Below, in pieces: positions 1-64,000 of a DNA stretch of 64,000 nt (within the stretch, counting starts at the first letter, position 1; every line of letters begins with the position of its first letter). The position numbers and the translations under genes were made by a program. Location of the stretch: contig CAWJLW010000006.1 of the NCBI GenBank assembly GCA_963843795.1, positions 868,001-932,000 on the forward strand. Reading direction: 5' to 3'. The stretch comes from an uncultured bacterium. GTDB taxonomy: Bacteria > Armatimonadota > Abditibacteriia > Abditibacteriales > Abditibacteriaceae. The notes beneath the pieces were generated by a model, which made no database searches, was not told where the DNA came from, and saw only the letters and a program-made list of their open reading frames with translations.

Positions 1-2
1 CT

Positions 3-185
3 ACCGCAGAAGCCCAGGCAGGCGCGCTGCTGGCCACTTTTTACGAGCGCTTCGGACGCGGTGCTGTCGTGCAAACTTTGCAGCGCATCGGCAGTGGCGA
101 AAATATCGACAGTGCTCTGGAAGCCACCACGAATTTAAACGAAGAACAATTTTTCCGTGCCTGGGCCAGAAATATCGCGCCGTGA
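3..185 (+). CDS. 3' end of a gene entering from the left edge (possibly peptidase MA-like C-terminus)
   Basis: Open frame ...FYERFGRGAVVQTLQRIGSGENIDSALEATTNLNEEQFFRAWARNIAP* ending TGA 183-185. Family guess is weak. Confidence 0.5.
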   Translation, partial: TAEAQAGALLATFYERFGRGAVVQTLQRIGSGENIDSALEATTNLNEEQFFRAWARNIAP

Positions 186-277
186 TTGTGGCACAACGAT
201 TGCCTTATCACCGTTGCAAGTACTTGCTGTGCCGAATTGCGCAACCGAATTGCGCGCTGCATTTCTAAAGTCGCGTT

Positions 278-1651
278 ATGTCTCGCTATTACGATTACGA
301 TGCCACTCCTTTCGAGCAACCGTTGCCCTCTCCCGATTGCACGTTGATCGTCCCGCTTTTGACCGCCTATTTCGATTTAGAAGCGGAGGGCGCTGATGCT
401 GCGCGCGTCCAAAAGCATCTCTCTGGCTGCGCGCGTTGCGCGAAGATGTGGCGCGACTGGGGCGATGTGCGATTCATATTGCAAACTCTGCCCACGCCCG
501 CGCCGCCTCATGCACTGGCTGCGCAAATCGTGCAAACGAGCCGTTTGACTAATATGCTGCCCGCCGCGCTGCCTACCGAGTTTGCGCGCGCGATCTCGCA
601 CGATGAATATGCTGTGCCGCCACAACTGCACGAAACCATTCTTGCGGCAACCACGCGCGCGCCGGTAAGTTCAAAACGGGCTGTCAACGGGCGTTTGATA
701 AGTGGTATCGCCACTGATGTCGTGACACAACACGATTTCGCGCGCCCTTTGCGCTCGCTGCGTCCTATCATGGCAATGGCAGCGGTGCCTGCACTGGCCC
801 TTTGGCTCATCACGCTGACCGCAGGCAATTCGGCGCTTTTTGCGCCCGCTGAAAATTCCGAAACTGTCGCGATTTCCGCCCCGTCGCAAATGCCAGCAAT
901 TAGCAAAGCGCCGCAGGATGAAACCGCCCAACCGCTTATCGCGCAAACCAGAACCGCAGCTTCTCTGCCCACGAGCGCAGCTTCCCAAAGACCCAGCGCT
1001 CCATCTGTGGTTGAGGCTGCACCCTCCTCGGCCAAGGTGAATTCTGAAACTACGGTCAGCCGCGTGCAACTCGAAAATTCCGTGGCTTTGGCGCGCTGGG
1101 TGGAAAGCGAAAGCCGCGCACCACAAGTTTCGGTGACTAATGCGCCGTCCACGATGACGATTAATCTGCGCGCTTCGCAACCGTTGCCTTCGTCTCCGCT
1201 GCCGTCAAAAGTTTCGGTTTCGGTCAAAGTTCAATCTCAATCCGCGAACATAACCCAAAGCGCGGCTCGTAGCAATGCGGTGGCTCGCACCAATGGCGCA
1301 CGCGTTGCTTTAAGGGCGAATGCGCCACGTCGTAGCGCGAAATTATCCACAGTCTCGATGACGGCTTCGGCGCTGTCTTCGGCAATGATGGTGCGCTCGG
1401 TTTCGGATGAAACTCCGCGCGTGGCGATGAAAATGGACGTGCCACCGATGCAAAAAGCCACCTTGCCCACAGCCGCCAGTCGCGAAGCCAGCGATGAATC
1501 GTTGTGGCAAAGCGACGTCGCGCCTGGTCGTTCAGCTCTTTCGGTTGTGCAGGCATTGAACGATAACCGTCCGCGCGAATTGCGTGACGCTTTCGACGCT
1601 TACGCGCAAACCCTGATGGACGATAGCGACACTTCGGCGTCCACATTATAG
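278..1651 (+). CDS. Putative anti-sigma factor (zf-HC2 zinc finger, one TM helix, low-complexity C-terminus)
   Basis: HLSGCARC matches HxxxCxxC, followed by hydrophobic AAVPALALWLITL and an Ala/Ser/Pro-rich tail. Confidence 0.7.
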   Translation: MSRYYDYDATPFEQPLPSPDCTLIVPLLTAYFDLEAEGADAARVQKHLSGCARCAKMWRDWGDVRFILQTLPTPAPPHALAAQIVQTSRLTNMLPAALPTEFARAISHDEYAVPPQLHETILAATTRAPVSSKRAVNGRLISGIATDVVTQHDFARPLRSLRPIMAMAAVPALALWLITLTAGNSALFAPAENSETVAISAPSQMPAISKAPQDETAQPLIAQTRTAASLPTSAASQRPSAPSVVEAAPSSAKVNSETTVSRVQLENSVALARWVESESRAPQVSVTNAPSTMTINLRASQPLPSSPLPSKVSVSVKVQSQSANITQSAARSNAVARTNGARVALRANAPRRSAKLSTVSMTASALSSAMMVRSVSDETPRVAMKMDVPPMQKATLPTAASREASDESLWQSDVAPGRSALSVVQALNDNRPRELRDAFDAYAQTLMDDSDTSASTL

Positions 1652-1667
1652 AATTCGCTTGAATAAC

Positions 1668-1709
1668 AGCCAAAAACGCCCTGCAAGTACTTGCAGGGCG
1701 TTTTTGGCT
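1668..1709. terminator. 42-bp perfect palindrome centred on GCAAGTACTTGC, likely intrinsic terminator
   Basis: AGCCAAAAACGCCCTGCAAGT|ACTTGCAGGGCGTTTTTGGCT, 17 nt after the stop at 1651. Confidence 0.8.
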
Positions 1710-1844
1710 TGGCTGCTTCTTGAAATAATTAGCGCAGAGAGCGATTTAATGTCGAGAAACTTTTGTGTCAGATAAAACTGTCGAAGCGATATTGAACTTC
1801 GATATTAATCGCATCTATCACATACGCCTAACTCACACCTTATT

Positions 1845-3782
1845 ATGAAAAATTACCTGTTAAGCGGATTAATTCTGAGCAGCGCACTGATTGTGCATCA
1901 GCTTTCTGCACGCGCCCTGCCAAGTGACTATTTTGGCATTCAAATCGTCGATGCCGAAACCGGACGCGGCGTGCCGCTTGTTGAGCTGACCACGACAAGT
2001 CAGCAGAAGTTTCTCACCGATAGCAACGGCTGGGTCGCCATCAACGAACCCGATTTGATGCAGCAAAACGTGTATTTTTCGCTCAGCAGTCACGGTTACA
2101 CGATGGACGCCGATAATTTCGGCTATCGTGGTCGCGCCTTCGATGTGAAAGCGGGAGCGCGCGCCAAAATCGCCATTAAACGAGTGAATATCGCCGAGCG
2201 CTTGTATCGTATCACCGGCGCGGGCATTTATCGCGATAGCGTTTTACTGGGCGAAAAAGTGCCAATTGCCCGGCCGCTAATCAACGGTGGTGTGACCGGA
2301 CAGGACACTGTAATGGTGACGCCGTATCGTGACAAATTGTACTGGTTTTGGGGCGATACCAACCGTTTTGGTTATCCGTTGGGCAACTTCGCCACATCGG
2401 GCGGAACTTCAGCGTTGCCAGCCCAAGGCGGTTTAAAACCAAATGTCGGCATGAATCTGACCTATTGGACGGACGAAAGCGGTTTCAGTAAAAAAATGAT
2501 TCCCCTCAGCGGCAACAGCGGTCCGGTTTGGGTCGGCGGCGTTTTCACTTTGGGGCAAGGCGCGCAACAAGAACTTTACACGCATTACGCGCATTTGGGC
2601 AAAGGCGACGAAACCACCGAACAAGGCTTAGCCTTGTTCAACGACGAGAAAGCGTTGTTCGAGAAAGTTCTGGCATTCGATGGCCCGCTTTATCCCGATG
2701 GGCACCCGTTCCGCGTGAATGTCGATGGCGTGAGGTATCTGTATTTTCAATCGAGTTCCCTCGAAGCGATGCCCTTGGTGCGCGTGCGCGCCGATAAAGC
2801 CAGCGTGATGAATCCCAAAGCCTATCAAGCGTTTACGCCGCTGAAAACCGGAGCGCAAAAAGATGCGGGCGCACAGATTGAGCGCGACAAAAGCGGGCGT
2901 TTGAATTACGTTTGGAAAAGTGACACTGCTTCGTGGGGGCCGGACGCGCGCCAGAAAGCAGTCGAGGCCAAGCAAATCACAGCCGCAGAAGCGCCATTCA
3001 CGATGCGCGATATTCTGACCGATTTGCCGGTTCAATCGCACGGCGGTTCGGTTTATTGGAATGCGTTTCGCCAAAAATGGGTGATGATTTCGGGCCAGAA
3101 ATTTGGCTCGCCGAGCTTCCTAGGCGAACTGTGGTTTTCCGAAGCTGACACGCCGACCGGCCCGTGGATTTATGCGCGCAAAATTATCACGCACAATAAA
3201 TATACCTTCTATAATCCCACACAACATCCGTTTTTCGACGAAAATGGTGGCCGCCGCATTTATTTTGAAGGCACTTATGTCACGACGTATTCTGGCAACG
3301 ATAACCCGACGCCGTTCTACGATTACAACCAGATCATGTATGCGCTGGATTTAACCGACGCGCGCTTGGATTTGCCTTCGCCGGTTTACGCTTTAGCCAA
3401 CGGCGAACACGCAATGCGCGCGCAAGTACTTGCTGACAAGAATTGGAATCAAATCCAAAGGGCGCCCTTTTTCGCCATGATGCGCGCATCCGAAAAAATG
3501 GTGCCGGTTTATCAAAGCGCAATTTTCCAACTTTCCACGCAAAAACCAAACAACAACGCTGCCGCACTTTTCTATGCGCTGCCCGCAACGCCCGCGCCCG
3601 ATGAAAAGCCCGCGCCTTCCATCGTGCCGCTATACGTTTTTCGTAATGGAAGAAATGTGCGGTATTCGACAGACGAGAAAACGCGCGAAAACGAAACGCG
3701 CGACGCACAGCCATTGTGCCGCGTGTGGCGCAATCCAACACCCACGCTAACGCTCGATTTCTCAGCGCAACCGCTGCTGTAA
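1845..3782 (+). CDS. Secreted hypothetical protein, possibly beta-propeller glycoside hydrolase-like
   Basis: Signal peptide, aromatic-rich motifs (YWFWGDT, PTGPW, YNPTQHP, IYFEGTY), 645 aa. Confidence 0.6.
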   Translation: MKNYLLSGLILSSALIVHQLSARALPSDYFGIQIVDAETGRGVPLVELTTTSQQKFLTDSNGWVAINEPDLMQQNVYFSLSSHGYTMDADNFGYRGRAFDVKAGARAKIAIKRVNIAERLYRITGAGIYRDSVLLGEKVPIARPLINGGVTGQDTVMVTPYRDKLYWFWGDTNRFGYPLGNFATSGGTSALPAQGGLKPNVGMNLTYWTDESGFSKKMIPLSGNSGPVWVGGVFTLGQGAQQELYTHYAHLGKGDETTEQGLALFNDEKALFEKVLAFDGPLYPDGHPFRVNVDGVRYLYFQSSSLEAMPLVRVRADKASVMNPKAYQAFTPLKTGAQKDAGAQIERDKSGRLNYVWKSDTASWGPDARQKAVEAKQITAAEAPFTMRDILTDLPVQSHGGSVYWNAFRQKWVMISGQKFGSPSFLGELWFSEADTPTGPWIYARKIITHNKYTFYNPTQHPFFDENGGRRIYFEGTYVTTYSGNDNPTPFYDYNQIMYALDLTDARLDLPSPVYALANGEHAMRAQVLADKNWNQIQRAPFFAMMRASEKMVPVYQSAIFQLSTQKPNNNAAALFYALPATPAPDEKPAPSIVPLYVFRNGRNVRYSTDEKTRENETRDAQPLCRVWRNPTPTLTLDFSAQPLL

Positions 3783-3827
3783 AAGCTAAAAGCTGCGCTG
3801 CAAGTACTTGCAGGCACGTTTTAAGTT

Positions 3828-4808
3828 TCAATCCAAGCGTACGCGCGGGTCAATCACGCGATAGGCCAAATCGACGGCGATATTGGCGACGACAACTGTG
3901 AACGCAGCGAACAAAACGGTGCCCATAATCATCGGCACGTCTTGGTTGGCAATCGAATCGACGGCGAGGCTTCCGATGCCGGGCCAGCCAAAAATCTTCT
4001 CGGTGAAAATCAGGCCGCTTAATAAACTGGCGATATCTAAACCAAGAATTGTGATGAGTGGAATGAGCGCGTTTTTCAAACCGTGCTTGGCAAGTACTTG
4101 CGTTTCGCTCAAACCGCGTGCGCGTGCGGCGCGAATATATTCTTGCTTTAAAACGCCGCGCATATTGGCGTGAAGCAAGCGCGAATAATACGCCGCGCCG
4201 CCCAGCGCTAAAGTTATCGCGGGCAAGGGCAGAGCATACCAACTCGCTTCGCCGCCGACTGAAAACCACGACCAGCGGTAGCCGACGTAATATTGCAGCA
4301 GTTTTCCCAGCCAGAACGTGGGAATTGAAAGCGCCAGAACGCCCAGAATCAAACTCAATCGGTCGAAGGTGCTGCGGTCGTATTTCGCTGTCAAAGTGCC
4401 GAGAGGAATCGCGATTACAAGCCACAAAACCAAACCGGTTGCGGCCAGCCACAGCGTCGCAGGAAAGCGGCGAGCGATGGCTCCGATGACCAGATCGCCA
4501 TTGCGATAGCTTTTAAGGTTATTGGTGAGGGCGTCGCGCACGAACAGAAAATATTGCGTGGAAAGTGGTTTGTCCAAGCCTCTGTCGCGTTTGATGTTGG
4601 CAATGGTTTCGTCGTCGGTGTGGTTGCCAGCGATGGTCATCGCCATCATCGTGGTCGGGTCGAGTGCTTTGTCGCTTTCGCCCGCCAAGCGCGATTTGCC
4701 CAAGCGCGGCACGACGAACAAAAGCAAAAATACGATGACGCTGACGCCCCACATTGTGACCAAACCCCAACCGACGCGCCGCAAAAACGAGAGAAAAACT
4801 GGATTCAT
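3828..4808 (-). CDS. Peptide/nickel ABC transporter permease (OppB/DppB family)
   Basis: GLDKPLSTQY, RFPATLWLA, EAA loop YIRAARARGLSE, FGWPGIG, IDPRVR. ATG at 4808 chosen as start. Confidence 0.92.
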   Translation of the reverse strand: MNPVFLSFLRRVGWGLVTMWGVSVIVFLLLFVVPRLGKSRLAGESDKALDPTTMMAMTIAGNHTDDETIANIKRDRGLDKPLSTQYFLFVRDALTNNLKSYRNGDLVIGAIARRFPATLWLAATGLVLWLVIAIPLGTLTAKYDRSTFDRLSLILGVLALSIPTFWLGKLLQYYVGYRWSWFSVGGEASWYALPLPAITLALGGAAYYSRLLHANMRGVLKQEYIRAARARGLSETQVLAKHGLKNALIPLITILGLDIASLLSGLIFTEKIFGWPGIGSLAVDSIANQDVPMIMGTVLFAAFTVVVANIAVDLAYRVIDPRVRLD

Positions 4809-4876
4809 AATTTTTTGCACGACCCTAAACGTTGCAGTCGAGTATAGGTTTTCTGCAACCAGAGTGCGCAAAGGCG

Positions 4877-7800
4877 CTAATCCGATTTCGCTGATGAATC
4901 GCATCGTGCGGCCAAGCTGGCGACGATAGCCATTAGCTCGGCAGATTCAACCGGTTTAGGCGCGTGCATCTGGAAACCTGATGACAGCGCCTTGATTCTG
5001 TCCTCGGCGCGCGCATAAGCCGTGAGGGCGACGGCAGGAATGCGGCCCCCTTGTTGTGGTGGCAGCGCGCGCAATTTTTTTATCAAGCTATAACCGTCTT
5101 CGTCCGGCATACCGATGTCGCTGATGAGCACATCCGGCTGCGCCCGAGCGATGGCATCGAGCGCAGCTTGTGCCGAAGCGACGGAAGTGACTTTGGCTCC
5201 ACACTGGCTTAGCACGGCAACGATCAGTTCGCGCGCATCGGTGTCGTCATCGGCCACAAGTACTTGCAAGCCTTTTAATTCTTGGGCGCACTCAAAAGCG
5301 ACGCGCCCGCTGGCACGCGGATGAACGCGCTCGTTATCGGTCGAGCGCGTGTTGTGGTTTTTATGCACGGCGGCAATTGGTAGGGAAACCGTGAAAGTCG
5401 CGCCCCGATTTTTGCCTTCGCTCGAAGCCTGCACTGTGCCGCCGTGTAGCTCGACCAGTTGGCGCACGATTTCCAATCCTAAACCCAAGCCGCCGACGCT
5501 GCGTGTCAGGGTCGAATCGGCCTGACGGAAGCGGTCGAAAACGTGGGGCAAAAATTCGGCGCTGATACCCTGACCGCTGTCGCTAACGGTCAATTCGACG
5601 TGCGAATTAACACGCTCCAAACGAACTTGAATGCGCCCATTTCGAGGCGTGAATTTAAGCGCGTTGGAAAGCAGGTTCCAGATGATTTGTTGTAAACGGT
5701 CGGGATCGCCGGAAACCGGACCCGCTTGCGGATCGAGCAAAACTTGCAGGCGAATGTTCTTGGCCTCAGCAGTCGGGCGCACGGTATCTGTGGCGGCTTC
5801 GACCACAACAGCGAGCGCAACTGGACGTAAATCGAGACGCAGCTTGCCGGTGATAATGCGCGAAACGTCCATCAAATCTTCGACTAAACGTACTTGAGCG
5901 CGTGCGTTGCGCTGAATGCTATCCAATGCTTGCAGTGTGCTTTCCTGATCCAATTTATTCATCGAAAGCAGGTCGGACCAGCCCAGAATCGCTGTTAATG
6001 GCGTGCGCAGTTCGTGTGACATGGTGGCCAGAAACTCGTCTTTGAGGCGGCTGGATTCTTGCGAATCGCGATAAAGGCGCGCGTTGCTAATGGCCAGCGC
6101 CGCGCGACTCGCCAAATCTTCGGCCAGCGCCAAATCTTCCAGATTATAGCGCCGTCCCGATGCTGCAGTGGCGAAAGTGAGAACACCCAGCGTGCGGCCA
6201 TGCGCTATCAGCGGCACAAGCATGGCCGAAGTAAAACCGACCCCGCGTAGCAGTCGCAGATGTTCATCGTCTCGCGCCGCTGCGACTAGTAAATCGTCGC
6301 TGATTTCTTCATACCATTCCGATTTTCCCGTCGCCACGACTTTGGGCACGCCGTGCGGTGCTTCAGGATCGTAGGGATAGCGTTGATGAAGTTCGTTCGC
6401 CCACTGAATCTTCGTCGGATCGACATGAGCAACTGCCAAACGCCGAATCGTGCCGTCTTCCTCCAACACATCAACTGCACACCAATCGGCGAGTTTAGGC
6501 ACCGTCAGGTAGGCTATATTAGACAAAATTTTCTCGTAGTCCAAAGATGATGCGATGATGCTGGTGGCTTCGACCAGAAAAGTCTGGCGGTCTTTGGCGT
6601 GCTTCATCTCGGTGATGTCGATGCAAGAACCGATGAAGCCCGCAAATTCATTGTCCGCCGTCCAGCGCGGAGAACCACGTTCGAGCAGCCAGCGATATTC
6701 ACCATCGTGGCGACGCAATCGGTATTCCACTTCAAACGCTTGTTTTTGTGCGAAATGCGTCGCGTAAACTTCCGCCTGACGCGCGAAATCGTCGGGATGA
6801 ACGCCCGCATTCCAACCATTGTCCAACTCTACTTCCAGTTCGCGTCCCGTGAAATTGAGCCAGGTTTTATTGAAGAAAAAGTGCGAGCTGTCGGCTCCGC
6901 TGATCCAGATTAGTACGGGCGCGGTATCGGCCATGGTACGAAAACGATGTTCCGATTCGCGCAGCTCGTTTTGCACTTGTTTAAACTCGTGAACTTCAGT
7001 ATTCGAGCCAAGCCACATCACGATTTTGCCCTGCGCGTCGTGCATGGCGCGAGCGCGGCTCAGGTGCCAGCGATATTCGCCATCGGCGCGGCGAAAACGG
7101 TGTTCGAATCGAAACGGTTCTCCTGTGGCCAGAGAGTGCGTCCAGCGTTGCACATTTTCTTCGACATCATCGGGATGAACAAATTGTGTCCAGCCCCAAT
7201 CGCGTATCTGCTCGAAAGATAGGCCAGTGAACTCCACCCATTGCGGATTGAAATAATCGACGTTTCCGCTAGCGTCGGCAGTGAAAATTTTCTGCGGCAT
7301 CGACTTCATAATAAAGCTCAACCGCTCTTCGGATGCGCGCAGCTTCAAAGTGGCTCTGGCCCGTTCAAGCGCTTCCCAACAGCGATTGGCCACCAGACGA
7401 ATTAATTCAATTTCTTCCGTTTTCCAGTGGCGCGTTGTCTTCTGATGTACCGCAATGATCGCCACGAGCTTTCCCTCTCTATGAAAAGGCAGGCTTACCG
7501 CCGCTGTGACTTCGATTTGCTGGTGAATTTCACGTTTGTCTACAATGCGCGGGTCGGTGGAGGCATCTTCAAAAATATACGTTTCGCCCTGGCGCAGAGA
7601 GCGCGACGCCGCTTCGCCAAAAGATTCCAGTTTGAAATTGCCCAGCAGGCTCATCGTGTCATGCGTGTAATCACTGAGAATCGAGAAGCTATTTTCGTCG
7701 TCTTCCACTTCGGCGTAAGCGCAGCGGTTGGCTCCCAAGTAGGTGCCCAGCATACGCGCGTCATCACCATAATCTCGTTGGGATCATCGAGACTTTGCAA

Positions 7801-8580
7801 GGTTTGGTTCAAATCCAGTAAAAATTGCAAGTTTTGCTGCCGATTTCGATGTTCAGTAACGTCATTGGCCACACAATAAATCAGTGCCTCGGCCATGTCG
7901 GGCAGATAAGACCACACGAACCACTTGTAGGAACCGTCTTTGCAGCGTTGCCGATTTTCAAAGCCCTGTATCACCTGTCCCTGCCGCGCTTTTTCGGTTT
8001 CTTGTTGCACGGCTTCCACATCATCGGAATGAGCCAGATCGTGCAGCGAAGTGCCCAGTAATTCGGCTTCGCTCCAGCCCAGCGAATTTACAAATGCGCC
8101 GTTAACGCGCTGAAAATCTCCCCGTGTGGTCACGACGCACATCAAATCGCGCGACATCGTGAAAACGCGGTCGCGCTGGTTTTCGGCGCGTTTTCTGGCC
8201 GTGATGTCGCGCACTTCGATAATAGTGCCTACTGCCACGCCGTTTTCGCGAATTGGGCTGGCGGTGAAGGCTACCGAGTAAAACGAGCCATCCTTGTGCA
8301 CAAAAGTTTCTTCGCCCTGTTCGCGGTTGTTTTGCGGCAGCGCTTGATCGATTGGGCACTCTTCAAGCGGATAATGGCTGCCGTCGGGGCGCGTGTGATG
8401 GATGATGTCGTGCAGGGCGCGACCTTGCACTTCGGATAACGAAAACCCCGTCATCTCTTCGGCTGCCGGATTCATGTATACGCATTGCTGGCGCTCATCC
8501 ATGATGAACAATGCCACCGTCGCGTTATTACAAATCGCTTCCAACTGTCGCCGGTAATCCTGCTCGGTAAATGGTTTCAT
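4877..8580 (-). pseudogene. Multi-PAS/GAF hybrid sensor histidine kinase split by a single-base frameshift near 7760
   Basis: ORF 7651-8610 has two PAS domains. ORF 4877-7753 has GAF, PAS, PAS, GAF, HisKA (FLATMSHELRTPL), HATPase (GGLGLGL) and REC (LISDIGMP). The two join if one base is added at ...ATG ACG CGC GTA TGC.... May be a sequencing error. Confidence 0.8.
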
Positions 8581-8807
8581 CAGTTCGTAAATCTCATTTT
8601 TGCCAGTCAAAAACCAAGAAGCTATGCTTTTTATTGCATTCTCAAACGGTCGGTCGCACCCATTTTAGCCTACAAATTTTGGAAAAATAGTGTTGCAATT
8701 TATTAGCCACCCGGCTAACAGTCATAAATAATTTGCAGGCGCTGAAACTTATCAAATGAGTGCGATTTCAACTGCTCAGATTTACCGTTGCAAGTACTTG
8801 CAGCGTC

Positions 8808-10412
8808 CTATTGTGTCGTGTTCACATATTCCAAACGCTGCGACCACATTGGATGCAACTTGAAGCCGGTCGTCCACGGCTGTTGCACGGCAAAACGTTC
8901 GGTGTGGTGTAGAAAAACCCATGGCGCATCGTCCACGATCATCGCTCCGGCATCGCGATACATTTTCAAGCGCTGCTTGGGATTTTGTTCGATTAAAGCG
9001 CGATTGAGCAAGGCATCGACTTTGGGATTCGAATAGAACGCGCGATTGACAGATGCAGTTTGCGAAATGCTTTTGCCGTTCAAGAGCGGATCGTAAAAGT
9101 TCGATGGGTCGGGGAAATCTTGATACCAGCCCATCAGGCCCATTTCCGTATTTTTACGCTGCCCGGCGCGCGCTTTCAGTTCGGAATAGCGTACGCCTTT
9201 GGTGGTGATTTCCAGTCCGATTTTGCGCAAATCGCTTTGAATCGACTGCGCGGCTTTTTCATACCACGGCTCGTTGGTCGAATACCACAACGTCAGGCGC
9301 GGAAATTTGCCTTCCAAGCCCGCCGCTTGGATCAACGCTTTGGCTTTGTCGGGATTGTATTCATAGCCTTTAATTGCGGGATTATAGCCGGGCATTTGCG
9401 GCGGCAAAACGCCGCTCGCCAGCGTGGCGCGACCGGCCAGAAAACTCACAATGCGCTTGCGATTGATCGCATAATTCATCGCCTGTCGCACGCGCACATC
9501 GGTGAACGGCTTCATTTCCGTATTCAGCGTCATGTAGCGAATATCCATCATCGGCGCGTGCGTGATATACGGCTTCCATTTCGGGTCAGAGGTCAAACGC
9601 AAAAAGTCGGGCGCATTCGCGTCGGAAATGAAAAGTACGTCGCTCTGACCCTGTTCGAAACGCATGATTTGCAGCGTAGCGGAGTTGCCGAACTGCACTT
9701 CGATTCGCTTGGCTTTGGGCAACTCGGGACGAAAATACTTGTCATTTTTGTCCAATTTCAGCCACGCATCGTGCACCCATTCGCGCATTTTGAACGGTCC
9801 ACAACCATCGGGATGTTCGCTAAAACTTTTGCCCCATTTTTCTACGCTTTCGCGCGGCACCGCATAAGCAAACGGCAAAGCCAGCCAGTTCAAAAACGTG
9901 CTATCGGCTTTGTTCAAATGATAGATAATCGTGTTCTCATCCGGCACTTCAATGCCGCGAATATGCTGAAGATTTTTCGCCCCGCTGCGATCTTTGCTCC
10001 ATTCTTCGGCTCCCACAATCATCGTGTATTGCTTCAATCCGTCCGAAGCCGTAGCGGGATCAAGCACGCGCTCCATCGCATAGCGAAAATCTTCGGCAAC
10101 CACGCGACGACCGGAATGAAAATGCACGTCCTTGCGCAGCGTGAACGTATACGTTTTACCATCGGGCGAGATGGTGTATTTTTCCGCGACTTCGGGATGC
10201 AAATCGGGGCCATCGCCGTAATCGACTAATCCGCGATACAGCACGCGCACAAACGCCATGCTGCTGCTGTCGTAAGAAGTCGCCGGATCAAGCGTCGAGG
10301 CGTCGCTTTCCTGTGTCAAACGCACCACGCCCGCTTCGCGTGGCGCGCGAGCGCAACCGGAAATCAACCAAAGGCAGCCAAGAAAAAGGGGAAGAAAGTT
10401 GCGAAATGGCAT
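8808..10412 (-). CDS. Peptide ABC transporter substrate-binding lipoprotein (OppA/DppA, SBP family 5)
   Basis: Lipobox ISGC, family-5 signature SPDGKTYTFTLRKDVHFHSG, DVRVRQAMNYAINR. Confidence 0.93.
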   Translation of the reverse strand: MPFRNFLPLFLGCLWLISGCARAPREAGVVRLTQESDASTLDPATSYDSSSMAFVRVLYRGLVDYGDGPDLHPEVAEKYTISPDGKTYTFTLRKDVHFHSGRRVVAEDFRYAMERVLDPATASDGLKQYTMIVGAEEWSKDRSGAKNLQHIRGIEVPDENTIIYHLNKADSTFLNWLALPFAYAVPRESVEKWGKSFSEHPDGCGPFKMREWVHDAWLKLDKNDKYFRPELPKAKRIEVQFGNSATLQIMRFEQGQSDVLFISDANAPDFLRLTSDPKWKPYITHAPMMDIRYMTLNTEMKPFTDVRVRQAMNYAINRKRIVSFLAGRATLASGVLPPQMPGYNPAIKGYEYNPDKAKALIQAAGLEGKFPRLTLWYSTNEPWYEKAAQSIQSDLRKIGLEITTKGVRYSELKARAGQRKNTEMGLMGWYQDFPDPSNFYDPLLNGKSISQTASVNRAFYSNPKVDALLNRALIEQNPKQRLKMYRDAGAMIVDDAPWVFLHHTERFAVQQPWTTGFKLHPMWSQRLEYVNTTQ

Positions 10413-10527
10413 GATGAAAATTGTCCGCTTCGCAGTTAAGCGCAAAATTATCGGCGCGACAAAAATATGCTGATTTATGGGTTAAAATTGCTTGTGCAAG
10501 TACTTGCACAAGCGACCAAGAATAATT

Positions 10528-11082
10528 ATGCGTCAAAAAAAGAAAAGCTGGTCAACTCGCTGGAAAGGTCACACAATTGTGGTCGAAAATTGGTTCGATT
10601 GGCGTCTGCGCAATGGCGAAAATGCGTTCGTCGATGGCGATCTGGTGTGCGAACATCGCAGTTCGTGGAACACGCGTTCAGTCGTTCTTGAAGCCGAAAT
10701 CCACGACGAAAGCGGTTGGCACCAATTGAAAATTTATCTGGGCAGCGCCAACGGATTCAGCATCGATTGTCACATTTACGTCAACGATGAACTGGTCGGC
10801 GGCGATACCGACAAGAAGCTGATTTTACCCGCTGCGTCCGCGCAAGCGCTTTCGATTGCCGAGCAGCGCAAACAACTCAAGCACGAGCTTTTCTATCGCG
10901 CGGTCGTCGCGCCGCTGATTCTGATTCCATTTTTTCACGCGATAGAAACGGCTTATCCCATACACGAATTCAGCTTTGTCCTTGCCATCGCGCTGCTTTT
11001 ATGCGTTCAAACGCTCGGCACAATTTCTAAGATGCTAAAGTTACCGCGCGAAAATCCCGACAAAAATTCAACGCCGATCTAA
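10528..11082 (+). CDS. Hypothetical membrane protein
   Basis: Soluble beta-rich N-terminus and two C-terminal TM segments. ATG at 10528. Confidence 0.6.
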   Translation: MRQKKKSWSTRWKGHTIVVENWFDWRLRNGENAFVDGDLVCEHRSSWNTRSVVLEAEIHDESGWHQLKIYLGSANGFSIDCHIYVNDELVGGDTDKKLILPAASAQALSIAEQRKQLKHELFYRAVVAPLILIPFFHAIETAYPIHEFSFVLAIALLLCVQTLGTISKMLKLPRENPDKNSTPI

Positions 11083-11994
11083 GGTTTCCTGCATCGCTTG
11101 GCCCAACAAGTTGAAGCCCATGACGGCGACGACGACGGCGATGCCGGGCGCGAGAATGATCCATGGCGCGCTTAAAATCCACGGTTGGCCTTCGCTAATC
11201 ATGCCGCCCCACGAAGGCGTTGAGGGTTCCACGCCCAAATTCAAAAACGATAAACCCGCTTCAAGCAGAATATTATTCGCGGTTGCCAAAGTCGCTAGCG
11301 TGATAATCGTTGGCAAAACGTTCGGCAGCAAATGAACGCGCAAAATGCGTCCATGCGAGCAGCCCATCGCGTGCGCGGCTTCGACGAACGGGCGTTCTTT
11401 GATCGATAGCACTTCGCCGCGCACTGCACGCGCGATTCCCGTCCACGTCACGAGCGCGATTGCCAGTAAAAGATTCAATAATTTGCGGTCGAAACTGACG
11501 CCATTGGGCAACACAATCGGATCGTCGGGCAGCACGCTGGCCAGAGCGATGGCGAGCAAAATCGTCGGCAAACTCAAGACGATTTCGGTGAAACGCATCA
11601 AGACGATGTCCACCCAGCCGCCGAAATATCCGCTCAGCAAACCAATGGTGGTGCCGATAATCGTCGCCGTGAACATCGCGCACACAGCGACAATGAGCGA
11701 AATGCGCGTGCCGTAAAGCGCACGTGTCCAAACATCGCGGCCCAGCGTATCGGCTCCGAGTAAAAACTTGCCATCGGGCGCATGCGGCGCGCCCAGATCG
11801 CTGAGCGCGTTAGGCAGGGTGGCGCGCGGGTCGATGGAAGAAATCTGCGGCGCAAAGATGGCGACGAAAATTAGCGAGGCGACAATGAAAATGCCGACTT
11901 GGGCCAATCGATGGCGCAATAAACGCGCGGCGAAACTGTTGGATGGGGCGCGTGGTACAACGCTTGAAACGGCGATTTCAGTGGGAGCGATCAT
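11068..11994 (-). CDS. Peptide ABC transporter permease (OppC/DppC family)
   Basis: LGADTLGRDV, FVEAAHAMG, HLLPNV, EAGLSFLNLG, PSWGGMI. Confidence 0.93.
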   Translation of the reverse strand: MIAPTEIAVSSVVPRAPSNSFAARLLRHRLAQVGIFIVASLIFVAIFAPQISSIDPRATLPNALSDLGAPHAPDGKFLLGADTLGRDVWTRALYGTRISLIVAVCAMFTATIIGTTIGLLSGYFGGWVDIVLMRFTEIVLSLPTILLAIALASVLPDDPIVLPNGVSFDRKLLNLLLAIALVTWTGIARAVRGEVLSIKERPFVEAAHAMGCSHGRILRVHLLPNVLPTIITLATLATANNILLEAGLSFLNLGVEPSTPSWGGMISEGQPWILSAPWIILAPGIAVVVAVMGFNLLGQAMQETLDRR

Positions 11995-12046
11995 GGAAAA
12001 CACGCGGAATTAAGCGCTGCAAGTACTTGCAGCGCATTGGAGATGC

Positions 12047-12475
12047 TTACTCATCGAGCATTTCGATGCGCTCGATGTGGCGTCCGCCTTCAAACGGCGT
12101 TTCGAGCCAAATATCAACGATTTTCAAAGCCAGCGTTTCATCGACCATGCGTTCACCAATAGAAAGGCAATTGGCGTTGTTGTGCATTCGTCCCAATCGT
12201 GCCGATTCTTCGTTCCAGCACAGCGCGCAGCGAACACCTTTTACGCGATTGGCGCAAATCGCTTCGCCATTGCCGCTGCCGCCGAGCACGATGCCGCGCT
12301 CGCATTCGCCCGCAGCCACAGCGCGCGCGGTCGGAAAAATCCACAGCGGATACGCGGTCGATTCGGGCGAATAAGTGCCGAAATCGACGACTTCGTGCCC
12401 CTTGTCTTCCAGATGTTTCTTGATGAGTTCTTTGTAAGCGAAACCGGCGTGGTCGCTACCGATGGCAATTTTCAT
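12047..12475 (-). CDS. rpiB: Ribose-5-phosphate isomerase B
   Basis: IGSDHAG, GGSGNGE, HNNAN, FEGGRH..R. Confidence 0.95.
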   Translation of the reverse strand: MKIAIGSDHAGFAYKELIKKHLEDKGHEVVDFGTYSPESTAYPLWIFPTARAVAAGECERGIVLGGSGNGEAICANRVKGVRCALCWNEESARLGRMHNNANCLSIGERMVDETLALKIVDIWLETPFEGGRHIERIEMLDE

Positions 12476-12553
12476 AACGCCATTTATTATGAGACATTCG
12501 CGCGACTGTCACCACGACACGACGCAAAAAATCGCCTGCAAGTACTTGCAGCA

Positions 12554-13444
12554 CTATTGAGCGGGCACAACAGCGATGGTTTGTGGCATGCGACGGCTGC
12601 CGCGAATTGTGACGCCCAGAACATTGGCTACCGCTCGCTCGCGGCCATCGCTGGGTCGATTGCGCACCTGCAATTGTCCACTGTCCGGGTCGCGCAATAA
12701 CAGTTCCGAACTGCCGCCGCCATCCAAATTCAGAGCGTCGCGGCAACCCAAATCGCGCATCAAAGCGGTCAATTCTTTCAAACTCATGCCGACGGCGCGA
12801 TTCGCGCTGCGGCCATCGACCACGACTAAAAGCAGCGTTTTTCCCTCGTCGCTCAAACCGACCGCAGTGCGCGGATGGCGCGAGTTGGCAAAGCTCGATT
12901 CTGGTGCGACAACATCTTTGCCGTCTTGCCGCAAAAGGTCGCTACCCGCAATCACCTGCCGCGCGTCATCAGGCAACTTCTGAAAGCGGGCGATACGCGC
13001 GCTGCCGTTTTTGTCGATTAAAAAAACCGGCCGATTTTCGACTGGTGGTGCCCATAAAAATCCATCGGTTGTCGCTGGGCCAACGACTTTGGCCCATTTG
13101 CCGGAAACGAAGCCCGACTTTGCGCCTTCAATATCGACGGTTTTGGCCGCGATGAAAAAATCGCCATTGACCGCGATTTCAAAATGTTCTCGTTCGGCAA
13201 TGGTTGATGGCGTTTGTAAAATCGTCTGATATTCGCCGTCGCCGTCCGGGTCGGAGCCACCGCGAGAAACTCGCACCGTGACATCGGGATCAGTTAAATC
13301 GATGCGTGTGATGAAAATTTGCTGCGCAGGTTCAGTCGTGGTGCGCTGTTCGTAGCGCACTTCGGGATAAGGCTGAGCCGACATTTCCGCCGCGTGTGTT
13401 GTGCTCGCTAAAGTCAATAAAAGGGCACAGATTTTGAATCGCAT
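12554..13444 (-). CDS. Secreted phosphodiester glycosidase (NAGPA/DUF2233 family)
   Basis: Signal peptide, AVNGDFF, RHPRTAVG, VVDGR, ALNLDGGGS. Confidence 0.9.
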   Translation of the reverse strand: MRFKICALLLTLASTTHAAEMSAQPYPEVRYEQRTTTEPAQQIFITRIDLTDPDVTVRVSRGGSDPDGDGEYQTILQTPSTIAEREHFEIAVNGDFFIAAKTVDIEGAKSGFVSGKWAKVVGPATTDGFLWAPPVENRPVFLIDKNGSARIARFQKLPDDARQVIAGSDLLRQDGKDVVAPESSFANSRHPRTAVGLSDEGKTLLLVVVDGRSANRAVGMSLKELTALMRDLGCRDALNLDGGGSSELLLRDPDSGQLQVRNRPSDGRERAVANVLGVTIRGSRRMPQTIAVVPAQ

Positions 13445-13497
13445 AAAAGTTTCCGTAGGTGAAATTGGCGCGACAAGTACTTAGTGCGGATTGAAGG

Positions 13498-14127
13498 TCA
13501 AAAATGGCCTTTGCGTTGGTCAATTTCCGCACCACTGACTACAGCGTAATGAAAAATCAAACTAAAGCGCGTACCAGTTTCACACGCTTTATGTAAGCGC
13601 GCGCGCATATTTTCCAAATCCGCAATGATGACAGCACTTTCTTGTAAAAGCTGTGGCTCGTTGCGTAGTTTTTGCAGCAATTGTTCGACGGTTTCTATCC
13701 CGCGTTCCGGCGTGTGCCAGATTACGGTTTCGCCATTCATATCGTCGGCAAAGCCGAAAGAAGAAAGCCGCGAAGTTTCGCTCGCCAGTGCATCCAAATC
13801 AGTGCAACGACGCGCCAGAACTTTGCTCCATACCCAGTCGCCAGAAACTTCGTTTTCAAAGTAAAGCGCAAGCAAAGGTTTTGCAAAAGCGGTGACAACG
13901 AAAGACCACAGCAGGCAAATTCCAACGGCACCGCTCAGCGCCGCGAGTGCCATAAATCCAATGTCATACAGTCCGCCAATGTAAAACAAAGTTGTAATCG
14001 CGCCAACAAAAGCGAACAGTTGAGCGAGAGTTTTCAAACTCTCTCGCTTGTCGTTAAGATGTTCGAGCGGATAGCCACTGCGCTTTCGTCTGCGCCGTTT
14101 GACCGAATCACCCCTGCGATGTTGCAT
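13498..14127 (-). CDS. Hypothetical membrane protein
   Basis: ATG at 14127 preceded by GGAG, which abuts the palindrome at 14140. Two TM segments. Confidence 0.6.
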   Translation of the reverse strand: MQHRRGDSVKRRRRKRSGYPLEHLNDKRESLKTLAQLFAFVGAITTLFYIGGLYDIGFMALAALSGAVGICLLWSFVVTAFAKPLLALYFENEVSGDWVWSKVLARRCTDLDALASETSRLSSFGFADDMNGETVIWHTPERGIETVEQLLQKLRNEPQLLQESAVIIADLENMRARLHKACETGTRFSLIFHYAVVSGAEIDQRKGHF

Positions 14128-14200
14128 TCGTTTGCTCCTGCAAGTACTTGCAACGCACTTATTTGGGTGCGCTTTGGTAAAATAGGGCGCGCTTTCACTC

Positions 14201-15886
14201 ATGGCCTCTACCGATTCTTCATCATCGCCAACGCGCACACCACAAATCTCGACCGCCATGACGGTTGGGCGCGCTTCGTGGGTGATGGCTGCCATGATCG
14301 GCTTGTCGCGTTTGACTGGTTTCGGTCGTATGATGCTGGTTTCGCATCTTTATGGCAACGGCCCGCAGGCTGCCGTTTTTGAAGCCGCGTTCAACATTCC
14401 CGATACGATTACTATTTTAATCGCTGGCGGTGCTCTTGCGACCGGTTTCGTGCCAGTTTTTACCTCGTATCTTTCGCGCGGCGAAACCGCAGCTGCGATT
14501 CGCACTTTTCGCGCGATGTGGACGCTGCTCGGACTCACTTTCGGCGCGATTACTTTGCTGCTGCTAGCGCTCACTTACACGCCGTTCATTCGCTGGCTCG
14601 CGCCGCAACAAGTCGATGCGCAATATTTCCCGCTTTATCTGCAATTGCTGCGCATTTTATTACTGGCGCAATTTTTTTTCGTACTTGGCGGATTGTTCGC
14701 GGGCACGCTCAACGCGCTACGCTTGTTCTGGTATCCGGCCTTGCAACCCGTGATGTTCAATGGCGGCATTATCGTCTTCGGCATTCTTTTGCCTTACGGT
14801 TTTGGCATGGGTATCGAAAGCCAGGCGTGGGGCGCGCTCGCGGGCGCGATTGTTGGTTCGTTGTTAATTCAATTGCCCGCTGTGCGCCGCAACGGTCTCA
14901 GTTTGAAACCGCTGTGGGATTTGAACGATCCGGGCGTCAAGAAAGTATTGATTAGCTTGTTGCCGATTGTTTTCGGTTTGGCCTCAGGCCAAATTATCGC
15001 CCTCAATTTGCCGCGCTTTTTGGCCGGTGCAATGCTGCCGGAAAGCGCGCTGCCTTCGATTGGTTACGCCAATCGCTTAATGCAAGTGCCACTCGATTTG
15101 TTAGCGTCTGGCCCCGCCATCGCCCTTTATCCAACGCTTTCCTTATTGGCCGCACAAAACGATACCGTTGCTTTACGCGAGCAAATTGCCGGTGCGATTC
15201 GGCGCACAGTTGTTTTGACGATGTTGGCAACAGCACTTCTGGCCGGTTTGCGCGTGCCGATTCTGCATTTGTTGCTGGAGCACGGCAAGTTTGGCCCGCG
15301 CGAAACCGTGCAAACCGCACCAGTTTTGGCGTGCTATGCGCTGTGCGTGGTCGGTTTAGGAGCGCAGCAAATTTTGGCGCGCGGCTTTTACGCCAGTGGC
15401 GATACCAAAAAACCCGTGATTATCGGTTTGGCGGCGATGGGCTTGTTTGCTTTTACGGCGCTGCTTGCGATGACAATTTGGCCACCGCAAGTACTTGCGG
15501 CTGGATTTTTGAGCAGCGGTGCCGCGCGCTTAGCGTTTTGCGCAGCGCTTTCCGCAGCGTTTTTGGGCGTGGCGATGTATCGTTCTCTGGGCGCGCGTCT
15601 GGGAGGGTGGGAAGAAACCGGTTTGTCGTCTGTGGTCGGAAAATCTTTGCTGTGTGCGCTGTTGTGTTTACTCGTCGCCCAAATTGTGGGCGATTTGGGT
15701 TTGAGTTGGGAAAGCCGAAACCTAACACCACAAACTCCAGAAATCGGGATTTATCTGGTGCGAGGTTTGATCGTTTTAGTGGGTACTTTGGCGGGCGCGG
15801 GCGCTTTTGTTTCCGTCGCAAAATTGCTGAAATTACCGCTTTCGTTGCCCAAAAAGAGCGCCAAAGTCTCGCCGCGCGTGTCTTAA
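14201..15886 (+). CDS. murJ: Lipid II flippase MurJ/MviN
   Basis: SRLTGFGR, AAFNIPD, FVPVF, YANRLMQVP, RGFYASGDTKKP and many TM helices. Confidence 0.92.
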   Translation: MASTDSSSSPTRTPQISTAMTVGRASWVMAAMIGLSRLTGFGRMMLVSHLYGNGPQAAVFEAAFNIPDTITILIAGGALATGFVPVFTSYLSRGETAAAIRTFRAMWTLLGLTFGAITLLLLALTYTPFIRWLAPQQVDAQYFPLYLQLLRILLLAQFFFVLGGLFAGTLNALRLFWYPALQPVMFNGGIIVFGILLPYGFGMGIESQAWGALAGAIVGSLLIQLPAVRRNGLSLKPLWDLNDPGVKKVLISLLPIVFGLASGQIIALNLPRFLAGAMLPESALPSIGYANRLMQVPLDLLASGPAIALYPTLSLLAAQNDTVALREQIAGAIRRTVVLTMLATALLAGLRVPILHLLLEHGKFGPRETVQTAPVLACYALCVVGLGAQQILARGFYASGDTKKPVIIGLAAMGLFAFTALLAMTIWPPQVLAAGFLSSGAARLAFCAALSAAFLGVAMYRSLGARLGGWEETGLSSVVGKSLLCALLCLLVAQIVGDLGLSWESRNLTPQTPEIGIYLVRGLIVLVGTLAGAGAFVSVAKLLKLPLSLPKKSAKVSPRVS

Positions 15887-15914
15887 ATAGAAATGAAAAA
15901 TTGGAGCAAATATT

Positions 15915-17309
15915 ATGAACGGATTTAGAACAGAACGCGATTCAATGGGCGAAGTGCAAGTGCCCAAAACCGCGCTTTACGGGGCACAAACCCAGCGCGC
16001 GGTCGATAACTTCCCCATTTCGGGGCTGCACTTTTCGCGCGCTTTTATTCGTGCACTGGCACTGGTCAAAGCAGCGGGTGCACAAGCGAATCAAGATTTG
16101 GAATTGTTGGAAAGCGAAAAAGCCGAGGCGATTGTCAAAGCTGCGCAGCAAGTCGCGCAGGGCGCGTTTGACGAACAGTTCCCAATTGATATTTTTCAAA
16201 CCGGCTCCGGTACTTCGACCAACATGAACGCCAACGAAGTCATTGCAACTTTGGCTTCGACGGATGATTTGAAAATTCATCCCAACGATGATGTCAATCG
16301 TGGCCAATCCTCGAACGATGTCATTCCGGCAGCGATTCATGTCGCGGCGGCGTGTGAAATTCACGACGAGCTTTTGCCCGCTTTAAAGTACTTGCAGCAA
16401 GGTTTGGAAGCGCGCGTCGAGGAAAATAAAGACGTCGTGAAAACTGGACGCACGCATTTGATGGACGCGATGCCGATTACGCTGGGTCAAGAAATTGGCG
16501 GTTGGGCATTTTCCGTTCAGTGCGCTATCGAGCGCATCGAAAGCAGCCTGCCGCGCTTGCAAGAACTGGCAACTGGCGGAACCGCAGTCGGCAGCGGTAT
16601 CAACGCGCATCCGGAAATGGGTGCGCGACTGGCGCAGAAAATCAGCGACTTGACCGGCGTTGAATTCCAAGAAACCCGCAATCATTTCACGGCGCAAGCC
16701 ACGATGGAAGCCGCTGTCGAAATGTCTGGGCAATTAAAAACTCTCGCGTCGAGCTTGTTCAAAATCGCCAACGATTTGCGCTGGATGAACAGCGGCCCGC
16801 AAGCCGGATTGGGCGAGATCACGCTGCCTTCTTTGCAGCCGGGTAGTTCGATTATGCCGGGCAAAATCAATCCTGTCATTCCCGAAGCCACGATGATGGC
16901 GTGCGCGCAAGTGATGGGTAACGATGTCACGATTAACTTTTCCAACGCTTCGGGCAACTTTCAATTGAACGTGATGCTGCCGGTGATTGCCTTGAATTTG
17001 TTGCAATCGATTCAATTAATGACTAATGTTTCGCGCCTGTTGATTGACAAAGCGATTCGTGACTTCGGTGTGCGCGCAGATGTGATGCAGGAACTGGTCG
17101 ATAAAAACCCGATTATGGTGACGGTTTTGAATCCGCTAATCGGCTACGACCGCGCTGCCGCGATTGCCAAGAAAGCCTACGCGCAGAATCGGCGTTTAAA
17201 AGATGTCGCGCTGGAAGACACCGATTTGTCAGCGGAAGAATTGGACACGTTGCTCAATGCCAAAGCAATGACTGAAGGCGGTATCAAGGGCGCTGGCGGA
17301 GGCGGTTGA
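15915..17309 (+). CDS. fumC: Class II fumarate hydratase
   Basis: RTERDSMGEV, QTGSGTSTNMNANE, GRTHLMDA, GSSIMPGKINP. Confidence 0.95.
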   Translation: MNGFRTERDSMGEVQVPKTALYGAQTQRAVDNFPISGLHFSRAFIRALALVKAAGAQANQDLELLESEKAEAIVKAAQQVAQGAFDEQFPIDIFQTGSGTSTNMNANEVIATLASTDDLKIHPNDDVNRGQSSNDVIPAAIHVAAACEIHDELLPALKYLQQGLEARVEENKDVVKTGRTHLMDAMPITLGQEIGGWAFSVQCAIERIESSLPRLQELATGGTAVGSGINAHPEMGARLAQKISDLTGVEFQETRNHFTAQATMEAAVEMSGQLKTLASSLFKIANDLRWMNSGPQAGLGEITLPSLQPGSSIMPGKINPVIPEATMMACAQVMGNDVTINFSNASGNFQLNVMLPVIALNLLQSIQLMTNVSRLLIDKAIRDFGVRADVMQELVDKNPIMVTVLNPLIGYDRAAAIAKKAYAQNRRLKDVALEDTDLSAEELDTLLNAKAMTEGGIKGAGGGG

Positions 17310-18403
17310 TGAAGTGGTCTAAATCGAAGAAATTGACGGGCTTTTCTTGCCCTCTTCCCCAACAGGAAGAAGGCAAGAAAGTTTGCTTCACCGCAATTCT
17401 AATCGCGCTGCAAGTACTTGCCACGCCCGTTCTCGCCCAGAACGCTCCGCAAGTACTTGCGCCGGTCGTGCAACCCGTCATTCCACCCGATGCCGGCGCG
17501 CCTGAACTGCCGGTGCCGCCGCCCGCGCCAGTTTTGGAACCGCACCCTTTTGTCTGGCGCGAATTAGCTTTCGATGGGTCGAATTCGATCAAAATTTACG
17601 AAGGCGATGCCGTCAATCAGCATGGTCAGCCGGTGCGTGCGTGGTACGCTGCTATAGACTACAACGATGAAGCTCTCCAAGCGCGTGCGATCTTATCGGA
17701 CGCGAGCCTTGGACGCGAACCAGCCAGCGCTCTGGCGCAAAAAAACGCGGCTTTAGTTGCGATTAACGGTGGTTATTTCGATGTGAAAAGTGTGCCGTCG
17801 AAAACATATAGCCTGGTGCTTAGCGACGGCCAAATTTTAGCGACCAATATCGCCGCAGCGACGCGTCCCAATGGGCGTTTTTTCTTGACGCGCGGTGCGT
17901 TTGGTATTCGCTCTGATCGCACATTTGACATCGCGTGGGTCGCGCATTTCGACCAACGCATCGTGGCTTTTCAAAATCCCACGCCCAACAGTTACTTCAA
18001 ACCTGCGCCAGCACCACAGGCCAAAGATGGCCGCGTATGGGAGATGAGCGAAGCGATTGGTGGCGCGCCCGTTCTTTTGAAGAATGGCGAAGTTCGCATT
18101 TCGAACGAAGCCGAAGCAATTCCTTTGGATATGACAACGGTGCGTCACCCGCGCACCGCGGTTGGCTGGAGCGGCGGCAAACGCTTAATATTTTTCGTCT
18201 GCGATGGCCGTCAGCCGTTATGGAGCATGGGCATGACGCTGCCCGAATTAGCGCAGACGCTGCGCGAATTGGGCTGCGTCGAGGCCTTGAATCTGGACGG
18301 AGGCGGCTCAGCCACATTCGTGGTTAATGGTCGCGCTTTGAATCGTCCCAGCGATGGCCGCGAGCGCAACGTCAGTTCGATTTTCGCGCTGCTGAAAAAA
18401 TGA
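17306..18403 (+). CDS. Secreted phosphodiester glycosidase (NAGPA family), second paralog
   Basis: AINGGYF, RHPRTAVG, DGR, ALNLDGGGS. Start uncertain. Confidence 0.85.
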   Translation: MMKWSKSKKLTGFSCPLPQQEEGKKVCFTAILIALQVLATPVLAQNAPQVLAPVVQPVIPPDAGAPELPVPPPAPVLEPHPFVWRELAFDGSNSIKIYEGDAVNQHGQPVRAWYAAIDYNDEALQARAILSDASLGREPASALAQKNAALVAINGGYFDVKSVPSKTYSLVLSDGQILATNIAAATRPNGRFFLTRGAFGIRSDRTFDIAWVAHFDQRIVAFQNPTPNSYFKPAPAPQAKDGRVWEMSEAIGGAPVLLKNGEVRISNEAEAIPLDMTTVRHPRTAVGWSGGKRLIFFVCDGRQPLWSMGMTLPELAQTLRELGCVEALNLDGGGSATFVVNGRALNRPSDGRERNVSSIFALLKK

Positions 18404-18431
18404 TGCTGCAAGTACTTGCAGCATCATTTTT
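18396..18431. terminator. 36-bp perfect palindrome filling a convergent gene junction, likely bidirectional terminator
   Basis: AAAAATGATGCTGCAAGT|ACTTGCAGCATCATTTTT. Confidence 0.75.
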
Positions 18432-19701
18432 ATTGAGGTTCGTTTAAGCGATATAAACGTTCGCCCGCTTTGCGCACCAGCAAAACGCCTTCGTCTTCCC
18501 GATTGGCGAAACTTTCGACATTTATCGTGTGGGGGTCGCGGTAACCAAGATTAATTTGTGCGCACATTTCCGGCGAAATTTGTGAAGCTAACGTAACCTT
18601 GATGCGCGGTTTTTCGATTCCGTTTTCCATCGTGCCGATGCCACGCACATGAGTCGAATGCGCTAAGACGCCCCATGGCAAATGCGAAAATTTGTCCCAC
18701 TGGCTGGTGAAATAATCGCGCGTGTGATAGCCGATTTGTTCAATTAAATGTCCATGCGTGACCGAAACTTGTGTGATGTGCGGTGCATAAATTATCAGTT
18801 CGCCATCATCGGCTACGACCGGCTCCAATTTATACATGCACTTGCCGCCCGTCCACAAATCTTCATACATCGGCGGCGCGCACGAAAGCACGGTTTTAAA
18901 AGCGCGCGGTTTGGTGATGACGTTGACGTGTGCGCTGAGATCGGCAGCGGGCGACCATGCGGCTCGCGGCGTTCCCGCATATAAGCCGCGCAGGTCAGTG
19001 CCTTCGACAACAGCGCAAAATGCGAGTTTGGGCACATTCAAGAAATCGGCGGCGCGGTCGATAACTTCACGAACCGGCGTCCATTTGTGGCCGATAATTT
19101 TCGCATTGGTGATCAGAGCCGACATCCAGTGGAAAAAGTTGAGAATATCCGGCCCGCCCACGCCAGGAAATAAATATTTGTTGCCCCCGGAAAATCCGAC
19201 AACTTCATGGGGGAAAACCGGACCAACGATCACGATTAAATCGTAATCTAAAACGCGTCGGTTGATTTGCACATCGACATCCATCGAAAGTTGATTTTCG
19301 GATAAACGGGCAATTTCTGCGCGCCCGATAGTTCCAATGGTTTGCAATTGATTTGTGTCGTCCCAGGCGTGATTGAAAATTTGCACTGCACGAAAAACGC
19401 CGGTGCGTTCTTGGGACGTTATTTCCAGCCGAGCATTAATTTGCTCGTCATTCAAAGGCTGGTGCGTGCCCAAAGCGATCATCACGTCAATCTGTTGCAC
19501 GCGCTTGTGAACACAATTGTGAATGCAGCGGAAAATTGGGCCAACGGGCGCGGTGCGCGTGTTATCGGGCACGATGAGAAGCACTTTGGCGCCATCAATT
19601 TCCAATTGTTGAAAAGCGCGCGCCACGATGTTGCTGATTTCGCCTTGACTGAGAACAGTGTCGGGCAGCCCGACGCCGATTGGGGTTTCAAAAATTTCCA
19701 T
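18430..19701 (-). CDS. Lactate racemase domain (LarA/DUF2088 family) protein
   Basis: VPDNTRT, IALGTH, FPHEVVGFSGGNKYLFPG. ATG 19701 overlaps the upstream stop codon. Confidence 0.8.
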   Translation of the reverse strand: MEIFETPIGVGLPDTVLSQGEISNIVARAFQQLEIDGAKVLLIVPDNTRTAPVGPIFRCIHNCVHKRVQQIDVMIALGTHQPLNDEQINARLEITSQERTGVFRAVQIFNHAWDDTNQLQTIGTIGRAEIARLSENQLSMDVDVQINRRVLDYDLIVIVGPVFPHEVVGFSGGNKYLFPGVGGPDILNFFHWMSALITNAKIIGHKWTPVREVIDRAADFLNVPKLAFCAVVEGTDLRGLYAGTPRAAWSPAADLSAHVNVITKPRAFKTVLSCAPPMYEDLWTGGKCMYKLEPVVADDGELIIYAPHITQVSVTHGHLIEQIGYHTRDYFTSQWDKFSHLPWGVLAHSTHVRGIGTMENGIEKPRIKVTLASQISPEMCAQINLGYRDPHTINVESFANREDEGVLLVRKAGERLYRLNEPQ

Positions 19702-20579
19702 TATTTTGTCTCTTGTTTTATTGCTTGTTGTTTCGCGCGCTGTTCGCTTTCCCGAGTGACCGCAAGGCGCCATAAATTTCGCAATTGCGCCACAATCTTC
19801 GTTTGGCGCGCGCGAAAAAATCCGCTTTCCTCGTTGATAATTGAAACTACGCAGCGTGGCCCCGTCACCGCGTTGGTGAGAAAAATTTCCTCTGCCTGGG
19901 CCAGATTTTCAATCGCCCATGCGCCTTCTTTTACTACCAGATTCGCGTTTCTTGCGATTTCCATCAACAGCGCACGACCAATGCCGGGCAGCGCACCACA
20001 ATCGAGTGCAGGTGTGTAGATTTCGCCGTTTTTTACCCAAAATAAGTTCGAGCGTGCACCTTCGCACAAATCACCGTTGCTGTTACAATAAATCGCCTCG
20101 TCGCAACCACGTTTTTGCGCTTGCTCCCACAGCCATTGCCACGGCGCGTAGGAAGTGCATTTCACGCCGCACAACGGGCGGTTGGCGCTGATGCGCTGTG
20201 GCGCAAGCCACAAGCAAATATCCTCAGAAACCACTTTGGATTCTATCGCAGAAATTAATAGCGAAGCGCCGGTATTTGGATTCCAGCGACCATCGCCCAT
20301 TCCGCACAAAGTCAGGCGCGCAATGCCGTTTTCGATCTGGTTAGCGGCAATAATTTCATCGCAAGCGCGCCCGATTGTGGCATCGTCGAACGGGCAAACC
20401 AGATTCATTTGTGCCCCGTCGCGATGCAAACGTGCGATGTGGCGGGCGAGCCACAGCGGTTGCGAGTTTCGGATGGCAAGCGTGCTGAAAACGCCCCAGC
20501 CGCTGAGGTTACTGGCGCTGAGTGGGCTGGCGCGCGCGGCGTGGGCATCGTAAATTTGATTGTCGAGCCAGATGAGCAT
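19701..20579 (-). CDS. Class IV aminotransferase / aminodeoxychorismate lyase (PabC/IlvE-like)
   Basis: HIARL, KCTSY, EGARSNLFWVKNGEIYTP, LPGIGR, EEIFLTNA. Confidence 0.85.
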   Translation of the reverse strand: MLIWLDNQIYDAHAARASPLSASNLSGWGVFSTLAIRNSQPLWLARHIARLHRDGAQMNLVCPFDDATIGRACDEIIAANQIENGIARLTLCGMGDGRWNPNTGASLLISAIESKVVSEDICLWLAPQRISANRPLCGVKCTSYAPWQWLWEQAQKRGCDEAIYCNSNGDLCEGARSNLFWVKNGEIYTPALDCGALPGIGRALLMEIARNANLVVKEGAWAIENLAQAEEIFLTNAVTGPRCVVSIINEESGFFRARQTKIVAQLRNLWRLAVTRESEQRAKQQAIKQETK

Positions 20580-20664
20580 AAAGAAATTATGACTGCTGCT
20601 GATAAATAAGTGCGAGCAATAAAGACACGCGAAGCGCGGTCGAGCGCGTGATACACTGCCACGA

Positions 20665-21393
20665 ATGCAATCGGAAGCGTTGCCCGCGCGTGTGCTGGTG
20701 ACAGGCGCGAGCGGCGTTCTGGGCGGTGCCATTGCGCGCGCGCTGTGTCAAAATCTGTCGCGCGAAACTGCCGCGCAACGCGTCATTGCGACTTATGGTC
20801 GCAATCAGGACGCTGCGCAGGTTTTGCAAGATGAAACCGCTTGTGAAATAGTGCGCGTCGATGTGTGCGATGAAGCCGATGTCGCAAACCTGTTCCGCGT
20901 TTATGCGCCGATTGGGGCTGTGGTTCATGCGGCGGGCGTTTCGCACAACAGTTTGATGGTGCGCACTTCGCGCGACAATTGGCACGACACGTTGCGCGTG
21001 AATCTGGACAGCGCGTTTTTGGTGCTGCGCGCAGCGTTGAACGATTTGTCAGATGGTGGGCGCGTGGTTTTGCTGGCATCGCGCGTGGGCGAAAATGGTG
21101 CGCGCGGGCAATGCGCTTATGCGGCGAGCAAAGCGGCTTTAATAGCGCTGATGAAATGTGCGGCGCGCGAAGGTGCGGCGCGCGAAATCGCGGTCAACGC
21201 GATTTGTCCGGCGTTCACGGTTTCCGCAATGACAGCGTTGGAGCCGGAAATTTTGCGCGCGCAACGCGGTCGTGATGTGTTTGGAAAGTTGGGCCAGAGC
21301 AGCAGCACGGCACTTTTGGCGCGCTGGCTGTTGAGCGCAGAAGCGAACGGCATTAGCGGGCAAGTTTTTCACGCCGATGCCCGTTTAGGTTGA
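20665..21393 (+). CDS. Short-chain dehydrogenase/reductase, FabG-like
   Basis: VTGASGVLG, catalytic YAASK, VNAICP, ISGQVFHAD. Confidence 0.85.
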   Translation: MQSEALPARVLVTGASGVLGGAIARALCQNLSRETAAQRVIATYGRNQDAAQVLQDETACEIVRVDVCDEADVANLFRVYAPIGAVVHAAGVSHNSLMVRTSRDNWHDTLRVNLDSAFLVLRAALNDLSDGGRVVLLASRVGENGARGQCAYAASKAALIALMKCAAREGAAREIAVNAICPAFTVSAMTALEPEILRAQRGRDVFGKLGQSSSTALLARWLLSAEANGISGQVFHADARLG

Positions 21394-21401
21394 GAAAAAG
21401 A

Positions 21402-21435
21402 AAATTTGCCCTGCAAGTACTTGCAGGGCAAATTT
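21402..21435. repeat. 34-bp perfect palindrome centred on GCAAGTACTTGC
   Basis: AAATTTGCCCTGCAAGT|ACTTGCAGGGCAAATTT between the fabG-like and fabF-like genes. Confidence 0.9.
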
Positions 21436-21514
21436 GGCGGCAGTCGTATAAAACGAGTTGAGATGGAGTGTATTGGTCAACGAGCACGCAGAACGAAAAT
21501 ACAACAAGAACACA

Positions 21515-22687
21515 ATGGTCGCGATAACCGGATATTACGCGGCGTGGCGCGTTGGCACCGGCTGGCGTGAAATTCGGTCGTCGCCGTGGTCGCACACGCC
21601 CGATGTGCTGCGCCTGTGCTGCGACGCGGCGCGCGGCGAAAAACGCTCTGACGATGGCGTCGAAACTTTGCCTGCCAAGAATTATCGCGCGCAACCCGAC
21701 GTTTTGCGTTCGCGCGTGCGCGATGAGTTAGGCGGCGTCGGTTTGTGGGATCGTCACGGGCGGCGTTTGAAAACCGATCCGGAAAGCGTTGGCATTGTGA
21801 TGTCGTCGTCCAAAGGTTTTTGGCCTCAGCGCTTACAGGAACCGTTTTTCGATGTCGTCGATTGGCTGTGCTGCGATGGCGCGGCGCGCAGCGTGGCGCG
21901 CTGGCTGGGCACGCAAGGCCCGGTTTTGTCGCCGGTTGCCGCGTGCGCGACCGGCGCACATTCCATCGCTCTGGGCGCGAACTGGATCGAAGATGGGCGT
22001 TGCGATGTCGTGATTGCCGGTGCCGTAGAACGGCCCATCGAGCCGCTGATTCAAGCTGGCTATCAACAGTTAGGCGCGGTCAGTCACGATGTGATGCGTC
22101 CATTCGATAAGGCGCGCGATGGTTTCGTCCCTAATACGGGAATGGGGTTTTTGGTGCTGGAAAACGCCGAAAAAGCGCGTGCGCGTGGCGTCGGAACGCA
22201 CGCTTATCTCAGCGGCCACGCGTTGTGCAGCGATAATGGCGATGCTTTGAATATGGAAAATGATGGCGCGTCGATTGTGCGCGCCATCGAAAGCGCCTTG
22301 AAGCGCGCGCAAGTACTTGCAGAAACTGTTGATTATGTGAACGTTCATGGTACGGCGACTCAGCATAACGACCAAATCGAAGCGCGCGCTTTGCGCACGG
22401 TATTTGGCTTTGATGCGAAAAAGTCGCCGGCAAGTACTTGCAAGGCTTCTGCGACCAAACCGCTGACCGGACATTTACTGGGTGCTTCGGGCGCTGTGGA
22501 AGCAGTTTTATGTGTGCAGGCGTTGCGCGAAGGTTTCGTGCCGCCGACACTGAACCTGCACGATTTGGACGAAGACTGCGCCTTTAATTGGACGACGGGA
22601 ACGGGCGAACCTTGCGACATCGAGCGCGCTTTGTCGCTGAGCTACGGTTTCGGCGGCCATGTCGCGGCGCTGTTATTTGAAAAATAA
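21515..22687 (+). CDS. Beta-ketoacyl-ACP synthase, FabF-like with divergent N-terminus
   Basis: Cys-His-His triad (AACATG, VHGTAT, GHLLGA), RPFDKARDGF, SYGFGG. Start uncertain. Confidence 0.88.
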   Translation: MVAITGYYAAWRVGTGWREIRSSPWSHTPDVLRLCCDAARGEKRSDDGVETLPAKNYRAQPDVLRSRVRDELGGVGLWDRHGRRLKTDPESVGIVMSSSKGFWPQRLQEPFFDVVDWLCCDGAARSVARWLGTQGPVLSPVAACATGAHSIALGANWIEDGRCDVVIAGAVERPIEPLIQAGYQQLGAVSHDVMRPFDKARDGFVPNTGMGFLVLENAEKARARGVGTHAYLSGHALCSDNGDALNMENDGASIVRAIESALKRAQVLAETVDYVNVHGTATQHNDQIEARALRTVFGFDAKKSPASTCKASATKPLTGHLLGASGAVEAVLCVQALREGFVPPTLNLHDLDEDCAFNWTTGTGEPCDIERALSLSYGFGGHVAALLFEK

Positions 22688-22704
22688 GAATCACAAAGGA
22701 ATTT

Positions 22705-23673
22705 ATGAACATTGCGATTTTAGGAGCCGGGGGTTTGGGCAAAGCCGCCGCGCAAATCATTGAACAAAAGCAGGACATGACTTTGGTGGCTATCGCCGAT
22801 GCCGGTGGCCTGGCGCACGATGCAAACGGTTTAGACGCGCAGGCGATTGCCACAGTGAAAGTCGGCGGCAGCGTTTCAGAGTTGGCTCAAGGCCGCGAAA
22901 GCGAAGATTCGATTGGCGAAATCATCGAAATGGGCGGCATAGATGGCGTTTTCATCGCTCTTCCCAATCTTCCCAATAATTTCATTCCGGGCATTACCCA
23001 GCGATTTTTGCAGGGCGGCTTTCAAGGCTGTTTCGTTGACGCCTTGAAGCGCACGCGCGCTATGGAAATGATGTTCGATTTGGACGATGATGTGCGCGCG
23101 GCAGGTTGCGTTTATCTGACCGGTTGCGGCGCGACGCCGGGACTTTTGACCGCAGCCGCAGCGCTCGCGGCGCAAAGTTTCGCTAAAGTCGAGAGCGTCG
23201 ATATTTGGTGGGGCGTGGGCATCGAGCGCTGGGACGATTACAAAGCGACCATCCGCGAAGACATCGCGCATCTGCCCGATTACGATGTTGAACGCGCCAA
23301 ATTGTTGACCGATGCAGAAGTCGAAGAATTGTTGAATCTCACCGATGGCAAGCTCATTTTGCACGATATGGAGCATGCCGATGACGTGATGTTGGAGCGC
23401 GCGGGCGTGGTTTCGCGCGACCGCGTTCACGTCGGCGGCGTGATGGACACGCGCAGCGCACAGAAGCCGAATTCGACCACAATGACGCTGACCGGCATAA
23501 CTTTCGACGGCAAACAATCGCAGCATCGCTTTATTCTGGGCGACGAAACTTCGATGGCGGCGAACGTGTGCGGCACTGCGCTTGGTTATCTGCGGCGCGC
23601 GCACTGGCTGCGCGAACGCGGCGTGTGCGGAGTGTTCGGCTCGGCGGAAATGATGCCGATGGTCGTCAATTGA
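22705..23673 (+). CDS. bioU: BioU-family protein (NAD(P)-dependent BioA substitute in biotin synthesis)
   Basis: Rossmann GAGGLG, LPNLPN, DALKRT (K115), TGCGATPGLLT, ATIREDIAHL, MEHADD (H224), LGDETSMAANVCG. Clustered with bioF and bioD. Confidence 0.8.
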   Translation: MNIAILGAGGLGKAAAQIIEQKQDMTLVAIADAGGLAHDANGLDAQAIATVKVGGSVSELAQGRESEDSIGEIIEMGGIDGVFIALPNLPNNFIPGITQRFLQGGFQGCFVDALKRTRAMEMMFDLDDDVRAAGCVYLTGCGATPGLLTAAAALAAQSFAKVESVDIWWGVGIERWDDYKATIREDIAHLPDYDVERAKLLTDAEVEELLNLTDGKLILHDMEHADDVMLERAGVVSRDRVHVGGVMDTRSAQKPNSTTMTLTGITFDGKQSQHRFILGDETSMAANVCGTALGYLRRAHWLRERGVCGVFGSAEMMPMVVN

Positions 23674-24401
23674 TTGAGCGTAAATTAACGCGTGCAGTTT
23701 TAGAACAATTGCCTCAGCGCTCTTTGCATCGCGCGCGCAACGCCACCAAAGCCGATGTTTACGCAGTCGCTTGGCCTCACGAAAAACATCCGGTTGTCGT
23801 GAAAGATATGCGGCGCTGCGCACTGTGGTTTCGCGTGCTGGCCGGACGCGCGTTTTTAAGGCGCGAAATGAGTGCGCTGCGTCTTTTGGCCGATTTGGCA
23901 AGCGTGCCGGATTTGGAAAGCCGCATTGATGCGGATGCCTTCGCGATGCAGTGGCACAATGGCGAAAAGTTGAGCGAGTGCGATTCCGCGCGCATCACAC
24001 CGCAAGTTCTGGACGAAATCGCGGCTTTGCTGGGCGAAGTTCACGCGCGCGGCGTGACGCACGGCGATTTGCACGCGCACAATATCTTGCTGGACTCAAG
24101 CGGCCAATTGTGTTTAATCGATTGGGCGACGGCGTGCGTTTTCGGCAACCGACGCACGCGGGTAAAGAATTGGACGTTTGAAGAATGGCGCGCTTTGGAC
24201 GAGCGCGCGCTGGCCAAACTGCGCGCCTTGCACGCGCCGCAAACTTTGAACGAGCGCGAGCGCGATTTGTTGGTCAATGGCGGTTCGCGCGCATATCGCG
24301 CGGTGAAAGCCAGTCGGCGGCGTTTGGATAAATTACGCGGCAAGAAAAGCGGCAAACGTGCTCAGATTTTGCAAAAATATGGCGCGAAAAAAGACGAATG
24401 A
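23670..24401 (+). CDS. RIO/Kdo-like kinase-fold protein
   Basis: VVVKD, HGDLHAHNIL, LIDW. TTG start overlaps the bioU stop (TTGA). Confidence 0.8.
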   Translation: MIERKLTRAVLEQLPQRSLHRARNATKADVYAVAWPHEKHPVVVKDMRRCALWFRVLAGRAFLRREMSALRLLADLASVPDLESRIDADAFAMQWHNGEKLSECDSARITPQVLDEIAALLGEVHARGVTHGDLHAHNILLDSSGQLCLIDWATACVFGNRRTRVKNWTFEEWRALDERALAKLRALHAPQTLNERERDLLVNGGSRAYRAVKASRRRLDKLRGKKSGKRAQILQKYGAKKDE

Positions 24402-24486
24402 AGGCTGCAGGCACTTGCAACCTTCCCTAATTATGCTTTAGATGTGCAGCAAGTACTTGCTGTGCCAGATTCAGGAGTTTTATTTC

Positions 24487-25125
24487 ATGGCCGCACCCAA
24501 TTCCACACCGGCGCGCACCGGCTTTTTCTACAAGCCGATGCAGGAAAAAATCAAATTGATTTTGTTGTTTGCGCTTATTGGCGCGCTGGTTTATTTTTCG
24601 GCCCCGACGCGCCTTTCGTTCGCCATCGGACTGGTTTTAGTGGCGGCGGGAACTTTGATTCGCGTGTGGGCGGCGGGCCACCTGCGGCGCGACCAGAACC
24701 TCACCACATCCGGGCCTTACGCGCATTCACGCAATCCGTTTTATCTGGGGCGTTTATTGCTGTTGCTGGGTTTCGCTGTGATGTCGGGTTTGGGCGCTGA
24801 TTTGAGCCAAACGCGTAATATCATTTTATGGGCAATTGTTCTGGTTGCGCTGGTGTTCTTTTTTGTCTTTTACATGCCGCGCAAAGAAATTCGCGAGGGC
24901 GGGCGGTTAGCGCAATTGTTTGGGCCGGATTATGAGCAGTGGAAAGCCAATGTGCCGCAACTTTTTCCGCGCCTCACGCCTTACAAAATGAATCCGCGCC
25001 CGTGGAGTCGCGACCTGTTTATGGGCGGCGACGATCAATTTTCCGGCAATAAAGAATTGTGGACAACGCTTGCTATCATCGTTTTAGTCATCGCTTTCGC
25101 CTTGCGCATGGAGATTCCTCAGTGA
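24487..25125 (+). CDS. Isoprenylcysteine carboxyl methyltransferase/PEMT family membrane protein
   Basis: LTTSGPYAHSRNPFYLG, LFGPDYEQWKANVP. GGAG RBS before ATG 24487. Confidence 0.85.
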   Translation: MAAPNSTPARTGFFYKPMQEKIKLILLFALIGALVYFSAPTRLSFAIGLVLVAAGTLIRVWAAGHLRRDQNLTTSGPYAHSRNPFYLGRLLLLLGFAVMSGLGADLSQTRNIILWAIVLVALVFFFVFYMPRKEIREGGRLAQLFGPDYEQWKANVPQLFPRLTPYKMNPRPWSRDLFMGGDDQFSGNKELWTTLAIIVLVIAFALRMEIPQ

Positions 25126-25955
25126 ACCAACCGATTCCAGAACATCACACTTTAGAAGAAGCCATTGAACATCCCATTGATGCTGTTGAAGGCGCGATGC
25201 CGCCCGGCACTGTCGAGGATGAACCCGCTAAAAACACCGGTTTCGTGCGCCCAATTATCAACGATTATGGAGAGCCGGTCGAACTGCTGGTGAAAATTCC
25301 CATCGAAGACAACGGCGAACCTTTGGTCGATGTTTTCGAAGTGTGCCCGGAACTCAGTTGGGCGGGAGTCAACCCAAAGCGCGATTTTCCGCGTTGTGGT
25401 TTGGGCCGAAAAACGCTGGCCGAGCAGTTGGCGCGCGCGCAAAGTTACTTGCCGGAAGGTTTGCGTTTGCAAATCATTGGCGTTTTTCGTTCGTTTGCTG
25501 TGCAAAAAGAAATGTATGAACGCGCGCGCCGCGAACTGGCCGAAAAACATCCCGATTGGGACGAAGAGCTTCTCACCGAATACATCAACGTGTTTTCCGC
25601 GCCGCCGATCACCGAAACTCCACCACCGCACACGACTGGAGGCGCGGTCGATTTATCGATTATCGATAGCAACGGCGAACGTTTGGATATGACTTCGCCC
25701 TTTGAAATGGGTTGGGATTCAGCGCCGATGGATGTTGAAGGCTTAAGCGAAACCGCGCGTCGCAATCGCGATTTATTGGCTTCGGTTTTGACGCGTGCCG
25801 GCTTGACTAACTTTCCCGGCGAATGGTGGCATTGGAGCTACGGCGAACCCGGCTGGGCGTTGCGCGGAGGTCATCCGGTCGCGCTTTACGGGCAAATTCC
25901 CGACGACAAAGTTCCCGATTGGCAGCCTCCCGCCGAAGTTTCACAATCGCTGTAA
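25122..25955 (+). CDS. D-Ala-D-Ala dipeptidase (peptidase M15D, VanX/DdpX-like)
   Basis: PPHTTGGAVD and EWWHWSYG. GTGA overlap with the upstream gene. Confidence 0.88.
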   Translation: MNQPIPEHHTLEEAIEHPIDAVEGAMPPGTVEDEPAKNTGFVRPIINDYGEPVELLVKIPIEDNGEPLVDVFEVCPELSWAGVNPKRDFPRCGLGRKTLAEQLARAQSYLPEGLRLQIIGVFRSFAVQKEMYERARRELAEKHPDWDEELLTEYINVFSAPPITETPPPHTTGGAVDLSIIDSNGERLDMTSPFEMGWDSAPMDVEGLSETARRNRDLLASVLTRAGLTNFPGEWWHWSYGEPGWALRGGHPVALYGQIPDDKVPDWQPPAEVSQSL

Positions 25956-25976
25956 ACTTGCAAAACTCCGCGCGCG

Positions 25977-27134
25977 ATGAATTTTCTCGACCATCAATTG
26001 TTTGAACAATTGGAAACGCGGCGCGAAAATCATCTCGCGCGCCGCTTACGCGCGCTGCCCGACGATGCAATTGATTTGGGCAGCAACGATTATCTGGGTT
26101 TGTCGCGCCATCCGGCTGTCATTGAAGCGGTGCGCATCGCTGTTGAAGATTACGGAGCGGGCGCGCGCGCATCGCGCTTGCTGGGCGGCGACTGCGCACT
26201 GCACACGCAGTTAGAGCAAGTACTCGCCGCGTGGAAATCTCACCCGAATTCTCCTCCACTTGGCGCGCTTTTGTTTTCCTCTGGATACGCCGTCAACGTG
26301 GGCGTTATCACAGCTCTCGCACGTCGTGGCGATGCGATTTTGTGCGACAAGCGCAATCACGCTTCTCTCATCGACGCTTGTCGTTTGGCCGAAAATTCGG
26401 GTGCACTCGTGCGTTTTTATGGTTCAACACTAAAACTCAGTGCGTTGCTGCGGAGCGTGAATTCTCAACGCCGGTTGATTGTTTCTGATACGGTTTATTC
26501 GATGGACGGCGATATCGCCGATGTGCCGCAATTGTTGGGTCTCGCGTATCAAAACGAAGCGATTTTGGTGCTGGATGATGCGCACGGCAGTGGCACTTTG
26601 GGCGCGAGCGGGCAGGGCGCTTTACATCATTTTTACCCGAAAAATTTGCCTGATAAAATGCCGCCGCTTGTGCAAATTGGAACGCTAAGCAAAGCGCTGG
26701 GCGCGCAAGGCGGCTTCGTCGTCGCGTCGCCAATTGTTATTGAGTGGTTGATAAACGCGGCGCGCAGCTTCATTTACAGCACCGGTTTGTCGCCTGCTTC
26801 GTGCGGAGCCGCTTTGCGCGCGTTGCAAGTACTTGCATGCAGCGCGCAGCCTTTGCAACGTCTGCGCTGTAATACCGAAAAGTTGCAATCTGGTTTGCGC
26901 GCATTGGGCTTTGATGTGCCGCAGAATATCACGCCAATTCTGCCGATTTTGGCGCAAACCGAAAATCGCGCTCTGCAATGGAGCGAAAAATTGTTGGCGC
27001 AGAATGTGTGGTGTCCCGCCGTGCGTCCGCCGACTGTGGCGCGCGGCACAAGTCGTTTGCGTTTAACAGTGCACAGCGATCTTTCCGATTCAGAAATTGA
27101 ACGGGCTTTGCGCGCTTTTGCGCGCTTGAAATAA
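25977..27134 (+). CDS. bioF: 8-amino-7-oxononanoate synthase
   Basis: SNDYLGL, NHASLIDA, YSMDGD, DDAHG, GTLSKALG, RPPTV. Confidence 0.93.
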   Translation: MNFLDHQLFEQLETRRENHLARRLRALPDDAIDLGSNDYLGLSRHPAVIEAVRIAVEDYGAGARASRLLGGDCALHTQLEQVLAAWKSHPNSPPLGALLFSSGYAVNVGVITALARRGDAILCDKRNHASLIDACRLAENSGALVRFYGSTLKLSALLRSVNSQRRLIVSDTVYSMDGDIADVPQLLGLAYQNEAILVLDDAHGSGTLGASGQGALHHFYPKNLPDKMPPLVQIGTLSKALGAQGGFVVASPIVIEWLINAARSFIYSTGLSPASCGAALRALQVLACSAQPLQRLRCNTEKLQSGLRALGFDVPQNITPILPILAQTENRALQWSEKLLAQNVWCPAVRPPTVARGTSRLRLTVHSDLSDSEIERALRAFARLK

Positions 27135-27160
27135 ATAAAAATCAAGAAGTGAAATCAGAA

Positions 27161-27874
27161 ATGAAATCATTATTTGTGACCGGAACCGATACCGATGTCG
27201 GCAAGACTGTCGCGACCGCGCTGCTGGTGTGTCACCTGCAAAATCGCGGGATTGATGTGGGCGTGATGAAGCCGTTTGCGACGGGTTGCGTGCGCGTGGA
27301 TGGCGAATTGCAGAGCTCCGACGCGATTTTTTTACGGGCGGCGACGGGCGTAAATGACGAGTTGGAACTGATCAATCCGTGTCGCTGGGAAGAACCTTTG
27401 GCGCCCATGGTGGCGGCACGGCGCGCGGGTAACCAAAATTGGGACGCGCTGGGTGCGTGTGAATCGGCATATCGCGAGTTGGCTCAGCGTCACGAATGCG
27501 TGGTAGTGGAGGGCGTCGGTGGTTGGCTGGTCCCATTGCAAGAGAAGCGTGTAGCAAGTACTTGCAGCGTGTTATCAAACGCCGACCTAGCACTGCGCTT
27601 GAATCTGGAATGCGTGATCGTCGCGCGGCGCGCTTTGGGCACGATCAATCATACGCTGTTGACTTGTGGGGCTGCGGTGAAAAACGCGCCCTTTCGGGGT
27701 TTGATTTTTTGCGACGCGCTGCCGATTGAAGAAGATGCTGCCACGCAAAGCAGCCCGCAAATCATCAGCGAAATCAGCGACTTGCCAATTTGGGCGCAAA
27801 TTCCGTATCGCGCGAATTTAGCGCCGGAAATGATGCGCGATTGGGCGCGTGCAATCGGCTGGCGCGGGCCGTAA
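27161..27874 (+). CDS. bioD: Dethiobiotin synthetase
   Basis: FVTGTDTDVGKT, KPFATG, VVEGVGGWLVPL, LGTINHTLLT. Confidence 0.95.
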   Translation: MKSLFVTGTDTDVGKTVATALLVCHLQNRGIDVGVMKPFATGCVRVDGELQSSDAIFLRAATGVNDELELINPCRWEEPLAPMVAARRAGNQNWDALGACESAYRELAQRHECVVVEGVGGWLVPLQEKRVASTCSVLSNADLALRLNLECVIVARRALGTINHTLLTCGAAVKNAPFRGLIFCDALPIEEDAATQSSPQIISEISDLPIWAQIPYRANLAPEMMRDWARAIGWRGP

Positions 27875-27974
27875 AAGTGCGTGGCAAGTACTTGCCACAT
27901 ATTTTGGAGCGTATCCGCGCGCGCAACGCGCTACACTGCGCAGCGGTTAACTTTTCAAGTGAAATTGAGAAAAT

Positions 27975-28631
27975 ATGAGATTGGCGCAGCGAACTTATCT
28001 TTTTTGTCTTCTGAGCGGCGTGATTTTGAGCAGTTCTGTTTTGAGCGGCTGTCGTCGTTCGACCGCGCCGCCTAACCTGCCCGCGATCACGCCACCACCG
28101 CCGCGCGACGATTTTCGGCCCGCGCGTCCTAAAGCCACGCCACGAACTTCGACAACTAATCCGAGCGGTTTCAACATGAACGCGCCGCAGTTACCCGACC
28201 CCAAAATTACGCCGGGCGACGTTCTAGAAGTGGGGGTGCGCGACATCGCGGTGCCGGGCTACTCGAAAAAAGTGCGCAACGTGACGGCTTCGACCAAGAA
28301 AAAAGCGTATGCAAATTACGGTATCGCAAGCCGTATGAAGGGCGAATACGAGGTCGATCACTTGATTTCTCTACAACTAGGCGGCAGTAATTCAATTCGC
28401 AATTTGTGGCCGCAATCGTATCAAACCCAGCCGTGGAACGCTTACATCAAAGACGCGCTGGAAAACGAATTGCACGCGCAGGTCGTCGATGGACGCATGG
28501 ACTTAGAAACCGCGCAACGCATGATTGCTACCAACTGGATCGCGGCCTATCAGAAAGTTTTCAAGACAAAATTGCCGCTCGCCAAACATCTACGCGACGA
28601 ATCCGGTCGTCGTTTAGTCAATGACGGTTAA
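27975..28631 (+). CDS. Lipoprotein with HNH-like nuclease motif
   Basis: Lipobox LSGC, Pro-rich linker, YEVDHLISLQLGGSNSIRNLWPQ. Confidence 0.7.
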   Translation: MRLAQRTYLFCLLSGVILSSSVLSGCRRSTAPPNLPAITPPPPRDDFRPARPKATPRTSTTNPSGFNMNAPQLPDPKITPGDVLEVGVRDIAVPGYSKKVRNVTASTKKKAYANYGIASRMKGEYEVDHLISLQLGGSNSIRNLWPQSYQTQPWNAYIKDALENELHAQVVDGRMDLETAQRMIATNWIAAYQKVFKTKLPLAKHLRDESGRRLVNDG

Positions 28632-29088
28632 AGACGAAATCATGGCTCCCAATCACAAACTCACCCATCTTATCCAAGGTCGCTCTGTTGTCACAACCGA
28701 GCACGCACCGGGGAAAACCATCGTTTCTTTCGATGATGGCTCGACAATGCGCATCAAAACTCCCGATGCCGCCAACGATTCGCAAACTGCCCCCTTTCAA
28801 GCGCCTGCTCCCGCGATGCAATCCGAATCGTGGCTCGATAAATTGACTCATGTTTTTTCGCACGAAACTGCAAACGAAGTTGCCACCGGGCAAACTAAAA
28901 GCAAGCCCGAAACCGCAGCCGAAATGCAAGATATGGCGAAAAAAGCGGCGGTGAAAGACGTGATGCAGAATGACACGACGTTGGTATTGCGCTTTGAAGA
29001 TGGCACTCAAACTGAAATCGCGCTGGCCGAAGCCTCGTCAAGTGTGATGCTGCGCGATAAAGACGAGACGATGGAATACGCGGATTAA
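28621..29088 (+). CDS. Hypothetical protein with an internal duplication
   Basis: TIVSFDDGSTMRI and TLVLRFEDGTQTEI look like two repeats. Overlaps the upstream stop. Confidence 0.6.
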   Translation: MTVKDEIMAPNHKLTHLIQGRSVVTTEHAPGKTIVSFDDGSTMRIKTPDAANDSQTAPFQAPAPAMQSESWLDKLTHVFSHETANEVATGQTKSKPETAAEMQDMAKKAAVKDVMQNDTTLVLRFEDGTQTEIALAEASSSVMLRDKDETMEYAD

Positions 29089-29097
29089 ATCAAAGCC

Positions 29098-29129
29098 AAA
29101 CCGCGCTGCAAGTACTTGCAGCGCGGTTT
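29098..29129. terminator. 32-bp perfect palindrome between convergent genes
   Basis: AAACCGCGCTGCAAGT|ACTTGCAGCGCGGTTT. Confidence 0.8.
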
Positions 29130-29136
29130 TCCCTTT

Positions 29137-30435
29137 TTAGTTGGGCGAGAATTCGACAGCATCGACTTGAATCCATTTGAGTGCGCCGCCAGCGGTGCTG
29201 AATTCGAGCTTGCACTGTCCGCTGGTGACTTTGATGTTGCGAATGGAAATCGGCGTCCAGCTCAGTGTCGCGGGAATAGGAATTTCGCGCCGCTTATCGC
29301 CGTGATCGCTGACAGCCATAGTGGCCACGCTTTGTCCACCGGAACGGCGAATCCACGCGGTAAAAGTGTAAAAGCCGGGTTTGAGATCGCGCACGGTTTG
29401 CTCGACTGTCACTGCGTAAGGTTGAGGCGACCACATCGTCATCACATAATCGCCGCTGCGTGGGTCGGGCATTCCGGGCGGCATTTCCGAGTAAGCGTGC
29501 GTGTTGGAAGCTTTCCACGCGCCCAATTTACCGCCCTCGAAATCGCTATTGGCCGCCAGCGAACTCAGTGGCATTTGGGCTTTGCCCGGCGGTGTGCCCG
29601 GTTTGCCAGCCTGAACTGGTGGCGCGTTCTCGATTTGCGTTTCGGCGTTGGTTGAGCTTGACGAAGCGGCGGCTGGCGCTGCCGGGCGGTGCACAATTTG
29701 TGGTGTTGTTTGTGATGGCGGCGTGCTGCGATTTTTGTCAGTTCCGCTCAGCAGACCGCCGGCCCATGCAGCACCCAGGCCAGCAATAGCCGCCACGCTT
29801 AGCAACGCGCCCACGACCACGCCGCGACCTCCTGCCTTGGCTTGGCGTTTGGGACGCGTTTGAAGCTGATCGAAAGTGATGCCGCCTTTGATTTCAGTAT
29901 GACGATCTTTCATCTTGTCACCTTTTTCCACACTCACTCGCGTTGCCGGCACGACCAGAGGAACGATGATATTCGTCGCTCTAGAAGCGGCTCCGGGTTT
30001 GGTGGTGCCTTCCGGCACCATTTCGAACTCTTGAGAACGCACATTTGGCAAAAAATCGGTTTCTTCGGCGTTGGATCCCTTATTGGGCCAGTCTACGTCG
30101 GTGCGGTGCTTCACTTCTGCCAAAAACGCCTGGTAACTTTGCGCCATTTCATTACCTTCGCGATGAAGTTGCCATTGTTGGTCATAGGCACGCCGCAAGG
30201 TGGAATCGAGAAGGATGCGGCGGCATTGCGGCAAGACGCGTTCGATCAGGGTTTGGTTGGCGAAACGAGTGTTGAGATCGCGGTGATCGCACAGCGCGCT
30301 CGCTTTGGCGTAAGCGGCACTAATGGCGCGCCGCAGCAGTTCGCTATCGGCGTTGAAATCGGCTTCGAGCAACGCATAGAAATCTGGCCAAACGGTGTTG
30401 TTTTCCCAGTTCAAATGTTCGGCCATAGTTTCCAC
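29137..30435 (-). CDS. Membrane protein with degenerate J-like N-terminus, one TM helix and carbohydrate-binding-like C-terminal domain
   Basis: DFYALLE...ILLDSTLRRAYD, then TM GVVVGALLSVAAIAGLGAAW, then NSDFEGG...W...EQTVRDLKPGFYTFTAW...WIQVDAVEF. Confidence 0.65.
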   Translation of the reverse strand: METMAEHLNWENNTVWPDFYALLEADFNADSELLRRAISAAYAKASALCDHRDLNTRFANQTLIERVLPQCRRILLDSTLRRAYDQQWQLHREGNEMAQSYQAFLAEVKHRTDVDWPNKGSNAEETDFLPNVRSQEFEMVPEGTTKPGAASRATNIIVPLVVPATRVSVEKGDKMKDRHTEIKGGITFDQLQTRPKRQAKAGGRGVVVGALLSVAAIAGLGAAWAGGLLSGTDKNRSTPPSQTTPQIVHRPAAPAAASSSSTNAETQIENAPPVQAGKPGTPPGKAQMPLSSLAANSDFEGGKLGAWKASNTHAYSEMPPGMPDPRSGDYVMTMWSPQPYAVTVEQTVRDLKPGFYTFTAWIRRSGGQSVATMAVSDHGDKRREIPIPATLSWTPISIRNIKVTSGQCKLEFSTAGGALKWIQVDAVEFSPN

Positions 30436-30572
30436 TGCTCCTCGAAATTTCGCTGTTAAAAGGGTGCGCTGAGGTTATACCTCATCGCACTCCGAAACTC
30501 ATGCGCTTCGCAAACAGCCCTTGAAATCGAAAACACGCGCGAAGAAAAGGAACGGTGGGAAGAAACAGCAAA

Positions 30573-31202
30573 TCAGTCGATTTGAATTTCAGCAACTAAA
30601 TGGCCTAATTCGGGAATAATCAGTTTATTCATCGCCAATTTTATGGCGTTGGGCGAACCGGGTAACACAAACACAACAGCCGAATGCAAAAACGAGCGCG
30701 ACGGGCTTTGAATGACGCCAGCAAAAGCGCGCGAAAGCATGGTGGCCGCGCCCACTTCGGCCCAGCTGAGTGCGCGAAAAATTTCTCCAAAACCGGGCAT
30801 TGGTTTGCTAATCAGCGGTTCCAAAGCTTCAGGCGTAACATCGCAGCGACCAATGCCGCTGCCGCCGGTCACGATAATCGCATCAGCATCCGAACGATGC
30901 GCGTCCAATACTGCGTTTCGGATCAGCTTAATGTCATCTGGCACCAAGGTGCGCCCCAAAACTTCGTGAGCACCCTGCTCAATAAGTTGAGCAACCAGAT
31001 CGCCGCCTTCATCGTTTTCGGGCGTGCGCGAACTGGAAACCGTAATCACGAAGCATTGCACGATGGCGGGCGCTTTGGAGCGATGCTCTTGTGTCGAAAT
31101 TGAACGCTCGCCCGCCGCCGCTGCTTCGGGCGCATCTTCGGTCGCGACGGGATAGGCAATCGTGCTGACAGGAAAGGGCAGGGGAGTAAATTTGTCGTCC
31201 AT
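30573..31202 (-). CDS. moaB: Molybdenum cofactor biosynthesis protein MoaB/Mog
   Basis: ITVSSSRT, TGGSGIGRCDVTPEA, MPGFGE, LSRA, LPGSPNA. Confidence 0.88.
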   Translation of the reverse strand: MDDKFTPLPFPVSTIAYPVATEDAPEAAAAGERSISTQEHRSKAPAIVQCFVITVSSSRTPENDEGGDLVAQLIEQGAHEVLGRTLVPDDIKLIRNAVLDAHRSDADAIIVTGGSGIGRCDVTPEALEPLISKPMPGFGEIFRALSWAEVGAATMLSRAFAGVIQSPSRSFLHSAVVFVLPGSPNAIKLAMNKLIIPELGHLVAEIQID

Positions 31203-31298
31203 GAACGCAGTGTAGCAAAATTTCTTATTGCACTCATTTTTTGGATTATGAAGCTAAAAGCTATGCAAAATGTGCTGCAAGTACTTGCAGTGTCGTAT

Positions 31299-33179
31299 TC
31301 AGCGCGAAGCGTATTCGCGCTCGAATTTCTTGTCCAATTCCAGCGTTGAAATGCGAATGAGAATCGGCTGGCCGTGCGGACAAATGCTGGGGTTAGGCAC
31401 TTGCAGCAGATCGTCTATCAAACGCTGCATTTGCTCCATTGGCAGAGGGTCGCCCGCTTTGATGGCGTTTTTGCACGCCAGCATCGTTAGTAAAGCGCGA
31501 CGGCGTTCTTCCAAGTTTCGACCACCACTACCGCTTCCAAGCTCATCCAGTAAATCGCTGAACGCGACTTCGTAATCTTTGTTGGCCACCAAAGTCGGTA
31601 CCGAGCGCACCAAAACTGAAGTGCCACCAAACGCTTCGCTTTCAAAGCCCAATTCGCGCAGCAGATCGGCGTTTTCTTCGATGAGAGCCGCAGCGCGCGC
31701 ACCGGCCTCGACAGTGAACGGAATGACCAGACGTTGCGAAGGAACGGGCTGATTTTCTGCAGCGGCGATGGCGTTATCGGCCAGAATACGCTCATGTGCG
31801 CGGTGCTGGCAAACGATGTACAAACCGTCGGGCGCTTCGCACAGAATGTAAGCGTTGTTGGAAATTTGCGCCAAGGGTCGCAGCGATAACTGATTGGAAG
31901 CTGGCGGAGTGATTTCGGGCAGGGGCATCTGATCGAGCGATGGCTGAATCGGCGCCGCATTTTGCCCTGCAAGTACTTGCGGCGCGTGTAAATCTTGATA
32001 AGCGCTACGAAAATCCGCGATATCACCGCCTCGTGGCGCCATTGGCTGGTAATAGCCGCGAAAGTCATCGGCATTTGGGGCGGCAGTTGTCGGCGGATTC
32101 CAACTGGGCGCGAGTGGACGCGGAATATCAGTGTTTTGCCTTTCGGCACCCAAATTCCAATCGGGCGCGAGTTGGGCGGCGACCAAGGTTTCGCGCAGCG
32201 ATAAACGTACGGCGTGATGAACTTCCCATTCGCGCGCAAAGCGCACTTCGCTTTTGGTGGGATGCACGTTCACATCGACCGAATTCGGCGGTAATGCAAT
32301 GAAAACGACCGCGATAGGATGACGACCGTGACCATGAATCAAGCCTTCATAGGCAGCTTGAACGGCATGCTGGAGAGCACGATTTTTCACCACACGACCG
32401 TTGACGTAAAAAATCTGTGCGTTGCGGTTGGCACGCGTCAATTGGGGACGACCGATGAAACCGCTCACTTGCACATTGCTGGTGTGGGCTTCGGAAGATG
32501 GCGCAATCGGCAACATTTGGCGCGCCACGTCGCGGCCCAGAACCGACACCACGGCGTTGAACGGATTACCACCCGATTCGCTGCGCAACATTTCATTGTT
32601 GTTGTGGCGCAAGCGAAACGCGACGTGTGGATAAGCCAAAGCCAGATGGCCGATCATTTCGCTGATGCGACCAGCTTCGGCGGAATCGCTTTTGAGGAAC
32701 TTAAAGCGCGCAGGCGTGTTGAAAAACAGGTTGCGAATCGAAATATCCGTTCCCGGCGTCGCGCCGATTTCGCCGATGTCCAAAACAGTTCCGGCTTCGA
32801 CGACCAACTGTGTTCCGGCTTCGGCTTCGGGTTCCTGCGTCGTCATTTCCAAACGCGAAACCGAAGCAATCGAAGGCAAGGCTTCGCCGCGAAAACCAAG
32901 CGTTGAAATCGCGAACAATTCCGCCGCGTCGCGCAGTTTGGAAGTCGCATGGCGTTGCAACGATAAAACTGCGTCGGATGAACTCATGCCGTATCCATCG
33001 TCGCGCACGCGGATGAGTTTTTTGCCGCCGTCTTCGATATCGATAGTGATGCGGCGCGCTCCGGCATCGAGCGCGTTTTCGACCAATTCTTTGACCGCAT
33101 TGGACGGGCGTTCGATAACTTCGCCCGCTGCGATCTGGTTGGCGATTTGTGGGTCGAGTTTGCGGATGCGCTGATTCAT
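31299..33179 (-). CDS. mutL: DNA mismatch repair endonuclease MutL
   Basis: NQIAAGEVIERP, GFRGEAL, VDVNVHPTK, C-terminal QHRAHER, ACK and CPHGQP. Confidence 0.97.
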   Translation of the reverse strand: MNQRIRKLDPQIANQIAAGEVIERPSNAVKELVENALDAGARRITIDIEDGGKKLIRVRDDGYGMSSSDAVLSLQRHATSKLRDAAELFAISTLGFRGEALPSIASVSRLEMTTQEPEAEAGTQLVVEAGTVLDIGEIGATPGTDISIRNLFFNTPARFKFLKSDSAEAGRISEMIGHLALAYPHVAFRLRHNNNEMLRSESGGNPFNAVVSVLGRDVARQMLPIAPSSEAHTSNVQVSGFIGRPQLTRANRNAQIFYVNGRVVKNRALQHAVQAAYEGLIHGHGRHPIAVVFIALPPNSVDVNVHPTKSEVRFAREWEVHHAVRLSLRETLVAAQLAPDWNLGAERQNTDIPRPLAPSWNPPTTAAPNADDFRGYYQPMAPRGGDIADFRSAYQDLHAPQVLAGQNAAPIQPSLDQMPLPEITPPASNQLSLRPLAQISNNAYILCEAPDGLYIVCQHRAHERILADNAIAAAENQPVPSQRLVIPFTVEAGARAAALIEENADLLRELGFESEAFGGTSVLVRSVPTLVANKDYEVAFSDLLDELGSGSGGRNLEERRRALLTMLACKNAIKAGDPLPMEQMQRLIDDLLQVPNPSICPHGQPILIRISTLELDKKFEREYASR

Positions 33180-33352
33180 AACGGAAGAATGGCTAAAGCG
33201 AAAGCGGGAATGAGGTTTTGATGACACACAGTGCGATGGTTTGCGAGAAGCGTTTGACGCAGGTATAGTTTATCAAGGCGTGCCGCGCCGTTTTGTGCGG
33301 TTTTTCGCTTTTTAAATCATCAAAATTAAAGGCAGTTTAAAGGCAGTTCCGT

Positions 33353-33862
33353 ATGGCCCGCTTACCCGGCGACCCGCTCGTCAACCACCCACGCGAAGAT
33401 GTTCGCTCGTCTGAAGAAGCGCAGCAACTGGCGCGCGCGCGCGAACAATCTTTGTCGCAGTCGTCTTCGCAATCTCACCTCGTTCCCTCGCAATCCGTGA
33501 CTGTTCCGCTGCGAGCTTTATCTTCGGGGCGGCGCTGGCGCGATACTGCGCGCTGGATTGGATTGGCGATGTTCATGGTCGGTGCTTTTCTACTGGCGTT
33601 CGTGTTTTATAAAGCGATTACCGGTTTGAATAATTTTGCTCAGCCCGATTATCTTTCGACTCAGTTCAATCGCGTCGCGGGCGACGATATTCCCGCGCGA
33701 ATTCAAGCCGCCGTTGTTGTTTTCGGCAAAGAATTTCTGTCTGTCCTTTATTTGTTGCTCACCGGTTATCTGGCTTCAGCGATTGCTTCTAAAGGCATTC
33801 AATTTTTTGCCGCTTCCGAAGCGGTAATTGATGAAGCGGTTGAAGCCGGAATCGAAGAATAA
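33353..33862 (+). CDS. Hypothetical membrane protein (two TM helices)
   Basis: 169-aa ORF with two hydrophobic helices. Confidence 0.7.
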   Translation: MARLPGDPLVNHPREDVRSSEEAQQLARAREQSLSQSSSQSHLVPSQSVTVPLRALSSGRRWRDTARWIGLAMFMVGAFLLAFVFYKAITGLNNFAQPDYLSTQFNRVAGDDIPARIQAAVVVFGKEFLSVLYLLLTGYLASAIASKGIQFFAASEAVIDEAVEAGIEE

Positions 33863-33877
33863 TTTTGTTTTTAATTC

Positions 33878-33920
33878 GCCCCACAAGTACTTGCAGGCCT
33901 CTGGCAAGTACTTGTGGGGC
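33878..33920. repeat. Composite inverted repeat whose 17-bp arms each contain the palindrome core
   Basis: GCCCCACAAGTACTTGC-aggcctctg-GCAAGTACTTGTGGGGC. Confidence 0.9.
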
Positions 33921-33971
33921 ATTTGTTGTCAATCGTTTGTCGTTTGTGTCTTTAATTTGAAGGGAGTTCTC

Positions 33972-36596
33972 TTGCAGTTCGTCAACGCCGCATTTCGTTC
34001 GTGTCTCATCGCCGCATTTTTGGCAGTTTCTCTGGCATCGCAAGGCAGGCAAGTACTTGCCGAGCCGATTTTAGACCCCAACAAAACCGCGTTTCCGCAA
34101 TCGTCACTGCACGACTTCGGCGATTTGCTCGATGCTCCGGCAGGCAAGCGCGGCTTTTTGCAGCGCAAAGGCGAGCATTTCGTGTGGCAAGACGGCACAC
34201 GCGCTCGCTTCTGGGGTATCAACGTTGCTAATACCAGTCTGATGGAATCGGATGCGCAAATTGCGCAAATCATCGAGAATTTCCGTTCTAGCGGTTTCAA
34301 TATGCTGCGTCTGCATCACTTCGATGAACGCGGTGGCATTATCGATTTAACCAAGCCGGATTCGCGCCACTTCGACGAGGCGCGTTTGCGCAAAATCGAT
34401 TACTGGATTTATAAAGCCAAGCAAGCCGGCATCAGCGTTTATCTGGATTTGCTAGATTACCGCCATTTCAAAGCGGGCGACGGCGTACCCAACGCCGAAG
34501 CCATCGGGCGCGCTGCGCGACCTTATGCGGTTTTCGATGCAAAGTTGCGCGAATTACAAAAAGAGTATGCGCGCAAATTGATGCGCGAACATGTCAATCC
34601 CTACACGAAACTGGCTTATGCTGACGATCCGGCGATTGTGATGCTGGAAATTTACGACGAATCCGGGTTGTTCATGCGCCGCGATGTGTGGCGCTCGATG
34701 CCCGAACCGTATGCATCGAATTTTCAAACCAAATGGAATCGCTGGCTCAAGGCCAAGTACAAAACTACCGCCGCCCTCAAAATCGCGTGGACTGATGAGA
34801 CGACCGGAAAAAATGTCTTAATGCCCAACGAAATGTTGGAACGTGGAACGGTTCAAGTTCCGGCGATGACATGGACGCCGCAGAGTTTGCCGGCTGCCCA
34901 GAGGCCGTATGCAACGCAAGCGCGCATGAACGATGGCGCGCTGTTCGCAACGAGTTTGCATGAAGAATTTTTCCGCGACATGAAGTCGTATCTCAAATCG
35001 ATTGGCGTGAAAATTCCCGTCAGTGCGACCGGTCGTTTCGATGATCTGGCCGATTTGCGCGGTTTGGGTAAAGAACTCGATTTCATCGGCGCCAACTTTT
35101 ATTACGATCATCCGTATTGGGGAGGTGGCAAACCAGCGTGGACGCCGCCGTCATACTTCCACAATTCCAATCCGGTTTCGCACGTCAACGAGCTTTCGAT
35201 GGCGGCCACAATTTCTTTGGCGCGCGTTCGTGGTGTGCCGCTTGTGGTGCGCGAATGGAATTATTGCTGGCCCAATCGCAATCGCGCGGGTGGCATGATC
35301 GAAGCGGCAGCTTACGCGGCTTTGCACGATGTCGATGCGATGATTCTGTTCGTTTACGAAATGAAACCGACTCCGCGCGTTTCGTATTTCAACGTGCGCT
35401 CTGACCCCTCGCGCTGGGGTTTGACTGGAATTGGCGCGCAGATTTTTCTGGGTGGTTTGGTTCAGCCCGCCAAAAATCGCATCGTGATTCCCTATAACAA
35501 AGTTGATACTTACACTTACCAGCGCTATCATCAACCGTTGTATTCTCTCGCATGGACGACGCGCGTCGAGAACGATTTTTACGATGGACCGGTTTATAAA
35601 AACAACGATCCGAACACGCTTTTGGTGTCGCCGGGACGTTCGGGCATTGGTAAATTGGAAGGCGCGCCCGCAGTGTTGCACACGGAAAATTTGCGTAAAG
35701 ATTTGCGCGGTCGTCAGGCAAAAATTCCTGAATATGCACAGGAATATGGCTTGAATCCTCTTCCCGCAGGGCCAACAAAATTGCGTTTCAACGACATTAT
35801 GTTCGATGCCGGAGCGGTGCGCGAGCGCGATTTGCAGTTGGCTTTGTCGCTGCCCAAGATCAACGCTTTAGGTGGCACACCGATTGGTGTCAATCGCGAT
35901 TCGGGTGTCGCTAACGGTTTCGTTGATCGCAAAAATCGGCGTTTCGTCTTTGGTGACTTAGCACGAGAAGACGTGCTGCGCGCCAGCATGGACGCGCTGC
36001 AAATGTTCTACGATGTGCCTAATTCCCACGATGCGACCGAACACAATGTTTTCAAAAGCGATACCGGTGAATTGTGGCGCGATGCGGCTAGTGGACGATT
36101 GATTGTTTCGGCTCCGGGCGTGCAATCGATGTCAGGCAATTTGAATAGCGTCGGGCGCGTTTTAGCTCCGGGTTTACGCGTGCGTAACGCTAAAAACGGG
36201 ACTTTAGTGGCGATGGCTTTGGATGGCAAACCGCTAGTTTCGAGCCAGAAATTTCTTATCAAAATGGTCAACGATGCCGAAAACGCCGATGAGAAGTTGG
36301 GCCGCGATCCGCGCTTTGCCAATCGTTCCGATGGTCAGTGGAAATTGGATGTTCTGGGCGATGGGCCCGTGAAGTTTGGTGGCGTGAAAAGCGCTGAGCC
36401 CATTCAAATCGCGATTGAAAATCGGCCTCTGGTCGATGTATATCTCGAAGGTGGTAGCTTTGAATTGTATGTCGATGGCGATAAATGGAGCTTCTACTGC
36501 GACACTCCGGGTACCAAATTCACGCTTCACAAGCCGAGTAAAAATGTCACGGGCACCTTTGCAGCGGATACCGATGTTTTGCATTACGCTGGTTGA
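33972..36596 (+). CDS. Secreted glycoside hydrolase, clan GH-A (GH5-like) TIM barrel
   Basis: RARFWGIN, GFNMLRLHH, HVNPYTKLAYADDPAI, EIYDE (acid/base), VREWN (nucleophile). TTG start after AAGGGAG. Confidence 0.75.
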   Translation: MQFVNAAFRSCLIAAFLAVSLASQGRQVLAEPILDPNKTAFPQSSLHDFGDLLDAPAGKRGFLQRKGEHFVWQDGTRARFWGINVANTSLMESDAQIAQIIENFRSSGFNMLRLHHFDERGGIIDLTKPDSRHFDEARLRKIDYWIYKAKQAGISVYLDLLDYRHFKAGDGVPNAEAIGRAARPYAVFDAKLRELQKEYARKLMREHVNPYTKLAYADDPAIVMLEIYDESGLFMRRDVWRSMPEPYASNFQTKWNRWLKAKYKTTAALKIAWTDETTGKNVLMPNEMLERGTVQVPAMTWTPQSLPAAQRPYATQARMNDGALFATSLHEEFFRDMKSYLKSIGVKIPVSATGRFDDLADLRGLGKELDFIGANFYYDHPYWGGGKPAWTPPSYFHNSNPVSHVNELSMAATISLARVRGVPLVVREWNYCWPNRNRAGGMIEAAAYAALHDVDAMILFVYEMKPTPRVSYFNVRSDPSRWGLTGIGAQIFLGGLVQPAKNRIVIPYNKVDTYTYQRYHQPLYSLAWTTRVENDFYDGPVYKNNDPNTLLVSPGRSGIGKLEGAPAVLHTENLRKDLRGRQAKIPEYAQEYGLNPLPAGPTKLRFNDIMFDAGAVRERDLQLALSLPKINALGGTPIGVNRDSGVANGFVDRKNRRFVFGDLAREDVLRASMDALQMFYDVPNSHDATEHNVFKSDTGELWRDAASGRLIVSAPGVQSMSGNLNSVGRVLAPGLRVRNAKNGTLVAMALDGKPLVSSQKFLIKMVNDAENADEKLGRDPRFANRSDGQWKLDVLGDGPVKFGGVKSAEPIQIAIENRPLVDVYLEGGSFELYVDGDKWSFYCDTPGTKFTLHKPSKNVTGTFAADTDVLHYAG

Positions 36597-36829
36597 TGGC
36601 TTGGGCCATCGCAAGTACTTGCAGCAAGGGGTGCGCAGAGTTGCGCACCGAATCTACACAAAATTGGCGGTGGGGAGTTGCCGAAACTGTTGCTGGCTGT
36701 AACAATGTAGTATCACATTCATCGCAGCGACTTTGCGTTTGATGATGAGACTCACCTGCTGATTTTACCGACGTGTCCAACGTGTCCTCGTATCTAAACG
36801 TGTCAGGCCAGATGTTAATGGAGACCCGC

Positions 36830-38320
36830 ATGAAATTTCTCGCCGTTTCTTCGTCCCAAGTCGCAATTGTTCGCAATCGTTTTTCTGCCGCGACCTCAGC
36901 GGCGCGGCGCTTTAATCTCGCGCCTCATCATTTCCTGCCACGTCATATCGTGCTGGGGTTGGGCGCTACCTTGTGCCTGTCAAGCTTAATTGCGCCTTCG
37001 GCTCAAGCCGCGCCGCGTAAGAAGGTAACGAAGGCTGTCACTAAAGCCAGCGTCAGCAAAGGCAACACTGCTGCTAAAAAACCGACCGCTAAAGTGCGAC
37101 CGGTGCCTGCTTCGCTCAAGAAAAGTGCTCCACTGCCGCAGTATTTGCCCATCGAGCAGATCAACGCTCTGCGTGCTGCACGCGCAAATCTGGGCTGGGG
37201 TTCGTTGCAACCGTTGATGAATGGTCGTCCGATGGATGCTAAAATGTCGCAGTTGCCCGGCGCGGCGCCGTTGCCTGGTTTGTTGGGCGATTTCAGTCAG
37301 GTACAAAGCGTGGCGCAGCAGTTCCCGATTGCTCCGGCGCGCGTGCGACCCGCCACACCAATCGTGCCCAAATGGGTGCGCTATCCACTGGAATTCCAGT
37401 TGGCTGGTATCGGCATTGGTTCGCGCGCGGTCGATAAAGACCGCTTCAACCGTATCGACCGTTACGGTTTGTTCGCGATGCACGGCAACCCGACCGCAGT
37501 TGTTGTTGCCGGTCAGGTCGCTGCAGGCGGCGCCGGTGGAGGAGAAGGTAGCGCTTCTGGGGGCAGTGGTTCGGGCAGTCGTGGTGGAACTCCCAGTGGG
37601 GGCAGCGCTTCGTCAGAAGGCAGCGGTAGCGGTTCCACGACCACGGCAGCGGCCACACAAAACATCACTTTGTTGCAAACACCGCCCGAAGTTTCGGCGC
37701 TGTTTCCCGATGGCACCGATGGCACTTTACCCGATTGGGCCTCGGCGATCACAGTTCAATTAGATAACAATCACGTCGAATGGCTTTATAACCGCGACAC
37801 ATATGCAATGGGCTTTATCGTTGACCGTTTGGGCTTCGTTGATGCCATTGTGGTGGCGGGCACGCAGTCGCCGATTACGCGCACGCAGTTGGAAGACCCT
37901 GTTCACACCATCAAATTGGGCGATGACCTGCGCAAAGTCATGTTTCGCTACGGTTATCCCGATACTATCGAAAGCTATACTGTCGCGCTGGCCGGTGTGG
38001 GAACTGGCGGTGGCGGTGGTGCTGAGGGAGGTGGCGGTGCGGCTGATGGGGGCGCGGCTGGGCGCGGCGCACCCGGCGGTAGCTCTGGAGGTCGTTCCGG
38101 CGGAACACCTAGCGGCGGCTCGGAAGGTGGCTCAGGCAGTGCGGGCGGTGCAGCCGATCAAACCGGCAATAATGCTTATCGTACGTTCGAATTGCGCTAC
38201 GAACAAAGTTACAACGTCGTGTTCACGATTCGCGACAATCGCGTGGTGCGCATTTATATCTTTGGTGACCCCGATTTCTTCACCGAGCGTCGTCGCCAGC
38301 AGTTCCGCATCGCGTATTAA
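36830..38320 (+). CDS. Secreted hypothetical protein with two Gly/Ser-rich insertions
   Basis: Long signal-like N-terminus ending AQA, Lys-rich segment, two G/S tracts both containing GGTPSGG. Confidence 0.7.
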   Translation: MKFLAVSSSQVAIVRNRFSAATSAARRFNLAPHHFLPRHIVLGLGATLCLSSLIAPSAQAAPRKKVTKAVTKASVSKGNTAAKKPTAKVRPVPASLKKSAPLPQYLPIEQINALRAARANLGWGSLQPLMNGRPMDAKMSQLPGAAPLPGLLGDFSQVQSVAQQFPIAPARVRPATPIVPKWVRYPLEFQLAGIGIGSRAVDKDRFNRIDRYGLFAMHGNPTAVVVAGQVAAGGAGGGEGSASGGSGSGSRGGTPSGGSASSEGSGSGSTTTAAATQNITLLQTPPEVSALFPDGTDGTLPDWASAITVQLDNNHVEWLYNRDTYAMGFIVDRLGFVDAIVVAGTQSPITRTQLEDPVHTIKLGDDLRKVMFRYGYPDTIESYTVALAGVGTGGGGGAEGGGGAADGGAAGRGAPGGSSGGRSGGTPSGGSEGGSGSAGGAADQTGNNAYRTFELRYEQSYNVVFTIRDNRVVRIYIFGDPDFFTERRRQQFRIAY

Positions 38321-38342
38321 TCATTCAATTCGACGCACGATA

Positions 38343-38382
38343 CGCAGAAGCGTCCCGCAAGTACTTGCGGGGCGCTTTTGTG
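38343..38382 (+). terminator. Imperfect hairpin centred on GCAAGTACTTGC
   Basis: CGCAGAAGCGTCCCGCAAGT|ACTTGCGGGGCGCTTTTGTG. The three mismatches are G:U pairs on the + strand. Confidence 0.65.
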
Positions 38383-38429
38383 CGCGTCTACTTTGAAAAC
38401 CAAGAAAATTAAAATTAGCAAGAGGAAAT

Positions 38430-39209
38430 ATGAGCGAAAAAGTATTAGAAGGCAAAGTCGGTCTGGTATTTGGTGTGGCGAACAAGCGTTCCATCGCATG
38501 GGCGATTGCGCAGGCATGGGCTGAAGCCGGCGCGACCTTGATCTTCAATTATCAGGGCGAACGAGTGAAAGAAAACGTCGAAGAATTGACCTCGACTTTC
38601 GGTGAAAATGTCGCCATCGCACCGTGCGATGTGTCAAGCGATGAGGAAATCGATGAATTTTTCAAGTTCGTGCGCACCAAAACCGACCGCGTTGATTTGA
38701 TGCTGCACTCGGTCGCCTACGCGCCCGCAGAAACTTTATCCGAAGGCGGTTTCTTACCGACATCGCGCGAACATTTCCGTATCGCACTTGACATTTCCGC
38801 TTATTCGTTGATGGCTTTGTCGCGTGAAACTGCGCCGCTGATGACGAACGGCGGTTCGATTGTCGCCATGACTTATTACGGAAGCGAGAAAGTCTTGCCC
38901 AACTACAACGTGATGGGCGTTGCCAAAGCCGCCTTGGAAGCCGAAGCGCGCTACTTGGCCTACGAACTAGGCAAACAAAACATTCGCGTCAACTGCATCA
39001 GCGCTGGCCCGACCAACACGCTGGCGGCGCGTGGCATCAAAGGCTTCGGGAATATGTTAGCACACGTTAAAGAGCACGCCCCGTTGCCGTGGACGGGTGA
39101 AGCCAAAGCACTCGCCGGGACTGGCGTTTACTTGGCTTCCGAAGCCTCGGCGTTCGTCACCGGCCAGGTGCATTATGTCGATGGCGGCTACGAAATCATG
39201 GGAATGTGA
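38430..39209 (+). CDS. fabI: Enoyl-ACP reductase FabI
   Basis: GVANKRSIAW, DISAYSL, YNVMGVAKAALE, ISAGP.TLAA. Confidence 0.95.
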   Translation: MSEKVLEGKVGLVFGVANKRSIAWAIAQAWAEAGATLIFNYQGERVKENVEELTSTFGENVAIAPCDVSSDEEIDEFFKFVRTKTDRVDLMLHSVAYAPAETLSEGGFLPTSREHFRIALDISAYSLMALSRETAPLMTNGGSIVAMTYYGSEKVLPNYNVMGVAKAALEAEARYLAYELGKQNIRVNCISAGPTNTLAARGIKGFGNMLAHVKEHAPLPWTGEAKALAGTGVYLASEASAFVTGQVHYVDGGYEIMGM

Positions 39210-39301
39210 GTTAGAGGGGAGAGGTGAGAAAATCTCCTGCAAGTACTTGCCAGAAAGAAGGGCTTAGCTGTGGTCTTTTTCTCCTTCTCTTTTCTCCGAT
39301 T

Positions 39302-40081
39302 ATGTGGGACGAAGAAGCGCGCAAACTGTGCGAGCGCATCGGCTTTGAAAGCGAAGTCGGGCAGTGGATCGCCCAGCGCGCCGGACGAAAATTAGAGCAG
39401 CTCATTGGTGTCGAGCCAGAATTTTATCGAGAAATACGTGTCGATGGAATTGCGTTCGGCGTCAAAAGCGAAGATGCTAATGAACTGTTGCCTGACTTAC
39501 GCGATTGGTTACAACCGCGCGGCTACTTCGCATTTTGGAGCACGCGCCGCGAACCCAACGGTTTGCGCGCGGGCGAAGAAATCGCGGTTTTGCGCACTGA
39601 CGATCCACTGGAAGCGGTGCGCATCAAAGGTAGCGATGGTGCCAATTACGATCTGTTCAACGAAGATGTTATCGCGCAATTGCAAAACTGGCGTGCTGAA
39701 TTCGATGTGCAGATAATAGGCGCGGGACACGATTTTGTCAATGTGAAATTCGAGCGTTTGCCGGATGACTTGTGCGCCTTTGCGGAGCATATTTACGACT
39801 TTTGCCCTGATGTGATCGAGCAAGGTTTCGATTTAATCGACGAAGACGACGACACGGAATTGTTCGAGCGTGCGCGCGCTTTAAATTGCACGCCTTCGTC
39901 TGCCTGGCAAGTCCAAAGAAATCAGCAAAATTTCGATTTGGAATCCGTCGCTACACCGGAAATTCAACAGTTGATTCAGCTGGCGCAAGAAAGCGAAAAC
40001 CCCGAAGACGACGCGCTCGGTTTGAGCTTATTGGCTGCTGAACTCCAACGTTCGGGCGAACTGTTTTTGTGGTGGGATTGA
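39302..40081 (+). CDS. DUF4253 domain protein
   Basis: IYDFCPDVIEQG and C-terminal LFLWWD. Confidence 0.75.
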   Translation: MWDEEARKLCERIGFESEVGQWIAQRAGRKLEQLIGVEPEFYREIRVDGIAFGVKSEDANELLPDLRDWLQPRGYFAFWSTRREPNGLRAGEEIAVLRTDDPLEAVRIKGSDGANYDLFNEDVIAQLQNWRAEFDVQIIGAGHDFVNVKFERLPDDLCAFAEHIYDFCPDVIEQGFDLIDEDDDTELFERARALNCTPSSAWQVQRNQQNFDLESVATPEIQQLIQLAQESENPEDDALGLSLLAAELQRSGELFLWWD

Positions 40082-40093
40082 AATCGGACAAGC

Positions 40094-40129
40094 AAAAAGC
40101 GCGCGGCAAGTACCTGCCGCGCGCTTTTT
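40094..40129. terminator. 36-bp near-perfect palindrome with variant core GCAAGTACCTGC
   Basis: AAAAAGCGCGCGGCAAGT|ACCTGCCGCGCGCTTTTT. Confidence 0.75.
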
Positions 40130-40144
40130 AGGTAATAAAAAGTG

Positions 40145-41122
40145 ATGCATGCAGAAAAAATCTCCCGAAAACAATGGCTTCGTGGGCTGGCTCTTGTCGC
40201 ACTGCCTTTGGGTTTGGGTCTCACCATTCGCAGCCAAATGTCGTGGCGACCGCGCGTAATCGCAATGAAAAATCGGGTGCTTGCAATTGCGGTTTCGCCG
40301 CGCGGTGATTTGTGGGCAGCGGGCGATGATGCGGGTTTAATCACGTTATGGAGTGGCGAGGCCGAAAAACCTGTGCGCAAAATTCAAAATCCCGGTTTTA
40401 ATGAAGTCTTTAGTCTGATATTTTCGCCAGATGGCCGCGCTTTGGCTAGTGGGGGTATGGGAGGCTTGATAGCGCTGTGGAATGTAGATTCGGGGAAATT
40501 GCAAAGAAATTTTGGCCAGCAAAGTCGAGGCGCCAATACCATTGATTTTTCATCTGATGGACGCACGTTAGCAGCCTTGGGCGAAAATGGCGAAATTCGT
40601 TTGTGGGATGCGAACAGTAGCAAAAGAAAGCCAAGTTTGAAAACTCCAGCGCGTGATTACGCTTACTGCGTGGCTTTTGCGCGCGATGGAAAAACGCTGG
40701 CCAGTGGAAGTGCTCGTTCGTTGCGACTGTGGAACATTTCTTCAGGTCAATTACTGAGACGTTTACAAGAGCGAACGGGGATTGTGCTTTCAGTAGCCTT
40801 TTCGCCTGACAGCCAGCTTTTAGCCTCTGGCAGTACTGATAAAACCGTGCGCATTTGGAATGTCAGATCGGGGAAATTAATGAGAACATTAAAGGCGCAC
40901 AGCAAGACGGTAGAATCGGTGACATTCTCGTCGGATGGGATGACTCTGGCCTCGTGCAGCGACGACACAACCATCAAATTATGGAACGCAAATTCAGGGA
41001 AATTACTGCGCACATTGCAAGGTCACACCGCCGCAGTAAATAAAGTGGCTTTTACGACCGATGGCAATACTTTGATTTCGGGAAGCGATGACAAAACTGT
41101 GCGTTTGTGGCGTATTAAATAA
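40145..41122 (+). CDS. WD40 repeat protein with N-terminal membrane anchor
   Basis: About seven repeats of the form FSPD..LASGS.D.T.R.W. Confidence 0.92.
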   Translation: MHAEKISRKQWLRGLALVALPLGLGLTIRSQMSWRPRVIAMKNRVLAIAVSPRGDLWAAGDDAGLITLWSGEAEKPVRKIQNPGFNEVFSLIFSPDGRALASGGMGGLIALWNVDSGKLQRNFGQQSRGANTIDFSSDGRTLAALGENGEIRLWDANSSKRKPSLKTPARDYAYCVAFARDGKTLASGSARSLRLWNISSGQLLRRLQERTGIVLSVAFSPDSQLLASGSTDKTVRIWNVRSGKLMRTLKAHSKTVESVTFSSDGMTLASCSDDTTIKLWNANSGKLLRTLQGHTAAVNKVAFTTDGNTLISGSDDKTVRLWRIK

Positions 41123-41133
41123 CGGTAAAGAAA

Positions 41134-41177
41134 CGCAAAAAAGCGCGCTGCAAGTACTTGCAGCGCGCTTTTTTGCG
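41134..41177. terminator. 44-bp perfect palindrome between convergent genes
   Basis: CGCAAAAAAGCGCGCTGCAAGT|ACTTGCAGCGCGCTTTTTTGCG. Confidence 0.85.
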
Positions 41178-41184
41178 ATTAGGA

Positions 41185-42234
41185 TTAATCAATTACAACT
41201 TCGCGACCGGTGCGCGATGATTCATAAATCGCGTCAAGAATCTTCTGCAACGCCAGCGATTCGCTGGGTTTGATGAAAGGTTCAGCTTTGCCCAGCAGAC
41301 AATCGATGAAATGCACCATGCGATTGGTGTTGACTAAAGGCGGCAACATTTCAACATCAGTGACTTCGTGGCCTTCGGACGTGGTGTGATACCATTGCAG
41401 CGGCGGAAATTTCAGGCCGCCATCGGTGCCTAAAATCTGCGTGCCGTCGTAATTGTCCAGATGAGCGGCCCACGAGGCTTCGAGTAAAACGGTGCGTCCG
41501 CTTTTCAGTTTGATAAGGGCAATCGCCAAATCATCGACATCAAAAGGTTTGTTGGGGTCGATTTCGCCTTTGCCCCAGTTGCCGTCACCCAAACCGCGCG
41601 GGCCAAATTCGGCGTAGGTTTTTCCGCTCACGCTGGCTGCTTCAAATTCGCCCATCAAATACAAAGCGCGATCCAGCGCATGAACGCCAATATCGTAAGT
41701 TGCGCCGCCGCCGGCAAATTGGGTTTGCGTGAACCACGAGCCGATGCGCGGAATTCCGCTCTGACGTAGCATGGCCGTTTTGGCGTGATAAACATCGCCC
41801 AAATCGCCACGGTCAATCATCTGTTTGGCGGTCTGCACCGTTTCGGTCATCCGATTGTTCTGGCCGACCATCAGCAGCGTGCCCTGTTTTTGCCATTCAT
41901 CGACCAGCTTTTGGGCGTCCTGTGCGTTGGTGGCAATCGGTTTATCGATCATCACGTTTTTGCCGGCTTGCAAAGCTTCCAAACCGACCGGCGCGTGCAA
42001 AAAGTTGGGCAAGGCAATCGAAACCACGTCGATGTCGTCGCGCGACAAAAGCGTTTTGTAATCGGTGGTCAGCGTCGGAATTGCAAATTTGTCAGCGGCT
42101 TCGCGACCGCGTTCGGGCGAAACTTCGGCCAGTGCCACCACGTTGGCTTGCGGATGCTCGCCAAACGACTTGATGTGATCGTGGCCAATGGCCCCGGCGC
42201 CGATGACGGCGACATTGTAAGTAGATTTTTTCAT
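41185..42234 (-). CDS. Gfo/Idh/MocA family oxidoreductase
   Basis: IGAGAIG, PNFLH, DKP, GGGATYDIGVHALD. Confidence 0.9.
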   Translation of the reverse strand: MKKSTYNVAVIGAGAIGHDHIKSFGEHPQANVVALAEVSPERGREAADKFAIPTLTTDYKTLLSRDDIDVVSIALPNFLHAPVGLEALQAGKNVMIDKPIATNAQDAQKLVDEWQKQGTLLMVGQNNRMTETVQTAKQMIDRGDLGDVYHAKTAMLRQSGIPRIGSWFTQTQFAGGGATYDIGVHALDRALYLMGEFEAASVSGKTYAEFGPRGLGDGNWGKGEIDPNKPFDVDDLAIALIKLKSGRTVLLEASWAAHLDNYDGTQILGTDGGLKFPPLQWYHTTSEGHEVTDVEMLPPLVNTNRMVHFIDCLLGKAEPFIKPSESLALQKILDAIYESSRTGREVVID

Positions 42235-42320
42235 AGGATGCGCGCCAGTGTAATCGAAAAATCAATTGCCAACAGTGGTAATTTTGCTAATTTTTTGTCT
42301 GCGAATTCTTGCAGGCACAT

Positions 42321-43262
42321 TTAACACGCCGCGCCCACAATTTGCCATTGCCACTCGACGTTTTGCGCGCCCATCGCGCCGGTAACTTTCAACTTTTCTT
42401 CGCCCCGCGCAGCAGCCAGAAAATTGGCAATCAGGCTATCGACGAAATCGGGACAAATCATTTCTCGTTGCTCGTTGCTCAGCACGGCGCAGAATTCGCC
42501 ATCTTTCTGACGGCCGCCCAAATCGACCACGCAATCGTCGAAAGCCACTCGACGCAGCGGCGGATTGGCTTCGGGATCGAAACGCACGATAATTTCCGCA
42601 CTGATGCCGCTCTTTTCCAATGTGAAATTCGCGCGCGTTTGATATTTATCGATTTCGCACACGATCGAAGCGGGCGCGATACGATCATCCGGCCCCGCAA
42701 GTACTTGCAGGATGCTCAAAGGATGCGGCGACAGGTCGATCCAAATTTGTGTGCCTTCGCGGTTGTGTTTGACGTTTTTAGTTTCCATTTCCATTTTGAA
42801 ATGGCGCAATTTTTCCTGATGTCCACAAAATTCGCGCATCGCTTGCACGCCAACTGCATATTGCATCTGCGTGCCCAGCAAAACCCCTTGCTGCCGCGCC
42901 AAATTTAATAATTCATCGCTTTGCTTTTGACGCTCGGCGGAAGAATCGGCGAAGACAAACGGTTTTTCGCACAGAACGTGCGCGCCCGCATGGAGACATT
43001 CGCTGACCTGCTCGAAATGGAGAATGGGCGGCGAGGAAACACAGACAATCTCGGGTTGAGCTGTTTTAAGGAGTTCGCTCAAATCGACGAAGCCGCGTCC
43101 ATCGAAACCGAATGCCTCGCGAAGCTTTTGGGAAGTGATTTCATTGCTGGCCGATGATGAACCAAGAAATGCCACGATTTCGCAGCCGTGTTTTTGTAAC
43201 CAGTTCGCGTGATTTTTGCCGATGCCGCTGGCACCCAAAACGGCAGCTCGAAACTGTTTCAT
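42321..43262 (-). CDS. Gfo/Idh/MocA family oxidoreductase
   Basis: LGASGIG, HVLCEKP, DLSPHPL. Confidence 0.85.
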   Translation of the reverse strand: MKQFRAAVLGASGIGKNHANWLQKHGCEIVAFLGSSSASNEITSQKLREAFGFDGRGFVDLSELLKTAQPEIVCVSSPPILHFEQVSECLHAGAHVLCEKPFVFADSSAERQKQSDELLNLARQQGVLLGTQMQYAVGVQAMREFCGHQEKLRHFKMEMETKNVKHNREGTQIWIDLSPHPLSILQVLAGPDDRIAPASIVCEIDKYQTRANFTLEKSGISAEIIVRFDPEANPPLRRVAFDDCVVDLGGRQKDGEFCAVLSNEQREMICPDFVDSLIANFLAAARGEEKLKVTGAMGAQNVEWQWQIVGAAC

Positions 43263-43472
43263 AGTTCAACAATTCCCCAATTGGCACGAAAACAAACGCG
43301 CCGGTTTTTTGTCTGATGACATCTTTGTGCTTTAATTTGAACTGACGTTGCTAAAATGGTTTGTAATGCGCTCATCGCTCGAATTTCGAATGAGGCGCTC
43401 GATAAATGCCACCACAATCGCATGGCAAGTCCTTGCCGCAAGTACCTGCTGTGCACAACGAGGAGTAAATTC

Positions 43473-43982
43473 ATGACAAACGCAGCAGAAAGTTGGGGCT
43501 TACCAGCTGATTTCGCGCCCGTGCGTTATCCCATTAGCGACGAAGCCAAAAACGCGGCGCGCGAAATTTTAGGACCGGGCGAACCAGTCGCGGTCACATT
43601 GGCCAACGATAATGGTTCGATTTCTTTAATTGCCACGCCTCAGCGTTTATTGGTGGTGCGCGAAGGCGCAGCGATGGCGGGCGCGAGTGGTTTAAATGTC
43701 CGCGATTATCCGTGGCGTGGTATCACCGATTTGAAAACACAACACGCGGCGGGCGCGCTGAAAATCAGCATCGGCTTTCGTTCCAACAACAACCGTACCG
43801 TCGAACTCGGACGCCGCGCGAAGCTGGCCAAAGATGCCGTCGATCACATGATGCCCTTCGACGCCGAAACCGGCCATCCCGCGTTTACAGCGATTTATGA
43901 AATTTGGCAGCACGTCATGGCGCAGCCCGAACCCGAAGACGAAGCCCCCGATGATTCGGCAATTTTTGCAGATATGTTGTGA
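43473..43982 (+). CDS. Hypothetical protein (possible bacterial PH domain)
   Basis: GAGGAG RBS before ATG 43473, LIATPQRLLVV. Confidence 0.65.
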   Translation: MTNAAESWGLPADFAPVRYPISDEAKNAAREILGPGEPVAVTLANDNGSISLIATPQRLLVVREGAAMAGASGLNVRDYPWRGITDLKTQHAAGALKISIGFRSNNNRTVELGRRAKLAKDAVDHMMPFDAETGHPAFTAIYEIWQHVMAQPEPEDEAPDDSAIFADML

Positions 43983-44333
43983 TGGTTTAAACAAAGCCCA
44001 CCGCCAGCGACTTCGAGCGATAGATAACGTGATTTATTCATAGAGCGCGATGATATGCAGAAAAATGCAGAATCTATGAAATATTTCTTATTGAAATAAT
44101 GAACGCAAACAGGACTCAAAGTTTATCCTCTGAATCAAATTGTTTCATCATCAATACTAAAAGGTCAATGGAAAATCAAACGATGCAATTTCGAACTCTG
44201 GTCCGTAAATTTCTTTATGCTTCGCTATAATGCGATGTCGGAATAGCGGAAGTCATTTGCATGGGTTACAATTTTTGAAAATTCCTATTCTTTTATTTCT
44301 CTTTGCCACTTGTTTTTGGCTAAATCACTACTT

Positions 44334-45131
44334 ATGAAAAATTCAACCAATTTGCCTCGCCTTTTTACCAGTGTTGTGCTGATGGGAGCCTTTTCGTTTG
44401 GCTGTGTAAATCTCCCGAATCCGACCGCGCAGAATGCAATGGCCGCCGAAACCGCCGCGCCCAATTTCGCACCCGTGCCCGACGATGCGCCCTTTGCCGG
44501 AGAAATTAACGATTTTCTCAAAGCCGACGCGAAGCAGATGCCGCCCAAAGGCGCAATTTTATTTGCGGGCAGTTCAAGCATTCGTTTGTGGTCAACTTTG
44601 AAGGAAGATTTTCCGGAAGTACCGGTCATCAATCGTGGTTTCGGCGGTTCACATCTTTCTCAGAACATTACCTATGCCGACCGCATCGCAATTCCCTATC
44701 AGCCAAAAATGATCGTGCTGTTTGCTGGTACTAACGATCTGGCTTCGGGGAAATCGCCGCTCAAAGTGCTCGAAGATTTCATCACTTACGCCAACAAAAT
44801 TCAACAGGCCTTGCCTGCTACGCGCATTGTTTATCTCGCGATCAGCCCTGCAGTTTCGCGCTGGAAAAACGAAGCCAATGTAATGGAAGCCAATTACCTG
44901 ATTTCGAAGTGGATTTTTGAGAATAATTCGCCAACGCGCAAGCTAAATTTCATTAGTGCACACGATCAGTTGTTGAGCGCCGATGGTCAACCGCAGCCCG
45001 CTTTATTGCGTGAAGATGGTCTGCATCTCAATAGCGAAGGCTACAAAGTGTGGAAATCGATTATTAAACCGCGCGTGCTGGCGCTGGCTGCCATTGATGG
45101 CGTGGAGCGCCTGAACGCGCCCGCTAAATAA
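44334..45131 (+). CDS. GDSL/SGNH hydrolase (secreted or lipoprotein)
   Basis: FAGSSSI, NRGFGGS, AGTNDL, DGLHLN. Confidence 0.9.
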   Translation: MKNSTNLPRLFTSVVLMGAFSFGCVNLPNPTAQNAMAAETAAPNFAPVPDDAPFAGEINDFLKADAKQMPPKGAILFAGSSSIRLWSTLKEDFPEVPVINRGFGGSHLSQNITYADRIAIPYQPKMIVLFAGTNDLASGKSPLKVLEDFITYANKIQQALPATRIVYLAISPAVSRWKNEANVMEANYLISKWIFENNSPTRKLNFISAHDQLLSADGQPQPALLREDGLHLNSEGYKVWKSIIKPRVLALAAIDGVERLNAPAK

Positions 45132-45236
45132 CTGGCTGGTGATAACTGGCTGGTGTGGCAATTTTGGCCGGAATCAGGTGCTGCTAACCCGGCGAGTACT
45201 GCTGCAAGTACTCGCCGTGGCCGTTGGCTGATTATT

Positions 45237-46271
45237 ATGTCTGAAAATAATCCGGTGTCGAAGGCGAAAAACCCGCGTCGCGTGACATTGCAAGACATCG
45301 CTGATGTTGCGGGTGTGCAGAAAATGGTCGTCTCCAATGCGCTCAGTGGCAAGGGCAGAGTAGCGCCCGCCACGCGCGAGAAGATTCGTCAATTGGCCAG
45401 GGAAATGAATTACATTCCCAACTTCGCGGCCAGAGCACTCACTACGGGACGCACCGGAATTATTGCCGTCGTCAGCGGGCCGTTGAATGAAAACTATTAC
45501 GGCAGCATCGTTGATTTGCTGCAAAAACATCTCACCGCCGATGGCTTTCACTTGATCGTCATTCGCACGCCCGGCGAAGTCAAGGAATTAACCAACGCCA
45601 CGGGAATTCTGGCGGTCGATGGCGCTGTTGTCATCGACAATCTGGGCTTGGTGAGAGAATTTCGTTCGCATCCCACCATTCCGTGCGTTTCCATCAGCAC
45701 TTTTCAGCAATCTTTCGTCGATAACGTCATCGTCGATTTGAGTCCGGGCGTTGAAGAAGCGCTAAGGCTGATGTTGGCCAGCGACCGGCAGCGCATCGCT
45801 TATTTGGTGACGGCGCGGATTTTGACGCGAGAATCGGAAGTGCGCGCACGCAGCTATCTAAAAACGATGCGTGATGCCAACCGTGTCCCCGAAATTATCA
45901 ATGTTTCCACCAACGACGCCGATATCCTCGAAGCGCGCGTCATGGAATATTTTCAGGAAAATGGCTGTCCCGATGCGCTTTTATGTTTGAACGATGAAAT
46001 CGCGATGTGCGCCTTTCATGTTTTGAAAGCTCTGGGCAAGAAAGTGCCCGATGATGTGCTTCTGGTGGGCTGCGACGGCCAAAGGCACATGAAATATTTC
46101 AATCCGCCCCTCAGCACTATCGTGCAACCCGCGACCGAAATGTGTGAACTGGCGTGGAAGTTTTTAAAGCAGCGCATCGCAAATCCCAATCTCCCTCATC
46201 AAGAAGCGAAATTGCTGGGAACGCTCGTGGTAAGAGAGTCGCTGATTAATCCAACGCATCTCAAGATGTGA
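45237..46271 (+). CDS. LacI family transcriptional regulator
   Basis: VTLQDIADVAGV...YIPNFAARAL, NDEIA, VPDDVLLVGCD, PPLSTIVQP. Confidence 0.93.
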   Translation: MSENNPVSKAKNPRRVTLQDIADVAGVQKMVVSNALSGKGRVAPATREKIRQLAREMNYIPNFAARALTTGRTGIIAVVSGPLNENYYGSIVDLLQKHLTADGFHLIVIRTPGEVKELTNATGILAVDGAVVIDNLGLVREFRSHPTIPCVSISTFQQSFVDNVIVDLSPGVEEALRLMLASDRQRIAYLVTARILTRESEVRARSYLKTMRDANRVPEIINVSTNDADILEARVMEYFQENGCPDALLCLNDEIAMCAFHVLKALGKKVPDDVLLVGCDGQRHMKYFNPPLSTIVQPATEMCELAWKFLKQRIANPNLPHQEAKLLGTLVVRESLINPTHLKM

Positions 46272-46352
46272 GCTGAACGAATTAGTTGCGAAATGCTATC
46301 GGCTCTCATTAATTTTACTGGTTTCAAGCGTAAAAATCGGCTTTAGACAGCA

Positions 46353-46430
46353 TTTAGTAAATATCGTGAAAAATATTTACTAAAAATGTTGGTGCGTCGA
46401 GTATAATAGCTTGCATTATCGGTATCGATA
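46353..46430 (+). promoter_or_regulatory. Candidate promoter/operator region upstream of the prepilin-like gene
   Basis: Inverted repeat TTTAGTAAATAT-N8-ATATTTACTAAA (46353-46384), TATAAT (46402-46407), near-palindrome TATCGGTATCGATA (46417-46430). Confidence 0.45.
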
Positions 46431-46564
46431 TTTCCATTTTAGAATCGAAATTCTTTTTTCCCTTTACAACGCAACATCCAACGGGTGTTGAGGTAATTGA
46501 CGAAATGGCTAAAACGGGAAATCGGCCAGTTTGCCTTGTGTATTAAATTCGCTTTGCACGAATT

Positions 46565-47428
46565 ATGGAGAACGGAATGAAAATGAATTTTGTCGCACCG
46601 CGCGCCTTTGTGCGCCCCACATCGCTTATGAGAACGAAAAAGCGCAACGGCTTCACATTGATCGAATTGTTAGTTGTTATTGCCATTATTGCCATTTTGG
46701 CCGCGATTTTGTTTCCAGTATTTGCTCGAGCGCGCGAAAACGCCCGCCGCGCGAGTTGCCAGTCGAACTTGAAGCAGATTGGTCTGGGAATTATGCAATA
46801 CTCGCAGGATTACGACGAACTGATGATTTCGGGTCGCATGAGTCCGAATAATGCCGACAATCAGGGCGGAAACTGGCAATATATGGTGCAGCCATATATC
46901 AAAAGCTATCAAGTTTTTGCGTGCCCTTCGAATACGCGCAATACGGATGTAATGTACGACGGTCAGGTTCCGCTGGTGGCTGGCGCTGCTAACCCCACTG
47001 TGACTTCGTATGTTGCGCCTATCGAAGTTGGAGGCAATGGTGCCGCTTTTGGTGCGCGTGGCGTGGCTGGCCCCAACCTGGCTGCGTTCAACAATGTTGC
47101 GCAAACCATTATGGTCGCTGATGGAAATACCGCTAACTCTGATATGCGTTTGACCAATGGCAACTGGACATCCGCTACTGCTTTGGGGACAAACCAGAAT
47201 GGTAAAGCCGGTGCGCCAGCGCTTTTCGCGGGCCATTTGTCCACGATGAACGTGCTGTTTGTAGACGGACACGTCAAAGCGATGAAGCCGCTGCAAACCA
47301 TTCCTAACGATGCCGCCAACAATTTTCGCGGCAGCGGCACTTTCAATATGTGGAACAGAGACGACGCCCGAGTCTACGGCAACGAAATTTCCACCGCGTT
47401 GACCAACGCCACGACCAAATACCAATAA
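46565..47428 (+). CDS. Prepilin-type N-terminal cleavage/methylation protein (DUF1559, H-X9-DG motif)
   Basis: [60 protein letters not shown]. Confidence 0.93.
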
Positions 47429-47443
47429 AATCCATTCGAGCCA

Positions 47444-47486
47444 AAGCAAAACGCCCGCTTCCATCTTGGAAGCGGGCGTTTTGCTT
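47444..47486. terminator. Intrinsic terminator hairpin (20-bp arms)
   Basis: AAGCAAAACGCCCGCTTCCA-tct-TGGAAGCGGGCGTTTTGCTT between convergent genes. Confidence 0.85.
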
Positions 47487-47518
47487 GTGGCAAGTACTTG
47501 CAGCGCAGAATTAACAAT

Positions 47519-48463
47519 TCAGCTTTCCAAAGCACGATCTTGCAATTCTTTTTTGTTTGCGAACGCGCGCAGATTTTGCAAAAAATGCTGTGCCAAACGT
47601 TCGTCTTCCCCACGATGGGCGCCACCACAGTGCGGCGTGATGTAACAGTTGGGCGCGCTCCACAGCGCATTATCGGCTGGCAGTGGCTCGGGATCGGTGA
47701 CATCAAGATAGGCTGCGCCAACTTTCTCGCTTTCCAATGCTTGAAGCAGTGCGCTTTGATCGACTGTGCGCCCGCGACCAATATTATAGAAATACGCGCC
47801 TGTTTTCATTGCATTGAAGCGAGAAGCGTTTATTAACTTTTCGGTGGCTGCATTGAGCGGCAAAGTGTTGACGACGTGGTCGGCGCGCGCCAGAGCAGCG
47901 TTCAAACCGGCTTCGCCCACGATTTCAACATCGGCGATATCTTGGTTCGCGTGGCGCCGAAAAGCCATTACAGTGCTGCCAAAAGGTTGCAAAAGTTCGA
48001 TCAATCGCACAGCGATAGCGCCGTAACCAAGCAGCAAAACAGTCTGATTTTTCAGAATATCGCAGCGCGCGCGGCCGCTTTGCGAACCCCATTGATGTTC
48101 ATCCTGTCGGTGTTGGAACACCGGCAACTGGCGCGTAAAAGCCAGCATCATCGCCAGCAAATGTTGCGCGCACGGATCGTCGTAAACGTGCGAACTGTTA
48201 GTGAAAATCTGCTCGTTGCGTTTGAGTGCCTCGATGAATTGGGGAGTTTCATAGCGCGAATAACCCGCGCTAGTGATGTGTACCCAGCGCAGATTCGACG
48301 AATTCATCACTTGTTCGGGCTCGGGCTGGCCAAATGCGATGTCGAAATCGCTGCAATCGGGCGCGTCCCATTGCCACTCGTGTTCGGGCGTTTCGCGTTT
48401 TAACAGGGCGCGCGCCTCATCGTTCAAGCCAGCGTTGCTCCAGATACGAAAATTTGGTTTCAT
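47519..48463 (-). CDS. D-2-hydroxyacid dehydrogenase family protein
   Basis: LGYGAI, NIGRG, LDVTDPEPLP, ITPH. Confidence 0.92.
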   Translation of the reverse strand: MKPNFRIWSNAGLNDEARALLKRETPEHEWQWDAPDCSDFDIAFGQPEPEQVMNSSNLRWVHITSAGYSRYETPQFIEALKRNEQIFTNSSHVYDDPCAQHLLAMMLAFTRQLPVFQHRQDEHQWGSQSGRARCDILKNQTVLLLGYGAIAVRLIELLQPFGSTVMAFRRHANQDIADVEIVGEAGLNAALARADHVVNTLPLNAATEKLINASRFNAMKTGAYFYNIGRGRTVDQSALLQALESEKVGAAYLDVTDPEPLPADNALWSAPNCYITPHCGGAHRGEDERLAQHFLQNLRAFANKKELQDRALES

Positions 48464-48487
48464 AAAGTCGGATTTCCAACGAGTAAA

Positions 48488-48526
48488 TCGCCCTGCAAGT
48501 ACTGCGCGCAAGTACTTGCAGGGCGA
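48488..48526. repeat. Composite inverted repeat made of two palindrome copies
   Basis: TCGCCCTGCAAGTACT-gcgcgca-AGTACTTGCAGGGCGA. Confidence 0.85.
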
Positions 48527-48547
48527 ATAAGCAAATGATGAACGCGA

Positions 48548-48578
48548 AAAACGCCCGCTGAATAATAGCGGGCGTTTT
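48548..48578 (-). terminator. Intrinsic terminator of the NlpC/P60 gene
   Basis: AAAACGCCCGCT-N7-AGCGGGCGTTTT. Confidence 0.8.
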
Positions 48579-48594
48579 CGGTTGTTTTAGTTGT

Positions 48595-49587
48595 TTAACC
48601 TTTATTCATCAAACGACGCCCGCCCGCGTATTTTTCATTGTAAGGCGAAGCCGAAAGATAGGAAACGATGGTACCTTTGCCAGTGCCCGCCGCATGGATG
48701 AAGCGACCGCGACCCAGAAAAATGCCGACGTGCGAAATGCCTGGTTTGTAGGTGTTGGCAAAGAAAACCAGATCGCCAGGCTTGAGCAAACCACGCGCGA
48801 TAGGCGTTCCGTAATTGAATTGCTCGGCAGCCGAATGTGGAAGCGAGCGATAACCCAAATCGCGCATTACACGAATGATGAAGCCCGAACAATCGAAGCC
48901 GCGCGCCGATTCGCCGCCCCACACATAAGGCGTGCCCGCGTAGCGCTGAGCAGTGCGCACAAACGGATGCAAACCGCTGGAATCCGGTCCGGCGTCTAGC
49001 ATCGCTTTTTGCAGCGCATTGTTGAAGCCCGCCAGATCACGCACGCCTTCGTCCAGATCGCCGCGCGCACTTTTCAAGTTGCGCTGAGCACGACGCGCTT
49101 CTGTATCAGCCTGCGCCAACAGCGCGCGATCTTCTGCCGATAATCCGGTTTCCGGCTTGGTTTCAACTTTTGTGGCAACTTTGGGAATTTCAGGCGCGAC
49201 AATGACTGGCGCTACAGTGGCCGGTTTAGCGGTCGCTATTTCGGGCACGTCCGAAACTTGATCTTGAACGTTACCATCCAGAACCGCCATCGGTGAAGTG
49301 GCTCTCTGTGCGGTTGTATCGTTAAAGCGCGCGAATGTGCTACTGTTGGCCGAAGGCGGCGCAGCGATGCTGCTGCCACTACGCATTTCAGGCGCCAGGC
49401 TCAAAACCGGAGCATTTTTGGCTACCTTAGCGATAGCTTTTGGAGTATTGCCAGGCAGCGAAATTTTGGTGGTTTGTGCGGCTGGAACTGGCGCACTCAG
49501 CATTGATAACAAAGCCGCTCCGATAAAGACAGCGGCGCTTGGAAGCGGGTGAAGCGAAGGGCGAACAGCGATAAAGGACGAATTCAT
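48595..49587 (-). CDS. Secreted NlpC/P60 (C40) peptidoglycan peptidase
   Basis: GTPYVWGG, FDCSGF, PGDLVFF, SHVGIF, FIHA. Confidence 0.92.
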   Translation of the reverse strand: MNSSFIAVRPSLHPLPSAAVFIGAALLSMLSAPVPAAQTTKISLPGNTPKAIAKVAKNAPVLSLAPEMRSGSSIAAPPSANSSTFARFNDTTAQRATSPMAVLDGNVQDQVSDVPEIATAKPATVAPVIVAPEIPKVATKVETKPETGLSAEDRALLAQADTEARRAQRNLKSARGDLDEGVRDLAGFNNALQKAMLDAGPDSSGLHPFVRTAQRYAGTPYVWGGESARGFDCSGFIIRVMRDLGYRSLPHSAAEQFNYGTPIARGLLKPGDLVFFANTYKPGISHVGIFLGRGRFIHAAGTGKGTIVSYLSASPYNEKYAGGRRLMNKG

Positions 49588-49853
49588 AGAATGAGAAAAG
49601 CAACTTGAGATATTTCCATTGTAACGCATTTTTAATGCAGAGGAGCAAAGCGAAAACAACCTTGACAACAAAATTGCGTTTCTTTAAAACGCGCATTATA
49701 TAACGCTCTATAATGCTAATTCCGCTCATTTTTATCACTCTTTGCGCAGCGCCCGACGTTCAAGAAGGTCTGTGGCTCCCCTGCAAGTACTTGCGCGCTT
49801 GCAAGTACTTGCAACCTTCGTCGTCACACGCCGCCGACTCATTTTTACAGATT

Positions 49854-50669
49854 TTAAATCGTCGATTCACGCAGCCATTCTTCCAGAACTTGCGCCACGC
49901 CATCTTCGCTATTGGGCGGACAAACGCGATTTGCCAGCGCTTTGGCAGCGGGAAAGCCGTTTTCGACCACAATCGCAGTGCCCACGCTTTGCAGCATTTC
50001 CAAGTCGTTGTAAGAATCGCCAAACGCGGCCACGTCCTGCATGTCAATTTCCAAATGTGCACACAAAGCGCGCACGCCCGCGCCTTTATCGACCTGCGGG
50101 TGCAGGAATTCCAAATAAATCGGGCGCGAGCGCGTAATCGTCAGTTCATCCCGAAAATCGTTGTTTGCTTCCAGCAGCAATTCTTCGATGCGTTCGGCTT
50201 CATCGGCGACCAGAAGTTTGGTCGCTTCATGTCCGTAAAAGCGCGCAAAATCTGGTTCGTAAATTAGGTTGGCGCCGGTGTGCTCGCGATAAATGCGCGC
50301 TTTCCAATCGTCGATGCGATTAGTATAAAGATGATCGTTTTCGTAAAAATGCAAATGTAAATCGCGCTGCAGTGCCCAATCGATGACGCGCTGCGAGAGC
50401 GCGGAAGGCACAGGCCGATGATAAAACGCGCTGTCGTCGTCTGCCTGCAAATGCACCAGCGCGCCGTTATAGGAAACCATCGCGGGCGCGAACGGCAAAC
50501 GCTGCGCGACCGGCAGCATATTAGCCAGCATACGTCCCGAAGCCAAAGCGATAATCACACCTTTTTCATACCAGCGCGTGAGTGCGCTAATGGCGCGTTG
50601 TGACAATTGATGATCGGGCATCAGCAGCGTGTCGTCGAGGTCGAAAGCGAGCAGGCGAAGCGAATTCAT
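49854..50669 (-). CDS. Cof-type HAD-IIB hydrolase
   Basis: FDLDDTLL, ASGR, VDKG, AFGDSYNDLEML. Confidence 0.92.
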   Translation of the reverse strand: MNSLRLLAFDLDDTLLMPDHQLSQRAISALTRWYEKGVIIALASGRMLANMLPVAQRLPFAPAMVSYNGALVHLQADDDSAFYHRPVPSALSQRVIDWALQRDLHLHFYENDHLYTNRIDDWKARIYREHTGANLIYEPDFARFYGHEATKLLVADEAERIEELLLEANNDFRDELTITRSRPIYLEFLHPQVDKGAGVRALCAHLEIDMQDVAAFGDSYNDLEMLQSVGTAIVVENGFPAAKALANRVCPPNSEDGVAQVLEEWLRESTI

Positions 50670-50763
50670 GGTTTCCAGTGTGCCATCGAGCACTGTTATT
50701 GCCATCCTGAAAAAGCGAAAAACTCTGCACGCTCTGCGCTCGGCATGATAAACCGCATCGCGT

Positions 50764-51516
50764 ATGAGGATTCTTTTAACCAACGATGACGGCGTCGGCG
50801 CACCCGGCCTGCACGCCGCCTGGCGCGCTTTGAATGAGGCGGGCCACGATGTTTTTGTGTGCTGCCCCGACCGCCCGCGTAGTGCGGTCAGCCACGCCAT
50901 CACTATGCATAAGCCGCTGCGCGTGAAAGTTGTCGAAACGCCCGATGGCATCGCCCACGCCTGCAACGGTATGCCCGCCGATTGCGTGCCTTTGGCGCTT
51001 TTGCAATTAATGGAAACGCCGCCCGACGCCGTGATTAGCGGTATCAATCTTGGCCCGAATTTGGGCGACGACGTGCATTATTCTGGCACCGTTGCCGGTG
51101 CGATGGAAGCGACTTTTCACGGTCAGCGTGCCCTTGCGATTTCCTTAGTCGAATGGGACAACCCGAACTGGGAAAGCGCTGCCAACTTCTGTGCGCAGTG
51201 GGCACCATTATTACCCGAGCTCGATTTGCCGACCGACACTTTTTTGAACGTGAACGTGCCAAATCTGTCGCCGCACGAAATTCGCGGCGTGCGCGCCACG
51301 ACTCAAGGCAGCCGTCGGTATAAAGGCGACATCACCCGACGCGAAGCGCCCGGCATAGGCGCTTATTACTGGCGCGGCGGCGTTTTAATTGACCGTTCTG
51401 AACGTGACGATACCGATATTTTAGCCGTTAACGCTGGTTTCATTTCCGTCACACCATTACACGTCGATTTGACGCGCCTGGATGCGCTGCAAACTGTAAA
51501 AGACGCTATTAAATGA
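50764..51516 (+). CDS. surE: 5'/3'-nucleotidase SurE
   Basis: ILLTNDDG, GMPADCV, SGINLGPNLG, YSGTVAGA, NVNVP, ISVTPL. Confidence 0.96.
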   Translation: MRILLTNDDGVGAPGLHAAWRALNEAGHDVFVCCPDRPRSAVSHAITMHKPLRVKVVETPDGIAHACNGMPADCVPLALLQLMETPPDAVISGINLGPNLGDDVHYSGTVAGAMEATFHGQRALAISLVEWDNPNWESAANFCAQWAPLLPELDLPTDTFLNVNVPNLSPHEIRGVRATTQGSRRYKGDITRREAPGIGAYYWRGGVLIDRSERDDTDILAVNAGFISVTPLHVDLTRLDALQTVKDAIK

Positions 51517-51552
51517 CGCTGCAAGTACTTGCAGCGTCATTTAATAGCGTCT
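51501..51552. terminator. 52-bp perfect palindrome overlapping the 3' ends of two convergent genes
   Basis: AGACGCTATTAAATGACGCTGCAAGT|ACTTGCAGCGTCATTTAATAGCGTCT. Confidence 0.75.
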
Positions 51553-52245
51553 CGTTAGCAAATTTCGATGTTGTTCAAGCCAGCGCGCGGTTTCTGGCGC
51601 CACGCTTTCCCTATTCTGTAAGCGCGCCCACAACGCACGTACATCATCGATTTCATCGACATCGCTCCACGTTTTCAATCGTTGCACTTTCCAATTTAAG
51701 CGCGCGGCGTTTTGCAATACGGGAACGAGCGTGTGGTGTTGCGTCCAATCAATTTCAGCGAAAACTTCGTGCATTGCGTGGCGCGCTCCCCACAACACGA
51801 AGCCGCCATCACGCGCCGGAATTGTCACCGCGTCGAAATTTTGCAAACTTGTCACGGCTTGCTCAATGAAATGCGTTGGCAGATCGGGCGCGTCGGTTCC
51901 GATGAGAAGCACCTCTTTCGCGCTGCGCGCTAACGCCCAATCGCCCGCCGCACTCATTTTGTGGCCCAGATCGCCTGCAGCTTGTAAAACACGCGCTCCC
52001 GTCCAAAATTTGCTCAGCGATGGCTCAGTATCAAAAGCGTCTTGCGGCGTGAAAGCCACAATAGGTAGCAAACCATTTTGCTCTTCTATGACGCGTGCCA
52101 ATGCCAGAGTATCGCGCAACATGGCATGATATAAGCTCGTTGCACTGACGTCTCCGATAACGCGCGCCAAACGCGATTTGACCTGACCTTGGCGCGGCGC
52201 ACGGGCGAAAATCACCAACGCGCCATTGTAAATTTCGAAATTCAT
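51541..52245 (-). CDS. DUF2064/TIGR04282-like glycosyltransferase-fold protein
   Basis: FARAPRQGQVKSRL, GDLG, IGTDAPDL, PARDGGF, SDVDEIDD. Confidence 0.85.
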   Translation of the reverse strand: MNFEIYNGALVIFARAPRQGQVKSRLARVIGDVSATSLYHAMLRDTLALARVIEEQNGLLPIVAFTPQDAFDTEPSLSKFWTGARVLQAAGDLGHKMSAAGDWALARSAKEVLLIGTDAPDLPTHFIEQAVTSLQNFDAVTIPARDGGFVLWGARHAMHEVFAEIDWTQHHTLVPVLQNAARLNWKVQRLKTWSDVDEIDDVRALWARLQNRESVAPETARWLEQHRNLLTRRY

Positions 52246-52359
52246 CGCACGCCTCAATTGATAAAAATTTCAAACAGGGCTTGAAATTTAAACGCGAAAC
52301 CGTTAAAATCTTCGACGTTATCACTCTTTTGCATGAAATCAGTTTTTTGGATAAAAGCC

Positions 52360-53172
52360 ATGTCTAATCAGAATCTATCTTTCGATTTTGCCTCTCCTTC
52401 GTCTACTTCGCGTCCTTCCTCGCGCCGCCAAGCTCGTAGTGCATCACAAGCGGCGCGTGTGCGCTCATCTAAAGACTCTTCACAGACAGACTCTCCAAAT
52501 ACCAAAACTACCGCGCCAAAATCTTCGGATGATGTACCTGTTGCATCTCCGAAATCTAAAGCCACAAAAGCGCTGGTTGCAAAAGAGAAAAACACGAAAC
52601 TTCAAAATGTCGTTGTGCCACCGAGCGCTAAAACTACCACGGCGCGTGGCCGCAAGCCGGAAAAGCAGCCAACCGAATTGTCTACCACACAAGTTTCTGC
52701 TGTGAAGAAAGTGCGCGCCGAAAAAGCGGTGAAGGTGCAAAAAGCAGTGGAAGTGCAAACAGAAAAACCGCTGCCTGAAAAATCGATAACATTACCCAAA
52801 GCCAAACGCGTGCGCGCGCCGAAGAATTTGGCGGCGCAGTATGGCGAAATCGAAAGCGCTAACCAACCGCGCCCGACTGCCGAAATTTTGCTGGAACCGC
52901 CGAAAAAATCGCGGCGAACTGCCAAAGCGCGCGCTAAGCGTCAGGAAGCGATGCAAGTTGACGACGATTTATTGCAACGTTTGGCACGCGTGGGTAGCGC
53001 GTCATCTTTGGTGATCGGCGAACCCGAAACTCCCACTAAAGCGCGGCGTTCGCGCATTTGGGAAGTGATGTGCGGCAAATGCGGCCACGAACAAAAATCT
53101 AAAACTCCGGCCACATTATGCGATGGCTGCGGCACGATTCTTCTGCGTGAAGCGGCGCATATCGAAGATTGA
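52360..53172 (+). CDS. Basic low-complexity protein with C-terminal zinc ribbon
   Basis: Lys/Ser/Arg-rich body, CGKCG...CDGCG at the C-terminus. Confidence 0.65.
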   Translation: MSNQNLSFDFASPSSTSRPSSRRQARSASQAARVRSSKDSSQTDSPNTKTTAPKSSDDVPVASPKSKATKALVAKEKNTKLQNVVVPPSAKTTTARGRKPEKQPTELSTTQVSAVKKVRAEKAVKVQKAVEVQTEKPLPEKSITLPKAKRVRAPKNLAAQYGEIESANQPRPTAEILLEPPKKSRRTAKARAKRQEAMQVDDDLLQRLARVGSASSLVIGEPETPTKARRSRIWEVMCGKCGHEQKSKTPATLCDGCGTILLREAAHIED

Positions 53173-53223
53173 AAAACGCTCTGCAAGTACTTGCAGAGCG
53201 TTTTTTGCTGCAAGTACTTGCAG
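53172..53223. terminator. 34-bp perfect palindrome followed by a second core copy
   Basis: AAAAACGCTCTGCAAGT|ACTTGCAGAGCGTTTTT, then CTGCAAGTACTTGCAG (53208-53223). Confidence 0.8.
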
Positions 53224-53292
53224 TCCATCTGACACAAAAAGTGCCGCGGCTTTTCCTATTCTTAACAGCCAACTTTGCTTCACAGGATTATT

Positions 53293-54100
53293 ATGATTCG
53301 CTTTTCTTCACGCTTTGCCGCCGCGACCTTGCTTCTCGCTACGACCGTTTTTGCGCTGGTGCCGCGTGCTCAAACTCAGAACAACACGCCCAAAGAGGGC
53401 TGGATCAGCTTGTTCAACGGGCGCGATTTAACGGGCTGGACGCCGAAAATTAAAGGTTATAAATTGGGCGATAACTTCGCCAATACCTTTCGTGTGGAAG
53501 ATGGTGCGATCAAAGTGCGCTACGATGGCTACGATAAATTCGATGACAAATTTGGGCATCTTTTTTATAAAACGCCCTATTTCCATTATCGCTTGCGTGT
53601 CGAATATCGTTTTGTTGGTGAGCAAGCGCCTGGCGGTCCTGGCTGGGCCACGCGCAACAGCGGCATTATGATTCACGGCCAAACTCCTGAAAGTATGGGC
53701 AAAGATCAAGATTTTCCGGTTTCCTTGGAAGTGCAACTGCTGGGTGGTAACGGCAAAGACGAACGCTCCACCTCCAATTTGTGCACGCCGGGCACAGTGG
53801 TGGTGAAAGATGGAAAATTATTTACCGATCACTGTACTGAATTCGTCGTCGAAAACTTATCACGGTGAGGAATGGGTCACGGCGGAAGTCGAAGTTCATG
53901 GTAACGGAACCATCAAGCACATCATGGAAGGAAAAACTGTGCTGGAATACGAAAAGCCGCAGCTCGACCCCAACGACAATGACGCTAAAGCGCTCATCAA
54001 AGATGGCAATGTCATGTTGAGTGGCGGCTCGATTTCATTGCAATCGGAGAGTCATCCCGTCGAATTTCGCAAGGTCGAAATCTGGCCGCTGGAAAAATAA
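53293..54100 (+). pseudogene. DUF1080 (3-keto-disaccharide hydrolase-like) protein with +1 frameshift near 53839
   Basis: WISLFNGRDLTGW, NSGI, EVQL in the first frame and NSSSKTYHGEEW...ISLQSESHPVEFRKV in the second. Possibly a sequencing error. Confidence 0.82.
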
Positions 54101-54123
54101 ATCAGTTTGAGAAAACCAATTTT

Positions 54124-54814
54124 TTAAACGAAATTTCCATCGCGCATGGTGCGAATTTCGTCGGCAATTGCGGCGGCTTCGCGCGAATGTGTCACCATTA
54201 CAACCGTATGCTCTCCATCGCGCGTCAAAGCGCGCAACGCTTCCAACACGTCTTGTGCCGATTGAGAATCCAAATTGCCGGTCGGCTCATCGGCTAAAAA
54301 GTACTTGCGGCTGGTTAATCAGAGCGCGCGCGACTGCCACTCGCTGCATTTCGCCACCGGATAATAGCGACGCTTGCTGCTGCAATCTATCGCCTAATCC
54401 GACCGAAATTAGCAATTTTTCGGCACGCTGCAACGTTTCGCGGCGTGGCTTGCCCGCCAAAAGCGCGGGCAGAGCGGCGTTTTCTATCACAGTCAATAAC
54501 GGAAGCAAATTGAAAAATTGAAACACGATGCCGACCGTATCGCGGCGATAACGCGTGAAAGCGGTTTCATCGAAAGTTTCTAATCTTTGTCCGGCTACAC
54601 ACATTTGCCCGCTATCGGGCGCATCCAAACCACCCAATAAATTCAGTAACGTGCTTTTGCCGCAACCGCTGCGTCCGACAATTGCCAAGAATTTGCCGCG
54701 TTCAACTTGCAAATCGACATTTTGCAAAGCGCGCACTTCGCGTTGATTGGCTTCTTCGTCGATGCGATAACTTTTGCACACCGCGCGCAAATCAATGGCA
54801 GAATTCGATTCCAT
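54124..54814 (-). pseudogene. LolD/MacB-type ABC ATP-binding protein with +1 frameshift in the A5 run 54296-54300
   Basis: GRSGCGKST and LSGGEMQR. Removing one base restores Walker B QVLLADEPTGNLDS...VMVTHS... to the stop at 54124. Confidence 0.85.
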
Positions 54815-54820
54815 AAATCA

Positions 54821-55957
54821 TTAATTTTTCAAGAAAATATCACCATCATTGCCCGCAATTGAATGTGCGCGCGCGATTTTTTCCGTCGCGCGACTCTGGC
54901 GATTAGCAGCGAATGCAACCTCGACCGGCTTGTTGCCCATCGGATTGTAAACGACGGTGCCATTTTCAAATTCGCGTCGCCAACTGCCATCTTGTTGGGG
55001 CGCGCCCGCGCCGGTCGCGCGGCCCAAGCCTTGATTCCAGAAATTGTACCAATCGTGCAAATGATCGGGCGTGGGCAGTGGATTTGGGTCGGAAAACAAA
55101 GCGTAGCCATCGGATTGCGTTAATGTTAACGTGGTGATGGCGCGCATCAGGTTCAAATCTTGGCGCGATTGATGAAACCAGCTTTCCACACAATTAATGC
55201 GCGGATTTTTAAGGTGGGTTTCGGCCCAGCGCAGCGTGTCGCCGATGCGCTGCCAATCTTCGGCGGTTTGGCTGCGGTAACATTCCATGAAATAGCCGTT
55301 GATGTAAGGCGCGGTTTGTGGCGTTTGGCGGTCGTTCGCGTTGACCAGAATCAGCGCTTTTTCGCCGATGGCTTTGCGAATTTTCTGCACCAGTTGTAAG
55401 CGCGCGGCATCGTCTTCCCACCAATCCAGCATCACGCCGTCCAAAACGCCCGATGCAACAGCGGCTTTGGCTTGCTGCGCGACATGATCTTGAAATTCTG
55501 GACCAGCAAAATCGAGCTTGATATAGCTGCCTTCTTCCCAACCCATTTCCAGCTTGCCGTTTTGGTCGCGCTTCCACCAGCGATGGTTTTCTGGCAAATA
55601 AGAACGATGCGCGTCGCGATAGCGAATTTCCGCGAACATCAGCAAATTCGGATTTAATTGCAACAAGGTTTGTCGTTTGGCACGCGCACTTACAAGGCTT
55701 TGCGGCGTGAATTCGGTCGCCAGACCCTCGTGTTGTTGCTGCCACTGCAAACCGAAAAAACTGGGTGAATGAAAAACCAGGTCGTGGCGCGCTAATGTGT
55801 TGTCTTTGTCTTCAGCGGGCAGATTATCGGCGGGATTCCACGCTTGAAAAATTGATGGGAAAGTGCGTTGTTCGATGTGTCGCCGTATGAGTTCTTGAGC
55901 TTTCCCAACAGGAAGCCAAAGCAAAGTCAGAATTAGAACAAAGAAAAATCGCTTCAT
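54821..55957 (-). CDS. Secreted putative glycoside hydrolase (TIM-barrel, GHL15-like)
   Basis: Signal peptide, LDGVMLD, C-terminal WRREFENGTVVYNP. Confidence 0.65.
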   Translation of the reverse strand: MKRFFFVLILTLLWLPVGKAQELIRRHIEQRTFPSIFQAWNPADNLPAEDKDNTLARHDLVFHSPSFFGLQWQQQHEGLATEFTPQSLVSARAKRQTLLQLNPNLLMFAEIRYRDAHRSYLPENHRWWKRDQNGKLEMGWEEGSYIKLDFAGPEFQDHVAQQAKAAVASGVLDGVMLDWWEDDAARLQLVQKIRKAIGEKALILVNANDRQTPQTAPYINGYFMECYRSQTAEDWQRIGDTLRWAETHLKNPRINCVESWFHQSRQDLNLMRAITTLTLTQSDGYALFSDPNPLPTPDHLHDWYNFWNQGLGRATGAGAPQQDGSWRREFENGTVVYNPMGNKPVEVAFAANRQSRATEKIARAHSIAGNDGDIFLKN

Positions 55958-55990
55958 AGAACCTCTGCAAGTACTTGCAACGCACAATAT

Positions 55991-56458
55991 CTATCGTGCA
56001 TCGTTGAAATCGTAAAGTGGCGCGCTTTCGCCGCGCAACAAAGGACGCAAGGCGGACGGAATTAAATTGCGCTCGTCGATTTGCGATAACGGCAGCCAGA
56101 CGAAATTCTTCTGCGCTTCGGGACTATAAACGCCTTTTGAGGTTTCTTTCAACTCGCTTTCCAATGCGGCGCGAAAAAATAGCACGATTTCGTGGCGCTG
56201 CTGCGTACAATTTTTACCACCAAGATATTTTTGCTCCGAAACGAACGCCAGATCGCCAACAGAAATTTGACCTTCTAATTCCTCGACGATTTCGCGTTGA
56301 AGAGCGAATTTACAATCTTCGCCCGGATCGACATGCCCGCCGGGCAGCGCGCAATACGGGCGGCCCAGCGGGTCTTGCGATGAATTGACTAAAACGCAAC
56401 CGTCGCGCAGCAGAATCGCGCGCGCGATAAGATGATGAGACGAGTCGGATGAACTCAT
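55991..56458 (-). CDS. NUDIX hydrolase
   Basis: LPGGHVDPGE....ALQREIVEELEG Nudix box. Confidence 0.9.
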   Translation of the reverse strand: MSSSDSSHHLIARAILLRDGCVLVNSSQDPLGRPYCALPGGHVDPGEDCKFALQREIVEELEGQISVGDLAFVSEQKYLGGKNCTQQRHEIVLFFRAALESELKETSKGVYSPEAQKNFVWLPLSQIDERNLIPSALRPLLRGESAPLYDFNDAR

Positions 56459-56497
56459 AAAGTGAAATCGTGGGGTGCAAGTACTTGCAGGGAATTA

Positions 56498-58012
56498 TTA
56501 GGCGCTCAGGGCTGCAAAAGAATCTTTCAAGGCCGGATAAAGCGCGCGATAGGTTTGGTATTGCTTTTCGTAAATGCGGGCGCTTTCTTCGATCACTGGT
56601 GTCGAAGACACGACTTTAATGACGTTTGAACAAGCTTCTTCGACGCTGCTGTAAAGATTGGCGCCCACACCCGCCAAAAGCGCCGCGCCCAGAGCAGGCC
56701 CTTCATCGACGTTAATCGTGGAAAGCGGAAAATTAAACGTGTCGGCTTGAATTTGTCGCCACAAAGTCGAACGCGCGCCGCCGCCCGAAGCACGCACGTT
56801 ACCGATAGACACGTTCATGCTTTGCAAGATTTCCAGATTGTCGCGCAAGCCAAACGCCACACCTTCCATTACCGCACGCGCCAGATGGCCTTTGCCGTGG
56901 CGCACAGTCAAACCAATCCACGCGCCACGCGCGTTCGGGTCGGGATGGGGTGTGCGTTCGCCGGTGAGATAGGGCAAAAATACCAGGCCTTCGCTGCCCG
57001 CAGGTATGCGCTCGGCCTCGCGCGCGATCAATTCATACGGGTCAATGCCAATCAGGCTGGCCACGCGCTTTTCCGCTGAACACAGTTCGTCGCGATACCA
57101 GCGCAAACTTCCGCCTGCCGAAAGCATCACGCCCATAACGTGCCATTTATTTGGCACTGCGTGACAAAACGTGTGCACGCGCAAAGCCGGATCGACGGTG
57201 GGCTTATCGGCGAAAGCGAAAACGACGCCGGAAGTTCCCGTTGTGACGGAAATAATGCCGCTCTGCACGATGCCATTCCCGACTGCGCCTGCTGCTTGGT
57301 CGCCGCCGCCGCCGACAATTGGTGTGCCGACTTTTAAACCCGTAGCGCGCGCACCGATTTCGGAAACCGCGCCGGAAACTTCGCACGATTCATAAACTTC
57401 GGGCAGAAAATTCTTGTCGATTTGCAGCGCGCTTAAAACCTTATCGCTCCACTGGCGTTCGGGCACATTCAGCAGACTGGTGCCTGAAGCATCGGAAACT
57501 TCGGTCGCGAAAGCGCCGCTGAGGCGCAGACGAACGTAATCTTTGGGCAGCAAGTACTTGCGGGCGCGCTCATAGATTTCGGGCTCATGGTCGCGCACCC
57601 AGATAATTTTTGGCGCGGTGAAACCAGTCAAAACCGGATTGCAGGTTTCTTCAACCAAAGTTTCGCGCCCAACCGTTTCGGTAATCCAATCGCATTGCTT
57701 TTGGGTGCGCTGGTCGCACCACAAAATCGCCGGACGCAGTGGCTTATCTTCGGTATCGAGCATCACCAGACCGTGCATCTGGCCCGATAAACCGATACCA
57801 GCGATTTCATTAGCGGGAATTTCGGACGTGATTTGCTGCAAACATTGGCAGGTCGCGTCCCACCAATCGTCGGCGTTTTGCTCGGCCCAGAATGGTCGCG
57901 GTGTGAGCAGTGGATATTCACGCGTCGCGCTGGAGGCGAGATTTCCGCGTTCGTCGATTGCGATCACTTTGGTGCCGCTAGTGCCAATGTCAATGCCCAA
58001 AAGATAAGCCAT
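56498..58012 (-). CDS. xylB: Xylulokinase
   Basis: GIDIGTSG, SGQMHG, LPKDY, SDASGT, FLPYLTGERTPH, GGGARS.LW.QI.AD. Confidence 0.92.
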   Translation of the reverse strand: MAYLLGIDIGTSGTKVIAIDERGNLASSATREYPLLTPRPFWAEQNADDWWDATCQCLQQITSEIPANEIAGIGLSGQMHGLVMLDTEDKPLRPAILWCDQRTQKQCDWITETVGRETLVEETCNPVLTGFTAPKIIWVRDHEPEIYERARKYLLPKDYVRLRLSGAFATEVSDASGTSLLNVPERQWSDKVLSALQIDKNFLPEVYESCEVSGAVSEIGARATGLKVGTPIVGGGGDQAAGAVGNGIVQSGIISVTTGTSGVVFAFADKPTVDPALRVHTFCHAVPNKWHVMGVMLSAGGSLRWYRDELCSAEKRVASLIGIDPYELIAREAERIPAGSEGLVFLPYLTGERTPHPDPNARGAWIGLTVRHGKGHLARAVMEGVAFGLRDNLEILQSMNVSIGNVRASGGGARSTLWRQIQADTFNFPLSTINVDEGPALGAALLAGVGANLYSSVEEACSNVIKVVSSTPVIEESARIYEKQYQTYRALYPALKDSFAALSA

Positions 58013-58132
58013 ATTGATTCCTTTTCTGTAAACATCTTTATTCTACAAACATATTTCGCGCGATGTTTCGCTGCGCGAATCGGCACGAAAATCGGTTTGA
58101 ACTGTCATACTTGTTACAAGGAGAAAAACAAT

Positions 58133-59182
58133 ATGGCCAAAGATGCTTTTGACTTAAACGAACTCAAGGCCGCCTTCGGTGACCTTAAACGTTCGGCGAC
58201 TGGAGGCGGTGGTGCGTCTGGCGGCCCGACTATTGAAGCACGGCGCGGAGGTGGTTTTCCCTGGGCCATTGTACTGCCGCTGATTATTGTGGCTTGGTTG
58301 CTACTGCAATCATTCGTCGTGGTTGGCGCAGGCGAACGCGCGGTAATTTTTAATCGATTTCGTGGCGTGCAAAAGGGAGAATTGGGCGAAGGTTTGCATT
58401 TTCTGTTGCCCTTCGTACAATACCCCACGATTTACGATGTGAAAACCCAGACTTACACCATGAGCGCCGATAAAAACGAATCGAATTCGACTATAGGCAA
58501 TGCCAGCGACGCACTGAGCGCGCTCACTGCCGACGGTTTGCCGGTTTCTTTAGAACTTTCGGTTCAATTTCATCCCGATCCCGCGCACATCGACCGCTTG
58601 CACGAAAATATTGGGCCGATGTATATCGACCGCGTGGTGCGTCCGCAAACCCGCTCTCATGTGCGGATGGTGGTTTCGCAATACACAGTGACCGATGTTT
58701 ACGGTGCGCGGCGCGCGAAAATCATCGAAGAAATCAATACCCGCTTGCGCGACTTATTCAAGGAAAACGACATCGTTTTGGAAAACGCTCTCTTGCGCGA
58801 CGTGAGTTTTAGTACGCAATTTCAACAGGCGATTGAAGAAAAACAGGTCGCGCAACAGCAGGTTCAGCGCATGACTTATGTTTTGGATCAGGCCGACAAA
58901 GAACGGCGCCGTCGCATCATCGAAGCTGAAGGCGAAGCGCAAAGCATTCGTCTCAAGGCGCGCGCGCTGTCCAAAAATCCGCAATTGACACAATACGAAT
59001 ACGTCGAAGGTTTGCCCGATAACGTGCGCACAGTTGTGACCGATAATCGCACCATTATCAACATGAACGACATCGAGCCAGGCACGAGCAGCGGCACCCG
59101 GCGCGGCAGCGCGGCGGCAGTTGCAGCGGAAACGCCCGACACACCCGCTAACACTGCGTCCAACACTGGAGGTTCACAATGA
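58133..59182 (+). CDS. Prohibitin/SPFH (band 7) membrane protein
   Basis: AGGAG RBS, TM helix, VGAGERAVIF, LGEGLHF, AIEEKQVAQQ, AEGEAQSI. Confidence 0.9.
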   Translation: MAKDAFDLNELKAAFGDLKRSATGGGGASGGPTIEARRGGGFPWAIVLPLIIVAWLLLQSFVVVGAGERAVIFNRFRGVQKGELGEGLHFLLPFVQYPTIYDVKTQTYTMSADKNESNSTIGNASDALSALTADGLPVSLELSVQFHPDPAHIDRLHENIGPMYIDRVVRPQTRSHVRMVVSQYTVTDVYGARRAKIIEEINTRLRDLFKENDIVLENALLRDVSFSTQFQQAIEEKQVAQQQVQRMTYVLDQADKERRRRIIEAEGEAQSIRLKARALSKNPQLTQYEYVEGLPDNVRTVVTDNRTIINMNDIEPGTSSGTRRGSAAAVAAETPDTPANTASNTGGSQ

Positions 59183-60030
59183 ACGCACAAAAACAATCCC
59201 GCGCGACTTCGATTCTGATCGGCTTGTTCGTTTTATTCGTGGTCTTTCGCATGATTAATCCGCTGATTACAGTCGGCGCGGGTGAACGCGCTGTTGTGTT
59301 CTCCTTGAGCGGCGGCACCCGACAAGGGCAATTGAATGAGGGCACGCATCTAATCATCCCATTTTTGCAACGCGCAGTCTTTTACGACACACGCGTGCAG
59401 ACTTACACGATGAGCGGCACCAACTGGGAAGGCGAAATCAAGGGCGACGATTCCTTGAAAGTTTTGACCAGCGACGGGCAGGAAGTGAAAATTGAAATGT
59501 CAGTGCGCTTTCATCCCGACCGTGACAAGATTTTTCAGTTACACCAGCGCGTCGGACAAGATTACGTCAATAAAATCATCCGGCCTGCCGTGCGCTCACA
59601 GACGCGTGTCGTGATCGCGTCTTATCCGGTAAGCGATGTATATTCGACCAAGCGCACCGAAATCGAGCAGAAAATCGGGCAGGGTTTGAAGGCCGAATTG
59701 GGCCGCAGCGATATCGTTCTGGATGAAGTGTTACTACGTGATGTAGCGTTTTCCGACGCCTATGCCACAGCCATTGAAGGCAAGCAGATCGCGCAGCAGC
59801 AAGCGCAGAAAATGCAGTATGTTTTGCAAACCGCACAAAAGGAAAAAGAACAGCGCATTCTGCAGGCCGAAGGCGAAGCGCGCGCTATCGAATTGAAAGG
59901 CCAAGCCATCGCGCAAAATAGCCGCGTGGTGCAGTACGAATATGCGCGCAAAATCGCGCCTAACGTCGGCACGATTATTACCGATGGCAAAAACGTTCAA
60001 GTTCCGTTTGCGGCACCGGCACCTAAATAA
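59179..60030 (+). CDS. Prohibitin/SPFH (band 7) membrane protein, tandem paralog
   Basis: VGAGERAVVF, AIEGKQIAQQ, AEGEARAI. ATGA overlap with the upstream gene. Confidence 0.9.
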   Translation: MNAQKQSRATSILIGLFVLFVVFRMINPLITVGAGERAVVFSLSGGTRQGQLNEGTHLIIPFLQRAVFYDTRVQTYTMSGTNWEGEIKGDDSLKVLTSDGQEVKIEMSVRFHPDRDKIFQLHQRVGQDYVNKIIRPAVRSQTRVVIASYPVSDVYSTKRTEIEQKIGQGLKAELGRSDIVLDEVLLRDVAFSDAYATAIEGKQIAQQQAQKMQYVLQTAQKEKEQRILQAEGEARAIELKGQAIAQNSRVVQYEYARKIAPNVGTIITDGKNVQVPFAAPAPK

Positions 60031-60054
60031 AGGGATTGTGTAATTTCGCCAGTT

Positions 60055-60345
60055 ATGCTTTTAAATGACGCCCAAATTGACGCCGTAACTTCCGCGCTCG
60101 ATGGCTGGAAACGCGATGACAACCAATTGAGTAAGACCTTTAAATTTCGCACCTTCGCTTCCGCGATGACATGGGTCAATCGCGTGGCACAGTTGGCCGA
60201 AGAAACTGACCATCATCCTGACATCGACATTCGATACAACGAAGTCACGCTGCACCTGACAACGCATTCGCACGGTGGTATCACGGAAAAAGACGCGTTT
60301 CTGGCTGAACTGATTGATGATTTGCCCGGCGAACACGAAGAATAA
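60055..60345 (+). CDS. phhB: Pterin-4-alpha-carbinolamine dehydratase
   Basis: DHHPDIDIRYNEV, LTTHSHGGITEKD. Confidence 0.9.
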   Translation: MLLNDAQIDAVTSALDGWKRDDNQLSKTFKFRTFASAMTWVNRVAQLAEETDHHPDIDIRYNEVTLHLTTHSHGGITEKDAFLAELIDDLPGEHEE

Positions 60346-60368
60346 ACAGAGCTGATCAGGAGATTTTT

Positions 60369-60758
60369 ATGTCTCAAAACGCCGTGTTTAAAACCGCTGC
60401 ACCTTATGCTGAAGATGCTCTGAATTTGCCGGTGAAAAATTTGGAAGCCGCGCTGCCATTTTACGAAGCCGTGATGGGATTTCAGGTGGTTTCGCGCGCC
60501 AATTCGCCGCATAAGTCGGCAATTTTAGGCCGCGATAATATCCAAATTGGCCTTGCCGAAAACGGTGGCGATCCGGAACAGGAAGGTTGTTTTTTCGAAG
60601 TGAACAACGCCGAAGCCACGTTTGCCGAATTAAAATCGAATGGTTTGAATCAAGATGAAGTCAATTTTCGCATCGACCAGCACGGCGAAACTTCCTACAA
60701 AGTTTTCTTCGTTGTAGCGCCCGATGGACTGTGCTATTGTCTGGGCGAACGTCAATGA
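60369..60758 (+). CDS. VOC/glyoxalase family protein
   Basis: LPVKNLEAALPFYEAVMGF, FFVVAPDG. Confidence 0.8.
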   Translation: MSQNAVFKTAAPYAEDALNLPVKNLEAALPFYEAVMGFQVVSRANSPHKSAILGRDNIQIGLAENGGDPEQEGCFFEVNNAEATFAELKSNGLNQDEVNFRIDQHGETSYKVFFVVAPDGLCYCLGERQ

Positions 60759-60767
60759 TGTAAAGGC

Positions 60768-60823
60768 TCTGACAACAAAAAAGCGCTGTGCAAGTACTTG
60801 CACAGCGCTTTTTTGTTGTCAGA
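60768..60823. terminator. 56-bp perfect palindrome between convergent genes
   Basis: TCTGACAACAAAAAAGCGCTGTGCAAGT|ACTTGCACAGCGCTTTTTTGTTGTCAGA. Confidence 0.85.
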
Positions 60824-60827
60824 ATGT

Positions 60828-62633
60828 TCAACGCGAGCGACCGCGCTCGCACGCCAGCAGTGCAATAATCAACGCGCCGATGGCATTGGCGATCATCCAC
60901 GGCAGCGCGATGTTACCGAATAATGACGGTGTGAATGGCGATAAGCCATCGACGGCTAGTGCCAGAATTAAGCACAGCGCCATGCCTGCCGAAAACGCGC
61001 CTACAACTTGACTATCGTGACCTGTTTCCCATTCCCAGAAGGCGACGAACGGGATTAGCACCGAAAAGCTGGCCAAATTCCACAACGAATTGTAGCCAAC
61101 TACATCTGCCGCGTAATCGGGCAGCAGCGCGCCACTGGCGAAGGCTAAGGCCAGACGAGCGCGCGATTTGCTGTCGCCGCGCGTGGCCAGAAAAACCAAA
61201 ATCGCTAGAAGGAAAACGCCGAAATTTTTGAAGTGCGCGTTGCGATTGAAACGACTGGCCATTGCAGTCGCGTTGCCCGCGTTTAAAATGCCGGTTCCAA
61301 ACTTTAATTTTTCGCCTGCGGGAATCGCCGAACGCTGCATTATATCGCGCACGCGCGCCGCATCATAAATACCCTGTGCCATCACCAAAGCGGCGACACC
61401 GGCGACGTGCGGTGAGGCCATCGAAGTGCCCTGAAAATGATAATAATCGCCGCCGCCCTCGTCGGGCGCTTCGCGAGCAATGGTATTTTGCAAGATGCCA
61501 GCGCTTGGTGTTTCGCTCATATCGCCGCCCGGCGCGGCTAAAGCCACCTGCGGTCCGTAAGACGAATAGAATGCCATTTCACGGCTTGGCCCGACCGAAG
61601 AAACCGCCATGCATTGCGCGAACGCCGCCGGATAACCGACCGGCTCGCCAAAGCCATTGCCCGCCGCGCACACAATGAGAACGCCCTTGTTTTTGGCGTA
61701 ACGCACGGCGCTGTGAATTACCGCACTGGGAACCATCGAACCCAGGCTCATATTGATGATATTGGCGTCGTTGTCCGCCGCGAAACGAATCGCGTCGGCG
61801 ATGTCGGCGCTCGTGCCAGAACCGCTCGCGCTCAGCACTTTCAGCGGCATAATAGTGGCTTCATAAGCCAGACCCGCTACGCCTTCATTGTTATTAGTGG
61901 CTTCAGCAATCGTGCCCGCGACGTGCGTGCCGTGCCCGTTATCGTCATACGGGTCGTAATTGTTGGCCACGAAATTATAGCCCGGCACGCGCGCGGTTTC
62001 GGCGAAATCGCGACACGCAGCGCGTTTGCCCGATGGCTCGATTGAAACGCCGGTATCAATTACCGCGACAATCACACCTTTGCCATGCGAACGTTTCCAT
62101 GCGGCTTCGGCGTCGACCATGCGAAAATTCCACTGCTCGTTGTAACGCGGATCGTTGGGAATCCAACTGACACCGCGCCGCGTTTGCGGAACAATAGACG
62201 ACTGCGAAACCGAATTTTCAGACGATTCGGGCGTGTTGATTTCCGGTGTCGTGATGCGAAAATCGGCTTCTGCCGATTGCACGCGCGCATCCTGAGCGAG
62301 CTTTTTCAGAATCGCGTCGCGGTCGGCGCCGGCGGGCAAAGTCGAGCGATACAATTGATTGGCTTTGGATTGCGGCGAGTTAAATTGTAAGTTCAGACCG
62401 AATTGCGCGTTCAATTGCTGCACATCGTCGGGCGTTGCGTCGTCACGCAGATCAACGATGATGTCGCGTGAAGCCAACATCGGTGCGTCGGTGGGCACAC
62501 TGGCGGTGCGCGGGGTAGAAATATCGGCGTCGCGCTGGCGCAAAATATTCCAGATCGGAATCGCGGTCGCGCCGATGATTGCCAAAAAAGCGATGATTAA
62601 AAAGGTGCGCGTGCGTTGCTGAGAACGGTACAT
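60828..62633 (-). CDS. Membrane-anchored subtilisin-like serine protease (S8) with C-terminal TM helices
   Basis: VAVIDTG, HGTHVAG, AAGN, GTSMASPHVAG. GGAGG RBS before ATG 62633. Confidence 0.92.
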   Translation of the reverse strand: MYRSQQRTRTFLIIAFLAIIGATAIPIWNILRQRDADISTPRTASVPTDAPMLASRDIIVDLRDDATPDDVQQLNAQFGLNLQFNSPQSKANQLYRSTLPAGADRDAILKKLAQDARVQSAEADFRITTPEINTPESSENSVSQSSIVPQTRRGVSWIPNDPRYNEQWNFRMVDAEAAWKRSHGKGVIVAVIDTGVSIEPSGKRAACRDFAETARVPGYNFVANNYDPYDDNGHGTHVAGTIAEATNNNEGVAGLAYEATIMPLKVLSASGSGTSADIADAIRFAADNDANIINMSLGSMVPSAVIHSAVRYAKNKGVLIVCAAGNGFGEPVGYPAAFAQCMAVSSVGPSREMAFYSSYGPQVALAAPGGDMSETPSAGILQNTIAREAPDEGGGDYYHFQGTSMASPHVAGVAALVMAQGIYDAARVRDIMQRSAIPAGEKLKFGTGILNAGNATAMASRFNRNAHFKNFGVFLLAILVFLATRGDSKSRARLALAFASGALLPDYAADVVGYNSLWNLASFSVLIPFVAFWEWETGHDSQVVGAFSAGMALCLILALAVDGLSPFTPSLFGNIALPWMIANAIGALIIALLACERGRSR

Positions 62634-62668
62634 AGTTCCTCCACTTCTGCCTGCAAGTACTTGCCAGT

Positions 62669-62863
62669 CTATTTTTCGCCGCGCAATTCGGGATGGCGCG
62701 ACAAAATATATTCGTAGCGGTCTTGCGTTGGCCCGCCGCGCTCGTCGAAACACGGATTGCCGCCCGCGTAGTGCGTGCCTTTGGCATCGCCAAACGGATT
62801 CAAGTCGCGCGTTTTGATCCAATTATCAATGCGCTTTTTGGTTTCTTCAGAAATCATACTCAC
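62669..62863 (-). CDS. Small hypothetical protein
   Basis: 64 aa, LNPFGD.KGT.YAGGNP.FDE...DRYEYI. RBS-like GAGGTG upstream and a palindrome copy right after the stop. Confidence 0.6.
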   Translation of the reverse strand: MSMISEETKKRIDNWIKTRDLNPFGDAKGTHYAGGNPCFDERGGPTQDRYEYILSRHPELRGEK

Positions 62864-63148
62864 CTCGACCGATATTTTTCAGAAGTTACTTCACTGATAT
62901 TATTGTAACGCTTTTCGGCCCCTCCTCATGAAAATAGTGCTGCAAGTACTTGCACGTCATCTTATGTGGCCAAATCTGTGTAATATATTAAACTGTCGGA
63001 GGTGAAACAATGCGACAAACTTTTGAAGAAGTGAGCGATGTGTTATTTTTCTACAAAGAAAAAGTGCGCCGTTTCTGGACACGCAGTGTGCTGCGACGCG
63101 GTGCGCTGAACAAAGCGAGCTATTGAAAATTGTTATTAATGACCAATC

Positions 63149-63194
63149 AAAACAAAAAAGGCTCCGCAAGTACTTGCGGAGCCTTTTTTGTTTT
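63149..63194. terminator. 46-bp perfect palindrome at the end of the fucosidase gene
   Basis: AAAACAAAAAAGGCTCCGCAAGT|ACTTGCGGAGCCTTTTTTGTTTT, overlapping the TAA stop. Confidence 0.85.
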
Positions 63195-64000
63195 ATTGCA
63201 CCGGTTGAATTTTCAGGGCGCGCAGATTGATGGCGTTCCAGTTCGCGCCAGGCTTCAATTGCAGAGTCATTTTTCCGGGCGCGGCGATTTCAATCGTGCC
63301 GAGTGGCATTGATTGAAATTTTTCGTAATCGCCCGTTGCTGCGAGGGCTGAGCGAACGGTTTTGCCGCCGATAATCATATCGAGGTTTGTTGCTGCGGGA
63401 GCGGCGATTTCGGAAGTCACCAGATATTTGCCCGCGCGCACGGCTTGAAAAGTCCACTCGACGAAATCGTTTTTGTCCAACCAAAAACCGAAATTATCTT
63501 TGCCTTCAGCTTTGCGTTCGATGTTGACTGCGCCATGTAAGGTGGCGTCCATCGGTGCGAGCGCCAAACTGCCATCGGCGTTTTGCATGAGGGGCATTTC
63601 TTCGACGACCGGTGCGCCCGCGATTTCCAACAAGATGGTTGAACTCAGGGCATCGGGCGCGACTTTCGGTACGCTAATCGCCACACCATTTGCTCCGTGC
63701 AGTGCGTTCAAGCGTTTTTTGCTGCTAAGCATACGCGCGCCCAAGATCTGGTTTTTCAAGCCCGGCACTACCAGCTCGCCGTTAGCGGGCCAATTCCAAA
63801 CGTGCAGAAATAACTTGGTGTTTTTGCCATCGCGCTTTTGCGTGGCGCGCCCCCAACTGAGCTTTTTGAACGGGCTGGCCTGCGTGTCGTAAATCGCGGT
63901 GCTATTGGTTTTCATCCACGCGCCGATTTGCTGCAAACGTTCGACGCTGGGATTGGGAATTAAGCCTTGCGCCGTCGGGCCGACGTTCAACAAGTAGTTG
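63193..64000 (-). CDS. Alpha-L-fucosidase (GH29), C-terminal part running off the window edge
   Basis: NYLLNVGPTAQGLIP...RLQQIGAWMKTNSTAIYDT followed by beta-sandwich domains. Confidence 0.85.
   Translation of the reverse strand, partial: NYLLNVGPTAQGLIPNPSVERLQQIGAWMKTNSTAIYDTQASPFKKLSWGRATQKRDGKNTKLFLHVWNWPANGELVVPGLKNQILGARMLSSKKRLNALHGANGVAISVPKVAPDALSSTILLEIAGAPVVEEMPLMQNADGSLALAPMDATLHGAVNIERKAEGKDNFGFWLDKNDFVEWTFQAVRAGKYLVTSEIAAPAATNLDMIIGGKTVRSALAATGDYEKFQSMPLGTIEIAAPGKMTLQLKPGANWNAINLRALKIQPVQ

Follow-up and report, generated by a model that had tools for sequence, protein, structure and literature searches.

A 12-bp palindrome iterated across an Abditibacteriaceae genome, with species dialects around a GTAC core

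The genome of an uncultured soil bacterium of the Abditibacteriaceae (phylum Armatimonadota; G000, 4.30 Mb in 11 contigs) iterates a 12-bp self-complementary word, GCAAGTACTTGC, 2,567 times (597 copies per Mb), and other genomes of the family iterate their own words around the same GTAC core. The palindrome works like HIP1 or like the DUS and USS uptake sequences, but is a member of neither. Its likeliest role, to which we assign a probability of about 0.45, is recognition of self DNA in natural transformation.

Abundance of the palindrome

The window (the whole 64,000-nt stretch of DNA that was analysed) contains 44 exact copies, from position 216 to the copy at 63166..63177, as an earlier sequence-only reading had counted; shuffles of the window gave a mean of 0.02 copies and a maximum of 1. 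That reading also listed about ten copies with one or two mismatches, where we count 8 and 5, respectively, and its split into 31 intergenic and 13 genic copies was reproduced with an independent gene caller. It had projected about 700 copies per Mb if the window were representative; the copies indeed lie on all 11 contigs, about one per 1.7 kb and at even density along the replicon, and the word ranks first among all 12-mers of the genome. Longer versions exist, 1,290 copies matching a 14-mer and 879 a 16-mer, and about 506 copies carry one mismatch. Half-sites are few, the whole word being self-complementary, and the intergenic excess is strong (1.9-4.1 versus 0.2 per kb). The iteration is genuine. 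Copies at 49783, 49801 and 57550 are identical in contigs of the public run X1, perhaps the source sample itself, among the best 8 of 66 pieces. The window has no Rfam match.

Positions in the window come from exact and near match searches and our own gene calls, with strand given as (.) throughout. Tandem spacers hold the copies at 216..227, 1683..1694 (15-bp arm extension with A/T tracts, terminator-like), 8790..8801, 12019..12030, 12538..12549, 21413..21424 (11-bp arm extension), 27884..27895, 31277..31288 (behind mutL), 36611..36622, 38357..38368, 39239..39250 (a spacer by our own gene calls, within a longer listed ORF), 55967..55978, 56477..56488, 62942..62953 and 63166..63177 (17-bp arm extension), as well as the pair 18 bp apart at 49783..49812, which is the pair present in run X1. 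Convergent spacers hold those at 3800..3811, 18408..18419 (12-bp arm extension, bidirectional terminator-like), 29108..29119 (10-bp), 41150..41161 (16-bp), 47490..47501, 51521..51532 (20-bp) and 60790..60801 (22-bp). Two copies lie in divergent spacers, at 10496..10507 (by our own gene calls; 6-bp arm extension) and 14140..14151; those at 24449..24460 and 48508..48519 are at a gene start or in a tandem spacer, and 62653..62664 is in a spacer by our own gene calls, within a longer listed ORF. A pair 27 bp apart, with 11-bp arms on its first copy, is at 53183..53221. Genic copies are at 3422..3433, 4090..4101 (ABC permease), 15487..15498 (murJ-like), 22309..22320 and 22430..22441 (both fabF-like), 26825..26836 (bioF-like), 27554..27565 (bioD), 31969..31980 (mutL linker, coding QVLA), 34049..34060, 42697..42708 and 57550..57561 (xylB, also present in run X1), and a genic pair 39 bp apart is at 17410..17460. 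One-mismatch pairs occur at 33883..33915 (21 bp apart) and 43425..43449 (13 bp apart).

Origin in genes, spacing and terminator use

The word arises at the DNA level and at a cost in amino acids. Synonymous-codon resampling predicts 5-9 genic copies in G000, whereas 746 are observed; the alignments of about 70% of genic copies are free of gaps, with amino acids altered, and the commonest reading frame, Q-V-L-A, accounts for 490 of the 746. Among copies that are one base off, about 28% break GTAC, and the mismatches are not concentrated at the ends of the word.

Spacing tests, which cover the local scale, show saturation: genic copies become 4- to 7-fold more frequent as the distance from an intergenic copy grows to 2 kb, and saturation over 1-2 kb is seen both in G000 and in a second species, G009. 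The motif is missing from islands (IS-rich, type I restriction-modification and foreign T4SS). The use of the palindrome in terminator hairpins is secondary. In convergent spacers of G000, 185 of 290 copies are long hairpins with A/T tracts, whereas long arms accompany 1 of 26 convergent copies in G009; terminator use is present in G000, as it is in G006, and absent in G009. This secondary use, the species dialects and the 1-2 kb saturation rule lay beyond the view of the sequence-only reading.

Dialects around GTAC in the family

Exact GCAAGTACTTGC is private to G000, with at most 3 copies in 40 other genomes. Compact dialects with their own flanks on the GTAC core are found in 6 of 27 family genomes (G000 and five others), a seventh has a spaced form, and further dialects occur on many metagenome contigs and loci; words of other genomes include TCGAGTACTCGA, CAAAGTACTTTG and AAAAGTACTTTT. 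In total, the family has at least seven dialects in two geometries, at densities of about 600-1,200 per Mb, and one conserved methylase. The GTAC-N14-GTAC geometry occurs in two lineages. The word of G006 was considered as a non-palindromic DUS and as an 18-bp insertion, and both were dropped: 158 of its 197 half-sites are paired at a single fixed spacing, and its 6 genic cases show no fixed-length indel. Dyad symmetry is strict in every dialect. Copies with a broken GTAC are commoner in G000 (140 of 2,563) than in G009 (4 of 317). In the sister genera GTAC is almost missing; 400 kb of G014 have 6 occurrences. The proposal of the sequence-only reading, a lineage-specific, genome-wide and non-mobile signal resembling HIP1 or DUS, is borne out by the genome counts, the survey of relatives and the gene alignments.

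A MutL tree gave no supported sister grouping of the iterating genera. A pair scan of GTDB contigs yielded 0 motif-dense loci among at least 82 matches listed, which were unrelated repeats; among the matches listed in three IMG/VR scans, no contig was both motif-dense and related to G000, and host phages are perhaps absent there. No RNA holder of the motif appeared among the matches listed.

Helical phasing of the flanks

Flanking A/T in G000 is phased at 10.5 bp on both sides, out to about 60-80 bp, with peaks close to half-integer numbers of helical turns, counted from the centre, and an amplitude of 0.035 versus 0.003-0.006 in matched controls. The phasing holds in spacers, at all codon positions and at four-fold sites, which rules out an alpha-helix origin; general genome curvature was also ruled out as the source, since it has a period of 11.25 and the matched controls are flat. 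Close pairs of copies are themselves helically phased (n = 129, Rayleigh R 0.38, p ~1e-8). G009 shows weak phasing, and four other dialect samples do not exceed the null. The flanks, described earlier as unrelated between copies, are not wholly so: they share a graded consensus in addition to the phased A/T, and 523 of 2,560 copies have perfect arms of at least 7 bp.

A candidate GTAC methyltransferase

An orphan beta-class adenine methyltransferase is encoded outside the window, at G000:C6:2517365-2518135, and is found family-wide; the enzyme of Abditibacterium utsteinense is 77% identical. Homologs of this enzyme stand directly behind PabI-type (GTAC) restriction genes: in 102 loci, a PabI-type gene is beside 6 and an unnamed nuclease-like gene beside 20. 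Because of these partners, whose hosts avoid GTAC, the core very probably carries m6A, as GT(m6A)C, judging from gene neighbourhoods and word counts. GTAC is also the target of PabI/HpyAXII restriction-modification (PMC4615327). No cognate restriction gene lies beside the G000 methylase, and neither G000 nor G012 matches the C5 methylase family (PF00145). The earlier suggestion of a methylase acting on an AGTACT or GTAC core thus gains a specific candidate; the methylase alone is insufficient as an explanation, however, because genomes that avoid GTAC also carry it, including those nearly without the site, such as G014. The unnamed nuclease-like neighbour has PvuII- and ScaI-like look-alikes in the atlas, which are leads only.

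Competence genes and the search for a reader

ComEC, ComEA and DprA are present in all five genomes tested, the GTAC-avoiding ones equally. The type IV pilus cluster is intact in G009 and G006; in the G000 assembly (G000:C6:385-410 kb), frame breaks affect pilC, the prepilin peptidase and two minor-pilin-like genes, possibly through a local assembly error, because the neighbouring ftsK is also broken. Minor-pilin content is equal in iterating and non-iterating genomes, with no iterator-specific pilin or receptor, and no ComP- or PpdA-like receptor was identified. Two large PilX-like paralogs were rejected as the reader, as they do not track the motif, and so was an apparent basic charge in G009 and G012, which G000 does not share. 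Searches for histone, HU, SeqA, MutH, PabI, C5- and Dam-type methylases and Y1 transposases returned no iterator-specific gene.

Interpretation of the palindrome

On the reading we prefer, the palindrome would be bound, as double-stranded DNA, by a protein of two-fold symmetry, which would bend about 130 bp around it. This putative reader would recognize the GTAC core, which the orphan methyltransferase very probably methylates at N6, together with species-specific flanks, one site serving about 1-2 kb. The sites would most likely label DNA as self, to be taken up or recombined preferentially during natural transformation; biased uptake would push them into permissive positions, and the dialect would shift when the specificity of the reader shifts. 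Dialects on one core count for uptake, as they parallel the fixed-core DUS dialects in the sections of PMC3630211 available, and so do their density, given a USS spacing of about 1 kb, and the 10.5-bp phasing, as AT tracts of USS aid uptake (both from parts of PMC7811141). Codon overwriting, saturation, absence from islands, the three competence proteins and the pilus cluster point the same way. Precedents for a methylated palindrome in uptake are Campylobacter jejuni RAm6ATTY/CtsM (part of PMC10046745) and HIP1 (part of PMC13756078). Against uptake stand the missing receptor, the equal presence of competence genes and methylase in GTAC avoiders, the pilus frame breaks and the commoner GTAC-broken copies in G000, and the fact that DUS and USS are not palindromic. 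In addition, phasing over 60-80 bp outreaches the AT tracts of USS and is weak or not above the null in other dialects, and saturation is also predicted by a repair ratchet. A fuller history is tentative and, in our view, somewhat doubtful: a GTAC restriction-modification system may have lost its nuclease, and the avoided methylated site may have become a genome-wide identity code, in which a fast-evolving dimeric reader, bending 130 bp, would cause thousands of flanks to be recast in each species, the geometry being either compact (12-bp) or split (GTAC-N14-GTAC).

A second reading gives the site a role in chromosome architecture: about 130 bp would be bound and wrapped at each copy by a nucleoid protein acting as a dimer, by a SeqA-like protein that recognizes (hemi)methylated GTAC or by a topoisomerase, with selection holding the density at one site per 1-2 kb. 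Strict dyad symmetry in all dialects, A/T peaks far above matched controls, phased close pairs and even density along the replicon fit such a site, and HIP1 has been tied to nucleoid structure in the available part of PMC5861425. We nevertheless consider it unlikely: histone folds and SeqA matches above the cut-off were found in 0 of 5 genomes, each of the 5 has one HU whatever its motif status, and fast turnover of the word between congeners, with near-absence in sister genera, is awkward for an essential structural site. Slightly less probable still is a methyl-directed repair ratchet (the Elhai model), in which a nickase acting on flanked hemimethylated GT(m6A)C steers mismatch repair, sites fix until about one per kb, and dialects follow drift of the nickase. 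The probable orphan GTAC methylase would suit it. MutL also lacks the first Asp of what we take to be its nuclease motif, but this change is class-wide and common to non-iterating relatives, and was dropped as a lead. Both a palindromic word and saturation at about 1 kb are expected under the model, as set out in part of PMC4390886, and match what is observed here. It does not predict 12- to 22-bp specificity or long-range phasing, and MutH-family proteins occur in 4 of all 27 genomes but in 0 of the 7 that iterate; the spread of mismatches over the word, GTAC included, differs from HIP1, and genomes almost devoid of GTAC retain the methylase.

By far the least probable is a very small mobile element of REP or SDR type, or simply the terminator loop typical of the species, multiplied through conversion. 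The long hairpins of convergent spacers suggest it, GTAC-N14-GTAC resembles an 18-bp insertion with a GTAC duplication, and the neighbourhood of genic copies has gaps at about twice the control frequency (9 of 33 versus 15.5%; 24 of 88 versus 11%). Yet most genic copies are gap-free, no constant-length insertion was found at genic copies, spaced form included, genic arms show no excess complementarity, and long arms are rare at convergent copies of G009. Apparent target-site duplications were rejected, their excesses being GC-repeat hairpin arms, and the search for a RAYT-type mobilizer gave a single weak Y1 transposase match in G000, without a motif cluster; REP and SDR repeats thus differ in their constant-length insertion and repeat-flanked RAYT. 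For the compact form, the mobile-repeat reading is largely refuted.

Relation to known systems

No description of the palindrome was found in the literature searched, and GTAC has 0 occurrences in the main text of PMC4390886. As the sequence-only reading held, the word is not HIP1 (GCGATCGC), having a GTAC core, nor DUS or USS. HIP1 and alternate HIPs, as far as the sources go, are likewise hyper-abundant DNA-level palindromes at about 1 per kb with lineage variants, for which roles in repair, nucleoid structure and uptake have been proposed (parts of PMC4390886, PMC5861425 and PMC13756078), and HIP1 surrounds an orphan methylase site, as the present word probably does. In contrast to HIP1, the words described here belong to another phylum, span 10-22 bp and vary between congeners rather than being phylum-wide; they are strongly intergenic, have bp-scale phasing, and have sister genera nearly without the core. 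HIP1 has a C5-cytosine methylase on its internal hexamer, a class missing from G000, and its one-off copies are end-biased. A quasi-periodicity of 10-90 kb is a further trait of HIP1; the spacing tests here cover the local scale. Neisseriaceae DUS and Pasteurellaceae USS share species dialects, a fixed core, similar density, substitutions in permissive core-gene positions, terminator use and island absence (parts of PMC3630211 and PMC7811141), and also phased AT-rich flanks alongside competence genes (part of PMC7811141). They occur singly or as inverted pairs, whereas a single copy here is self-complementary and forms a hairpin, is probably methylated and lacks an identified ComP- or PpdA-like receptor. 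The C. jejuni signal is likewise palindromic and adenine-methylated in a competent organism, but, in the available part of PMC10046745, it consists of the 6-bp methylase site alone; the present words add 6-18 bases that differ between species under one conserved methylase. Dam/MutH/SeqA differs by the components missing here.

What HIP1 does has been an open question for three decades, and its being a single near-invariant word in a single phylum is part of the reason. The Abditibacteriaceae offer replicates: with one conserved methylase, some of their genomes iterate the core, some avoid it and others ignore it, and this variety could discriminate between uptake, a repair ratchet and chromosome architecture. 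If uptake is the role, these words would add another family of signals for recognizing self, one that combines methylation with dialects; if the identity-code history holds, the result would be a barrier between species that is gated epigenetically, comes in dialects and lies outside the uptake families known so far, and it would serve as a natural experiment on the role of HIP1. The dialects are also strong markers of binning and provenance for a mostly uncultured soil family.

Abundance and distribution of the motif

The sequence-only reading had counted 44 exact copies of the 12-bp palindrome in the window. We recovered the same number (0.02 expected by chance), and its division into 13 genic and 31 intergenic copies was reproduced by a hexamer-based gene caller. 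Across the whole genome (G000; 4.30 Mb in 11 contigs) the motif occurs 2,567 times and on every contig, alongside approximately 506 one-mismatch copies. At least three of the window copies are identical in contigs of the public sequencing run X1, which may itself be the source sample. Density along the main contig (C6) is even, at 47-83 copies per 100 kb, except in the first 100 kb (30 copies). The final 23 kb of this contig (C6:3600000-3623414) have no motif, a GC content of 67%, and VirB-like and two-component genes; this end is either a foreign element that arrived recently or the product of a chimeric join. Judged from ORF translations, the widest motif gaps are this VirB-like stretch, an IS-rich island and a type I restriction-modification island. 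Motif density is 1.9-4.1 copies per kb in spacers compared with 0.2 in genes, and roughly one spacer in two holds a copy.

Lineage-specific dialects

The names attached to the closest named homologs of one G000 protein (Abditibacterium utsteinense, Abditibacteriaceae and Armatimonadota) suggest the lineage of the genome. The exact 12-bp word is private to G000: none of 40 other genomes has more than three copies. Its AGTACT center, however, is hyper-abundant in 6 of 27 family genomes (2,813-4,733 occurrences vs. 1-285 in the remaining 21) and in none of the 275 further genomes sampled from the phylum (maximum 1,197). Each of these iterating genomes has its own flanks: the congener G001 has CAAAGTACTTTG, the genomes G009, G015 and G019 have TCGAGTACTCGA, and G012 has (G)CGAGTACTCG. 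The 80 metagenome loci fetched with the methylase added AAAAGTACTTTT (7 loci) and CAAGTACTTG, as well as RRAGTACTYY as a loose variant. In two lineages (G006, with 1,378 copies genome-wide, and metagenome loci L400/L403) the motif is split into two GTAC sites 18 bp apart, and the inner arms differ between the two lineages. All dialects are two-fold symmetric, with a constant core and flanks that change together. The sister genus g5 is almost devoid of GTAC (6 in 400 kb vs. 1,119 CATG). A MutL tree groups genera g1, g3, g5 and g6 and places g2 apart, which is compatible with one gain or several.

In phylum families f11 and f34 (e.g., G035, G101 and G154), AGTACT is nearly absent (0-54 per genome), and these genomes lack an ortholog of the G000 methylase. 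Foreign dialect copies are bunched on single contigs of non-iterating genomes (G020:C179, G041:C61, G041:C269 and G024:C98), reflecting either transfer or mis-binning.

Literature searches with CAAGTACTTG, GAGTACTC, AGTACT, the dialect words and the family name found no description of the motif among the papers listed, although supplementary k-mer tables may list it; by title, the papers found for Abditibacteri with methylation and repeats are mostly community surveys. The motif is akin to HIP1 and to DNA-uptake sequences, yet it belongs to neither. New in this analysis are the assignment of a methylase, the local saturation of copies, their helical phasing and the split form.

Origin and spacing of genic copies

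The genic excess withstood a codon-level null: 746 copies were observed vs. 5-9 after synonymous resampling. In addition, 549 of 929 QVL peptides are encoded by the motif codons, where 0.4% is expected. The genic signal therefore lies at the level of DNA. Ortholog alignments at genic copies were ungapped in 24 of 33 cases against G014 and 21 of 30 against G009, with gaps about twice as frequent as in controls; at ungapped copies 59-65% of amino acids differed, compared with 34-36% in the rest of the same genes. AGTACT was present at the matching place in 4 of the 21 ungapped alignments with G009 and in 3 of 5 alignments with G001, mostly with the relative's own flanks. Such places are consistent with inherited cores whose flanks have been rewritten; convergence on permissive codons could also account for them.

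Up to 200 bp away from an intergenic copy, the rate of genic copies is 0.08 per kb; at 1.3-2.5 kb it has reached 0.3-0.5 per kb, whereas for control words and empty spacers it is about flat over the same distances. Genes shorter than 1.1 kb have 0.04 copies per kb when both spacers are occupied vs. 0.29-0.39 when neither is. In G009, where 400 kb were covered, the rate starts at 0 and reaches 0.97 per kb, with a CV of 0.59 for the spacing. Given this dependence on distance in both genomes, the reach of one site is 1-2 kb, and genic copies, which are costly, arise where there is no free copy nearby.

Hairpin extensions of at least 7 bp accompany 185 of 290 convergent-spacer copies vs. 12 of 746 genic copies in G000. 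Transcription termination is a secondary use of the motif, because the arms of genic copies are not complementary above expectation and hairpin use in G009 is minimal (1 of 26).

Methylase and its probable GTAC specificity

G000 has a single PF01555 gene (C6:2517365-2518135), an RsrI-like methylase with a DPPY motif. No C5 or Dam-type methylase was found in this genome; type I and type IIG-like ORFs were seen elsewhere in it by inspection. Orthologs, two of them broken, occur in 22 of 27 family genomes with no conserved neighbors, and only 7 of 275 genomes outside the family gave matches, all weak. In 6 of 102 metagenome loci (L435, L436, L448, L461, L467 and L423; four full, two partial), a PabI-family restriction glycosylase gene lies directly ahead of the methylase homolog. 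PabI enzymes target GTAC, and their published partner methylases are gamma-type (PMC4615327), whereas those in our loci are beta-class. The non-iterating branch accounts for 54 of the 80 metagenome loci once three duplicates are dropped, and in it GTAC is the most depleted 4-mer palindrome (O/E 0.30, followed by CTAG at 0.37; 0.83 for GTAC in unrelated loci). Because PabI partners act on GTAC and host loci deplete it, we strongly infer GT(m6A)C as the methylase specificity.

In 20 of the loci, including G017 and G020, an unnamed gene of about 215 aa that resembles a nuclease lies near the methylase homolog (L460:10166-10840, minus strand, and 19 others). It matches no Pfam family, has weak look-alikes of the PvuII/ScaI type and relatives among viruses, and is a candidate new GTAC restriction enzyme. 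Both this gene and the PabI-family gene are absent from G000. The methylase is also retained in genomes that avoid GTAC; therefore, a second factor is needed for iteration. The G020 methylase (L190) falls among the enzymes of A. utsteinense and g1/g6, not with those of its own genus, which suggests acquisition by transfer.

Helical phasing around the motif

On both sides of the motif, A/T peaks recur every 10.5 bp, near half-integer turns from the dyad, and die out by 60-80 bp. Their amplitude (0.035 vs. 0.003-0.006 in matched controls) is independent of the first A-tract, and the phasing is present at all codon positions and at four-fold sites. The period is distinct from the genome-wide one (11.25 bp). 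Close motif pairs are also helically phased (129 pairs, p about 1e-8). Phasing is weak in G009 (0.012 vs. a null maximum of 0.010) and at or below the null in four smaller dialect samples.

Possible function

The symmetry of the dialects, their constant core and co-changing flanks, the 1-2 kb range and the phased bendability lead us to propose that a dimeric, DNA-bending protein would recognize the methylated GTAC site. We tentatively favor an uptake signal in natural transformation (probability roughly 0.45). Uptake drive yields evenly spaced uptake sequences (PMC7811141), uptake sequences form dialects around a fixed core and are used in terminators (PMC3630211), and methylated palindromes function in DNA uptake in C. 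jejuni (PMC10046745) and probably in cyanobacteria (PMC13756078). In the search for the reader protein, none of ComEA, ComEC, DprA, the minor pilins, a histone fold, HU, SeqA, MutH or Y1 transposase was specific to iterating genomes among those compared. The type IV pilus cluster of G000 (C6:385799-406077; L482) has several frame breaks, as does the adjoining ftsK, whereas it is intact in G009 and G006; as background, testing 666 genes gave 19 split events, and this 23-kb stretch accounts for 3. These breaks reflect either decay or local assembly error.

A role as a chromosome-architecture site (compare PMC5861425) is unlikely, though it ranks next after uptake. Somewhat less likely still is Elhai's repair ratchet, which predicts the observed saturation (PMC4390886) but neither the long specificity of the motif nor one-off copies that break its core. 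That the motif is a mobile repeat is improbable; the split form showed no constant-length indel in six genic cases.

Other observations

In the MutL encoded in the window (31299-33227, minus strand), the nuclease motif reads C/N/S-QHRAHE in place of DQHxAHE. Every family and class genome examined has the altered form, as does one of two further phylum genomes; within the family, the zinc motifs are retained. Four IMG/VR loci (L269, L288, L294 and L330; 38-43% GC) from one or more unrelated phages contain sites resembling GTGCAAGTACTTGCAC at a density of about 5 per 15-20 kb; they lie apparently mostly between genes and are probably operators or promoters. Among the matches listed (L001-L082), CAAGTACTTG also forms the core of repeats from other taxa: Segatella and Bacteroidaceae (22-bp tandem arrays), mycobacteria (pairs 20 bp apart) and a Nitrospirales MAG (REP-like). 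G017 (L148) carries an array of attC-like repeats, which we take to be probably a chromosomal integron. Biotin genes at 22705-27874 of the window include a BioU-like and a BioF-like synthase, both near bioD.
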